Of a stretch of DNA of 64,000 nucleotides, positions 1-64,000 are shown piece after piece. This DNA comes from Kudoa neothunni. Taxonomy: Eukaryota; Animalia; Cnidaria. Every line of letters starts with the position of its first letter. Position 1 is the first letter of the stretch. The DNA is taken from contig OZ199839.1 in assembly GCA_964304625.1 (NCBI GenBank), positions 2,358,093 to 2,422,092 on the forward strand, written 5' to 3'. The position numbers and the translations under genes were made by a program. The notes beneath the pieces were generated by a model. The model had not been told where the DNA came from, did not search any database, and saw nothing but the letters and a program-made list of their open reading frames with translations.

Positions 1-677
1 AAGTATAACATTAAAAAGGCCATCCAAAATTTTATAAAATTTCTCCAAACCCAAGAACTATGTGTACTTTTGTGCAAACCTATAATACATTCAATACACA
101 TTTGTTGTTAAAATATGATTTTTAAACTATTAAAAATATTTAAATATACATTTACAAAAGTTTTTGTAATTTTAATAAGTTATACAGGGATTATTATTGT
201 GTATCCTCTCGTAAATTTTATTATTATTACTTATAATTGTGCGATATATCTATTTCAATGAAAAAAATATATATACTAAAACTCAATCTGTCGTACCTTT
301 TTTTTAGAAAGATTATCTATTAACATTTTTATATATGGAATATTTTTGAAAATTAGCAGTTGACAACCAAAGATTGAGCACGCGAACAAAAAATGGATCG
401 ATATAAGCATCACGATTATATTGAGCCAATGTTCATAAAATCAGATAAATAATATATTTCAATGCATTCAAAGACAGTGTGAAATTTAAAATTCTATTCA
501 TACGTACAAGTAGGGTTTTATTTTAATTTATTTTTTTCTGTAATTTGATGACAGAGGCTGATTTTTAGCATTAACAAGAATTTAGACTTTCAAGATCGAC
601 AAAAATAAACTATTTTACGTAGTATAATATATACACCTCAAAAACAAATAATGTAGAGATGAAGGGGTTATTTTTAA

Positions 678-2001
678 CCATCTATGTATAATTGGGGTCT
701 TTTGGAACCCATGCGACATTAAGTATCAATTTCTACCACAATAACTTATGAAAAATGTTCGGCAGGTGGTCTATTCTTCTAAAATTTTCATTCCTTAAAA
801 AAAAAGTTAATGCCCAAACACCCTACCCTCCGAGTAAAATTGAGATCTTTTGGACCCACGATTTTTTATCTAATTATCGAAAATATTGATTTAAATGTTT
901 GGGAGAACTTTGAAAAAATTCTATCGAGTAAATATAGTTGTATTGCATGAATATCATATCTTAATCTGCAACGCACATACACCATGATTAATTTTAATGA
1001 TATATCAAGTGATCTTAGTAATAATTATTTTGATATTGAGTCTTCAGATTCATTTTCTTCGTCTCATGATCATTTATCGTTAGAAAAATTTGATATTGAT
1101 ACAGATATGCAAATTAACTCATTAATACACAAGTATAGAACGTTATGGTCAATGAGCCCGCCATTGGCATCTAGATTCTAGAACATGTGTTGCAAATATT
1201 ATGAATAGTTGTCCTGATGACACTCCGTTTTTATTACAAAACACAATTGATACTATCATAATAATATTTAGTTCTGCTATGCAAGCCATTATTTTGAAAT
1301 ATAACAGTACGTGGGTGGAAAAATTTTTGGTGATAGATGGATCGAATTGGATGGGTTCATTAGCTGCTTATTTTCTGATGGGATGTCACAGGGCTAATCG
1401 AGAATCGGTTAAATAGATATTTGGGTTAAGAGAAGGGAAGGTATATCATGATTTATTCTCATTACATAGATTTCGCCACGTATTGCGAGTTTTACACCTT
1501 GATGGTATGGAAAATATTGTGATAACAAAATAATCCGGAAATTTTTGCCATGTTGGTGAACCTCGGAAAATTTAGGCGGGGTTTTCATGTATCGTTTCCC
1601 GCCCTAATGAACCTTTCAAGCGTATCTATGTTACCTGTTTTTATGCAATAGTTATGTCTACGCCAGGATTATGTATGATGTTTATTGATCATTTTAGGCG
1701 AAAATTAAATAAAGAATTAATTTTATTAAATTATCTGAATTTTTAGTTGTGTTTTTAGAAAATATGCGATCTCAAAAGTAATACATACGCTGCGGTTAAA
1801 ATATTTCTTCCCAAGAGCGCATGTGCACAAAATATTATGTGATGTCATTTATAAAATTACTGAATATATAATCGATAAAATGTTTTAAAAACTTCTAAAA
1901 ATACATATTATCTTTTTAAAAATATTTTGTCAAATAAAAACGGGGGGTATTTTGGCCCCAAATTATACTTGGAGGGTGTAAATTTTAATGTGACTTGAAG
2001 G
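678..2001 (+). mobile_element. Degenerate piggyBac element
   Basis: TTAA at 674-677 and 2002-2005. Left end CCATCTATGTATAATTGGGGTC matches a subterminal inverted copy near 1945-1977. Internal fragments resemble the piggyBac transposase N-terminus (acidic 984-1181; AYFLMGCHRANRESVK; RFRHVLRVLHLD). Confidence 0.7.
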
Positions 2002-2607
2002 TTAAAAGAGAAATTATTCGGCTGTTTCATCTAACAAAATTTTTACAAAGATATTATAACTTTCCATTACTAAATTAGGATTTCATTTTGCATAATAAAT
2101 AACAAAAATGGTAGCTGCATCAATCGGAATAAATATTTCATGGTGAGAATCACATTGAAATTAAAAAAATATGATTTTGCATTCGAAGGATAGAAAATTT
2201 AAGAATTTATATTAATTTGTCTCAATATACTCCCGAAAGTATTAAACTTAGGAGAATACTACCAATATTTACGATGGACGGAAGAACATGAAAAGTTCTC
2301 TACCCATTCTATATTCATTGATATATCCTTCTCCTTACATATTCAATAAAATGTATTGTCGTCTATTAATTTTTCTAAATTTTATTCGAGAAAAGAAAAA
2401 CTAAAAAGGGAAAAAGGCTTACATGGGCTAATATTAAACTGGAATCAGTACTCGCTAACGACGCCCGCAGAAAATTTGCATTAAAAAAATACAATAAACG
2501 AACAAATATAATATACTATGACTAACCGTATTTCGATGTAAAGTAACTAGTAATATTTTTAAACGAACGACGTAACTCTGGGAGAGACCTAGCCCACCTC
2601 AGTCAAT

Positions 2608-3579
2608 TTATTGGTTTGCGCCGGCTTGAGCTGGTTGGTCAAACAAACCAGGTTGTAAATCAACACCCCTATAACAATTTTTTTATTTTTGAAACAAACA
2701 AAAATTTTCTCACCCGATGTTCAAAGTTGAATCAGGTTCGCTGATGAATCTGACATGACGCAAGAAGGCAATGCTACAGAATTGGTCATCGTTACAGTAG
2801 GAGCTGTAATCACGTTGTCTGTTCAAACGTCTTAAATTAGCAGCTTCTTGTTCAGCATTACGATGACACTAAATACAAATTAATATAAATTATGCAGAAA
2901 TGTTAGGCACAACAATTACTTGAGTTCTTTGCTCATCGTCTCTATGTTTTTCATCGCATTGGGCTAACATTACAGTTTGTGCAACATTGCCGGTATTGAA
3001 TAATCCTATAACGCTGCCAAATACCTAAGTAAAAATGAGCAGAAATTCCAACCAAAGAATTTCTTATACTACACACTCAGCACATCCTAACTCTTGTTGT
3101 GTCAAATGGACTAAAAATTTTTTTATATTTGTTATTTAATAAATTATATTAATAATGGTAAATTAATATTTACCCACGTTGTTGGCGCAATTTTGCCTAG
3201 CCTCACAATAACCACTGTTAATTGCAGTGTCGTTGACAAATTTATTAATCGCAAAACTAACGAATACTGGAGCAATTTTCTAAACAAACTTATTCAAATT
3301 ACTGACACATTATATTACCCCTAGGCCAACTGATTGAACATGGCGTGAAACGAAAGCCTCGGTGCGACTTCTTAGTATATTTTTCGATCCTTCAGTAAGG
3401 CGGTTGTAAGTGGAGGGGCGACGCTAAAATTTTCTATATTTTGATATCACTAATCGAATTACATACAGAGAACACTAAATTCGTTGCACCCAAATGAAGG
3501 TTAGTGTAAATCGCGCATAAAACTTATAAACAACATGAAATAAATTAGAAATACATATAAATATTAGTAGTGTTATTAT
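2608..3579 (-). CDS. S1: secreted saposin-like (SAPLIP) protein, 8 coding exons; expected ATG is ATA, so possibly a pseudogene or non-AUG start
   Basis: Manual GT-AG splicing gives an open frame: (I)ITLLIFIFLCAIYT...YCEARQNC...CAEC-x23-C-x12-C-x23-C-x5-C...GGVDLQPGLFDQPAQAGANQ*. Intron positions and phases are identical to S2. Confidence 0.7.
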
Positions 3580-5297
3580 CTCAATCCAATTTCTTATTCC
3601 TACCAAGGAGTCGAAAATCTATGGTATTTATGGTGATATATCCCATTTTTAAACCGAATAATAATATTTTATTATCTATGATTTAATTTAAATAAGGAAG
3701 TAATTTTATTAAGAGGCTATTTCCAAGAATTTAATCGTGATTATTGAAGTTTTATTAGAGTTTGATCGTGATATAAATGACGAACTTAAATTTAAAATCA
3801 AGCTTCGTTAAACATATTAATCATCAAAAATGTTTTAAAATTTTATTGAATTAATGTATTTATTCTTATAAATTTGAAACTCTTACAGTAAATAAATTAA
3901 ATACGTCAATTTACTTGGAGTTTTATTAACTCGGAATAAAAAGGTGATTTTATTTTTCAAAATGATAAAATTTGAAAAATTTACACCGTTTACCGTAAAA
4001 ATCAATTTTCACCTAGAAATATAATAATCACATTATATGGACACATTTATTTTGAATTTTGATCAATAAAATTATGGTTATTTTATATCAAGAATTGTTC
4101 CATTACTAATTGATAAATGGCATAAATAATAAATGAAGTTAACATAAATAGTTTAATTAATTAATTCATCTAGTTTAAAAAATACTTCATCGGTGATACA
4201 TTTTTGGTCATGTAACAATAAGGTCATTTATTTAACTTAAATAGTATTATTCAATTTATTCTCACGTTTTTAAGATGTAATTTTGGAAAATTATTACAGT
4301 ATTACGTGACCAATAAAAATTTGTTAAGAATTAATTTTGACCACTCAAAATCTTTTTATGTCATTCATGAAGTTAGCTTAGAGGTCAATTGAGATTTGAT
4401 AATTTCGGTAAGATTATTTAAAAGTTAGCAAAAATGATGGCATCACACAACCTTTTCTTATTATATAAACAAATTTATTATTTTACAAAATTATACTGAA
4501 TATTAAAAAAAAATTAATAAAAAATAATATTGACTAAAACTTTATTTATTTGTCATAATTAAAAGCTTAAATTTGTAAATTCACATCCATTTGATATTAA
4601 ATTTAATGAAAATAATTTTCTAACTGAATTTTAGTTATGGTGTGCCATTTCTTCATTACTTTTAATAAGCCAATAAATTTGCCTGCAATCTAGCATGATA
4701 ATTTCCTTCATCACTTTATATTATATGAAATAGTAATTCTAATACGCAGATATGTTGATAATAATTGACTGGTACGTTATCATAGAACATTAAAATTTAA
4801 ATTATTTATACCGGTATGTTACTTTTTATTGTCATATTAGATTAAAACAAGTAATTTGGGATTAAAAAATAGTATAACTTTCCAAAAATAAATCGGTCGG
4901 CGGAAAATGATAAACAAATCGATGTTGACTAGGTCTAGCATAAATTTTTATACTTTCCTATATTTATTTCTAAAATTATCACAATTTTTATAACTTTTTT
5001 TACCAAATAAAATTATCATACTAATTTGGTAATAAATAAATTTATTCATTATTGGATCCGTAAACATTCAATATAAATAAACTTTTAATGATTGTTATTA
5101 TCAGATACTTATGTGAAAAGCAATCATTTGTTTATACATTAATAGTAAAATATTTTAATGAGGAAAACAATATTACTTGACGATGTTAATCAATATTATT
5201 TGGAGGACAGTGGCGATTGACTTGGATATACTTAATAAAGAGTTATTTACACTGTAAATGATACACGGATGTTAATAGGCTTGACTATATTTAATTA

Positions 5298-6399
5298 CTA
5301 GCGGGAACTGCCCAGCGTTGCATGGGAGTAATAAGCACGGAAAAATTTCTTAATAACATTCAAAAAAATATTAATATTTTTAAATTAACCCATAGAATCA
5401 ATCAAACTAAAAATATTTTTTAAGCTTTATATTTTAACGACTGTGAATATGAAATTTAAATTATAATTTAACGTCTGTGTTGTATTTAATTTGCATCTCT
5501 GAATTATTTGAATTCCCTTAAAATGCCATTCAAAACGTTATTTTGTGTTCCTGAGATTTTTCAAAATCGAATTCTCGCCCGGCTCAGGAAGTTTGCACAC
5601 CATTATTTACGGGAGACAACCAAGCAGAAAGAGATATGGAGATAGAAGAAAATTTCCGGAAATTAATTTTTATTGCTCAAATAATTATCTTTTGGCCCGG
5701 CAAGAGCATAACGCACTTTTTCCCATGAACAGCCAAAATTGGCGCCAACTTCAGCATACAAAATTTTGATAATTGGGTGAAATAAAATTACAACCATCTG
5801 CACTGAATTAAATCACGGAAAGTTAAACTTAGCGGATGATTTCAATGAAATCTACGGACGCAAAATTTCCATTAAACGCTTCAATCAATGTAATTATTAC
5901 GTTCTACACAAATTCGTTATTCATGGAACATATAGAGATTATTATCATATCTAAAACAATTAAAAGAACTATTAAAATATACTTATCAAGTCATATACGT
6001 TAAAACTCCACAAATAAGGAGTGTATTTGCACAAACACCCAAATATACGCGCCAAGATTATATAAAAAGTCAGATTGCAGCAGTTAATCAACATTTGATA
6101 GAGCATATAAAGAGGAAAATTAACTTCAACCAACCATCAACAGGTCATAAGCAGGTGTTAATTCTAATGTTGAACACAAGTAACCCGTTAAACAAACTTT
6201 GAATCGACAAAATCACCATGTTTCAAAACACTTTTAGGAACATTGGGTGGTGTGAGAACGATTTAAAGATTTTTTGAAACATTATGATTTTTAAAAAATC
6301 CATAATGTCTCTCTATAAGGAAAAAATTTTGTCGCACATGTGTACTTGCTGACACACACACTCGGGCACTTCAACGTTATATATATAGTAGCTAGTAGA
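5298..6399 (-). mobile_element. Non-autonomous Helitron, copy 1
   Basis: On the minus strand it begins with TC followed by TA/TG microsatellite and ends with a CCCATGC-AAC-GCTGGG hairpin then CTAG. It is an inverted homologue of 7417-8567. Confidence 0.7.
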
Positions 6400-7416
6400 T
6401 AGTAGAATATGATTTATAACCTTTCGCCTCGGTCTTAGAAGATTATATTAATTAAATATAATCAAAACTGACTAGAGCAGATTATCATTTTCCCTAAGAA
6501 TAGCCACTGATTAAAATCCAATTTATCATATTATAGGTTTAATTAATTTATTTCATTAATTATACTCAAAAATAATCTTATATTCATAATTAAAGGAAAA
6601 AGCTTAATCCAAGGTTTAGGTTAAAGTTGAAATATTTTCTTTAATTCCAGATTAAGAATCACTCCTATAGATATTAATCTTCCCATACGAGGAACGAAAA
6701 AACCAGGTGATTATCGAAGGGGTTATTATTTGTATCCAGGTGAAATGATTCTTATAAACCATAAATTATTACAATAATAAGGTTTTGAAATTATATTACA
6801 TTTAGAAAGGCAAATATAAAATAAATTCACCAATTTTTTGAATGCAGTTATAAGACCGCAAAAAAATTGAAATATTTTAATTTTGTAGGATCAACGCTCG
6901 AAAATAAACCCCATATTTTATAATGTTTAAATTAAATAAATGTATACTTCATCTGTCTATATTTCTGAAAAAAATAGATGAAAACAGCTGTATAATTTAA
7001 ACCTCCTTGGGTTTAAAGGTTGAATTAATTGGGATATACGCGATTAAAAAGCAAACATTGCATTTTATACAGCAGTTTTCCCAACTTTTTTTGTCTGTGA
7101 CCTTTATTTTTATAAAAAGAGTATTATCAGGCTCAAATAACATTGAAAATCATTTCTCGAATTAATGTCGAAAAATTTACAACAATATCCAAAAATATAT
7201 TTTCGTCGAAGTATATAGTATATACACAATAAATATCGTTAATAATTATTTTCAAAATATATTCTTGAATTTTTCGCAATTTAAAAATATTGTTTTAGAA
7301 CTATTTCTGTTAAACGTTCACAATCTATAATTTCACTTTTTCAGATGATATCATTAAACGGTAAAACGTGCTAGTTATCAATTCATGTTCATTTTTTTCA
7401 ATAATGTCGTCTCTCA

Positions 7417-8567
7417 TCTACCGTATATATAAGCTAAGTTGTCTGTGTGCGTCAGCAAGTACACATGTGCGACAAAATTTTTTCCCTATAGAGAGACATT
7501 TATGGAATTTTTTAAAAATCATAATGTTTCAAAAAATATTTAAATCGTTCTCACACCACCCAATGTTCCTAAAAGTGTTTTGTAACATGGTGATTTTGTC
7601 GATTCAATGTTTGTTTAACGGGTTACTTGAGTTCAACATTAGAATTAACACCTGCTTATGACCTGTTGATGGTCGGTTGAAGTTAACTTTCCTCCTTATA
7701 TATTTTATCAAATTTAAATTAAGTGATATTATCAAACTTTTTGTATAATTCCGGCATGTATATTTAAGTGTTTGTGCAAATACATTCCTTATTTGTTGAG
7801 TTTTAACGTATATGACATGATAAGAATATTTTAATAGTTCTATTAATGGTTTAAAATATGGAGAAAACTCTGTGTTTGCATCACTAATGGAGATTTGGTA
7901 ACTACTTCTATAATCAGGTAGATTTAAGCTTTAGAATGCAGTGCTGTGAACGTGGATTTATTTGAAATCGTTCGCTAAGTTGAACTTTCAACGATTAAAA
8001 TCAATGCTGATAGTAGCACTCTTACTTCATCTTATTATTTGAATTATTTATGTTGATATTGATTGGATCTGAAACTTTTTGTGAGAAATAGTACATTAAT
8101 GTTCATGCCGAGACAAGGGATAATAAGTTGAGCATTAAAATCATTTATCGTAAATTTTCTTCTTTCTATGGCTTTCTTACCTCCTCAGAAAAGCATGGAA
8201 AAAACTTTCTGAATCGGGTAAGAATCGGCTTCGAAAAATCCACGGACAAAAAATAACATTTTAGAAAACACTTTAAGGTAATTTAAATAGTTCAGGAATA
8301 TAGAAAAAAATGACACGTACCCTAAGTTATTTAGCGTTGGTGCCAGGCCATGAAACTTTTAAATGAACGCTGGAATTGATACGTTCCTCCACAGAAATGA
8401 TCATAATTTAAATTTCGTCAATCAAAATAGTTGATGTATGATGCATCCAATTTTTTAGTTATTTTTCTTCTATGGGTCAATTCACCACTTCGGTATATTT
8501 TGTGGATGTTATTAAGAAGCGTATCTATGCGAAATCTTCCCAAGCAACGCAAGAAAGTTCCCGCTAG
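7417..8567 (+). mobile_element. Non-autonomous Helitron, copy 2
   Basis: A|TCTACCGTATATATA...CCCAAGCAACGC...CCCGCTAG|T: 5' TC, 3' CTAG, A/T insertion site, no TSD. The first ~270 bp are closely similar to copy 1. Confidence 0.7.
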
Positions 8568-9708
8568 TTGTTTAATAAAATGTTAAAAAATGGGTTTAAA
8601 AGATCAGAAAAGAAAAATTTAAATACAATGAAGTAAATTTTTTGTTGTTAAAATAGATAAAAGAAATTTGAAACGTGTAAAATTAGTCATTAACATATAA
8701 AAACTCATGAATATAATATTATGTCATAAAAAATTAAAACTCTAACAAATGAAGTATCGAGAAAGTTAATATTTTAGAAAGGAATAGAAAAAATGTAATT
8801 TTGTTTACGAAAAGATTGATTAAATTTTGTTACTTAATAAAAATTAATATTTACTTGTTAGTTTAATTTAAAAGATATAATATAATGGTCAATTAATTCC
8901 TTCTTTCTTATCCAACGTCATGTAGTTTTTATATACACTCATCCAATGTATATATATGTATATATAATTAATTAAATATATAATTATATATTTGTCTTCA
9001 TGATTGGACAAATATTATTTTTTACTCAAAAAATATGTGGCACTTAGTTCTTTAAATTATGTTAAAGCAAAATCTGATTTTTAGATATGAAGGTGAAAGT
9101 TAAAATTTAAGTTCATTACAAACCATTGATTCGATAGTATATTTTGTGAAAAAAATAGTATAATTTGGTTACTTGGAAAAGTTTTAATTTCAAATTAATT
9201 GCTTATTCTAGGATAAACATCAAAACTATAAAACGTTAATAATTCTTCAAAAAACTTAAAATTCCAAGATATTAAAAATAAGTTGTGGAAAGAAATGTCA
9301 CTACCCTTGTTGAATCTAATATAGACTTGTAATCAAATGTTATTTATATTCGTTAAAACTTAATCATAATATGAATTCTCTAAGATATAATTAGCTGAGT
9401 AACACCTACATTATTTTTAGTCTAGCCCATTTAAAAAATATCAAAGGAATTAAGTCTTGGCCGAAACTCATGAAATTATTACGATCAGAAATATTGGAAT
9501 TAATTCATTTGGCTGCTCTGTATCAATATAAATAAGTCATTTTTATTATTTAAGATTTTTTTAAATTGAATTAACAATTAATATTAAATAAATTTACATA
9601 GGGTTTTTTCTGTTTTCTGTATATTTCCAAATCAATTCAATTGGGATACTAAATCTACTATTATGCGATGTACATCGCAGCTTATATTTTGATATAATAA
9701 TTTTCATA

Positions 9709-12700
9709 ATGTATCAACATTTATCATTCGCCATTTTATGTAAATTCTAGTAATGGTTTTGTAAAGAGTCATAATTACCAATATTTAGTTTTCTTTATTA
9801 TTTTACTCAATGGATCAATATTAAATGAATTAGAACCCATATATTTCACTTATCAAATATCCAACAATAAATTAAACCCCAAAATTCTCGTTAACATGAG
9901 TGAGACAGAAGACAGCAAATTGTCATGTCGAATCGCCATATATAATTCTAATGGAGTTATTAACAACAGAACTTTTTGTTCTGAATATGACTACAATGAT
10001 ATTGAAGCGGTAAATAATACATTTTGTCCTTTTCAATGCAACAATGGTGTTTCTGTTATATATGACTTTCTATCCGAGAGGCCACAATACGCAAAAATTT
10101 CTTATGGAGTAAATATGGTGAACACTCTCAAATCTACCATCTACGTTATTGGCTTCAAAACACGTATGGTTATTTTAGAAATACATTTTTCTTCAGGTAA
10201 TGACTAATTCTAGCCATTTTGGTTTACCCACAGGTGATAACAACCAAATTTTATATTAACGCATTATCCTACCGAGATGAAGGTGAGAGGTACAGATGCC
10301 CCATATATTATAAAGATAGAAAGTACTCTACCAGAGTTGATATTAATGGTGACAGAGAGAAAATGGAATTATTAATGAACAGTGTATGCAACCAATTCCT
10401 TCCTTATTATGAAATGAGGTGTCCAAGACAACCAAGTTTCTATTATTTTATGCCTGACAAATACATGAGAGCAAACTTACCAAGATATAAACCACAGTTA
10501 ATTGTAACTAGCACAACTTCTAATAATAAAAATAAATACAATTTAAAATTTTTGAATTCCTTTTCGGCGGAAATTTGCAATTTTAGAATAGGAGGTATAT
10601 CTCGATCAATGGTATACCCTCAGGAATACAAATCGAGTTGTGGTAAACGAATAGGAGAAGGAGGAACATACGCTCCAGAATGCTATGCCCCATGTACTGA
10701 CATTCAACTTGATCTTGAAGAATTTCCATTTGTTCATGTAATTATAAAAACAAGGTTTAATGATTTAAATGATTACTCTGGCCATATTTTAAACAAGTTT
10801 GGTAAGATTATTTTATATCTGACTTTATTTATTCTAAATAAATTAATGTGTAGTGTTTAACGAATCAGCTTCAGCTGAGGACGGATTGATTTCAAGCATT
10901 ACTAGTAATGGTGTGGTGTTGAAGAGGAATTTTTACCAAGATGGGAAACATGATGTTCAATTCAATAGCTGTTACACAAAATTGAATACGGGATACTCCC
11001 CCAAACAATCTATGGATCCAAACTTTGAATGTGATGTCGAAAATTGTCAACTAAATTGTTCCACGGTAAAAATAAGTGACCTCTCAGCTGGAATTGATTA
11101 CCAGATAAAAGTAATGGGTGAAGTTACAGGTTATGGTCCTAATCAAGAAACGATGTATTTTATCACCTGTAAACTTATTGAACTAACGTATTTTATTACA
11201 ATAATTTTTAATCATTAGCTAGTATTAAACATTTAAAGAATTATTCTATTTCATTGGGAGAAAAACACGGCACAATAAAACTGAAGGGGAAATTTGAGGA
11301 AACAGACAATGAGGGATTTCCATACACCTGCGCTCTACATATCGGTTTAATGGATGAAAACCTATTTTATGAGGCAACCTGTTTGAATAACTATCCTTGT
11401 CGAAGTTGGTGCAACGATGAATACACTATTTCAGATATAATTCCAACGGCCAATTACATTATAAAAATTATTGTGAATAAAGAATATGGTGAAATAAAAA
11501 TTCCTTGTAATTAATTAAAATATAACATTATATTTAACTAAAAGTGTCTTTAGTTCGTGGAGCTCTCAAGCTTACTTCTCGTTTTATCGGAGGTGGAATT
11601 TCAATCTATGGGCGTTTTCCTTACGCAAATGCGTCAGATTTTACTTGCCGATATATCGTTTATATTGAAAAAGATGAAGCATTTCATCCAATTTACAACT
11701 GTTCTAATGATACGAATATTTTTAAACCCAACAGAAAATATGAATATAATTTCACCTCCTATCTACCTACCCAAATAGAAAATTGTACAACTCTACCTTC
11801 GTGCGATTACTTTGTTCTCACTCATCAATACAATGAAACTAATGAGTATCTCGTGTGCGTGAGGCCTGAGATAGGCATTTCTGAAACAGTGTGTAGAATG
11901 ATTCCTAAAGGTGCCTTGAAGAATTTGTTTAGTTATCATAAATATTGTACAGTAGGTAACCAGTTTTAATCTATATACACATGCATATAAGATTCACTTA
12001 AATGAAATCACCATATTGAAATAATTTAGGTAATAACTATTCATTTAAACCAAAACAAGGAAAAAACATTATTGTATTTATTAATTTAAAACTCTTTTTG
12101 AAATTTTTAGTCATAAATAATATTTTAATGCATTTAATGTATTTTCCCAAAATTTTTTCGAAAAATATTTTTTTATTTTATGTCGCATTAAGTTAGTTGA
12201 ATAAAACCGAATTATTAACTTCTTGTTAGGTAGGATATTCTTGGTCTGATTTTAGCTATCCAATGAGAAGTGATAATTTAATTAACGAAGGGGTTAAGAT
12301 AGGAAATTTTATAGTTGCGTTGTGGTTTCTTTTAAATAAAGAAAAAAATATTTTTTACGTGACGATGTATTGTCTTTTTATACCTCTTCATCTATTTAAT
12401 ACGCATGTAACACTTTTTTGGATTGCTTTCATCGAGTCCTCTTATATACGCGTTCGTCCGCAAAATCGAAATTACTATATATTAAATTCATTATATTATT
12501 ATAACAAAATGAAATATTCAAAAATATTGGCATGGTCATTAACCCTCTAACGGATTTGGGGTGTATTACACTCCAAATCACATTTAATATGGGTATAAAA
12601 TATTACAACCTTTTCATAGAAAATTTAAATTGAGGCTATTTTCTTATACTTATTAAACGTACCATGTATTAAAAACTTGGTTAAAATATAAGTTCAGGTT

Positions 12701-14395
12701 ATGCCCAAAATAGTTCATCCTTTAACAGGTTTGGGGTGAAAACACTCCAGGGTTCTTTTGCTTATATTAACGTGAAAAATTATAAATAATTAGATGAGAA
12801 ACTCCTGTTATATGCAATTGGCAAATTTCCAAGAAAATCTACAATTAGTATCCCACCTAATCCAATGCAGCATTCTTCGTCGATTGCTCGAAAGTTTCTG
12901 GTGGTATATTATTGAGGCTTTCCTGTCTCCTATCAGATGGACGGAGAAACGTCGATTGTGTCAGATATATCGGGTTTTAATAACTAACAAAAGTTTATTT
13001 TTGAATTTTAACGTTGAAAGTACTTCCTGGGAAATTTTATTTTAATTATGCGCCAATTTGGATTGTGTAGACAAGTGGGATTATTTTAGCAAAAAGCTTG
13101 GACTAGTTGGACCGTTCTGGTGGGTGAATTAAGATGAGGGCTTTCATTGAATTTTTTGATGATTTCCACTCCTTTAATGGTGAGTTCGATAATAAATTGT
13201 TTTTTTACGCCACTTAACGCAAGGCCTGTCTATCATTCGTTGAAAATAATCCATGATGATTAGGCCGAACCAGATTAAGTTTTGTAATAGATATAAATAT
13301 ACTCCAAATTCTATCGATAGATTCTACTAAAAATTCTCAATTAAATTCAAATTTATTTTTTGAGTAAATTTAAGCATAAAAAAGGTTGCGATGTTTTTCA
13401 CCCCAGACCCGTTATAGGATGGAATTTTTCGCTAGCTTAGAGGGTTAATTATGTTTGGAAATTTTATTACATAAATTAAATTATAATAATTTATAAATTT
13501 CAGTGTTATAGTAGTTTTTGTATTTTACAACGTAAAACCATTGAATATCGTGATTACTCTAGGTTTTTTTAGTAATACTCCATTTAGATTTAATTTGGTT
13601 AACGGTTGAGATTAAAAAACACGTATTACTTGACAAAAAGGTGATTTTTATATTTTGATTATTTGTTATCCTATTTAATTCTAATTACCTTCAAAATCGC
13701 GTAAAATTCCAAATTGAAATAAATTATTGCTCATTTAATATATACAAATTATGCAGCGTTTTTAAATAACTGTTAAAAGCTGGTTATTTAGTGTGAATTC
13801 CGTGATGTTTAAGTCTAAATAATAAATGTTTCTTAGGGCAACCAATAAACAAATCAAACTTAATTGATATTTTTTATGAGGTTGATTCGGGACAACTCAT
13901 TGTTAACGCTATACTTCCTATGAATATACAGGACCAAAATGCCAAATGTGAATGGGAATTAAGAGACCACAATTCTGATGAATTTTCAATTGTGAAAGAA
14001 TGCACTCGAACTAATCCTAATGACTGTAATGATAAGGAAACATTCTGCAGGAGATTTACCATAACCAATATTGGTGAAAATTATAACTACCACCTAACCG
14101 TATATTATAGTAAAAACCATGAGGTCTATGGGACAGCAAAAATTTTACCAGGTATTTAAAATATATTGATCTTTTTAATTTAAATGTAATTTAGGCAAGA
14201 GTAATAATAATAACTCTGATAGGTAACGTCCATTATCCATATACATACAATTTACATTTTTTAGAGCTAAATCATCTAACAAGTAACACACATGTACTAT
14301 TTTGTTTAATTTTTTTAAGGTCATTAATTTATGTCGTCGTCGGAGCGCTTTGTCTAATGATCTTGCTAGTGGTTATTTTCACTTTAGCAAACTAA
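9709..14395 (+). CDS. R1: ~800-aa type-I membrane protein with Cys-rich FN3-like modules
   Basis: Exons 9709-9739, 9789-10163, 10214-10801, 10854-11168, 11219-11506, 11554-11910, 13837-14151, two stalk micro-exons, and a TM exon ~14320-14395. Signal peptide MYQHLSFAILFFFIILL. FN3 motif ISDLSAGIDYQIKV. TM LIYVVVGALCLMILLVVIFTL. Confidence 0.85.
12543..13444. mobile_element. Non-autonomous piggyBac inside R1 intron 6
   Basis: TTAA|CCCTCTAA...TTAGAGGG|TTAA with subterminal GGGGTG repeats (~12560, ~12735, inverted ~13400). Confidence 0.8.
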
Positions 14396-15359
14396 AGTTA
14401 AAAAATTTTTAATTATTTTCTTTTAGATTTTTTCCTTCAATAGAGTAGTTTACATTGATTACACTTTTCGATTTTTTATATTTCACAATTATTTATCTTC
14501 AGTCTAATTTATGCAATTATTATTGTTGTTCTTTGTAAAAGTCGATGATAAAAGCTATAACCACCTAAATAAACATCTACTTAAACTTAAAGAATCATAA
14601 ATAATTGTCTCAGAATTATATCAACAATTGTTAGACAGTTTATTCTTCGTATTATTAGAAATAATACACTCAATAACTTTTCATATAAGTAATTTTTTTA
14701 AGATCGAAAGATTTTTATAATGTTAGCATTATTATAGAATTTAGAACTTGCTTAGACGCTAACAATCTTAAAACATACGAAAAGGTATATCATTTCCTTA
14801 TTAAATCTCTAATAAACTTTTCTATATTATTTTTTTGGGCGAAAAATTACTTTATTTTAATTCATAGCCTTTCTATGGAGGTATTAGGGTTTATAATGTA
14901 AATTGGGTAAACCGATGTGTAATGTAAAGTTAAAATTTAATTTTATTTGTTTATATAAATATACCTATTGAATTCATATCACAACTCACAACATTCGCGC
15001 GAAAACCACCGAATTAAAATATATCACGTTAAATTGCATATTGTTTTTTATATGATACAAATATTTAAAAATATGAAATTTAATTCAATTATATTTGTCA
15101 ACAAACTATAATTTTTGGCTAAACTTTCCGGTTATTTAGAGTTGTTGGCACTGAAAAATGACGAATAATTATTCCCTATTACTAAATTCCATACTGGTTT
15201 AACCTATAAAGCATTATTCCGCCCGTTTGTGCGTGAGACCAATGGATCTTCAAATAAATATATATATTCTGTTGAAAAAAAATGTCTTTTCGATTTTGAA
15301 GCATCTTAGAGGATCCAAAGGTCTTATTCTTTCATTTTTATAATTATAAAATATATTAA

Positions 15360-17890
15360 CGCTCGAATATCTGGAGCGGACCATTGTGGTCCATTTTTTA
15401 AAAAACCTTTAATATCTTTTCAGGATAATAAGTTATGAATTTCCAATCACGTATATTTAGTGTGTAAAGTTACTAACTATAATGTTAAAATATTAGATTT
15501 TCAGAATTAATCAGTTTGTGAATAAATGAAAAAACAAAAAAAGTTACATAAATACCTGAGTAGGACCACAGTGGTCCGTCTGAAACTAATGATCTAATAA
15601 ACCTTTGAAACATTAAAAAAATTACCGAATTTTGAAAATGTAGTTTTATAACCGATTATAATTTAAATTAAGAACATTAAAACGTATAAATGAAATTTAT
15701 GCTGCGTGGTCAGTGTGCTAGAAAACTTCTAAAACGAGTTCTGATAGAGAAATTAATTTTCTTTAAGCTGAAGATGAAAGTTTTGATGACGTATTATTTG
15801 AAGAAACAGAATCTGATAATGTCGATGAAACCATAAATGAACCAGTCAAGAATGAAGATGATTGCGATGTGAATGACAACGACCAAAGTATTGAAGATTC
15901 TTCAGAAATCTCTTGTGTCTTGTCAAAAGACAGAGAAAAGTGATACAAATCTCCAACAATAACTGAGAGGAGAGTAACACAGGGGAATATACACACGGGG
16001 AAATCAGAATTTTCAAAAGAAGAAAGACTTTTAGGACTGACTCCATTGAGAGAATTTAATAATTTCTTGACCCCTTTTTATACTAGATGAGATCGTATAT
16101 TGCACAAATATATTCATCAAGCTAGAAAAACCCCAACATAAAGTATATTGATTTGGAAGAACTGAACATATATTTGGATGCAATTATACTTATTGGAGTG
16201 GTGAAAGATAAGAACGAGAATATTAGAGTGTTTTCGTGTGGAAAATACGGCCTATCACTCATAATAAAAAAGATATCTAGAAATCGCTTCGAAGAAATTA
16301 CTGCTTCTATTAGATTCGATACCAGACGTAGTAGAAATCGTAATGACAAATCAGCTTCAATTAGACATGTTTTTGACCGCTTCATAAAGATATGCAGGCA
16401 AGTTACCATCCATCATCTAAGTTGACTGTTGGTGAGCAGCTTATAACATTTAGAGGACAATACCCCTTCAATATATTTATTTCATCAAAGCCTGGTAAGT
16501 ATGGGATCAAAATCTTGACGTTATGTGATGCAACAAATGCGTATCTCTGCAACGCAAAAATATACATCGGCAAGAAAAAGGAATAGTTGAAAATAACCAA
16601 GACGAAAATGTAGTGAAAGATCAACTGCAACCATACTTAAACAAATCTCGAAATGTAATCACAGATAATTTTTTTACTACGTTACCACTTGCAACGAACC
16701 TTATATAACATAAGATTACCATTGTTGGAAAAGTAAGAAAAAATAAAAAATTGCTTGTTCACGAATTCCAGTCATTAAAGGGTACAGAAAATAAAATAAA
16801 ATTTCTTTTTCAGGAAAAATATACTCTAGTGAAATTCAACCGAAAGGAAAATAAATCGGTGGTTCACTTAAGCTCTCAACATCGTAACGTTGAGATAAAC
16901 AAGGAATCTACAATTCAACCAAAGGTGGAGTAGATACTCTAGACCAGCGTTCCCAACCTTTTTTGTATCGCGTCCAAACTTTTTCAAATGTATTGATTTT
17001 TAAACTTAAACTGCTTATAATTTTGAATCAAGCTTCATGCCACATTAAAATTAGAAAATGGCAAATATATATTTCATTAAAATTAAAATCTATTCGATCA
17101 GATATAAGTTTATTCTCAGATGGACTTTAAAAATTAACATTTTTACTTCTTCATTCAGTCAAAAACCGCGTTAAGTGAAACTTGTGCTAATCCAAACCGA
17201 ATCAGGCAAAACTTTTCTGTATCCATGGCTTATAAACAAAAATTAAATAATTAATATTTAAAATTAATCAATATTGTTTTTGGATAAGTCAAAAAAATGG
17301 GGATCATGGTCACAATGCGACAACATTGGAATTATCTCCATTCCGATTCTATTGAGAAAAAACCATGTTAAACGTTTTTATATTTTGTATATACATTAAT
17401 CAGTGTTTCAGTATCATTTTAGGATATTCACATTCTCTTACAAATAAACGATGTCAAAAATCGAAGTATTTATTTCAATGTGCATCACACTGCCCAATTA
17501 TCGCACCATTATCCATGTCGCTTCAATGCCCGGGATTTTCCACGTCCTACAAGAGCCGTTCATTAAACGTTCTAAAATTTCCATGCCCAACATAAGTTTT
17601 CCACGCCGCAGGTTGTGGAACAATGCTCAAAATCGTATTATCCGTTGCTATTCCACCAAGAGAGCTACTCATCGTTGGCCGATGACAATTTTTTTCAATA
17701 TAACTAATATAGCTGATTACAATGATTATCTCTTGTACGTTAATATAACTCCTTAGTTCCATAAAGACAATAAAAACCAATCAAGAAGAGAATTCTTGAA
17801 AATGCGTGCTGAAGAATTACTTGGAGACGACGATACTTCCAAATCAATCCAGACTAAAAAACAGACTATTTTTCCATAAACGTGCCTTAA
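15360..17890 (+). mobile_element. Decayed piggyBac (PGBD4-like transposase pseudogene); right end not defined
   Basis: TTAA-flanked left end with GGACCA-TGGTCC repeats. Frameshifted motifs RNRFEEITASIRFD, LTVGEQLITFRG..SKPGKYGIK, TDNFFT, GGVDTLD, YSTKRATHRWPM. Confidence 0.85.
16945..17625. mobile_element. hAT (Buster/Charlie-like) MITE nested in the piggyBac transposase
   Basis: TIR CAGCGTTCCCAACC / GGTTGTGGAACAATG. Degenerate 8-bp TSD CTCTAGAC / CTCAAAAT. The piggyBac reading frame resumes after it. Confidence 0.65.
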
Positions 17891-18597
17891 AAAAATTTTT
17901 GGTGAATGCCTATTAATCCTTCCATTTTAATAAGGTACGATTTTGAAATTTTAGTTATTATCATCCTATTTCAGTTTATTAAAATTGCTGTAAATATAGA
18001 AATACAATATTCTTTAAAATGTTTTAGTTTTGTTTTGGATGAAATTTTAAGTACATATCATCCTGAGAATTTAAAATAATATCATGTGTATAATTTAATA
18101 GTATACATTGGGATCGAAATGATTTAGTATTAGGGCTTTGTCATTTTATACTAATGCTACTAGCTCAAGCTTTAATAACATAATAAAAACACGTTTTCTG
18201 TTTCTATGAGTTATATTAAAATACTCTTGGTTTATTATGTAACATATGAAATCAAATGAATAATCCCCTCGCTGGGAAACAACATATCATTTACTGACTT
18301 ATTGTAAGGGGAAGATTTTTTTTAGTTTCAGAAAAATATACACTCTATGATTATTTAAGAAATGAGCATAATATATTTTATTAATGTTTAAAGGATTATT
18401 CAGATATTAACACCTTATTTTTTAATTTTATATATTAAGATTAGTGTCAAATTCATATATAACTTTTACTGTTAAAAATTATTATTTTCAAAGTAAATAA
18501 CAGTCATTATTCATATTTGAATTCTGGGAGCTTTTTGACCAGTATATTTCTCATAGGGCTGGATTTCCGAAGTTAATAATATTGTGGCATACTAACC

Positions 18598-21482
18598 ATG
18601 ATCAACTACGATTTTTCCGTCGTCTTATTTTGTAAATTACAGTTGATTTTATTAGGTACAATATATAATTAATCAAATGTAGCATTATTAGTTAATTTGT
18701 TTGGTTGGCCTGTCCTACTAATATCCGATTACCTCATTTATCAATCTCTCAATGAAGAAACTGAAACCAATATTATCATAAAAATATCTTCACCAATAGA
18801 AAATGGAACGATGTGTAAAATTTCTCTTTACAATTCCATTGGAATTATTCCACCAGGAAAGTTATGTATTGAAGCTGATAATGGTGGTGGGACAGATGAT
18901 GAACGGGTTACGAGTTGCAAATTCGAATGTAGCACTTCCCTATCTATTTTAACGGATTTTCTAACCCAGAGATTACAGTATGCGATAATTTCTGTTGGTA
19001 TAAATATAATACAGCTGGATAAACCATCTGTTCTTGTATTTGGTTTTCAGACGCGTAACTTTTGATCACAACTAAATGCTGTACCAAATAAAATATTGTA
19101 GCTCCTTTGATATATCCTCAAGTGAAAACATCAAAATATTTTAGGTATCGATATTACCAAGGAAGAATCTTAGTGAAGTTTGGGTGTCCAATTTACTATA
19201 ATGATAGAAAGTATCATAATGGTAATGTTGATGGTGGGATTTTCAGTGGTTATGAAATGGAAATTATGCTCAACCAATTTTTGCCTTATTATGAAATGAA
19301 ATGTCCGAAACAGCCTAGTTTTTATTACTTTATGCCCAATAAATACATGCGCTCAATGTTATCTCTATACAAACCTCGGTCCATGGTGACACGACAACGT
19401 TTACATGATAAATTGAATATATACAATATTTCTGTCTATAATTTTTATCCTGCAGACATCTGTCATTTTAGTATACGGGGCTTATCTGAAAAAGGTACAA
19501 AACTAAAAGAATTCACGTCCTATTGCGGTCAGAATTGTGCGTGTATCGGTTGTTACGCTCCTTGTCATAATGCTCAACTTGTCCTAGAGTTGTTCCCGGC
19601 AGTTGAAATAGCAGTAAGATCTAGATATAACAATTTAACCGATTATAACTCAGGATATATACATAAAAATATTGGTATGATTATTTTATAATTCATTGAT
19701 CAATTTAAATGATGTTTAGTGTTGATTCGACAAAAAATAACAAACACAGGATTTTTATCAAATATAACCACCAACAGCGTTATATTACACAAGGAGTCAT
19801 TCCAATCTGAAAACGATGTTTTACAATTCACAAATTGTCATACTAAATTATATATAAGAGGTCAGTCCCTTAAACTCCTTGAGGATAAATTCGAGTGTGA
19901 AGAAGTTGACTGTGACACATTTTGCCATTCGCTAAAATTAAAGGACCTTATTCCGGGCACATCATATCAGATAGATATTAGAATTACCACGAAAAATTAT
20001 GGTTATTTTCATGAAACGATTTTCTTTGTTACTGGTAATATATCTATTTATATATAGATTATTTAATAATAATAATAATAATGTATCGTTATCAATATTG
20101 ATATTGATAGAGGGTTATAAGACTATAAAGAATTATACCTCATCACTAGGTGACGAACCAGGAACGTTGAAAATAAGACCCATATTCGAAGAAACAGACG
20201 AAAATCAATATCCATATACTTGTGAATTTTATATTAGTTTAAAGGATAGACAGCAATTTTATGAACCAATCTGTGTCGGCAATTATCCTTGTATTGGATT
20301 ATGCAACAGTGAATATACCTTTGTAAATATTACCACGACTATTGATTACAGTATTAAAATTGTGGTTAATAAAAGACACGAAGAAATAGAAATTCCTGGT
20401 ATCTAGTTTATATAAAAGTGAGATAATTTCCTGAGTAATTCTAGTTGTTGGGTCTCTCAAACTCAGTTCTAGTTATATTCGTTATGGATTTACTCTCTAT
20501 GGAAATTTTCAGTTTGCAAAATCTTCCGAATTTTTATGCAATCATAATGTTTATGTCAAAGAAGCTAGAGAATACAAATTGATTTATACTTGTCTTGATT
20601 TTTCAGATATACTAAAACCCAAGGAGAAGATAAGCTACAATTATTCCGCTCCTCGATTTGATATGCTTGGAAAATGCACACAAACTCCATCATGTGACAT
20701 GTTTAATATAGAATATCAGTATAACGAAACCCAAGAGTATTTGGTTTGTGTGAAACCATTGGTGAATGTAACTAATGTCAAATGCAGAACGATCCCCAAA
20801 GGTATCCCAAGAATTATATCTTAATGACAATATATCAAAATAATAATATTTTTTATGTTAGGGCAACCGAAAAAACGACTCAAACCTAATAGATGTTTCT
20901 TTCAAACGTGTCAATAATGAATTTTTAGTGAAGACTAAACTTCCAAATTGGATAAGTGATACTGAGACGAATTGTGAGTGGGAGTTAAGAAATCCTGACG
21001 CGGACACATTTCCAATAATCCAAGAGTGTTTTGGTAGCAGCGGAAAAGATTGCACTGAAATGGATATAATCTGCAATAGCTTTACCATATCTAATGTTGA
21101 AGACAAACACAGTTATCATCTGACTGTCTATTACACTAAAAATAAGGACGTCTATGGAATTGCTACAATCAATTTAGGTGTTCGAAAATTTGAATAAGCT
21201 ATTTAACCATTTTATATAGGTGAACTGGTAAGTAATAAGCCGAAAAAGTATTTTTTATTAAAGCAATATTTAACAACAATAGATATAATGTTTTAAGTTT
21301 GATGACTCTGTTAAGTAATTTTGAGGGATTGTCAGTTTTGATTAATTTTAGAAAAACAACAGTTATCGTCGTATCAATCATAATAATATTACTAATTACA
21401 GTTTATTTTGTAATTATATTTTGGAGGTATGATAAATAATCAATCTGAAGTCTTTAATTTATTTTTTAGATCAAAGCAATAA
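18598..21482 (+). CDS. R2: type-I membrane Cys-rich FN3-like protein, paralogue of R1
   Basis: Same exon and phase structure as R1. Signal MINYDFSVVLFSLLVNLFG. FN3 motif LKDLIPGTSYQIDI. TM VIVVSIIIILLITVYFVIIFW, tail RSKQ*. Stalk micro-exon boundaries are less certain. Confidence 0.85.
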
Positions 21483-23928
21483 ACTAATCAGAACTTCTTG
21501 CTTCTACTTTTATTTCAAAATATTTTTAGATCAAAAAGGTATTATATCAATGAAGTTGATATATTTTGTTTTTTTAGTTTTAATTTATAAAATAATGTGG
21601 TTTTTTCTAACTGTTAGATTTTTTTATAATTATAAATTTTTGAGATCCTCGCGGTGACATCAAATATTAAATTTTAATTTATAAAAAATATTAATGGATG
21701 AATAATAAACATTAAATTGAATATTTTATAATACAAAGAAAAAGCAAAATTCATATTTAATATTAAGAACCACGCTTGCGCCAAAATTATAAAATATTTG
21801 ACCATTAATTTAGTAAATGCTGTTTACTAAATAATAATTATTAGTCATTAATTTATTAAAAACATCTATCATTGAGCATAGAATTAAATATATTGCAGAA
21901 AATATTGATAATTTCAAACATGAGATTATCTTGTATCTTTTAGAATTAAAAAATCGATATTTTCACAGTAATAATTCGAAGAGCTATTAAAAATTAACTC
22001 CTTAAAAATAATTATTGAACGTTTTGAACCTATTTTTTCATTATGATCTTAAAAGTTTTAGATGTATTTTTATTATCATTCTAGTGTGTGTTTCACATGA
22101 TAACTTGGTAAATTTGCAGTTTGAAAAGATTATTTTTATATCATTTTAAAATCTTCTGAAAAAATTTAACTATTAATTGGAAGGAATAATTAAATTATTT
22201 TTGGTAAGTGAATTTTAGGACTTTCCTAAACATTTTGCAATGTTATTTTTTTCAATTTGGCTTTATAAACTTTTTTAACTACGTTACTAGGATTTTATTA
22301 ACTATATCTTTTAGGATCTGTATCGGCGTCCACTTTATTACTGGGAGTTTATCGTTCGTGATAATAATATTTAAACTTTTAATTATCCGTGAGTCTCTGG
22401 ATTTAGTAACTTCATATTTCTTACAAAATAATATATTATATTTAAAATTCGTCGATTCTTGTGCATTGGGATAATATTAACAACTGGCAACGTAGAAATA
22501 ATCGAGCGCCTCTATTATTCCCGCTTTAATTAATCACATTCATCGCGAATCTAAGAATCTAAACGAGAAAAAAGTTCGGCTGAACAGGAAATTACGTATC
22601 GACTCTGTAATCCAAATACGACAAATCAGAACAAAAAGACGGAAATAAAAATGGAAAAATTGAAGGAGATATACTCGAATTATAGTTCCTATTATGGTGC
22701 ACTTTATTTGGAAGCTATATCTAAAACGTATAAATGTAAATTAAAAAAAATAATAGGTAGTTTTCGTTTGTTTATCAATAAAAAATTATGAGTTTGTATT
22801 TTTTTGTATTTCACGCACGCGCATGCAAATTTTCTCTATTCGAAAATGATGAGTGTAGGTAACTTTTATTTTCCACTGCCGTATCAACTATAGGTTTGTG
22901 TTATTATGTTTTTTTACAATTCGAACACAGTCGAGACGTTCTATAGCTTTCTTGTTTGCGCAAGTCGGGATGGCCGGGTAAACAGTCACGTGTTATTCTA
23001 AGGGGTACATTAATTCACGTGGAAAAATTATTTATATACTCATTTAACTCGAGCTAAAAAGTTTTTATTATTTTTTAAGAATTTAAATTGAAGTTGCTAC
23101 ATTTTCTGTAAATGCAACAATGTTTTTCAAAGGTCGATATTATGATTAAGATTTCCGTTTATTATTTTAATTGGATGGTCGGTTAAATCATTAAGATTAT
23201 TTTTATTCTTTAAAGTTTTTATAGTTAAATAATCCCATTATAAAACGAAGCCAGGTAACTCTATAAAAATAAAATTTTATTGTACATAACACGATCGTCA
23301 AAATAATGATGTTATAGACAAATTATGAGTCCATTGTTCAGCCGGCGGTTACATTCAGGGATTAATATTTTTTTTAATTTTTCAATATTTTTTAAAATTA
23401 CCCAAATCCCGGGAAAATTCAGGGTATTGATGCTAGTTAATTGTTAATTAGTGTCTACTTCACTTAACCATTTTGAAATAATTTTTCAACATTAATAGAT
23501 ATATTTTAAAACATATTCTTTAGTAATCTTAATATTTAATCTAAAAAAGTGAATTCATTCAACTATTCATGAAAAGTCTATGAATTGTAATAAATATAAA
23601 ATGCTTTGATCATCAATAAAAATATAAAACAACATTTATAAGCATCCATCACACCGCATATTATTTATGATACTATTTTCGATTTTTTAATACTTTTGTA
23701 TTAACTACAGTAGATTACAACGATTGACAACATAGATTTCTCTCAGTGTACTCAATTAAAGAAATACCTACACATCAAATTGCAAAAAATCACATGAATA
23801 AATGAAAGACCGAATAAACTAGATTAATGTAAATGCGAAATTATAATTTCGACAGAACTAAACGATACTATGTAATGTAATTAGGTGAAGTGTCGATCGC
23901 CAGAACCAGCCCACGGAGTGTTAGGAGC

Positions 23929-24909
23929 CTAAGTTGAAGATTCAACCAATGCTTGTTGGTTATCAACGCCACTAAGATAAACTTAATCCATATATGTAAA
24001 TAATCTAAATTATAAAACTTTTCGTCCCCAAAATAAAGATATTTCAAGAAATCAATAGCGCAGATGTGATCGTCGACACAGTAGAGAGTATAATCATTTT
24101 CCTTGTTTTGTTTCGCATAATGATAACCGACTCTTACCGCTTCACCATAACACTAAACACCTAAATGTGCATTAAAATTATATCAAAAAGTTACTTCTGA
24201 TCTCTGTTGGGGGGTACGGGACTTCTGGTTGCAGTGAATCAACATCATAGTTCTCGCAACATTATAATAACTTAGAAGACCAAAAGTTTTTCCAAATATC
24301 TAAATTTATCATAAACACAAATTTAAAAGAAATCTGTTACGGCACACTCAGCACACTTAAACTCCTGTTCAGTTAAAATGACTAAAAATAAACAACATTA
24401 AATTAGAGCACATTGGCGGATCATAAACTTTTAATTTTAACTAAACACGCATTTATTATCATTCGTTAAATAAAATAAATGAGGTTATAAAATAAATTTA
24501 CTTGAGTTATTGACACAGTTAGGATTAATCTCACAATAATCACTGTGAATCACAATATCTTCCACTAGGAAACCAATCATCAATTTAATTATGGAAGCAT
24601 TAATGTCCTAAGCAATTTCATTGATTCCATCATGTTTAATAAACATTACATCTAATCCAATAATTTTTTTATTTCTTAACATGTAATTTAGTGTGCGGTT
24701 TATCAGTGCAATTTTGGATTCTTCATTAGGGCGAACGTGAGTTGAAGTTTGAAGCTAAAATTGTTCATCATTATACACCATGCACATAACTTACCAAAGA
24801 AACTGAAAGTGTTTCACTCAGGTTAAGATTTGAGTAAATAGTCCCTATTGCACCTTACTAAATTTTTATCAGAAGTAAAGATACAGAAAAAGACAAATAG
24901 TGCTATCAT
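23929..24909 (-). CDS. S2: secreted saposin-like (SAPLIP) protein, ~205 aa, 8 coding exons
   Basis: MIALFVFFCAIGTIYS signal peptide, then YCEINPNC, then CAEC-x23-C-x12-C-x23-C-x5-C (saposin-B cysteine spacing), ending GVDNQQALVESST*. An in-frame upstream ATG at 25047 is possible via a 36-nt intron. Confidence 0.8.
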
Positions 24910-26193
24910 TTCAATCAAATTTTCTACTGCTACTGTAGAGTCACAACTCTACAGTATTTATAGTTAGTTATCTCAATTTTATACTTGATAATAATTTTGT
25001 ATCGATACTTTAATCGAAATAATAGAGGGAATTAATTTAGAGGTCATTGGAATACCTTAAATCGCGATTTCTATGTCAAACTATGTTATACATGCGATCC
25101 GAATGATTATGATAAATTTAAAAATAAGAACTAATAAATATATGGCCTACCATATATGAAATATTATTTTTTTGATTACATATATATCTACCAGTTGAAA
25201 ATATGAATATCACATTTACAATAAAGTGATTAAGTCAACTCATATTAATATTTATTAGCCTTAATTAAGGAAGGGATTCCATTGGTTATATTTAATAGTA
25301 GATATATTAAAATTATTGAATATTATTTCCTGTCAGTAATAAATAAATAAAATTTTAAAACAACAGTAAAAAATATCTTTATAAGTTTATATATTTTAAA
25401 ATGATATATTTTAATTAGAAACTGTGTTTATTTTAGAAAAGAGAATTAGTAATTAATGAGCTACTGCGAAGCAACTATTTATATAAAGTGAATATATATA
25501 TAATATTGTATCTTAAATTATTATTATTATAATAATTTACACTCCCGATATTTTTATTGCATAAGAATATTATTCATTATATTCCCAAGTATTAACTATA
25601 AAATTTTTAAAATATTAAATACTAAGAGAACAGTTCGTAAAAATTATCATATTAATTTTAAGAGTCGTCATATTTTTATTCCGTTTTTATACAAAAATTA
25701 TGGTTGATTATATGTATAATAAAGTTATCAAAAAGGTTTTAAATAGAATGAACTACGTGACTAATTTCATCTTTATAGTATTTATTATGCAATATAATTA
25801 TTTTTTAAAATTAAATTACATAAAAACTCTTGTTATTCAAATTAATTAAATTTTAATAATTAAATATTGTTAATTAAAATAAATTGTTTTTCATAATATA
25901 TTATATGTGCAAAATTCGTTTAAACAATATAAATGTTAATAAACCTTAATTTGAATTTATATATAATTTAGTTGTGACTCTGCTCGTTTTTTTGTACCAT
26001 TAAGTATATTGGGAATAAAAAAAAAATTCAATCTTAATTTCGTATTGGATGACGTGATGATTGATTTCATGGAGCAGATATGATTTAAACTGTTAATGAT
26101 TTGAATACCATTTAATTTTAAAGATTATTCATATATCAATACGATTCTATTTACTGGTTTTATTGTTTTATACGTCAATAATGAATGAATGAA

Positions 26194-26226
<33 letters not shown>

Positions 26227-27265
26227 CTTTGGTTTCAATAATTCAACACTAAATTAGATGATAGTAAACGAGTTACTATTGGCTATGGACAACATTATTC
26301 TATTTATTCAATGTTAGTTATTGCTCGAGTATTAACACTTTATAAATATAAACTCTTTTTATATTTTAATGAGTATAAACTATTTTTATTTGAATTTTAT
26401 ATTTTATAGTAATGAGCACAGTTTCTTTACTTAGACCATCTAAAACCTTACAAAATTATCCTAGAACAATTAAATTATTTAAGTCGATTACTTATTTTAT
26501 GAGGAATAATTTGATCACACATTTACCACATAATATACTAGTAGGGGATCTGTTATCGGGTGGTTACACATATTAGGCACGTGTGGTTGTTAGTATACTA
26601 ATCCTCGAATATCTCAGAAGAAAAAACATTCCGCGGATACCTGAAGATGGCCTCTATCTATGTCTACACATATTTTTTTAAATTGTAAAAATCATTAAAA
26701 TTAAGTCTAATAATTTCTTCATTCAGGTTCTATTTTACATTTTAATGTATAATATGTTTTATAACAATAAATGAATGAAACTTTTTAAGATGTTTGTATA
26801 CACAAGTGAGACGAGAAAGGATAATTATTCTGGTATATACCTTGAATAGTATGAAAAAGTAAAGAAAAGAATTTTTATTATTTTCTCATATTTCGCATTT
26901 CGTGCTCGTTATCTCGAAAAGGTAATGTTATGTAATATTTTCAAAATCCATAAATATATCAAGTACAGTCGAACTTCGATTATCCAGAAGAAATTGTAAA
27001 TTTTATTTGGATTTTATTTACACTAGATGCCGATAAATGTTTGATTATCGGGAAACCGGAAGAACTATTTAATCAGATTTCCGCATAAAAGTAGCGCCCA
27101 TCACCGTACGACATATACATTGTAGCTTATGAAACAATACAACATTTAAAACAAAAATATTTCTAGGTTATTCATTAATAAATTTTCCTTTTAAAACATT
27201 AGTTAAACATTCAGTTCTTATATAAATTCGTACAATATCTGAACACATGCTTGTATGTATATTAA

Positions 27266-29237
27266 CCCATTCAGGTTCTAATTTTGTATTTTTGTAAGAT
27301 TACAATATTAGGTAAAACTAACAATATTATTATTGATTTTAAAAATACTATTTTAAAATTTCATCTCCTTACAAAGATACGTAGGTTTTTGCAATGTTGC
27401 GAAAACGCAACGAAAAACTTAAGTGGTATATAAATTTGTGTGTCACGTGACAAATGAAATTAACAAAAACATTGAATTTTAAACAATAATTTAGTAATAC
27501 CTATGTGACATATTATCGAAAAATTTATATTTTTTTGTTTTCTATATTTTTTAATGATATGGGTTGTAGTACGTTTGAGTGTCACTCGGTCTTCTTAGCC
27601 CAGATTAGCGATAAAAAATTATTTTTAGTTCATATTTCAACAATATTTCCTTACTAGTAACAAAACCTCTAACTAATCCCTTATTTTGCCATGTGAGATT
27701 AAATTTTACACCTTTAACCCATTTAACTTACAATTTTGTAGTTTTTACATATCTGGTATTAGACTTAATAACGATTATAATAATCATCTAAAAAAATAAT
27801 CGAAAAAAATTAAATTATAAAAGAGTATATTCGAGAAGTATTTAGATTCCAAAAATGCAATGAAAAACTTTCCTTGTATGGGAATAAGATTACAACGCAC
27901 ATAAATAATATTTGTCAAATACATGAGAAAAAAAAGTTATCTACAAACAAAATTATAATTTTAATCATTAACTTGTGGAACAGCCCCGAGCACTTTATAT
28001 GAATATGATTTCCACAACTTTTACAAATATGGACAGTAATGTTTTTACATACCACACACCTACGTCTTATTTTGTGAGGATGAGACACCAATGTTGGTTT
28101 ATTACATAGATTTGCGTTCTGCAATTTACCCAACAGAGACTTTCGGCCAATGCTGGTTTTTGTGGATGTTACCAAGTCAGTCACTATATTCCTGACATGT
28201 TTCAACAAGTCAATTTGTGTGTTATTTACAATATTATAAATCCTCCATGAATTTACTACTGCCATTGATATCATATTCGTAAAAATGGGCCAATACCATT
28301 TTTTTCCTTTTATGTTAATTCTATAACAAGAAATTAAATTATCGGCAATATCTACTCCACCCATAAACTTATTATATGCACATATCATAAATGGCTGACA
28401 AATAGTAATTTCTTTTTTCTTCGACCTACAGTATCTTTTGATGCTTTGGAGAGGGTGAGCGGTGTAGCAATTACTCAATGCGATAACAGGTTTTGTATCA
28501 TTCCATTGAATGCAATGAATACCTTGTTGATCATCAGAAAACATCTCAAATTCTCCCCTTGGTTTTTTTGTCATTACTTGTTGGGGAGTAACAGGGCAAT
28601 TTGATATTCTGTTTGATCTTAACGTTCCAGTAGTCTTGATATTTCTTCTTTTGAGCTCTTGTAATAATTTATGAGAAGTAAAAAAATTATCGAAGAACAT
28701 ATTGAGACCTTTTTCATTTTTTGCTTCATCCGCAAAAGAGATTACGGAACTACCACCCAAACCATATTTTTTATCATAATTTGCTGACTTTCCACTATAC
28801 ACATCCAAACTATACATGTAACCGAAGGATGATGACATAACCCACTGCTTGAAGCTGAATCTAATTGGTTTATTTTTCATAAACATTTTAGCGGAATGCC
28901 TACCAGTATAAGGTACCATCTGTTCATTCACAGATGTATATTTTTCAAATATTCCAAATTTTTTGAAATTTTTGTTAAATTCTTAAATTAAAGGGCGTAC
29001 CTTGAAAAATCTACCGGTAATGTCAATATTTGAATTACTAAAATGAATGAATTTTTTTAGATTTGAAGCGTTTGTACGCCACCGAACTTTTAACAAGTTC
29101 AACACTAATGTCTGGAGAAGGTTCCCAACACATAGACTGGCGTGCTAATCTATGACAACCAGACAAAATCAAAATTCCAATAAAAGATTTCATTTAAATA
29201 ATCGTAACATGAGAGTTATGGTTGTTATTCTGGCTCG

Positions 29238-29274
<37 letters not shown>

Positions 29275-30117
29275 TTGTTTCACGATGCGTGTAAATAAAT
29301 TTTCATTAAATAACTCCAAAAAAGTTCCATAAGAATTTAAGTTCCTTTCAAGTATTGATGAAAAATTATCCATGTTCCGATTGATCAATATAGTCTCATT
29401 CTGACATAAAAATTTTGACTTTTCTTGAGTAGAATCGACATTAGTTTAATCAGTCCATATCAAGGTATTATCGTTTACGAAGGATTCAAGAGCCTCAGAA
29501 AATACTTCAATTTCTCCACACGTCTCAGGAATTAAATTGATGTCATATATGCCATTAAAATTGGATTCAAAATTATCCTCGGTATCTGTAAGAGCGTCGA
29601 CTTTTTCAGGAGGTAATAACACAAAATCAATCGACTCTAGATTTTCGTTATCTTCATACTCTTTGATTGCATCAAAAAGATTCATGTACGATTTGGCTCT
29701 ATTATACAGTGATATTTAAAACAGTGAGCACAATTACCCCGTTCGGGGTTTTCATTGCGTTTTCGCAACACGTGTTTTTTACAAATAAATATTTCTTCAT
29801 TACTCCTTTGATGCATTCATTATCATATATAGGTATTGAATGAAAAATGGCAGTTGATATGTTTTTTACTAAGATTTTCATGACCTGTGTTAGGCGAAAC
29901 TCTAGTTGGTGTTCGTCTAGTTGGAATTTCAAAAATAGCACATAAAATCATATTTTTTCAACCTTAAAATATGAATTAACTCCAATAGTATTTGTTTCCA
30001 TAAATTATTATGTTTGGGTATTTAAAATAACAGAATACATTTAAAATAATAATTTTATATGTTGTTATATAATCAGATACATTTTGTTGCGAAAATGCAA
30101 CGAAAACCCTGAATGGG
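27266..30117 (-). mobile_element. Near full-length piggyBac element (PGBD2/3-like)
   Basis: TTAA|CCCATTCAGG...CCTGAATGGG|TTAA with subterminal TTGCGAAAA(C/T)GCAACGAAAA repeats and an internal transposase. Confidence 0.9.
27915..29685 (-). pseudogene. piggyBac transposase pseudogene
   Basis: N-terminus IDFVLLPPEKVDALTDTED. The 338-aa C-terminal ORF has FDNFF, YNKFMGGVD and a Cys-rich tail. The first catalytic Asp is Asn (SVNEQM). The 5' half has stops, frameshifts and a (TA)n tract. Confidence 0.9.
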
Positions 30118-31302
30118 TTAAGTAAAAATTAATTACTAAGTATTTAAAAAAATATGTTACTCTTCTGTAGACGTGTAAAAACTGCCATAATTACGTACTG
30201 TTTTTCCTTTAAATCTTTTTATTCTTAGTTAGTAGGTATGTCAACATTTTTAATTTAAGTAAGAGAAATTAAAATATTTTATTTAATATATTTTAAAAAT
30301 TTGTTATTAATCGTATAGAGAATCCTTTAAGTAGATATTTTTAAAAAACGCACGTGCAAAAGACATTGTTTATGTTTGATTAACCGGAACCTAGCTATTC
30401 GGAAAGAAAGTCGAGGTTTGACTGTATATCTCTTCCATTGTGGACTGGAATATATTAAATATACAAATTCATTCTTTATTCGTTTAAATTGGAGATATTT
30501 AAATCCTTATTTATGATAAAATGGTCTTAATTAAATTTTATAATTTTTACAAATTTCGAATAAATATAAATTTTAATATAATTATGGTTAATAGGCATAA
30601 TATAAAAACACAGTCAGGCATCCTTATTGCGCAGATGGATATAGAGCACTTTTTTTAAAATATCATTATTTCCTATTTTTTTAATATCAATTTTCATATT
30701 TTATGGGTTAACCTATTGATATTATGCGATTTGAAATTTTAATCGAGACAAAGTTTATGTTATAACACGAACATGGATATAACACACCTAATTTCTATAT
30801 CACGCAAAAATCCGCTCCCTAGATTACAATATTTCATGGATATAATATACATTTTCAATATTTGCATTTTGCTTTATGTGCTTTATTTTACGTAATTTAT
30901 CTTGTGTATTGAAAATTATCGTGAGTCATCTCAATAGCGGACAGATAATGTTGCAATGATAGTGATTGAGTTTATCATTTCAAAAATTCAGTGCCAACTA
31001 AACAATGAATCACTGTAAAAACTAAAACTATGGCTCAGCAAGAATGATAAGATTGGGGAATTTATACCTACTTCGATGGATTTTATTCGCTAGAAATCAA
31101 AAATTTACGTAGAGTTTAAATGAAATTCTAGAGATCTCCTGCTTGGATTCGATTTAATTATATAATGAAACAATATTGATTCATTTAAAATTAGTGACAA
31201 TAGTCGAAATATCCGATTCTCAAATTAAGCATATATAAAATCTGAGAAGGTGCCATTGAGGATGATTCTTTTGCAATTAAATATGAATGTATTTTTTAGG
31301 AT

Positions 31303-31752
31303 TTTTTTTGTTTACCTTGTAAAACCCCTGGCGCAATTTATTAGGTTGTGGACTTCTGGCTGGTCTTACCTCTTCCATTGACGCTTTAGGCACCGCAGGA
31401 CGTAACATGAAACCCCACCCCTTATCTTTATGCGGTAGAGAGGGACTTTAACCCACTAAACGTCCTCGTCTCAGAGCGACCACAACCCCAAACCCAATCC
31501 CTTTAAGGACGTTGTCTCTGTGAGGGGTGCAAATTACATGCCTTTCGATGGGTTCCTGAGATTCAAACTCCTATTCACGCAAATTTGGCTGCTAATGCAT
31601 TCCACTCCACAGCGAGCGTACACATTAACCACAGCTCCCAAATATGGGATAGAGACCCACCGACACGGAAGCAGTAATCTGACCAACGGCGGATTCGAAT
31701 CCATTACCTCATGGTTCTGAGCCAGAGTGTCACACAGACGTGCAATGTGTCC
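31303..31752 (-). mobile_element. tRNA-derived SINE
   Basis: GC-richer island. The minus-strand head is tRNA-like, with stem-loop TGG-CTCAGAA-CCA and B-box GGATTCGAATCC, followed by a ~350-bp body and an A-rich tail. Confidence 0.6.
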
Positions 31753-32355
31753 TCAGCTATCAATAACTTGATCGTCAAATTCACTTCCAAATGAGGTATA
31801 TTCGTCACAGGCACGTGGCGCCAGGGTGAGCAGTTCCTACCCCGCGAGTACAAGACAACAAAAAATTTTTTTATAAAAATAGTTTTTATTTAATTTAATA
31901 TTGTTATATTAATTATTATTATTATTATTGTTATTATTTTGCATAAAATAATAAAAAGTATGATAATTTTTTGAAAGAATAAACAAAAACTAGCGCTGCC
32001 ACTAGGCCACCCTATTTATTCTACAGGCGCATCCAACAAATAAACTAATACATGACGTGAGCAGCGGTTTTATGGGCCAACAATACCTTGAACTCTTGAA
32101 AAATAGATCAAACATCTTAACTGAGAGTTGTGATGATGATGAAAACGATTTAATTGACGACAATAATTAGAAAACGCGTTTAAAATTATAATATTTGTTT
32201 TTTTAATGATATGATTGTATTTTCCTTTTGACCTTGGGGGTTTTCACCGAATCTTTGGATTTTTAAGAGTTCAACCTTGGGTTATTTCCGAGGTTGAACT
32301 CATTGGACGCCCTTTTTCTAAACGTCATGTCCGTTTGCGCCCTTTTAATTTTTAA

Positions 32356-32604
32356 CCCTTAACGGCTAACCACTGGATTCGCGCGTCCACCTCCCTATTA
32401 TTTTGTTGTAAAACCTGTTATAATTTGTGTAATTTCGCCAAACCATTATCTTATTTTATTATGTCGGTCAGTAGATAATGCTTTTTTAAAAATTTAGATG
32501 AAATTCTGACGAATATACACAAAATATAACATGCATAATAACAAAATTTATAAACAAAATAATATAAAGATGGGCGCATGGAACTGAAGGTTATCCTTTA
32601 AGGG
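32356..32604. mobile_element. piggyBac MITE (~250 bp)
   Basis: TTAA|CCCTTAACGGCTAACC ... GGTTATCCTTTAAGGG|TTAA (14/16 TIR match). Confidence 0.8.
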
Positions 32605-32763
32605 TTAATCAAAGTAACCCCTGCTTAAAAGTTGTTTATCGATTTAATTTTTTAGAATCTAATTCATTTAATTATTTTTCGTACCTAAGAGCGATGCGAT
32701 GGACAAAAAATAGTTAAAATATGGCAATAGCTATTCTCATGGATCCATTTAATTCCTTCTTGG

Positions 32764-34378
32764 GACTGGTTATTCTCATGGAAACGAATAACTTCTCCGT
32801 TATAGAAGATATTCCAAACCAAACTTCATATTTGAACTGAGCTATTTTTAATCCAATTTATTATGTAAAAATTATTTGAAATTTAATGAATAAAAATTCA
32901 ACACTTTGTCTACCCTATTTACACTGTTCACCAGTAGTACGCTCACTTTTTTGAGTCTAATATTATTAACATAAACATTATAATTGAAATGATATGTAAA
33001 CATTTCTAATGGTGGTTTGAAACCCATATTTTAGTTTATTACGTCTAAACTCACGCAGTTTAACTTAGAATAAGTCATCTGCAACCATTTACGAAACATG
33101 TACTTTTCCATCTGAATATTTTTTAATATAAATTTAATAAAATTGCCGTTAATTAATGGATATTAATTGGATTCAAAGTATTTTATGTCTATGTAAACCA
33201 CTTTTCTTATGTGTCTATATGATTGCTCAATAATTTCAGAGAATTTTCGTTGTTTTTTTCTTACAAATGTATTTACTTTAATCAGAAGTATGAGAAAGAT
33301 TTTCATGGCGCCTATTCATGAATACAGAACCCATAAATACAAGAACCTATGAGTTTAAATTTAGGAGTAATCCTATACTTCTTAATTTAAACTCATTTAT
33401 CAATTTTTAACAAGCAGGTTGATTCTGAATTTTCTGCATAAATTCCTCTGGTAATGTCTCAATTGGTGAATTAATTAGATGAAAATTATATAATGGTGAT
33501 TTTTGGGGTACCTTTGCTTTTACTTAAGTAAAGCGAGCCAACGAAGAAATGCAGTAAGTATTATAATAAATAATGTTGGAGTTAAAATAACGGTTTATTT
33601 GTCCTTGAGTATTTTGAATTGTTCTGAAAAATTTAATTTTAAGATCGCAAACATTTGTATTCTGATGCTGAGGAATGTGTAATTGTAATAGTTCAGAAAA
33701 ATCAATTCTCACCCCAATGATAAATTGATCAACGTATCCACTAGCCATGGTTGTTTAGATGTGCGCTCAAAATAATTTCTCAAAAATAACCTCATTCGAA
33801 ATTTTAACAATAAAATAATATACCTTAATAAAAAGTATAGGTTTGAGCAAATCAATTTAATTGCGCTTCGAAGGAAGCAATAATAACACCACTTTTAAGA
33901 CTATATCCATGCAATTGGTATTTTATATCTTACGAAATTTTAAATTTCTCTTCTCCAACTGAATATAATACATAAACACGTTATACAGAGTTCAGTTATT
34001 TCAAAGTTCTTTAAAAACTTAGAAATAGTCTGACGAAATAAAACGGCCCATAATCAAGTAGGATTCACGTGCGTATTCGCACATGGTGAGTGACACAAGA
34101 ATGCACGAACAGAACAGTTTCTACTTATTAGTAAATGTTTTTAATTTTCATTCAAACTAAAATATTTATATTACATAATATTCGGCTCAATTAACGTGAG
34201 TATACTACTAGTGAACAATGTAAATAGGGCAGACAAAGTGTTAAATTTTTATTCTTTAAATCTCAAATAATTTTTACATAATAAATTGGATTAAAAATAG
34301 CTCAATTCAAATATGAAGTTTGATTTGGAATATCTTCTATAACGGAGGAGTTATTTGTTTCCATGAGAATAGCCACTG
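32764..34378. mobile_element. Unclassified DNA transposon with ~180-bp terminal inverted repeats
   Basis: 32764-32946 is a close reverse complement of 34196-34378. The interior has no intact long ORF. Confidence 0.7.
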
Positions 34379-34743
34379 TCTTAAAATATATAGTCAAAAC
34401 TAATATCACCTAGATATTATTTACCGCGCCAATAACTATTTCCATACTATAAACAGTCAAAAATATCCCAAATCATAAATATGGCGGGGAAATTTATGGT
34501 AAATTTATTCTAATTGGTTAAATATACAAGGCTTTAGCTCAAGTCCTTCCATAATGAAGAAATTCGATATTGAATCCCTATAAATAAGAGAAGATCTATT
34601 GTGTACTAAATCATCTATTTTTTTATTAAAATAAATACAAACTATAATAACAAAGTTCTTTACATTCTTATTGAGTTGAGTTGCTAATTTACGAATTTGA
34701 GGTTGGAGAACATTTTTTTGAATATATCACCAAATATTTACAA

Positions 34744-35475
34744 TAATGGACTGGTCGTGCTTAGCACCGCTCTTACCTACACCAGTTATTTTACATATTA
34801 AAAGGTTCGCCCATATTTAATATAATTTAAAAAATTACGTAATTTTAGAATTACGTGCATTAAATAGTTTATAAGCATAGTTACTACGAATAAACGAAAA
34901 ATAAAAAGTCACGTTAGGATCGGTCGAACGTACCTTTTTGCTTTAACCGCGTGATTAAATTCAGCGTTTTCTTTTTTTTCACTGGATTTAAACAATTAAT
35001 AAGCTTCTATAGGTACAAAAATATGGCAGGTAGTTAAAAAGTGAAGGATAAACATAGGCACATGTTGAAAATATTTGGTAATGTGGTTTATAATGGTGTC
35101 CCCCATAATCCATGGTAGTAACAATGATGCAATGATATTCCCTTCCCAACGATTCAGATATTGAAGATGATTTTGTTGATAAAAATTTGAACCTTTCAAA
35201 GGCGGTCTTATCTCATTTAGAAGAGTTTGGCAAGTATTTTAAACATCATGGTTCAAAGACATGAAGCAAATATCTGATCTTATTTCAAAGTTTATTAAAT
35301 TTAAGTAGTATTTTCCAAAATAAAAATAATTGTTTTTCCTGCAATTCTTAAGCTACAGCTAATCTATTATTTAATACGTATGTGCACTTGCGCAATAAAG
35401 TACGTATTATCCGGCCGGGACCGGTAGTACGTGCAATTCCCCATCCCCAAGGGGATTGCATACGACCGATCCATT
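34744..35475. repeat. ~730-bp TIR-bounded dispersed repeat, copy 1
   Basis: Ends AATGGACTGGTCGT / ACGACCGATCCATT. Colinear similarity to 51486-52207. Confidence 0.7.
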
Positions 35476-36572
35476 CCATTACTACATTTGAAAATATTTT
35501 TTTATTCCAAATATCATATCAAAAAGGTTTATAATTTTTTATACATTCCATTGATTAAAAGAGCCTTTCAAAAAAATAATAAAAATCAATTAATTTCAGT
35601 GTTCCAAGTTACAACTTATCTTATCAATATAAAATAATCAGCATAGAAAATAATATAATCCTTATAAGGTATTAATAAGGAAGTGGCTGTTGACACGGAT
35701 CACAAAATCCAAGTAGGTATAGTTTTAACCGTATTTAATTATTTTTGGTACATAAGAACGATGCGATGGACCAAAAATAATTAAATACAGCAGATCTCCA
35801 AAAAATGGACCTTAGAAATTGACCATAAATAAAAGTTACTGGGATTAAAAATAAACAATGCGCATGCGCTGTTGCCATTTTGGATTAAAAACTTCGTTAT
35901 CAAAGCCAGTGCCTTTTAATAGCATATAGGATTAAATATTTGATAAATTATCGCATGAAATTATCTGCGTTTTCATAATTTTATTATTTTGGACGTAATT
36001 GTTGTGCCAGTTGCAGTCACAGGAGAACATTCACAATATTTATAACGACTGGAATCTAAAATGTGTATAAATCAGTTTAACGAAATGTAAATGAAACTTT
36101 CGTTGCGATAAATTCGCGTTAGTGAGGCAATTATTTCTTTACCCTAATTAAATTGAATGATTTAACAGAACTGATTAGTGCGTGACATCCCGATACAATA
36201 ATTTTTTTCTACTGCAATTACTCTAACGTTATTCATTAGAATAATATGTTTTACTACTATTGGCACATTTTAATAAAAATACAGTTTTCTAAGACTATCA
36301 ACGTGACTGGTTTATAGATTGTAACAGTCTATCCAACAAAAATATAATTAATAATAGTTACTTGACGAAGGTCGAAGTTTCTCCCTTAAACCTAGAATAT
36401 GACATTAGAATTTTAGTATTTTTTTAATAATTATAAATAAGTTTGAAATTTGTATATTAAATCAATTTTTGAAATTCTTCTGAATTATCAAAGTATTAAT
36501 TGGGAGGGTATTAACAAATAGATTAAAATTTGGGGCAATCTTATTTAAAACTATCTCTGAAGTTTACACATC

Positions 36573-39501
36573 ATGATGTATAAAAAGATATCTCTTGTGA
36601 TTCTCAGTAAGAATAAAACAAAATTTCTTAACAACAACTTAATTGTAGTTTTGACGATTAATTTACTTTTGGGGGTTGCCTTTTTGGAGTCCAAAAATTT
36701 TACTTATGAAGTTATAAACAATCCGAACTGGATAAAAATCGTCATAAATAGATCCCCTAAAATAAAAAATGGACTTAGATGCGAGATTTCTATGTACAGT
36801 TCAAATGGAAAAACAAACGAAGGAACCTTATGCGTTGATGATAAAGAAAATGGTAACGATCAAGAAGTTAGTGGTTGCCAATTCGAATGTGGTAGTGTCG
36901 CATCTGTTTTATACGATTTCCTATCAGAGCGACCAAAGTACGCCATAATTTCTGTTGCATTAAATTCGCCCAACCCATCAACTAACCCTACTGTTGATAT
37001 ACTTGGATTCGAAATTCGTACGATTATATTTTCTCTACTGAGTACATTATAATAGAATCCATTAGCACCTCTATTTTATCCACAGGTCAAAACGTCTGGT
37101 TTCTATATTTATCTGAATAGTGAGAGGAAAGCTGAAAAAAATGTTTAGATGTTCAATCTACTACAACGATAGAATGTATTATAATAGTGACAACGGTAAA
37201 AATGGATTTGGATCCAATGAATTATCTATTGATACTTTGCTGAATCAATATGTTCCTTATTATGAAATGAGATGCCCCAATCAACCTAGTTTTTATTATT
37301 TTATCCCCAACAAATATATGCGAACGATTTCACCTAGATATCAACCTCAATCTGTAGTAACCAGAATTCGCTCCCCTGACAACAAGATAAAATACAATAT
37401 TATGATTTCAAATTTCTTTCCTCAAGAAATCTGCCACTTTAGTATAAGAGGATTATCTCAAGAAGAACACAAACCAAACGAATACACGTCTTTATGTGGA
37501 CAGAGTTGTGTGTGTTACGGATGTTACGCCCCTTGCCATAACACTCAGCTTTACCTTGAATCATTCCCGGCTGTAGAAACAGCTGTAAGAACTAGACATC
37601 ATAACTTATCAGATAATAATTCTGGATATATACACAAAAATATTGGTACTTATAATTTGCGTCTATAAATCTCATCGAATATTTAGTGTTCAATAATATC
37701 GAAATAATTTCAAATGGAATCTTGTCTGATATAACAAGAAATAGTGTATTATTACACAAAGAAATATTTCTTAAAGGAAATAATGAGCTTCAATATACAA
37801 GCTGCCACACATTTTTACACCCTGGAGACCAACCCAAAATCTGGCTCCAAGATAATTTTGATTGTGAAGGCGCAGGTTGTGAATCCAAATGTGACTTGTT
37901 AAAAATCAAGGATCTTTCTCCTGAAACGTCGTATCAGCTAGATGTTATTGTTGTTGTCGCCATTTATGGTTCGTTCATGGATAAATTCTATTTTGTTACA
38001 AGTAATTTCAAAATAGATAAAAAATATAGGATTACTTATATATTGTTATTATATTAAGAGGGTGAAAAGACAATGAAAAATCATGCATTTTCATTGGATT
38101 ATGGAACAGAAAGGGTGACATTTAAAGGGGAATTTGATAAAACAGACGACGGCCAATATCCTTATACTTGTGAAATTTATATTAGCTCAATGCAGAGCAA
38201 TATATATTATGAAGCCACTTGTATTGACAACCTTCCATGCCGTGGTTATTGTAATGATGAATACACGATTATTGATATTATTTACACCGCTGATTATAAT
38301 ATCAAAATTTTGGTCAATAAAGCACATGAAGAGATAAAAATCCCATGTAATGAAGGATTAAATAAGTGACGAATTGGTTATATTGATGTTTTTAGTTATT
38401 GGTTCACTTCAACTCAGCTACAATTTTATTAATGAAGGCGTAAAAATTCGTGGACATTTTCCTTACGAAATAGCAGCCAATTTTAAATGTCATTATAATG
38501 TTTTCGTGAAACAAGTTGATAAATTTAAATTGATATACACATGTCTTGGTTTTGAGAATATTTTGAAACCAGGGGATCAACATAATTCTATGTTTGTTAT
38601 AAATCAATATGAACGACCTGGTAAGTGTCTAAAAGCTCCACTTTGTGATAGTTTTGATTTTACGACGAACTACAATGAAGAAATGGAATATCTTATTTGC
38701 GTGAAAGCGTTGATGGTTCCACCTATAACCAAATGTATAACGATTCCTAGGGGTAATCATAAATATTCTTTAATTTATTTTAAATTATTTCCACAAAACA
38801 CATTGATTAAATAAACGTTATATAAAAGATAGACCCAAAATTACAACTTTCAAAAATGATGAATACGTTTCAACAAATTCGAAAAATAAGAAAATTATCT
38901 TAAAAGCTATAATTAACGATCAAAAATATGATAATTCGGTAATATTTGATTGGGAATTAAACAATGTAGATTCTGATGTTTTTCCAACTTTGAAACGATT
39001 TCTCAAACCCGACCAAAGTGAATGTACTAAAGATGAATCGTTTTGTATGATCTTCAATGTATCTAATGGCAGTCAAAATAAAACTTATCGTCTTACCACC
39101 CATTATGGAGATGGCTCTTACTACTACGATATTGTAACAATAAAATTAAGTATATACATTTTATTTAATATTTGTAATTATTTTCTTTCCCATAGCTCAA
39201 TATACTATTGCCAAAACGTAATTTTCTACTATTAAATTTAATTAATTGTTTAAATTAGGCCCAAAAAATTACAAGAGTAATCCAATTTTCTTTTATAGTT
39301 GATAATATTAAATAAATATTATTTTTTAGTTACATAATTATCTTTGTCGTTATATTTGAGGGTATAATAATTTTGATAATTACAATCGGCTTGAATTTCC
39401 TTATAAGGTAACACTGCTTATTATATTGTTTATTTTGATTTCAATATAGAAAGCTGAATGCGAATAGCACCATAAAACCCATTTCTGTTAATGAGCTTTG
39501 A
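36573..39501 (+). CDS. R3: type-I membrane Cys-rich FN3-like protein, paralogue of R1
   Basis: Same exon and phase structure. FN3 motif IKDLSPETSYQLDV. TM YIIIFVVIFEGIIILIITIGLNFLI, tail RKLNANSTIKPISVNEL*. Confidence 0.85.
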
Positions 39502-40014
39502 TATTGTTTCAATTATGTCAATTAATATATAATTCTTTATTATTCATTTGGGATTTAAAATATTTATCATTTATTAATCCTTATATTTTTTATTAATTAT
39601 TAATTTTACGAGTTAAACTTGATACGATTATCCAAGTTGATTTCAACACAGTATTTTTTAACTCTACCTTTTTACAAATCTTAATAAATATTAATGGGAA
39701 ATTACCTGGAATATTTTCGACGCGTTAAGTACCAGTATTATTCTCTCATTAAAATAAACTTAATTAAATTATGTTTTTTAAATTTATAACTATGTTTAAG
39801 GCCATGACATATTAATCCTTATTGTTTCGTTGCGATTACATTGATTTTTAGCAGTCTTATAAAATGTTAATTATAAATTTATTTATTTATTTATTAATAT
39901 TTTTTAAGTGACGTTGTCAAATTATAACATTATATTTCATTCGATTAATCCAATTTTTAAATTAAGAATTATTTACTTCCGAATACAAAACAAAATAACA
40001 AAATTATCTGTATA

Positions 40015-40246
40015 CAGTCGTGCCTCGGTGTTGTGTAATAGTCCAATATCTCTTGAATTTGGTCTGTTTTAGTTAAATTGAAAACTACTTTAGATATATT
40101 AATGTTAACATCATAAAATGGATGTAAAAAAATCTTTTTAAATAAACGAAAGTATATATTATTCGATATTTTGAAGTGATTTTGCATTGCGTAGTAAAGT
40201 TGAATCCCCGATTTACTTCGCAACATGCAATATTGAGGTTTGACTG
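40015..40246. mobile_element. pogo/Tigger-like MITE
   Basis: TA|CAGTCGTGCCTCG ... TGAGGTTTGACTG. Confidence 0.5.
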
Positions 40247-41096
40247 CATATACAGAATTTAGTGCACTATAGTTTTAATGATTTTGTTAATCAATTATAT
40301 TTATTTCAAAAAAATTCTACGGAAAATAAATTAAGTTTTTAAAAAAACATCATATATATTTATAATTTTAGTTTTTGATTTTTCAAAAAAATATCAAGAT
40401 AATAAAATTATTTCAATTTACAGAGCCATCTAAACATTTTTTTTAACAAATATTAATTTGAACTTATAATTGAATATTTAAGATATAGATTTACATAGAA
40501 TTTAAACAAATTAAATATCTTAATAGGGGTTTCTGATAATTGGAAATTTAAATTATAAATAGTTTTTATTATTTAAATATTGTAGTTGTGTATACTAGTC
40601 ATTTATTATTTTAATTCGAAGTTAATACAAACAAAATTAAAACATTTAGAAAAAATGAAATTTTACCATTTCATTTTATATTATAAAAAAATGATGTTCA
40701 TTAAACCCACATATTTAATAATTATTATAATTATGCTATTTTTAAAATATCGATAAATAAATTGTATAAACAGAAGAAAATATTCCACACACAGCTTATA
40801 GTTATCATTTTCATTAAACATCGTGTAAATATTCCTATTATTGCTGAAATAATTTGTGAAAGAATTATTCATAACGATTAAGCTTTTAACAAAGAAAATA
40901 TCCTCATAAAATTAATTTCAACGTGAAATCAATAAATCGGTAAGAATCTTGTTTCTTAAAAATTTTTATTCCAATTCAAATATAACTCATAATTTGTTAT
41001 ATTGGTTCAATTTTATGTTTAAAAATATATCTATTCATTATATTAAAAATATGATTTATAAAATTACAAATCTGGTAACTCTTGAAAAATAATTAA

Positions 41097-42417
41097 CCCT
41101 ACGGAGTAAGCGTGGGGTCTTTTAGACTCCATGTGATTTTAACATTGCAAAAACATTTTTCGGTTTAAGCTAACGACTCGTAATTAATTGTTTTTGCATA
41201 TTTTTTACAGACATTATATGGATTTAAATTGTTGAAACGTTGTCTACGTTTTACGAATGATTCTTCAATACCATCGGAGTCGTCTAATGATAGATTTTTT
41301 ATAATTAGAAATGTTACTAGTCTCATAAAATCAATCTTCTTAAAATATTATACTCCAACAGAATATTTAATAATTGACGAAATGCTTTGAGCGTTCAGGG
41401 GCAACTATATTTTTAAACACTACATTCCGTTAAAGCCTGCGAGATGTGGCATAAAAATTTTTAATATGGCTGATGCCAAAACATTCTATACCTTAAATAT
41501 TGAGGTATACCTAGGTGCCTAAAATGTCGGCAATCATAAAGTTGATAACTCACCGGAAAATTTAGCACTGCGATTAGTTGGACCATTATTAGGTTCCGGT
41601 AGAAACGTTACGGTAGATAATTGGTTTTCCTCAGTTCGTCACTTCGAAGAATTATTGAAACATGATATCACTGCATGTGGTACTATTAGAAAAAATAAAA
41701 AGAAGATTCCTCCAGAATTTTTACCATCGAAGACAAAAGAGGTTTATACATCTATGTTTGGCTCTACCAAAGATTTTACATTGCTGTCGTACATTCCGAA
41801 AAAAAAACAAATCCGTCATATTATTGAGTGTTTTTCACCGCAAACCAGTAATCGATTCAAATCGTCCTCAGAAGCTTCCATAAATGATTTTATTTTGTCA
41901 TTCCACCCAGAGAGGTGTAGACACAATCGACCAACTGTGCCCCAATTATTCTACATATAGAACTACCCGAAGATGGCCAGAAGTAATATTTCATGCGCTT
42001 CTAAATGTAGTTTCAATAAATTCATATGTAATTTATTGTTTGCATACGAAGGAAAATATTCGGGGAAAAGAATTCTTAAAATTGTTAGCAATACGATTAC
42101 TAGAACAACAAATGAATCGCAAAAGTACAAATCTATTTATTTAATAATAATATTAATGTAGATGAGGCAAAAACTAAAGAATGTGAACAAATATCTACTG
42201 TTACAGCCAGAAAAAGATGTCATATATGCGATATCTTTAGTGATCGTAAAACGCAATCAAAATGCAATATTTGCAGAAAACATTCTAAAGTTTTATGCAA
42301 CAATTGTTTTGTTAAAAGATGATTATTTTATTAATTAAAACGTTTTATTTTCATTGTGGGGTCTAAAAGACTCCACGCGTGCTCTCGCATAATAATTTTT
42401 GCGTATGATCCGGAGGG
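41097..42417 (+). mobile_element. Internally deleted piggyBac with transposase remnants
   Basis: TTAA|CCCTACGGA...TCCGGAGGG|TTAA. Motifs IIDEML, GRNVTVDNWFSS, GTIRKNK, GVDTIDQLC, TRRWP and a Cys-rich tail. Confidence 0.9.
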
Positions 42418-43040
42418 TTAAGGAAAAATAGATCTAGTTTAACCCATTATAAAGATGCAAAACATTTTTTCTCATTCTGAAGAGCATATAATATAAAATA
42501 AAATTTAAAGGAAATAATTATTTTTAGTTATCTTAAATTTTATTATGTTATATTGTCAAAATAAATAATATTACTTAAAAATAATTGTTATTGCAGTGTG
42601 AAATATTAACAAAATTAAATATTGTTAAACTTCAAAAACAATTAAAATTATATTATTTATGCTGAACAACATCATAAAGTATTTTTAAATATTCATTTGC
42701 GTACAACTAATTATTCCCTAGATTCTTACTTTGTAAAACCACACCAAAATTTAAATAATAGCATTATAAAAAAATATATTTGATAATCCGTTAAATTTCC
42801 ATAATAAAATGTTGCTTAATTTTATAATATAAAATAAACATCATTTTTACAATAAAAGTATGAATGAAATAAAACTCTAAAATTAAGACTAAATCATAAA
42901 TGACAAAATTATATTAATTGAGATTATCATAGGATGTGCTGTTAAACTCGTCGCGTATAAAATCTTCTTATAAAATTTTAATACTTTTAGGTGTAGTAAT
43001 TAATTTCATATTTTCAAAGTGTCGGTAAACACTAAATACA

Positions 43041-45903
43041 ATGAATAGAATCAATCTTATCATATCAGTCGTTATAGTTAGTATATATTTATAAATATTT
43101 ATTGTTTTCCATATCTTATGTATAGCAACCATCACCAATGTATTTGTTAAATCAAGAAGTTTCAACTACGAAATCATCAGACATCACAATACATCTACAT
43201 TTAGACTAAACTTTGGAGACATCGACGAAAGGAATAATAAATGTTTGGTTACTTTAATTAATCCCATAGATTTTATTGTAAGTGGACCACCATGCAAGAT
43301 GATAGCAAGTAAACGGCCGATTTCATACTGCAATACGACATGCGGTACCGAATTGTTGTTCACTTATGATTTACCCTCAAGGAATTCAAAATATGCTGTA
43401 GTTTTAATTTTTACCAACTCCTTTGAAGAGTCGGGGGTAGTTAAGCATATACTTGGTTTTCCAACGCGTACATATATTTATATATACTTAATTATATAAG
43501 ATGAATACAAATTTTAATATTTAGCACTCTTGGCTTATCCGCACGTAGAGATAGATGTTTCGAACAATCAAATTTTAGCTAACATTATAACATATCCTAT
43601 TGGTGATTGTTTTATACATTACAATAATGTAATGCTGCCAGCGTTGAGAAGAAACACTGGATATCCACCAATACTTCAATTGTATAGTAGGATATCGCTC
43701 GATTATTACATGTCACATTGGGAAACAAGATGTACAAGACAGCCTATTTTCTATTACTACTTACCCAACAAATATATCAGATCGACTTTTGAAGTGTACA
43801 GACCCCAATACAATGTGGAATACATATCTTCGTCTGCTGGGGGAAATTATCATTTATACTTTACAAATTCATTCTCTGTAGATATTTGCCACTTCAGTAT
43901 AGGAGGTATAACTAGAGAAGATGAAACACCAGTTGAATACAGCTCGGTTTGTAGTAAAAGTGAAGCGGACAAAGATTGTTACGCTCCTTGTAGGGACGTT
44001 GAGCTTTCTTTAGATCGATTTGAAATTGTGAAAATAGTCATAAGAATAAGACATCATAATATGGGAGATGTAAATTCGGGCTACGTCAATACAAAGTTTG
44101 GTACCATTTATTTGTTTTCATCAATCGGACTTACATAAATTTAGTTTTCAATGCTTTAGAAATTTCTAAACACATGCTGATTTCAAATATTACTAATAGT
44201 AGCGTTGTCCTAGATAAAACGTTATTTAAAATACCAAAACCCGATGTAAATTTCAATTATGAGAGTTGCGACTCGAAGGTTTACTTGGCCAACTCAAACC
44301 AAGCTCGTGCTGATGTAACATTATACTGCGATGATAACATCAATTGTAACACTACGTGCACTCTGATACAAATTGATCGACTGGAGCCAGCTACCATGTA
44401 CCTAATATACATTGAGCTAATTATAAATCCAAACATTCGTCATGTGGAAAAGGTATTCTTTAAAACAAGTATGATAGCCACTGGTTTATACATGATAATT
44501 TAACATGTTAAATAATAGATGGGAATAACGGTTCAGATTTTTTTATCTTAAAAAAAGGAGCTATTCTTAATACGTTTATTATAAGCGGAACTTTACCTAA
44601 ACCACAGCAGGCGCAACTCGAATATACATGTGTTTTTTATGTCAGTCTTATGGAAAGCGACTTATATTATGAGGCAATCTGTGCCAAACTACATTCCTGT
44701 CGTGGATTATGTAATAATGAATACACAATTACTGGAATTGATCCTACTGTTAATTATAAAATAAAAATTGGTTTTCATAAAGTATACAACGACCTGATAT
44801 TACCAAGTATATTATTTCAATCGATTTTATTATAATGTAATTGTATTCATCCCATAGTTAATGACAGCCTTAAACTTAGCTACAGTCTTAATAATGAATC
44901 AATTAAAATCTATGGTTCCTTTCCTATCTCAACAGCATCAAATTATACATGCCATTATAACGTTTTTGTTGAGCACATCGGAGCCTTCCAATTACTTTAC
45001 ACTTGCCTCATGGACATGAATTTTATCCCATCCACTATCAGGAATGATTACAACATTACAAATGTTACTGGGGACGTTAAAAAGACATGTTTGGCGCCTC
45101 CTTCTTGCGAATATTTTGATTTGGTTGATTACTACAATCGATCCAAGGAATATCTTGTCTGTGTGAAATCATTCGTAGAGGCATCCGAACCTAAATGCAT
45201 AACAATTTCACAAGGTAATTAAAAAATAAAAATTTAATTCTCTATTAATAAATAATACGATTATTATTACCAATATAATTACAGACCAAACAAAATTAAA
45301 TGTAATTGTTTCACGGGGTCAAAACTACGCGAATGTTACCGTGTTGCTCCCAAAACAACTAAGACTAAGGGATCAAGTGGCGAAATGTTACTGGAAGTTG
45401 ACAGCAGTATATGCCGCTAAAGTTACCGTGACGAAGCAATGTTTAAAAACTAATATCTTTGATTGTGGCGGGAGCATTCCGCTTTGTAGCAATTTTTCAA
45501 TTTTCGATATCGACCCTTATCGTAGCTATAATTTGATTGTCTATTATATGAAAGACGAGAATATCAATGGATCTACTGTTATAAGGAAAAGTAACCAGTT
45601 AATGTAAATTTTATTTAGATTTTATATAGAAATAGTAGAATATGAGCCTGCTTCTTCAATGTCTAGAAGTGCAAAAGTACAGCCTGTGAAGTAAAATACC
45701 CATTTCGTATGTCTTTTATTCTTGTTTAGGTCAAAAAACAAACTAAAGTAGAATATACAATTTCACGTTTTTACTTATATATATATATATATATATTTAG
45801 AATAATAATTCCTATCACTATCATGACAACCGCTGTTGTAGTCGGTTGTGTGGTTACTATCTGGTTGTTATACAGAAAACCTAGTTATCACTTATTTATT
45901 TAA
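43041..45903 (+). CDS. R4: type-I membrane Cys-rich FN3-like protein, the most divergent paralogue
   Basis: Same exon and phase structure. Signal MNRINLIISVVIV. FN3 motif IDRLEPATMYLIYI. TM IIIPITIMTTAVVVGCVVTIWLLY followed by RKP. The exact 3' end is uncertain. Confidence 0.82.
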
Positions 45904-47007
45904 TCTAATTCATATTTTACCAACCGTATGAAAGATTAGTTGTTATTCATTCTTATCTTCTACTTAATTTTTCCTATTCTGATTAATTATAAATAATTAT
46001 TTTACTTCCATTTACATATTTATATTCATTTGTTATCTTTTTGATAAAAAATTAAAGCAACAAAAATTTAAGAGGAAAATTTTTAAAATTACATAATAGC
46101 GTGAAAAATTGTTAATTTTATTTTTAGTAAATTTTAAATAATATCCATCAAAAACCAACATTTATTAAAATATATACAACAAAATTAATGATCGGAAACT
46201 AATGAACTTAATTATTGATTTTAAATCCATTAAATTAAAAAAATGCTAACCAAACATCATATTGGTGCGTGAGGAATTCGAAGGTTTGTAGACAGCTATC
46301 TGTCGTAGGAATATTATTTTTTCATTGTAATTGTTTTACGTGACTAATTTATGATTAAATGAAATAAACATATTTATTTAGGACATTTATGGTAATACTT
46401 AGAACGAATTTTGTTTAAAACTTGCGTGAAACCCTGGCTGGCGTTTCCCGGTTATACAAATATTTTGAGTTGAAGAATCCCTTTAAAATCATTTAAAAAA
46501 TACGTTAATACTCTCAGTGAACCCATAGAAAGGAAGAAACTATAATATTTTTAAAATATTATACTTCTAACAATTGTGATGCATGAAATTATAATTAAGA
46601 TCATTTTGTGAAAATAATAAAATTGCAAAAAATATGCAGCTAGAAGATAACTTAAGAAAATTATTTTTTAGCTCAAATTAATTACATTTTATCCGATATA
46701 GGCTATAATATAATCTTGACTACAACATAATTACGCTGCACAAAATATGAACCAAAAATATTAAATAATTAGATAAAGTAAAACTAAAACGTCGTTATTG
46801 AATTTCCTTGCTGGAAATTTAATTTAACATGTGGCTACAAATAAATCTAAGGTCATAGACCTAAAATTAGAAGACTTTAATCGACCTAATTATGATATGC
46901 ATTACCAATACATCATTAAATAAGCAGTTTTAAGCCATTTTATTACATTAAAACAATTAACCAAAATTCTCAAAGTGTGCTTGTCAAGTAATATATATTT
47001 ATGAGTC

Positions 47008-47047
<40 letters not shown>

Positions 47048-49139
47048 AATGTATTTGCGTACATAATATAAAATGCAAATTAATTTCTGTATACAGATAG
47101 ATGTCAATTTTAAATTAACGTTTGATTATAACATGTAAGAAAAACGTTAACTTCAATTATCACCTTCAGATAAGCGATTTTAATTTTATTAAATTAAATT
47201 TAACTCCTAATGAATTGAGGATAATCCTATAATCGAACTTTAAAATCCGCTCAATGAATTTAAAACCGGTAAAATAAGTATTTCATTTTTACTTTTAGAG
47301 ACTTTCATGATGCCACGACAATTAAAATAATTCCCCCATATCTTTAATGATTAGAAAATTCATCAATATTTGTCTACACGAAAAAATTCTCGCGCATGCA
47401 TACTGGCGTCCACTCACAGGACTGCCAGGGCTGAGATTTTTTATGGCCACCTTGGGTTTTTGGGGGTTTTTATTGAAAACCTGAAAACTTTAAAGAATAA
47501 CACAATTTTATTATGTACGGCATTATAAATTTATATTTTTAATGTCGTATCCTATTCAGATTATATCATGCAGAAGTGTTTCCCAATTAAAATTGGACTC
47601 GCACCCGCTTTCATACGATAAGGTGTATCCGACTCAAAATTCCTCAAAAATCATTTTCTGTTGTGATCGAATCTCGCGTCCCCAAGCCCACAGTTCACAC
47701 CCTTAGGGATGCGGGAACCAATGTCATGCAGGGTTTAAACATATGCGATATTTGATGATAGCACATTAGATCGTTTAATATGACACGATTATATAATTTC
47801 TCAGTAAACATTGTCGTACATTATTAGAAAATTTAAACGTTATTTCAAAAGATATTTTGAATTATGAAATAATTAATTGTGAATGTATTGACCAACACGC
47901 GACATTAACTATGGGTGAGTGTTCGTGCCAAAACATCGCAATCATACGACGATAAATTTAAATTTAATGTTCGAAGACGTAATTATTGAATTGGAAGAGG
48001 GTTAAAAACTTTTATAGATACAATTCTATTTTTTTGTTGTACTTTAAAGTAGTGTTTTTCTCGACCTTGGGTTTTTTATACTCCACTGGAAGTCCTGAAC
48101 ACACAACCACGCGGACAACTTAGCTCTGTGTATATAATGGATAGTAGATAGATGTAGGAATAATAATATTTTTGGTATTAAAATCTGTCTGATTTAGATT
48201 TCTAATCTTTTCGATAATTTTTCGATGAATGGGAGATATTTTGCGAATTGTTACTAATCAGCATCTAGTTTGTAAAATGTTCGCTTACGCTATTTAATTA
48301 ATAGTTTTAAATAAATATTGTGAAGGAGTGTGACCCTGAGGATAAATATCAATCGGAAAAAATAAGTTAATTCTCATTTTTCTTACTTTTGCTCATTTTT
48401 AATACATTAATCTAGAATTTATTTATAATTACAGCTTAGCTATCGAGTTAATAGAAATATGTTATTTTTTTAATTATTATATTTTTACTTTATCTATTAT
48501 TCAATTTTGTGTTATTTTTTTACAATAGTTTTTATCTTGAGAAATACTATTTGGAATCATAGATTGATATTTATTTAATTATATATTATTTTTTATTTTC
48601 AGACATTAAATTTTTTAGTAAAAATATACAAAAAATATTTAAGTTACTAATTTTCTAATTCCTGCAAAATATTAATAAATTTAAGATGATAAAATAAATT
48701 ATCAATTAGTGACCAACAATATAATAGATTCCATTTTAAAATTAAATATATTGTATATAATTTACTTTTCTTATTTTATCTTATTCATCAAACTACTTGA
48801 TATATTTTTAATATGTGGCTAATAAAAATATTATAAATTTTACATAATGGCAGTAAAACTAGAAGTTGAGAGAAAATTTCAATAGACACCCTTCAAAACG
48901 CCAACGAATTAACATAAAGCAAGTAAAATATATATTAAAAAAAAGTTCGTTACCTATATGATTCAAATTTGACAATGCACTTTCGTTCGTCCGTGTTCCT
49001 GACATCATTTTGGTTAGATTTTAGATTGTTTCGTGATTCGTTCGTGTACATTCACAAACTATTGTTATTGTTGTGTGTTACATGTTACGTTCGTGTTCGT
49101 GCCACCGTGACAGTTTGAAATTAGTCGTTTATCAATATA

Positions 49140-50186
49140 CCGTCGAATCCCATTTATCCGAAAATCTCGCTATCCGAATGATTTTTTAAAATGTATTGGA
49201 GAATAAAGTAGATTCTAAATAAAAAAATTTCGTTTAATCGAAATTTCATCAACCGCAATCCAAACAATTTTTTTTTGAATTTTCGGATAAAAATGCCTTG
49301 AGGTCTGAATTAGTGCCTGGTTAAAATGACATCTACCTGTATTTGATTGATACAGATGTTCGTTATTGATTCAATTTAAGTTTATGTTCGATTAATATAT
49401 ATAGCGTAACGTAGATAATGTAGTATTTTATGCTCAAAATGCAACCATGTTCACGATGAACGAATAAATGTTGGGTAAAGACAAACTCTCTTATATATTC
49501 TCATGATTTATAAAATATAAAAATGGAATTTGTTGGATTGTTTAATCACAAACTAGCAGTGACTTCATAAGACCAATTTATCCGTGGAATTGTTCCAATT
49601 CAACAATGTTCACACATCAGTTTTCCCCATAACATCTCCAATTTTAAGTCTTGTTGAGTCTTAGCAATCATTAATCAATGTCAAATTGTTGGAGTATGAT
49701 ATATTTTCATTAATAAGGAAATTCCAAATATCGTTATGGAGAATTCGGGGAAAATACTCCTCATTGTTACTTTATTATTCTTGCCATCATTATAAGTAAA
49801 GCTCAAAATGTTAAAATAGGGAAGAAATTATAAATAAAATAAAAATAGTCCATTTTTTAGAATCTAGAATGTATCGTTCTAATATGGCGCAGCGGAGTTA
49901 AGGTAGCACATATCGGTAGTATGCGTACGCCGACTTCGTTGGATCTAGAACTACTGTACCTTAAACTAATGTTTTCACATTGTATTCACTAGTATACCTT
50001 ATACATAGTAGTGTTTTCTTTAAAAATATATAAAAAACATTGAATAATGAAAAATAAAGTATGTAACCAACCTACAATTCTTCCCTGACGCACATGCGCA
50101 TTAATCAAACTTTGTTTAACCGAAATTTCAGTATCAGAAAGGAAAATGCCAGGTCCCAACATTTTCCGATAAACGGGGTTCGACTG
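49140..50186. mobile_element. pogo/Tigger-like non-autonomous element
   Basis: TA|CCGTCGAATCCCATTTATCCGAAAAT ... ATTTTCCGATAAACGGGGTTCGACTG|TA. Confidence 0.75.
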
Positions 50187-50689
50187 TACTTCTTTTTTTT
50201 AAAAAAGGAATTTTTGATTACTATATTGAGAGTATATGTATGAAGTTACAGGGTCGAACTAGCACTTGGGATTTCATTGACTATAGATGTACCTCGTTTA
50301 TAATGAATCTTTTAATTAAATTTCTTAAAAATATACTACAATCTTTTAATTTAGTGAATTCAGGTGGTTGGTTATTGTTAAAATTGAAGTAATTGAGTTC
50401 TAGATCAAATAATAAGGTAAGATTAAGCATCTAAAAACAACCTTTTGGACGTCATTTTTTGTCTAATCATAAGCGATTGTTTATAATTAAATAAATGAAT
50501 CTCTAAAACAAAGTTTCAGCTAATTGTTATAACTTCTAATTTCGTTACAAAATGCCGAATACAACATCATCGGCATATGCAAAATCTCCGTTAAGTTTCA
50601 AACAACCAACAAGAACTCACTCTATTATTTCTACATTGACTTCTAAATTAATTATATAGTAGGTAGCCGATAATTCGTAATTATTTCTA

Positions 50690-51250
50690 AATGTCTGAAA
50701 AAAGAATTCACAAATTCGTAATGTTTCAAGAGAAATATGATATATTTACATATTATAATAGTATACCCCCTTAAATAGAAAGATGGAACCTATTAAACAC
50801 TTCAAAATAGGATATATTTCAACTTTAAATAGCATTTTAGAAAAAAAAGGCTCAAATTAACCAGGCATTTAAAAGTCAATTGCTTCTAGCTAAACGAAGA
50901 TCAATGCGGACAGGAAAAGATGAGGACGCCGATCAACGTGTGTATGACTGGTTCGTTTGGATGAGGTCGGAAAGTATCGAATTATCGTCCATCGAAATAA
51001 TTAACAAAAGAAATGAGATAAATTCTTCTGAAAATGATTTAAAAAATGTTAGCTATGGATAGGATAGTTTCGTGGCTATAAAAATAGGTTCAACTTAAAA
51101 AAACCAGTTTCCATGTAGAAGCTAGCACGGTCCCATAGGAATCATTACAGATTAGAACACTCAATTTCTTTAAATTCTTGAAAATTATAAATAGGATCAA
51201 ATATAATATGTCGACGAGACCGCGCTGTTCTATCAGTTAACTCATCTTAA
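50690..51250 (+). pseudogene. Tigger/pogo transposase remnant (CENP-B-type HTH and start of DDE domain)
   Basis: KRRSMRTGKDEDADQRVYDWFVWMRSESIELS and IYNVDETALFY, with stops and frameshifts. Confidence 0.7.
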
Positions 51251-51485
51251 GTGATTCCTAAACATGGTTATTTTTGTTTCCAATAAATTGTTTTTCCGCA
51301 CATTAAATGGAACCCAAAAATTTTAAATAATATTATTTCCATTATAACGATTATTTTTTTTCGCGCCAAAAAAGTGCCTCATTATTTTTTGGTTTTGATC
51401 TAAATTATGAATATTCTCAAGTTGATGAATCAATAAAAGTCAGTTTTCATTCTATTTTTATCACCCGCGCACACAACAGCTACAG

Positions 51486-52207
51486 TAATTGACCGACCAG
51501 TCGTACGTGCATTAATTACTTTACATATTAAAAGGTTCTTTCGCATTTGAAATGATTTCCAAATGATGTGATGTTATTATAACTCGATTTAAATGATTTA
51601 TAAGCATAACTGGTACGAAAAAGCGAAAAATAAAAAGTCGCGTGAGGAATGGCCGTACGTTGCTTTTTGCGTTGACCGCGTGATTAAATTACGCGTTTTA
51701 TTTCCTTTTTTGCCATGATTAAACAAATAATAAGTTTGTATAGCTACATCAATGTGGCAGCTAGTTGAAAAATGAAGGATAAACATAGATACATGTTGTA
51801 GATACATAGTAATATGGTTTATAATAATGTCCTCTCTAATTCGTTGAGATATCGATGGCGCAATGACAGTCACTGCCCAATAATTCAGAAACGGATGATG
51901 ATTTTACTGATCAGACATTGCGCCTTTCAGAGATGACCTTATTTTATTTAGAAGGGCTTTGCAACTATTTTAAACATAATGGCTCAAAAAGTGGGAGTTA
52001 ATGTCTGATTCAATCCCAGATGTTTATTCATTTTTAAGTCTTAATTTTAAACAAAAAAAATAATTGTCTTTTATTTAATATTTAAGTTACAGCTAATTTA
52101 TTATTTTAATACTTTGCGTGCGCTAAAAAAGTACGTACTATCCGGTCCGAACTGGTAGTACGTACAATTTCCTCATCCCAAGGGGATTATGTACGGCCAA
52201 TCCATTA
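51486..52207. repeat. ~730-bp TIR-bounded dispersed repeat, copy 2
   Basis: Same-orientation homologue of 34744-35475. Confidence 0.7.
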
Positions 52208-52786
52208 TTGTATTACGAATTAGTAATCACCGACTGTATAAATTTTTTTACGTAACTATTTCAATTAATTAATACATTTTTTAGTTTATATATTTTTAGA
52301 TGACAGTTTATTTGCATTAAAAGGAGTTAAAATCATTTAATCAATCATTAAATTGTTATAGTAATCAAATTATCTGATTTTTAATTTTACTGCAGTTAAA
52401 ATGTGTAAAAAAATAATTTTTCAATAATCATTTTTTGAAAAAGCTAAATTAAAGAAATAAAAAAGTGCGATAAAAGTGGCATTTAACTAAGATAATGCGT
52501 AGTAAACTTTGTATATTTCTCCTCATTTTTTGGATAAGAATGACCTATAAAAATTTATATTTAATCTGATTTAATATTTTCACAATTAACTATTATATAT
52601 TAAGATTTCTATTTTATTAACTATGTAAAAAACGTATATAAAGTTATATAGGTTAATTGAATGGATTAGTGTATTTTTGGAGTTGTTTTAAGAGATTTTT
52701 CAATGTAAGTATTTTCTATAACGAGCTACTTTGGGCTATTAACACTAGTTTGTTTATATAGTAGATGTAAATGCACGCTATTTTAA

Positions 52787-53110
52787 CTAATCCCACGAAA
52801 TTTTAATGACTCTCTCAGTGTTGAAATTTCGAATATTCAATAGTCTCGACATTCGCATTTTTAAACCTCTATTCGAGATGTTTTCAAGGAATATTGACGA
52901 CGTGAAAAAAAGTTTAGATAATGGTGCTCTCCATTCGTGGAAGATGTCCATCACTAAGACTAAAGAACGTGGAAATTTTCCATCCATATTTACCAAAGAT
53001 GGAGGCGAAATCTCCCAACTCAGCATTATTATTTGCATGAAATTCAATAGATCGTTTAGATATAAATCTATGGTTGGCAATCGTCAACCCATAAAACTGA
53101 ATATATTTCA
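52787..53110 (-). pseudogene. Probable MULE (Mutator-like) transposase C-terminal remnant
   Basis: ISPPSLVNMDGKFPRS...HEW...SKLF resembles the FPPxLWN...PRTNNxxEGWHxxLN pattern of MULE transposases. It is degenerate. Confidence 0.35.
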
Positions 53111-55685
53111 CCGCAAGTTCAAATTTACATCAATATTAAAATTTACTCTCGTTAAGCTATATTTTCGAGGTTTTTAATGGAATAAATATATACTCAAAAC
53201 ATTTTTTGAAATATAAACTGATAATAATTAAGTTCCTATCAAACAGTAACATTTGTTATGTAGTAACAAGCACTAGAAGTTTCTATTCATAGGACATCAC
53301 ATTATTTTATCGTTTAAATCTGTGGGCATTACGCATCATATTTTCATCACATACGTGATTTTTAGAAATTGTGATGATAAATTTATGTGTTCTAGAATCA
53401 ACTAGATCGATTTGAATATAGTATATAATTCGAATTGAGAAAAGTTATTAAGAATATTGTTTCGTAATGTAGATTTCATAAAATATTTGTTATTGTTTTA
53501 TTACTAATATAAAATATACGGAGTCATAATTTCGATATATCTCAAGAATTAAACCTCCCCAAACTAAACCCATGAATATGATTTCTTTCATATTTCGTGG
53601 CTACATCTCACGATTGAGAAAATTTAGTTCGTGTTTCGAGAAAAATTTAGGCATGGTGTTTAATCCATTAAAACACGAACACTAACGGATACACGAAAGT
53701 ATATTGTCTACTTCAAATTTAAATAATCCTTCTTATTCCAACATAATTTTTTAGTTAATAATTTTATAAATATAACATATTTCATGTATATGTTATTTTA
53801 AATAAATTTGCAGCAATAAATATCTCTCCTTCTCTTTGAATTCTGTCATTTTTCGGTAAAATAATTAAAATATATCTTCCCATCATATTTTTTCACATTA
53901 ATATAAAACAAGAACTTGTGTAAAAGTGTGCCCAAAATTATATCTAATTAATTAACTAAATTTTAGACTTAAACATACATGTGTAAACATAGTCACTAGG
54001 TAACTTTCTAATTATAATTAACAGACATTCATAATAAAATAGATTAGACCATAAAAAAGATGTTTATCGTGTAAGAATTTCTTAGATTGATTTTTTAAAA
54101 ATCCATACATTAAAAAGTATTCTAGATAATCAGACACAATTATGAAATTTTTCATATATATATATATATATATGTTTATTATTTTTAACTAATGAAGCAT
54201 GGGATTAACACTATAGTGTCTAATTTTGTCTCTACAGACTGTTGGACGTGAATTTTTGTTTACAGAGCCAAGATAATTTTTTTAGTTCTATAGTAAGACA
54301 GTAGTAAAGATTTATCATGTCTATTAATGTTTTATTTAGCAAAAAATGTGTTTCCTTGAAGCTGTTGTGATAGTCGCAATTATGGCTATGTTAGTAGGAT
54401 TCGTCTTTACAAGAATGCAAGATCCTTGTAAATTACGTGGAAATAAATAACTCATAATTTTAAAGTATATCTATAACTAATAAAATATTGATTCCATTTT
54501 TGTTAGTCCATTTCCTCGATTAATTTTTTAGTGTTATAGTAAACCCTTTATGATGGGTGCTTTACAATATTATTGGCTAAAACATACTAATCTGATGAAC
54601 CCAATGATTTATAGATATATTAATACAAATATATGGCCAATATGATTTCATTTAATATATCCCTATTCATATAATAATATTATTTTCTTAATCATAATGA
54701 AATTTTTGTCCAAGATAAATATATATATTTCGATTAATTAGATTAGTTACACGCTTAATAATTAAATAAAATCACATAAACGAGGAATTTTTGTGTCTTT
54801 CAAATACGCTTATTAATAATAACTGATTATTATAATTAGGTGATATTATTAATTATATAATTTATAAATATATTTACATAATTAAAATTTGTTTCGTCCT
54901 TATAATTTTGCTTATATTATTATAGAAAAACAATCATTGTTATGTTATGTAATACTATTCATATATTCAATAATCATATCCCTTAGATCAGGTATTCTCA
55001 ACGGGAGCTAAATTTATCTTATAGCGTTAAATTTTAGATGGCAAGTGGTAAATTAAGTGACATCAAAATTTGATACCAGAAATTTTTGCTTACTACGGGT
55101 TCTTACGTACTTAAAGTTTCAAAGGAGTTATATTATTCAGTTAAATTGAATTCAATTAATATTTTGGTAGAAATGCTTTAAATATTTATAGGAGCAAGTA
55201 TTTAACAATTATTTAAAGAATTATTACGAGTCTATTTCTTTTATGCCTCGTTTATCTTATAGAGATGAAGCCTAACAATATTTAAATACGTTTAAAATCC
55301 CATAATAGACATGAATACGGCTTCCAAATTTAGAAGGTAAATTTAAGAAAAACGGTTGCTACCCGGTTGTTAAAGTCATCTCTCTCAAATTCATGGATTA
55401 ACAATAAAATAATGTCCATTTTATTGTTAATATGATTATTTATTTATCAAATTATTAAAAAACACTATTTAAAACTGAATCCATTTTTAATTCATTTATT
55501 AATGAAAATTTTACTATTCGAACAAAAATATTGTATATTTAATTATAATAAATTAAACTTAAAAAATGGGGAAAAAATAATTCGAAACATTTTCTTTATA
55601 TTTCCAAATAAAAGTTACAGCAATCCATCTTCCACGATAAAAATATGAAAATAAAAAGGACGAAAAATATTGACAATAATTTCAA

Positions 55686-58291
55686 CTATAAGCCAGAGTA
55701 ATTAGGCCCTCCACCATTTTCTGGTACTACCCAATTAATATTTTGTGTCGGGTCCTTAATGTCACAAGTTTTGCAATGGATGCAGTTTTGAGAGTTGACT
55801 TGAAGTATTTTGTTAGAGGGATTATTGGGATCGTTTATAAACTCATAAACGCCAGCAGGACAATAACGTTGTTCAGGGCAGTCGAATGTTTTCAAATTAA
55901 TATCACAAGGGGAAGAATCGTTTTGCATGGTGAGATGTGAAGGTTGATCGTATTCATGAGTAGTGTTTGTCAAGGCGACAGAAGACGGCAAATCAAAAGT
56001 GAGTATGTTGTCTGGTTTTGGATAATAGATTCTGGTGGAGACATTAGCTGGTTTCAAATATTCATGATCATGTTTTCTTGAAACGAGTGTAAAGGGTTCA
56101 TTTCCTTTGGTTAAAGTCCATACGATTCCAGCGTACAACATCATTCCGTACATACCTAATGGTGTATTGAATGAGGGTTGGAGGTTCCTAACCGATTTCA
56201 ACTCTTTAAAAATCCAAGAGTTCTCGAGCATATTTTCATAGTCAGTCAAGAGCGGACCTAAAATTGATTTCAAGTTCAAAAATATTCAATACTTAAAAAC
56301 AACCTAATATGGCTTTGTTTGTTCGCACCAACGAAAATGCTTGAAAAATGGCTTCGCCTGCCAAACTTCCACTTCCAATAGCCGTATGGATGCCTTGGAG
56401 TGCAGCAGGGTTGAGCAAACCTCCTCCACACCCAACAATACAGCCTCCAGGAAATGCAAGTTTAGAAAGAGCCTAAGATAGGTAATTACAATGACACAAC
56501 CACACATGCAAATAATCAACTTGGAATCCCCCTTTATTAACTGTTCTAGCACCGTAACCAATCCTTTTGCCTCCCTTTAATAATTTGCAATATTTAGGGT
56601 GGGTTTTCAAACGCTATATTACCGACTAATGAAACAGTCTCATCTATTTCCTAGTTACTTGCAATTCTTCGTAAGGATTTAGGTATGGATTTTGATAATT
56701 GAGGCCAACCTTCAAAATTTACTTTTAAATCAAGCGCATCAAGTTAAGAATTCAAAAGAATGATTGACTACTACGAGGCCTAATGACACTAATGGTTCAT
56801 CGTCCAAATAGTGATAAGCAAAAGACCCGCCATATGTGTCACTACTCTATGAATTGTTCAAGTATCACAATCCTTAACTAACAATTATTACCAAAGGATA
56901 TCCTACATTGTGCTCAACAAGTCCATTCAAATGATTTTTTGGATCAATCACCCACAACTATTCGCATCTGAATAGAATGAGTCACAATTTTTATAGGTTT
57001 TACTTCTTTCAAGCCTAAACTGTAGGATGGAGGGCTTGAATTTCGCCTGAGTTTGAATTTGTTAATGATCTGTTTGGTGAGGCTCCCATGACAACCTTCG
57101 GCAAGAACGGTGAATTTTGATTTAATGGCTAAACCCCTTTCAAAATTTTCCTGATAATTCAAATACACAAATAATAAGATTATTAGAATAAAATTAAATA
57201 AGTGGAAACCTTGGGAGATCCATCCCTATGAATTCCACTATCACAGATTCTAACACCTCCAGCCGAACCATCTTGATTGTAAATAATCTAATAAAATACA
57301 CGCTAATCAATATGGGCAGATAAGCTAATTGACCTCATTAACACCAAAACCATTGTACAATTCAACATTGAGAGATTGTGCTACGCGAGCTAGTTCTTTA
57401 ACTAATTTGCCCAGACTTATAATCGAGCAATGCTCATTATTTAAGGGGTTCGCTAAACCTCGAAATATAAATCAAATTTCGCAGTATAGTTACTTTTTGC
57501 CAAAGGAAAGGCAATAGAATGATTTTTAGTTAAAATATTGGTTTTATTTTTTGTGACCTTGGTAAAAATAGTATTCTACAATAATGAATCAAGTAGATAA
57601 AACTTTATAAAATGACTATTTAAAAAGAATTTATTATGATTAATTATTATTGTTGTTATATTTGATACTATCATAGATAGTGTGACTACTCAAAAATATA
57701 CATCTATTTTAGTTTTCCAGTTAGGTAACAATTGATCGAGAATATCAGGTTGGAAGCAAGCGCCAGAAATAGTGTGACCTCCTTGAATAAACAAATTTTA
57801 AAAATAATCACTTAGTCAAATAATCAATAGGCCAAATGGCGAATCAACTAAATCAACAATATTACCAAAATATGCGGATTTCTCGATTAACCCAATTCCA
57901 ATATTAATATTATTTTGTTGGGATAACTGAGCTAGTTTGATAGCAGTTGATAAACCGGCGACACCTCCACCAACAATAACTACATCAAACTGAATGCATT
58001 GTCCTTCAAGATCAGCACCTACAGTATGAATATCATTCGGCTGCCGGTATTAATGTTTGAATGAATTTGAAAGTAACAATTGGATTAATTGTAGTAGGAT
58101 GTAAATATACATTTCCAGCGATTGTCGTTTGTCCTAGGATTGATGAGATAATGTGTGGTGGTGTGATTTTTTGGATATTGAGACATTATAGGTTGGTGTG
58201 GCAGTAGCCACCTTGTTAAGCGTAGCATCATCCTCACTAAATCGGTTAATCCCTACGCATAACGTAAACACATTTTAAGCGCGATATACAT
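55686..58291 (-). CDS. ETFDH: Electron transfer flavoprotein-ubiquinone oxidoreductase, mitochondrial (multi-exon; start either 58291 or 58231)
   Basis: THYLINPR..D.RW, DVVIVGGGVAGLSTAI..IEK, GHTISGACF, AEGCHGSLTKQ, Y.LGLKE, and the C-terminal 4Fe-4S region PEQRYCPAGVYE..NCIHCKTCDIKDP.QNINWVVPE.GGGP.Y. Confidence 0.96.
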
Positions 58292-58467
58292 TGAAATTTA
58301 AATAATAGATAAAAGAAATTGTTGTTGGAATGAGTTAGAAAATATTTGTAATCATATTAATTGGTACAATCCACTCAATTTATTGATCTATAACCGGTCC
58401 ACACCACACGATATCAGTAATGCGGTTAGAGGTATCGCGCATTGTTGTATGACAAGTCTCTGTCGCG

Positions 58468-58728
58468 ATGATGGAAACCCCCGTCTATGAACTTGAATCA
58501 AAATACACCTTTAAAACAGTTGAACAAGCCGAGTACGTTTTACGATCGTTGTCCATAGACAAAGACTCACGTAAAGATGTCATTAAAGTGCTCTCAACTG
58601 ATGGTTGTAACTTCCGATTCAAGTTCAGTTCGGATTCTATTAGGCAACTGAAAATTTCTTATAGCAAGTTTCTCGATTTTTTAGAACTCGCTATCAACAC
58701 TGTAGAATTTTTTGATCCACGATTATGA
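58468..58728 (+). CDS. PCC1: EKC/KEOPS complex subunit Pcc1/LAGE3
   Basis: 86-aa intronless ORF with the Pcc1 pattern F.T..QAE.V.RSLS.D.D...V.K.L..DG......F......QL.IS...FLD.L.LA..T.E.F. Confidence 0.88.
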   Translation: MMETPVYELESKYTFKTVEQAEYVLRSLSIDKDSRKDVIKVLSTDGCNFRFKFSSDSIRQLKISYSKFLDFLELAINTVEFFDPRL

Positions 58729-60339
58729 TAAAATTGTCTTTTTTTGTTTGTCGTTATTGGATTGGGCGTTATTTTTTGCAGCCAATGACTATTTTTGATA
58801 GTGTATAGCTGGCTTATAGATTATAGATAAGGACTGTGATATATTTTTGGTTTTTAGATTAGATATGTATTATTTTTGAGTTGAAAAACTAAGGAACTCT
58901 AGGAGATTAGATATAATTCTAGAATTATTATTGGTTGGTTAGAAAGTACAAGATTCAAGATGTTACGAATTTAACTCATTATAAATGATTATGCGGAATT
59001 GTAAATAAATTGAAACGGTTAGAATTGGTTTTTTCAACCACCAACCCTTTTGATTGTTATCTGATTAGGTGATCTTTGTAGCTTTCAATAAATTTAGTAG
59101 TTAAAAAGATTTAAATGCAATTTTGAATAAATTTTGATTAAAATATTTTTTATTTGATTTATCTAGATCATAAAAACAACTAAATGAATACAGGCACGCT
59201 ATGAGTTTTAGAACGGATTAATTCTCGGTTCTAATTTAATATTTTTCTTTTTAAAAGGGGAATATTCAGTTAAGATTTATATAAATTGTTGTATATTAAA
59301 ATAAATAATTAATTAAGCATTGGTATTGCTATTTTTAATGGTTCAAAATGGTGGCTTTGAATTCGTTCGTACATAATCGGATTAAATCAAAGGCGTAACG
59401 TAAAGTCTACGCCGAACAATTCTGGGATTATTGGAAAGCATACAGTACTATGGAAATATTATTCTGCCGTTTTATTTGAGGTCTGTCATTATTTAATTTT
59501 CTTTGTACAAATATTTGTTGACTATAGAAATAATTATCGTACAATACGAACATTTAAATTAACATTATTTATGTTCGGTTAAGATCGAGAAAATTTTAAT
59601 CTAAAGTATGTAACTAACATTAAATGATAGTCCAATCTTATTAAAACGTGTAATACATTGAAAAGATTTTTATCTTAATGAAAAATACAATTTTTGATTA
59701 CCGGATCGAATATGGATGTATTCTATGTTAATCTGCATGAAACTTCATAACTGAGATAATGGTAATAAGGTAGGATGTGAAACCTAAAAAACACTCTTGT
59801 GCGCAACGATTTTTCGTCGATTATCTTAAGATTGTTTTTCATGAAATAAAATAATATCGTGAAAAAGAATTCGGCTAAACATGATAACATCTAATTTTGT
59901 TACAAAATACCGAATATAATAATGTTGGCACATGTGAGATTTTTGATGAATTCCCCATAAACAAAGAAAACTAATTTTATTTTTCATGTTTGAATTTTTA
60001 AGCTTATTAACTGTCTAATAGGTATTATTAATAATGTTTTGTTTTAATTTTATAGGGCTCAATTATTTAGACTTACACAATAAAAATTATAAATTACCTA
60101 TTCAATCAATATTTCAATATTGACTATGAACGTTTTAAATATATATATCGTTGAATTGTCCCTTATTTTAGTTTATATATTTTTTTGGTTAATTTATTGG
60201 AATTTCAAAAAAATTTACGATCATTTTATATACAAATGTTATCATGAAATTTTTATATCGGCAATTTAATTAATCTTCAATCTTTCTTTATTATATTTGA
60301 TATATTGTAGAAAAATATTTTGTAGTAGTTAGTATTTAA

Positions 60340-61068
60340 CCCTTCTATGCCCATTGTGCGGTATATTGAAAATTAACTTCGTCCATAATAAACATTAAAA
60401 TGTTGCTTTGCATTTGGTACAGACATAATTTCCATACAAATAGACACATGAAAAATTGTTAATATTATATTTTTTAAGAAACTTATTATTATCTAAAATT
60501 ATACGATTTTAAGTCTCGTCAGTAATCTGAACAACAGGAACAGGAGAACCTATTTTTGGCTGATCGCAATGGATCACGGCATTTGTAACTGTGAGGATAG
60601 AACCAGAAAAAGAACTTTGGAAATTATAGTGTTACCTGATGTCGATATATCTGAACCAGATACATATTCTGAAGACAATACAACATTTACAACATCAATA
60701 ATGAATGAATTTTCAGATGACAAAGAATGTCCATCATTTGATGATGCTGACACTGAAATCGACACTGGCCTTAAGTGGAAGAATCAAGATATTATTTCAA
60801 ATTCATCCCATCGGCTATTTCAATCAATTTGTTGACGATGATTTGATCGAATTAATTGTGAACGAGACAAATCGATACATCACAAAAAATAATTCGAATT
60901 TCAAGACAAACAGGTTAGAAATTAAAATTTATTTAGATGTCATAATTTTAATGAGGATTGCACGGATGCCTTCTTATCGATGCTATTGGTCGAAACATTT
61001 CAATTATTCACCAATTTCGGAGGTACATTCTAGAGATGGATTTGAACAACTGTCAAAATTTTTACATC
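60340..61068 (+). mobile_element. 5' part of a piggyBac (PGBD3-like) interrupted by another piggyBac
   Basis: TTAA|CCCTTC left end. Acidic N-terminus, then PIGYFNQFVDDDLIELIVNETNRY..YW..SRDGFEQLSKFLHL, cut at the TTAA at 61069-61072. Confidence 0.8.
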
Positions 61069-61072
61069 TTAA

Positions 61073-63040
61073 CCCTCGGAAGACGGAGCTCAAAAAACTA
61101 ACGCGGGGGACAAATGGGGTGCATTATGCATTCCTGAAAATTTTCATATTATTACGCTTTATTGATGCAATACATCGTTTAATTTGATTAAAAATTATTT
61201 ACATATTAAAAAGTTCCACCCAGAATTCAAAACAATATAGCTCTAAAGGAAAAAAAAACGCATTTAACTAATAAGAACGATCCATTAAAGAGACGAAGAA
61301 TCAACTTAATATTCAAGCGAAACATATTCAATAAAACAATAAAGCTCTCTATAAATTCTTAGAAGATTCAGCACTCTGTTTCAGTGTTTTTTTCACATAT
61401 ATACCGAAAGTCGAGCCGTCCAGGTTTATGTAAACTACCGATTATTCTCGTTAATCCCATATATGGATAATAAAATTAAATTAGCAGAGAATTCTTTCTC
61501 ACCTAATAATCATCGTTGCGTTGTAGTTTCCGATTCTATAACTTGGTAAAGACGAAATGTAACGTAGACAAATATTGATGCTTGAATAGAATAAATTAAT
61601 TTCATGTATAAATACTAATCTTAACGATATGAGTTAAGTATTTTAGTATTTATTTTCACTTGTAGCTTTCAAAACGTATTATATTATTTATTATTATTAT
61701 TATTATTAATGGGTTAAATTTAATTTTCAAAGCAGCATCGAACGCACGAAAATAAATATTCTAATTAAAAAAATTTGTAAGTTAGCTATTACAATTTTAA
61801 CTAAAACATGATATATTCATTGTGTAATTTTTATTATATTCTCGAGGAGACGAATACCATACATAAATGGACTTTTGAACTAAAAATTACTTCATAATTT
61901 AAAAAATCTGTTAAAATTAGACTATTTTTTGAACATTAGTTTGATTCCATATTACAACTAAGATATTGTATAACTTTTTTTTGAGTTCGATGCGAATGGC
62001 ACACAGACTTCTTGCATGTGTAGCATGAAACTCTGGACTTCCTGTCAATATTCCTAGAACAAAGTGTACATCTTGACTGTACTGGGATTAAAGTTTCTTC
62101 ATTAGAAATAGATGTTTGCCCGTCCTTGATGTGTTTGTTAAATATGTTGAATCCAAATTTAATGATAGTGATAAGTGTTGTGTTTTGCGCAAGGAAGGAA
62201 ATCAGTAATAAGTAATTCCGAAATAGATAGTTGGATAGGTAGTGGTGATCGTAATGTGTTGTCACCAGCGTGGCTCCCCCGCCTACCGACGATTTCCCCT
62301 TCTATTATTAGGAGGAACCAATTCCGGATTATGACAATAAGATGTCCTAAACTTTGACGACTCAAAACATTTAGTTTGATTAATTTAGTTACCAGCTCCC
62401 GAAGAGATATATTGATTTCCTCGAAAATCTCACGGATAGGTTCTAATTTGTCATGAGGGTGAATCGGCCCATCGATATTGCAGCTGAAAAAAGACTGCTT
62501 AAATAGGGGGTGAGTTTCCCAGAGGAGTTTGAAGGATATTCTAGACCCATTACAACGATCAGATGCAATCATAGTACCAAGAAAGGCCATTAATTCTTTC
62601 ATCGTTATTGCATTTTTATGTTTATACTGAGTACTTGATTGCCTGTACTTATTAGTGTAGAATAAAATTTTTTCTAACATAGAATCAGAAAAAACCAAAT
62701 GGAACGAAGATATAATTGACGAAATATTTCCTGAATTTCCTATGGGACCAGGCTTATCGATAACATGATTGTGGCAACTCATTCGTTTTCTTGATTTGCG
62801 GCAATATTTGATCACCGTCGACTTCTAAGTCATCAGAACTATTTTCTGATACCATAACTTTATCGAAAAATTAAATATTAACAAATTTTCATACAAACGT
62901 AAATGCACCTGCAGAACCCAAATGACAACGTTACCACTCGTGCGTTTTTGAAAATAATCCCCAAATAATCCTATGGTCCATAGGGCTCGGTCGGTAAAGT
63001 TATAAATATGATTTTTTAGGTTTTTAACGTATTTCATTTT
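61073..63040 (-). mobile_element. piggyBac with an internally deleted transposase; distal end not located
   Basis: TTAA|CCCTCGGAAGACGG terminus. Minus-strand ORFs give FSDSMLEKILFYTN..ELMAFLG..DKLEPIREIFE and Cys-rich RCTLCSRNIDRKSRVSCYTCKKSVC. The DDD core is missing. Confidence 0.8.
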
Positions 63041-64000
63041 AATTTAACTAGTGCTTTATATGTAAAAATAAATTTTATACTATGTAGTAACCATTACTTA
63101 TCATCATATATAATTTTTGAAGGTAAAGGATAACCTGCGTCATTTTAACAAGTAATATTAAACCAATTTCTTTCAAATTATCTATTTTAAATTTATAAGA
63201 TAAAAATATTAATAAAATTGCGAGATTTGATAAAATATGAATTAGATTCTTAACGTTTAAAAGATGAAATGTTTGATAATAAAAAAATTATCGTCGTCTC
63301 TTATGTTTACAAAATCCATTATTTCAAAAACAGCACAACCGTATAACTTTTTTCTTTGTTTCAGCAAAAATATCCGACAGTCAGTGTGATTTCTATGATT
63401 TTAAAAAGGAAAATAATTATACCACGACATAAACCAACAATTAATTTAAACGATTAGAAAATTTGTTATATCTTAGATTTTATTAGAAATGAACAAATAT
63501 TTAAATCATAAAGAGGTACGGTGATAAAATTATGTAGAATGTATGCTCTCGCAATGATTAATACAAATAATTTTGAAAAACAAATGAAGTACCGCTATAC
63601 AGAAATTAGAGGAATGAAAAAATTCTCGTTTAACGTGAAATTAAAAAATGTTAATTAGCCAAAGATAAGTTTCGAAGATACTAATATAACAAAATACGAG
63701 ACTAGAAAATGCAATTATGAAATAAATAAAACTGAATTCTACAGTTTATCGTAATTAATAGAATGAGTATTACATAAGTCTGACTGAGAATGTAGACAGG
63801 TGTATTTATGGATCATTTGTGGATTGTTGAGGATAATATTAATTGTAAAATTATTATTAGTCCATTTCTAGACGCAACACATAAGAAATCATGTGGGTCC
63901 ATAGTGAAATGAATATACGTATGTTGGTAACCAAGATTAAAAATTCGACGAAAACAACCGAGACCTGATTAACCACAAAAATTGTTAATAAATTTATGGC

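What the first reader, a model, noticed from the sequence alone, without database searches (positions are those of the whole stretch)
9709..45903. Tandem array of four intact, hyper-divergent Cys-rich FN3-like surface proteins of an unrecognised family
Seen: R1-R4 all splice into open ~800-aa frames with signal peptide, six large ectodomain exons, micro-exon stalk, one TM and a tail of about 2-17 aa. Cysteines and splice phases are conserved while most intervening residues differ. Established: the L-x-P-x-T-x-Y-x-I-x-V motif in exon 4 is the FN3 tyrosine-corner signature, and weaker versions occur in exons 5 and 7. Inference: I do not recognise this architecture as a known family. A diversified, tail-less surface-protein cluster in TE-rich DNA fits a variant surface antigen, host-recognition adhesin or allorecognition-type locus.
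Basis: partly seen in the sequence, partly recalled or inferred. Interest (0 to 1): 0.85.

Follow-up and report, generated by a model that had tools for sequence, protein, structure and literature searches.

The report
Hidden surface-protein family of Kudoa parasite
These four genes belong to an apparently undescribed family of several hundred look-alike cell-surface proteins in a fish-muscle parasite (Kudoa, a microscopic relative of jellyfish), and the family is a strong candidate for the variable coat with which such parasites stick to their hosts or evade host immunity.

Summary
The array is real. The genome matches Kudoa neothunni (Myxozoa; 40.2 Mb, three chromosomes). R1-R4 are 776-796-aa type I membrane proteins with a signal peptide, seven beta-sandwich modules in six phase-1 exons, a micro-exon stalk, one TM and a 2-17-aa tail. 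AlphaFold plus structure search confirms FN3 for exon 4; the modules carry extra cysteines that are lost in pairs. Corrections: R2 and R3 are one base out of frame at their homologous splice sites (error or lesion unresolved), and the four genes are not a special locus. They are old members of a genome-wide family of at least ~230 copies (probably 280-450) whose architecture recurs in four other samples. Younger arrays are module-level mosaics. Selection is mostly purifying (omega 0.22-0.33), with only weak positive selection in distal exons. No named homologue or prior description was found. Best reading: a non-signalling host-contact repertoire (variant antigen/adhesin), by analogy only; no expression data were obtainable. 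It fails the tests for Hydractinia Alr, VSP and cytokine-receptor membership. The scan has noted this family many times elsewhere in this genome.

The parts
9709..14395 (+). R1 gene, open 796 aa. Exons 9709-9739 (signal peptide), 9789-10163 (module 1), 10214-10801 (modules 2+3), 10854-11168, 11219-11506, 11554-11910, 13837-14151, stalk micro-exons 14195-14222 and 14265-14282 (predicted), TM exon 14320-14395 (2-aa tail)
12539..13448 (.). piggyBac-type non-autonomous element (TTAA ends, 13-nt perfect inverted arms, about 40 genomic copies at 71-84%) inside R1 intron 6; explains the 1926-nt intron
18598..21482 (+). R2 gene. Exons 18598-18631, 18683-19054, 19102-19674, 19720-20034, 20111-20398, 20445-20801, 20862-21177, stalk 21220-21247 (predicted), TM exon 21352-21426/21439, possible 3' micro-exon 21470-21482
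20862..20892 (+). R2 frame break at the start of exon 7 (one extra base beside an A6 run) or use of the downstream AG at 20892; assembly error versus real lesion unresolved
19720..20034 (+). R2 exon 4 module, folded: FN3 beta-sandwich, pLDDT 84, pTM 0.74; best VIA Z 9.5 (rmsd 3.0, 82 aligned) to fibronectin FN3, all 50 listed rows FN3-containing proteins
10214..10801 (+). R1 exon 3, the family's most conserved exon; predicted as two Ig-like sandwiches (pLDDT 67, pTM 0.47); carries the P-[HY]-Y-E-x-x-C and C-[YF]-A-P-C signatures used for genome-wide counts
36573..39501 (+). R3 gene. Exons 36573-36606, 36649-37017, 37066-37645, 37687-38001, 38059-38346, 38396-38752, 38829-39149, stalk 39196-39217 and 39259-39276 (predicted), TM exon 39330-39407/39411, probable tail exon 39450-39501 (17-aa tail); module 7 has lost its first two Cys together
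37096..37141 (+). R3 frame break in exon 3 (exon one base longer than a multiple of three; A7 run at 37135-37141 is nearby); assembly error versus real lesion unresolved
43041..45903 (+). R4 gene, open 795 aa. Exons 43041-43080, 43126-43467, 43525-44100, 44145-44468, 44519-44806, 44858-45214, 45285-45590, stalk about 45639-45690 (predicted), TM exon 45801-45903 (about 9-aa tail); groups with a subfamily 7.6 Mb away (C2:9.97-10.06 Mb), not with R1-R3
27918..28982 (-). piggyBac-like transposase remnant (PF13843, E 2.6e-46) between R2 and R3
41523..42319 (+). piggyBac-like transposase remnant (PF13843) between R3 and R4

Best explanation
R1-R4 are four old members of a very large (at least ~230, probably 280-450 copies) lineage-specific family of Kudoa cell-surface glycoproteins. 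Each is a rod of seven beta-sandwich modules (FN3-type where tested) with extra cysteine pairs, 7-16 N-glycosylation sequons, one TM and almost no tail. Shown: gene anatomy, FN3 fold of module 4, paired Cys loss, purifying selection, module-level mosaicism in young arrays, and the same anatomy in other samples. Inferred: the proteins do not signal by themselves but form the parasite's host-contact coat. Tandem duplication and segmental gene conversion between phase-1 exons keep generating new combinations of distal modules. Different members would be shown by different stages or cells in fish muscle, blood or the annelid host, serving as adhesins and as a changing antigenic face. Old subfamilies such as R1-R4 probably hold distinct, retained binding roles, while the young arrays supply variation.
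For: Genome identity. Copy number: motif counts 261 vs 27 control and 223 vs 13; 367-492 first-look candidates and 150/150 scored hits at 200 bits or more; 48 further loci from a divergent subfamily's exon 5. FN3 fold. Tails of 2-17 aa with no ITAM or WSxWS; a full gene in another sample ends Y-K-K-K-stop. In 15 young copies each exon's tree rejects every other exon's tree (AU p<0.002); L010/L020 have dS 0.59 in exon 2 and 0 in exons 5-6. Omega 0.22-0.33, with positive-selection signal only in distal exons 2 and 3 (p 0.015, 0.010; omega_s 1.5-1.6) and none in exons 4-6. Stage-changing antigens are reported for Kudoa thyrsites and other myxozoans without a known molecular basis (PMC8481699; bioRxiv 10.64898/2026.02.11.705288).
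Against: The positive-selection signal is weak, borderline after correcting for five tests, and recombination inflates it. Mosaicism occurs in any tandem array. R1-R3 keep one consistent tree across exons. Subfamilies are shared with other samples, which fits conserved roles better than pure antigenic turnover. The family is not confined to chromosome ends. Kudoa spends much of its fish phase inside muscle cells.
Confidence: 0.55

Rival explanations
1. Parasite-parasite recognition or adhesion code, working like Hydractinia Alr or chelicerate sDscam: homophilic, isoform-specific binding that organises cell-in-cell development, sporogony or mating.
For: One domain per exon, tandem clusters and extreme paralogue divergence resemble Alr (PMC9546547), and myxozoans are cnidarians. 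sDscam FN3 domains top the Foldseek list, though only at E 1.5e-3. Old subfamilies are retained across samples.
Against: Alr has V-set and I-set domains, a single FN3-like ECS lacking the tyrosine corner, and often ITAM/ITIM tails. Here there are seven modules, a tyrosine corner and no tail motifs. Hundreds of dispersed copies in an animal of a few cells is excessive for a self code. Structure matches are generic.
Confidence: 0.17
2. Host-ligand capture or decoy receptors: tandem FN3/Ig arrays that bind fish cytokines, complement or nutrients, acting through a co-receptor or as sinks.
For: The exon 3 model's best Foldseek rows are two-domain cytokine-receptor ectodomains (IL-2Rg, Tie2, IL-13Ra; E 3-9e-4). 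Disulfide-rich FN3 modules and a C-x-W in module 7.
Against: TM-scores are only 0.25-0.34 with 7-13% identity, which any two-sandwich model would give. No WSxWS or Box1. The C-x-W lies on a different strand than in cytokine receptors (my reading of alignment A7). No sequence match in PDB.
Confidence: 0.13
3. A structural coat or extracellular-matrix-like protein (spore valve, plasmodium surface) whose family was amplified largely neutrally by unequal crossing-over in a repeat-rich, fast-evolving genome.
For: The genome is 45.6% repeats (PMC12239612); purifying selection dominates; identical tandem copies exist (L013 = L014); some copies are broken (L029; possibly R2, R3).
Against: Most sampled copies are intact (24 of 26 loci match exons 2-6 in single frames; 97 of 104 junctions allow an open phase-1 intron). 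Keeping about 5% of the gene count in a genome that lost two-thirds of its ancestral genes argues for selected diversity. Divergence is higher in distal than in proximal modules.
Confidence: 0.13
4. Assembly or annotation artefact (haplotype duplication, host DNA, chance ORFs).
For: About 7x coverage assembly from a tuna sample; single-base frameshifts in R2, R3 and L029.
Against: Copies are 16-61% identical, not haplotypes; AT-rich 41-76-nt introns are typical of Kudoa; omega is well below 1; independent samples hold the same architecture.
Confidence: 0.02

Closest known systems
Hydractinia Alr allorecognition family (PMC9546547)
   Same: Cnidarian; clustered, highly divergent single-pass Ig/FN3-like proteins; each domain and the TM on its own exon; extra disulfides in the sandwiches.
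   Different: Alr has 41 loci in one complex, 1-3 V/I-set domains plus one FN3-like ECS without tyrosine corner, and tails often with ITAM/ITIM. Here there are hundreds of genes on all three chromosomes, seven modules with the tyrosine corner, and 2-17-aa tails. No sequence link was found or could be tested directly.
Taeniid EG95/45W oncosphere antigens (PMC2671473)
   Same: Parasite multigene family of surface FN3 proteins with signal peptide and C-terminal anchor, proposed adhesins, host-protective antigens with positively selected sites.
   Different: EG95 has one FN3 domain, a GPI anchor, three exons and about seven genes. Here there are seven Cys-stapled modules, a TM and hundreds of genes; unrelated phylum, convergent.
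Diplomonad VSPs and VSP-like genes of Sphaerospora molnari (bioRxiv 10.64898/2026.02.11.705288; PMC11792419)
   Same: Signal peptide, large Cys-containing ectodomain, one TM, very short tail, multigene family in a parasite (one a myxozoan); proposed antigenic variation.
   Different: VSPs have more than 10% Cys, more than five CXXC/CXC motifs and a conserved tail motif. R1-R4 have 3.6-3.9% Cys, 0-2 such motifs, FN3 folds and unconserved tails.
Fibronectin type III domain (PF00041)
   Same: Module 4 folds as FN3 (Z up to 9.5); tyrosine-corner motif in exons 4, 5 and 7; best Pfam fn3 E 8.8e-5 among exon 5 members.
   Different: Below the Pfam cut-off for the window's exons; no conserved Trp in modules 4 and 5 (only 2-4 Trp per protein); two conserved Cys pairs per module, three in module 6 of the window's subfamily.
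Chelicerate sDscam, receptor tyrosine phosphatase and ROS1 ectodomains
   Same: Tandem FN3 repeats before a TM; among the structural hits.
   Different: Matches are generic, none stands out; no Ig-loop head, no catalytic or long tail. Possible distant ancestors only.

Membership tests
FN3 fold | Seven-strand beta-sandwich with FN3/C2 topology | tested here: met
   Exon 4 model pLDDT 84; all 50 VIA rows are FN3-containing proteins, Z 8.2-9.5; Atlas TM up to 0.68 to fn3 clusters. Tested only for module 4; exon 3 gives two Ig-like sandwiches at lower confidence.
FN3 fold | Tyrosine-corner motif L-x-P-x-T-x-Y-x-I-x-V | tested here: met
   Strict in exon 4 of R2, R3, R4; loose in R1 and in exons 5 and 7; Tyr at least 90% conserved in alignments A2, A5, A7.
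Pfam fn3 PF00041 | Score above gathering threshold (25 bits); conserved strand-B Trp | tested here: not met
   Best window exon 15.9 bits; no conserved Trp in alignments A2 and A5.
FN3 fold, modules 1, 5, 6, 7 | Same fold as module 4 | tested here: inconclusive
   Profile-profile: exon 4-5 prob 82%, E 1e-5; exon 2-5 E 0.002; exon 5-7 E 0.003; exon 6-7 E 0.06.
Hydractinia Alr | N-terminal V-set domain, then I-set domain(s), then one FN3-like ECS lacking the tyrosine corner | tested here: not met
   Seven modules; tyrosine corner present; the N-terminal module shares the Cys pattern of the FN3 modules, though it was not folded.
Hydractinia Alr | Single exon per domain, clustered divergent paralogues | tested here: met
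   (exon 3 holds two modules)
Hydractinia Alr | Cytoplasmic tails, many with ITAM/ITIM | tested here: not met
   Tails 2-17 aa, no ITAM
Hydractinia Alr | Homophilic binding and allele-linked fusion phenotype | not testable with these tools
   needs experiments
Diplomonad-type VSP | More than 10% Cys and more than five CXXC/CXC motifs | tested here: not met
   3.6-3.9% Cys; 0-2 motifs
Diplomonad-type VSP | Signal peptide, one TM, short tail | tested here: met
   tail sequence is not conserved among R1-R4
Class I cytokine receptor | WSxWS motif and Box1 tail | tested here: not met
Variant surface antigen system (functional class) | Large multigene surface family diversified by recombination | tested here: met
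Variant surface antigen system (functional class) | Strong diversifying selection on exposed domains | tested here: inconclusive
   M8 vs M8a p 0.015 and 0.010 in exons 2 and 3, not significant in exons 4-6; recombination present
Variant surface antigen system (functional class) | Mutually exclusive or switching expression at the cell surface | not testable with these tools

The most novel reading that the evidence does not exclude
This is a var/VSG-scale antigenic-variation system in an animal: several hundred disulfide-stapled FN3 coat proteins, about 5-8% of the gene count, expressed one or a few at a time per cell generation and reshuffled exon by exon, shared across Kudoa and related marine myxozoans and missed by published annotations.
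Probability: 0.25. Interest if true: 0.88.

Novelty: new variant of a known kind. Interest (0 to 1): 0.62.

Why it matters
Myxozoans change surface antigens between stages and persist despite fish immunity, but the molecules are largely unknown, and there are no vaccines. A family that may make up 5% or more of the genes of an animal that lost two-thirds of its ancestral genes is the obvious candidate. It makes the question testable: exon-level probes for single-cell expression, antisera, host-ligand screens. FN3 surface antigens are the basis of the successful taeniid vaccines, so conserved proximal modules are plausible vaccine or diagnostic targets. It also adds a new Cys-stapled FN3 module and a second case, after Alr, of a cnidarian expanding sandwich-domain surface genes. 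The four genes in this window add little beyond the family itself.

Tried and rejected
The joined models were built only inside a script to check frame, length and composition and were never searched or folded. Sequence searches that gave no named relative: Pfam, PDB sequences, word-indexed homologue searches, ESM Atlas features, viral folds. Rfam found nothing in the window. A high exon 6-exon 7 profile score came from contaminated alignments and was discarded after a clean comparison. Rejected: cytokine-receptor orthology, VSP membership, Alr membership, mosaicism among R1-R4 themselves, strict subtelomeric location, and Sphaerospora molnari as the source (40 contigs, 7 chromosomes, different telomere repeat). 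The organisms behind the four other samples could not be named. No contig looked human.
Full report
Source. The window is G000:C2:2358093-2422092 of a 40,260,978-base assembly in four contigs. A single (TAAACC)n array ends C2 at 12.04 Mb. PMC12239612 describes Kudoa neothunni from yellowfin tuna as 40.2 Mb, N50 12.0 Mb, three chromosomes plus mitochondrion, one (TAAACC)n telomere, median intron 49 bp, 5,316 predicted proteins, 45.6% repeats, QV 48.5, about 7x k-mer coverage, and almost no parasite RNA reads. The identification is therefore an inference from a close match. That paper does not mention fibronectin or surface proteins.

Observation. Four + strand genes are present with the stated anatomy. 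All core introns are GT-AG and phase 1, and exon lengths match between copies. R1 and R4 are open (796 and 795 aa). R2 and R3 each carry one extra base when spliced at homologous sites and stop at residues 665 and 162. Both breaks lie beside A runs, and both can be bypassed by downstream AGs at the cost of conserved residues. With 7x HiFi coverage an error is plausible, but I could not test it. The proteins have 28-30 Cys (3.6-3.9%), 7-16 N-glycosylation sequons, 2-4 Trp, and no RGD, WSxWS or ITAM. R2 and R3 have a good donor just after the TM, giving 4- and 17-residue tails. R1 ends two residues after its hydrophobic segment, so a GPI-type signal is not excluded. Identities between copies are 16-61% per exon.

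Fold. Exon 4 of R2, folded with 27 relatives, gives pLDDT 84. All 50 listed VIA matches are FN3-containing proteins (best Z 9.5, rmsd 3.0, 82 aligned), and none stands out; Foldseek and the Atlas agree. Exon 3 folds less well (pLDDT 67, pTM 0.47) as two Ig-like sandwiches, so the ectodomain has seven modules in six exons. Exons 4 and 5 are homologous (hhalign 82%); exons 2 and 7 link weakly to exon 5. Each module has four Cys, and they are lost two at a time: Cys 2+3 in exon 2 of L008 and in exon 4 of L007, Cys 5+6 in exon 6 of 18 sequences, Cys 1+2 in exon 7 of R3. This implies disulfide pairs (inference).

Family size. Exon 3 finds at least 150 matches with each of three queries, from 367-492 candidates; the 150th profile hit still scores 200 bits. 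Two independent motifs occur 261 times (control 27) and 223 times (control 13). An exon 5 from a distant subfamily finds 48 more loci, mostly at other places. The lower bound is about 230 and my estimate is 280-450, roughly 5-8% of the predicted gene count. Copies lie on all three chromosomes, dense near both ends of C3, the right end of C1 and the right half of C2, but also internally; this window is not subtelomeric. Of 26 other loci examined (biased to good exon 3 matches), 24 match exons 2-6 in single frames, and 97 of 104 junctions admit an open phase-1 intron in a permissive search.

Range. A full HMMER scan of 1.84 billion representatives gave 17 hits; the ten looked up were unnamed and came from short Logan or ENA contigs. 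The nine traced come from four samples (SRR31175926, SRR33849685, SRR33529766, ERZ28624939) with GC of 17-39% and the same exon order. L036 is a complete gene ending in a TM and three lysines. A SNF5 gene on a related contig of that sample is only 44% identical to that of G000, so the sample is a distant species, presumably another myxozoan (inference). Some foreign sequences group with K. neothunni subfamilies (P0001 with L008/L015, 99%), so subfamilies predate speciation. No named protein was hit, which suggests the family is absent, too diverged or unannotated in the public myxobolid proteomes; I could not check that those are in the library.

Evolution. In the window, R1, R2 and R3 group together in five of six exons (exon 6 is unresolved), and R4 groups with copies 7.6 Mb away: the array is old and composite, and not demonstrably mosaic. 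In 15 younger copies from other arrays each exon rejects all other exons' trees, and pairs are identical in some exons but have dS above 0.5 in others: segmental exchange between neighbours. Omega is 0.22-0.33 under M0; M8 beats M8a only in exons 2 and 3 (p 0.015 and 0.010, omega_s 1.5-1.6, on 16% and 5% of sites). This is my own implementation with fixed trees, and recombination biases it upward, so the evidence for diversifying selection is weak. The low omega is the best evidence that these are real genes in the absence of RNA.

Mechanism. Shown: anatomy, fold of one module, copy number, purifying selection, mosaicism, conservation in other samples. Inferred: a long glycosylated rod with no signalling tail, presented outward, whose distal modules vary most, is what parasite adhesins and variant antigens look like. 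Stage-changing antigens are documented for K. thyrsites and others (PMC8481699), and the S. molnari preprint says the molecular mechanisms were unknown before its own VSP-like candidates. I give 0.55 to a host-contact repertoire (adhesin plus antigenic variation), 0.17 to parasite self-recognition, 0.13 to host-ligand capture, 0.13 to a structural coat amplified largely neutrally, and 0.02 to artefact.

Comparison. It resembles Hydractinia Alr in exon-per-domain design but fails on domain order, tyrosine corner and tails. It resembles VSPs in topology but fails on Cys content and motifs. It resembles taeniid EG95 as a parasite FN3 surface family but differs in size and anchor. Cytokine-receptor hits are generic. 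Literature searches found no description of an FN3 surface family in myxozoans; subscription papers were not searchable.

Verdict. A real and apparently undescribed large family, a new variant of a known kind (parasite variable surface families) built from a new Cys-stapled FN3 module. The window's array is a small and old sample of it, with two of four copies of uncertain integrity. First readers of this scan have noted the same family in many other windows of this genome; those notes are not independent evidence. Interest 0.62.

Noticed in passing
window:12539-13448: piggyBac-type MITE with TTAA ends and perfect 13-nt inverted arms in R1 intron 6; about 40 copies genome-wide at 71-84% identity.
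   Followed up: yes
window:16126-16422, 27918-28982(-), 41523-42319, 60705-61184, 62162-62824(-): Decayed piggyBac-like transposase pieces, PF13843.
   Followed up: partly
window:55689-57225(-): ETF-ubiquinone oxidoreductase gene (PF05187, E 3e-45 for the last exon), an ordinary housekeeping neighbour.
   Followed up: partly
window:5499-6360 / 7444-8295 and 34786-35475 / 51516-52206: An 870-bp inverted duplication (78%) upstream of R1 and a 700-bp direct repeat (75%); probably transposon remnants.
   Followed up: no
L034:1942-7201 and G000:C3:1355653-1362285: SNF5/INI1 lies within 3-6 kb of a family gene both in a distant species' contig and in K. neothunni, but on opposite sides; may be old linkage or chance given hundreds of copies.
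   Followed up: partly
L029 (G000:C1:16546830-16550312): A copy with frame breaks in several exons but otherwise close to its neighbours; a pseudogene or a low-coverage, error-rich stretch.
   Followed up: partly
L013 and L014 (G000:C2:9841798-9849637): Two tandem copies 4.4 kb apart with identical coding sequence over exons 2-6; very recent duplication or assembly duplication.
   Followed up: no
L010-L030 exon 6: The young subfamily carries a Ser/Thr/Pro/Gln-rich insert inside module 6 and lacks its third Cys pair, unlike R1-R4.
   Followed up: partly
G000 loci, e.g. C2:9.47-9.74 Mb, C1:16.15-16.19 Mb, C3:10.06-10.17 Mb: A second, more divergent subfamily not caught by the exon 3 searches; its architecture was not examined.
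   Followed up: no
L031 (G000:C2:5426127-5426748): Only a 3' fragment of SSU rRNA was found, joined to unrelated AT-rich DNA; the intact rDNA array seems unassembled or was missed by the strict search.
   Followed up: no
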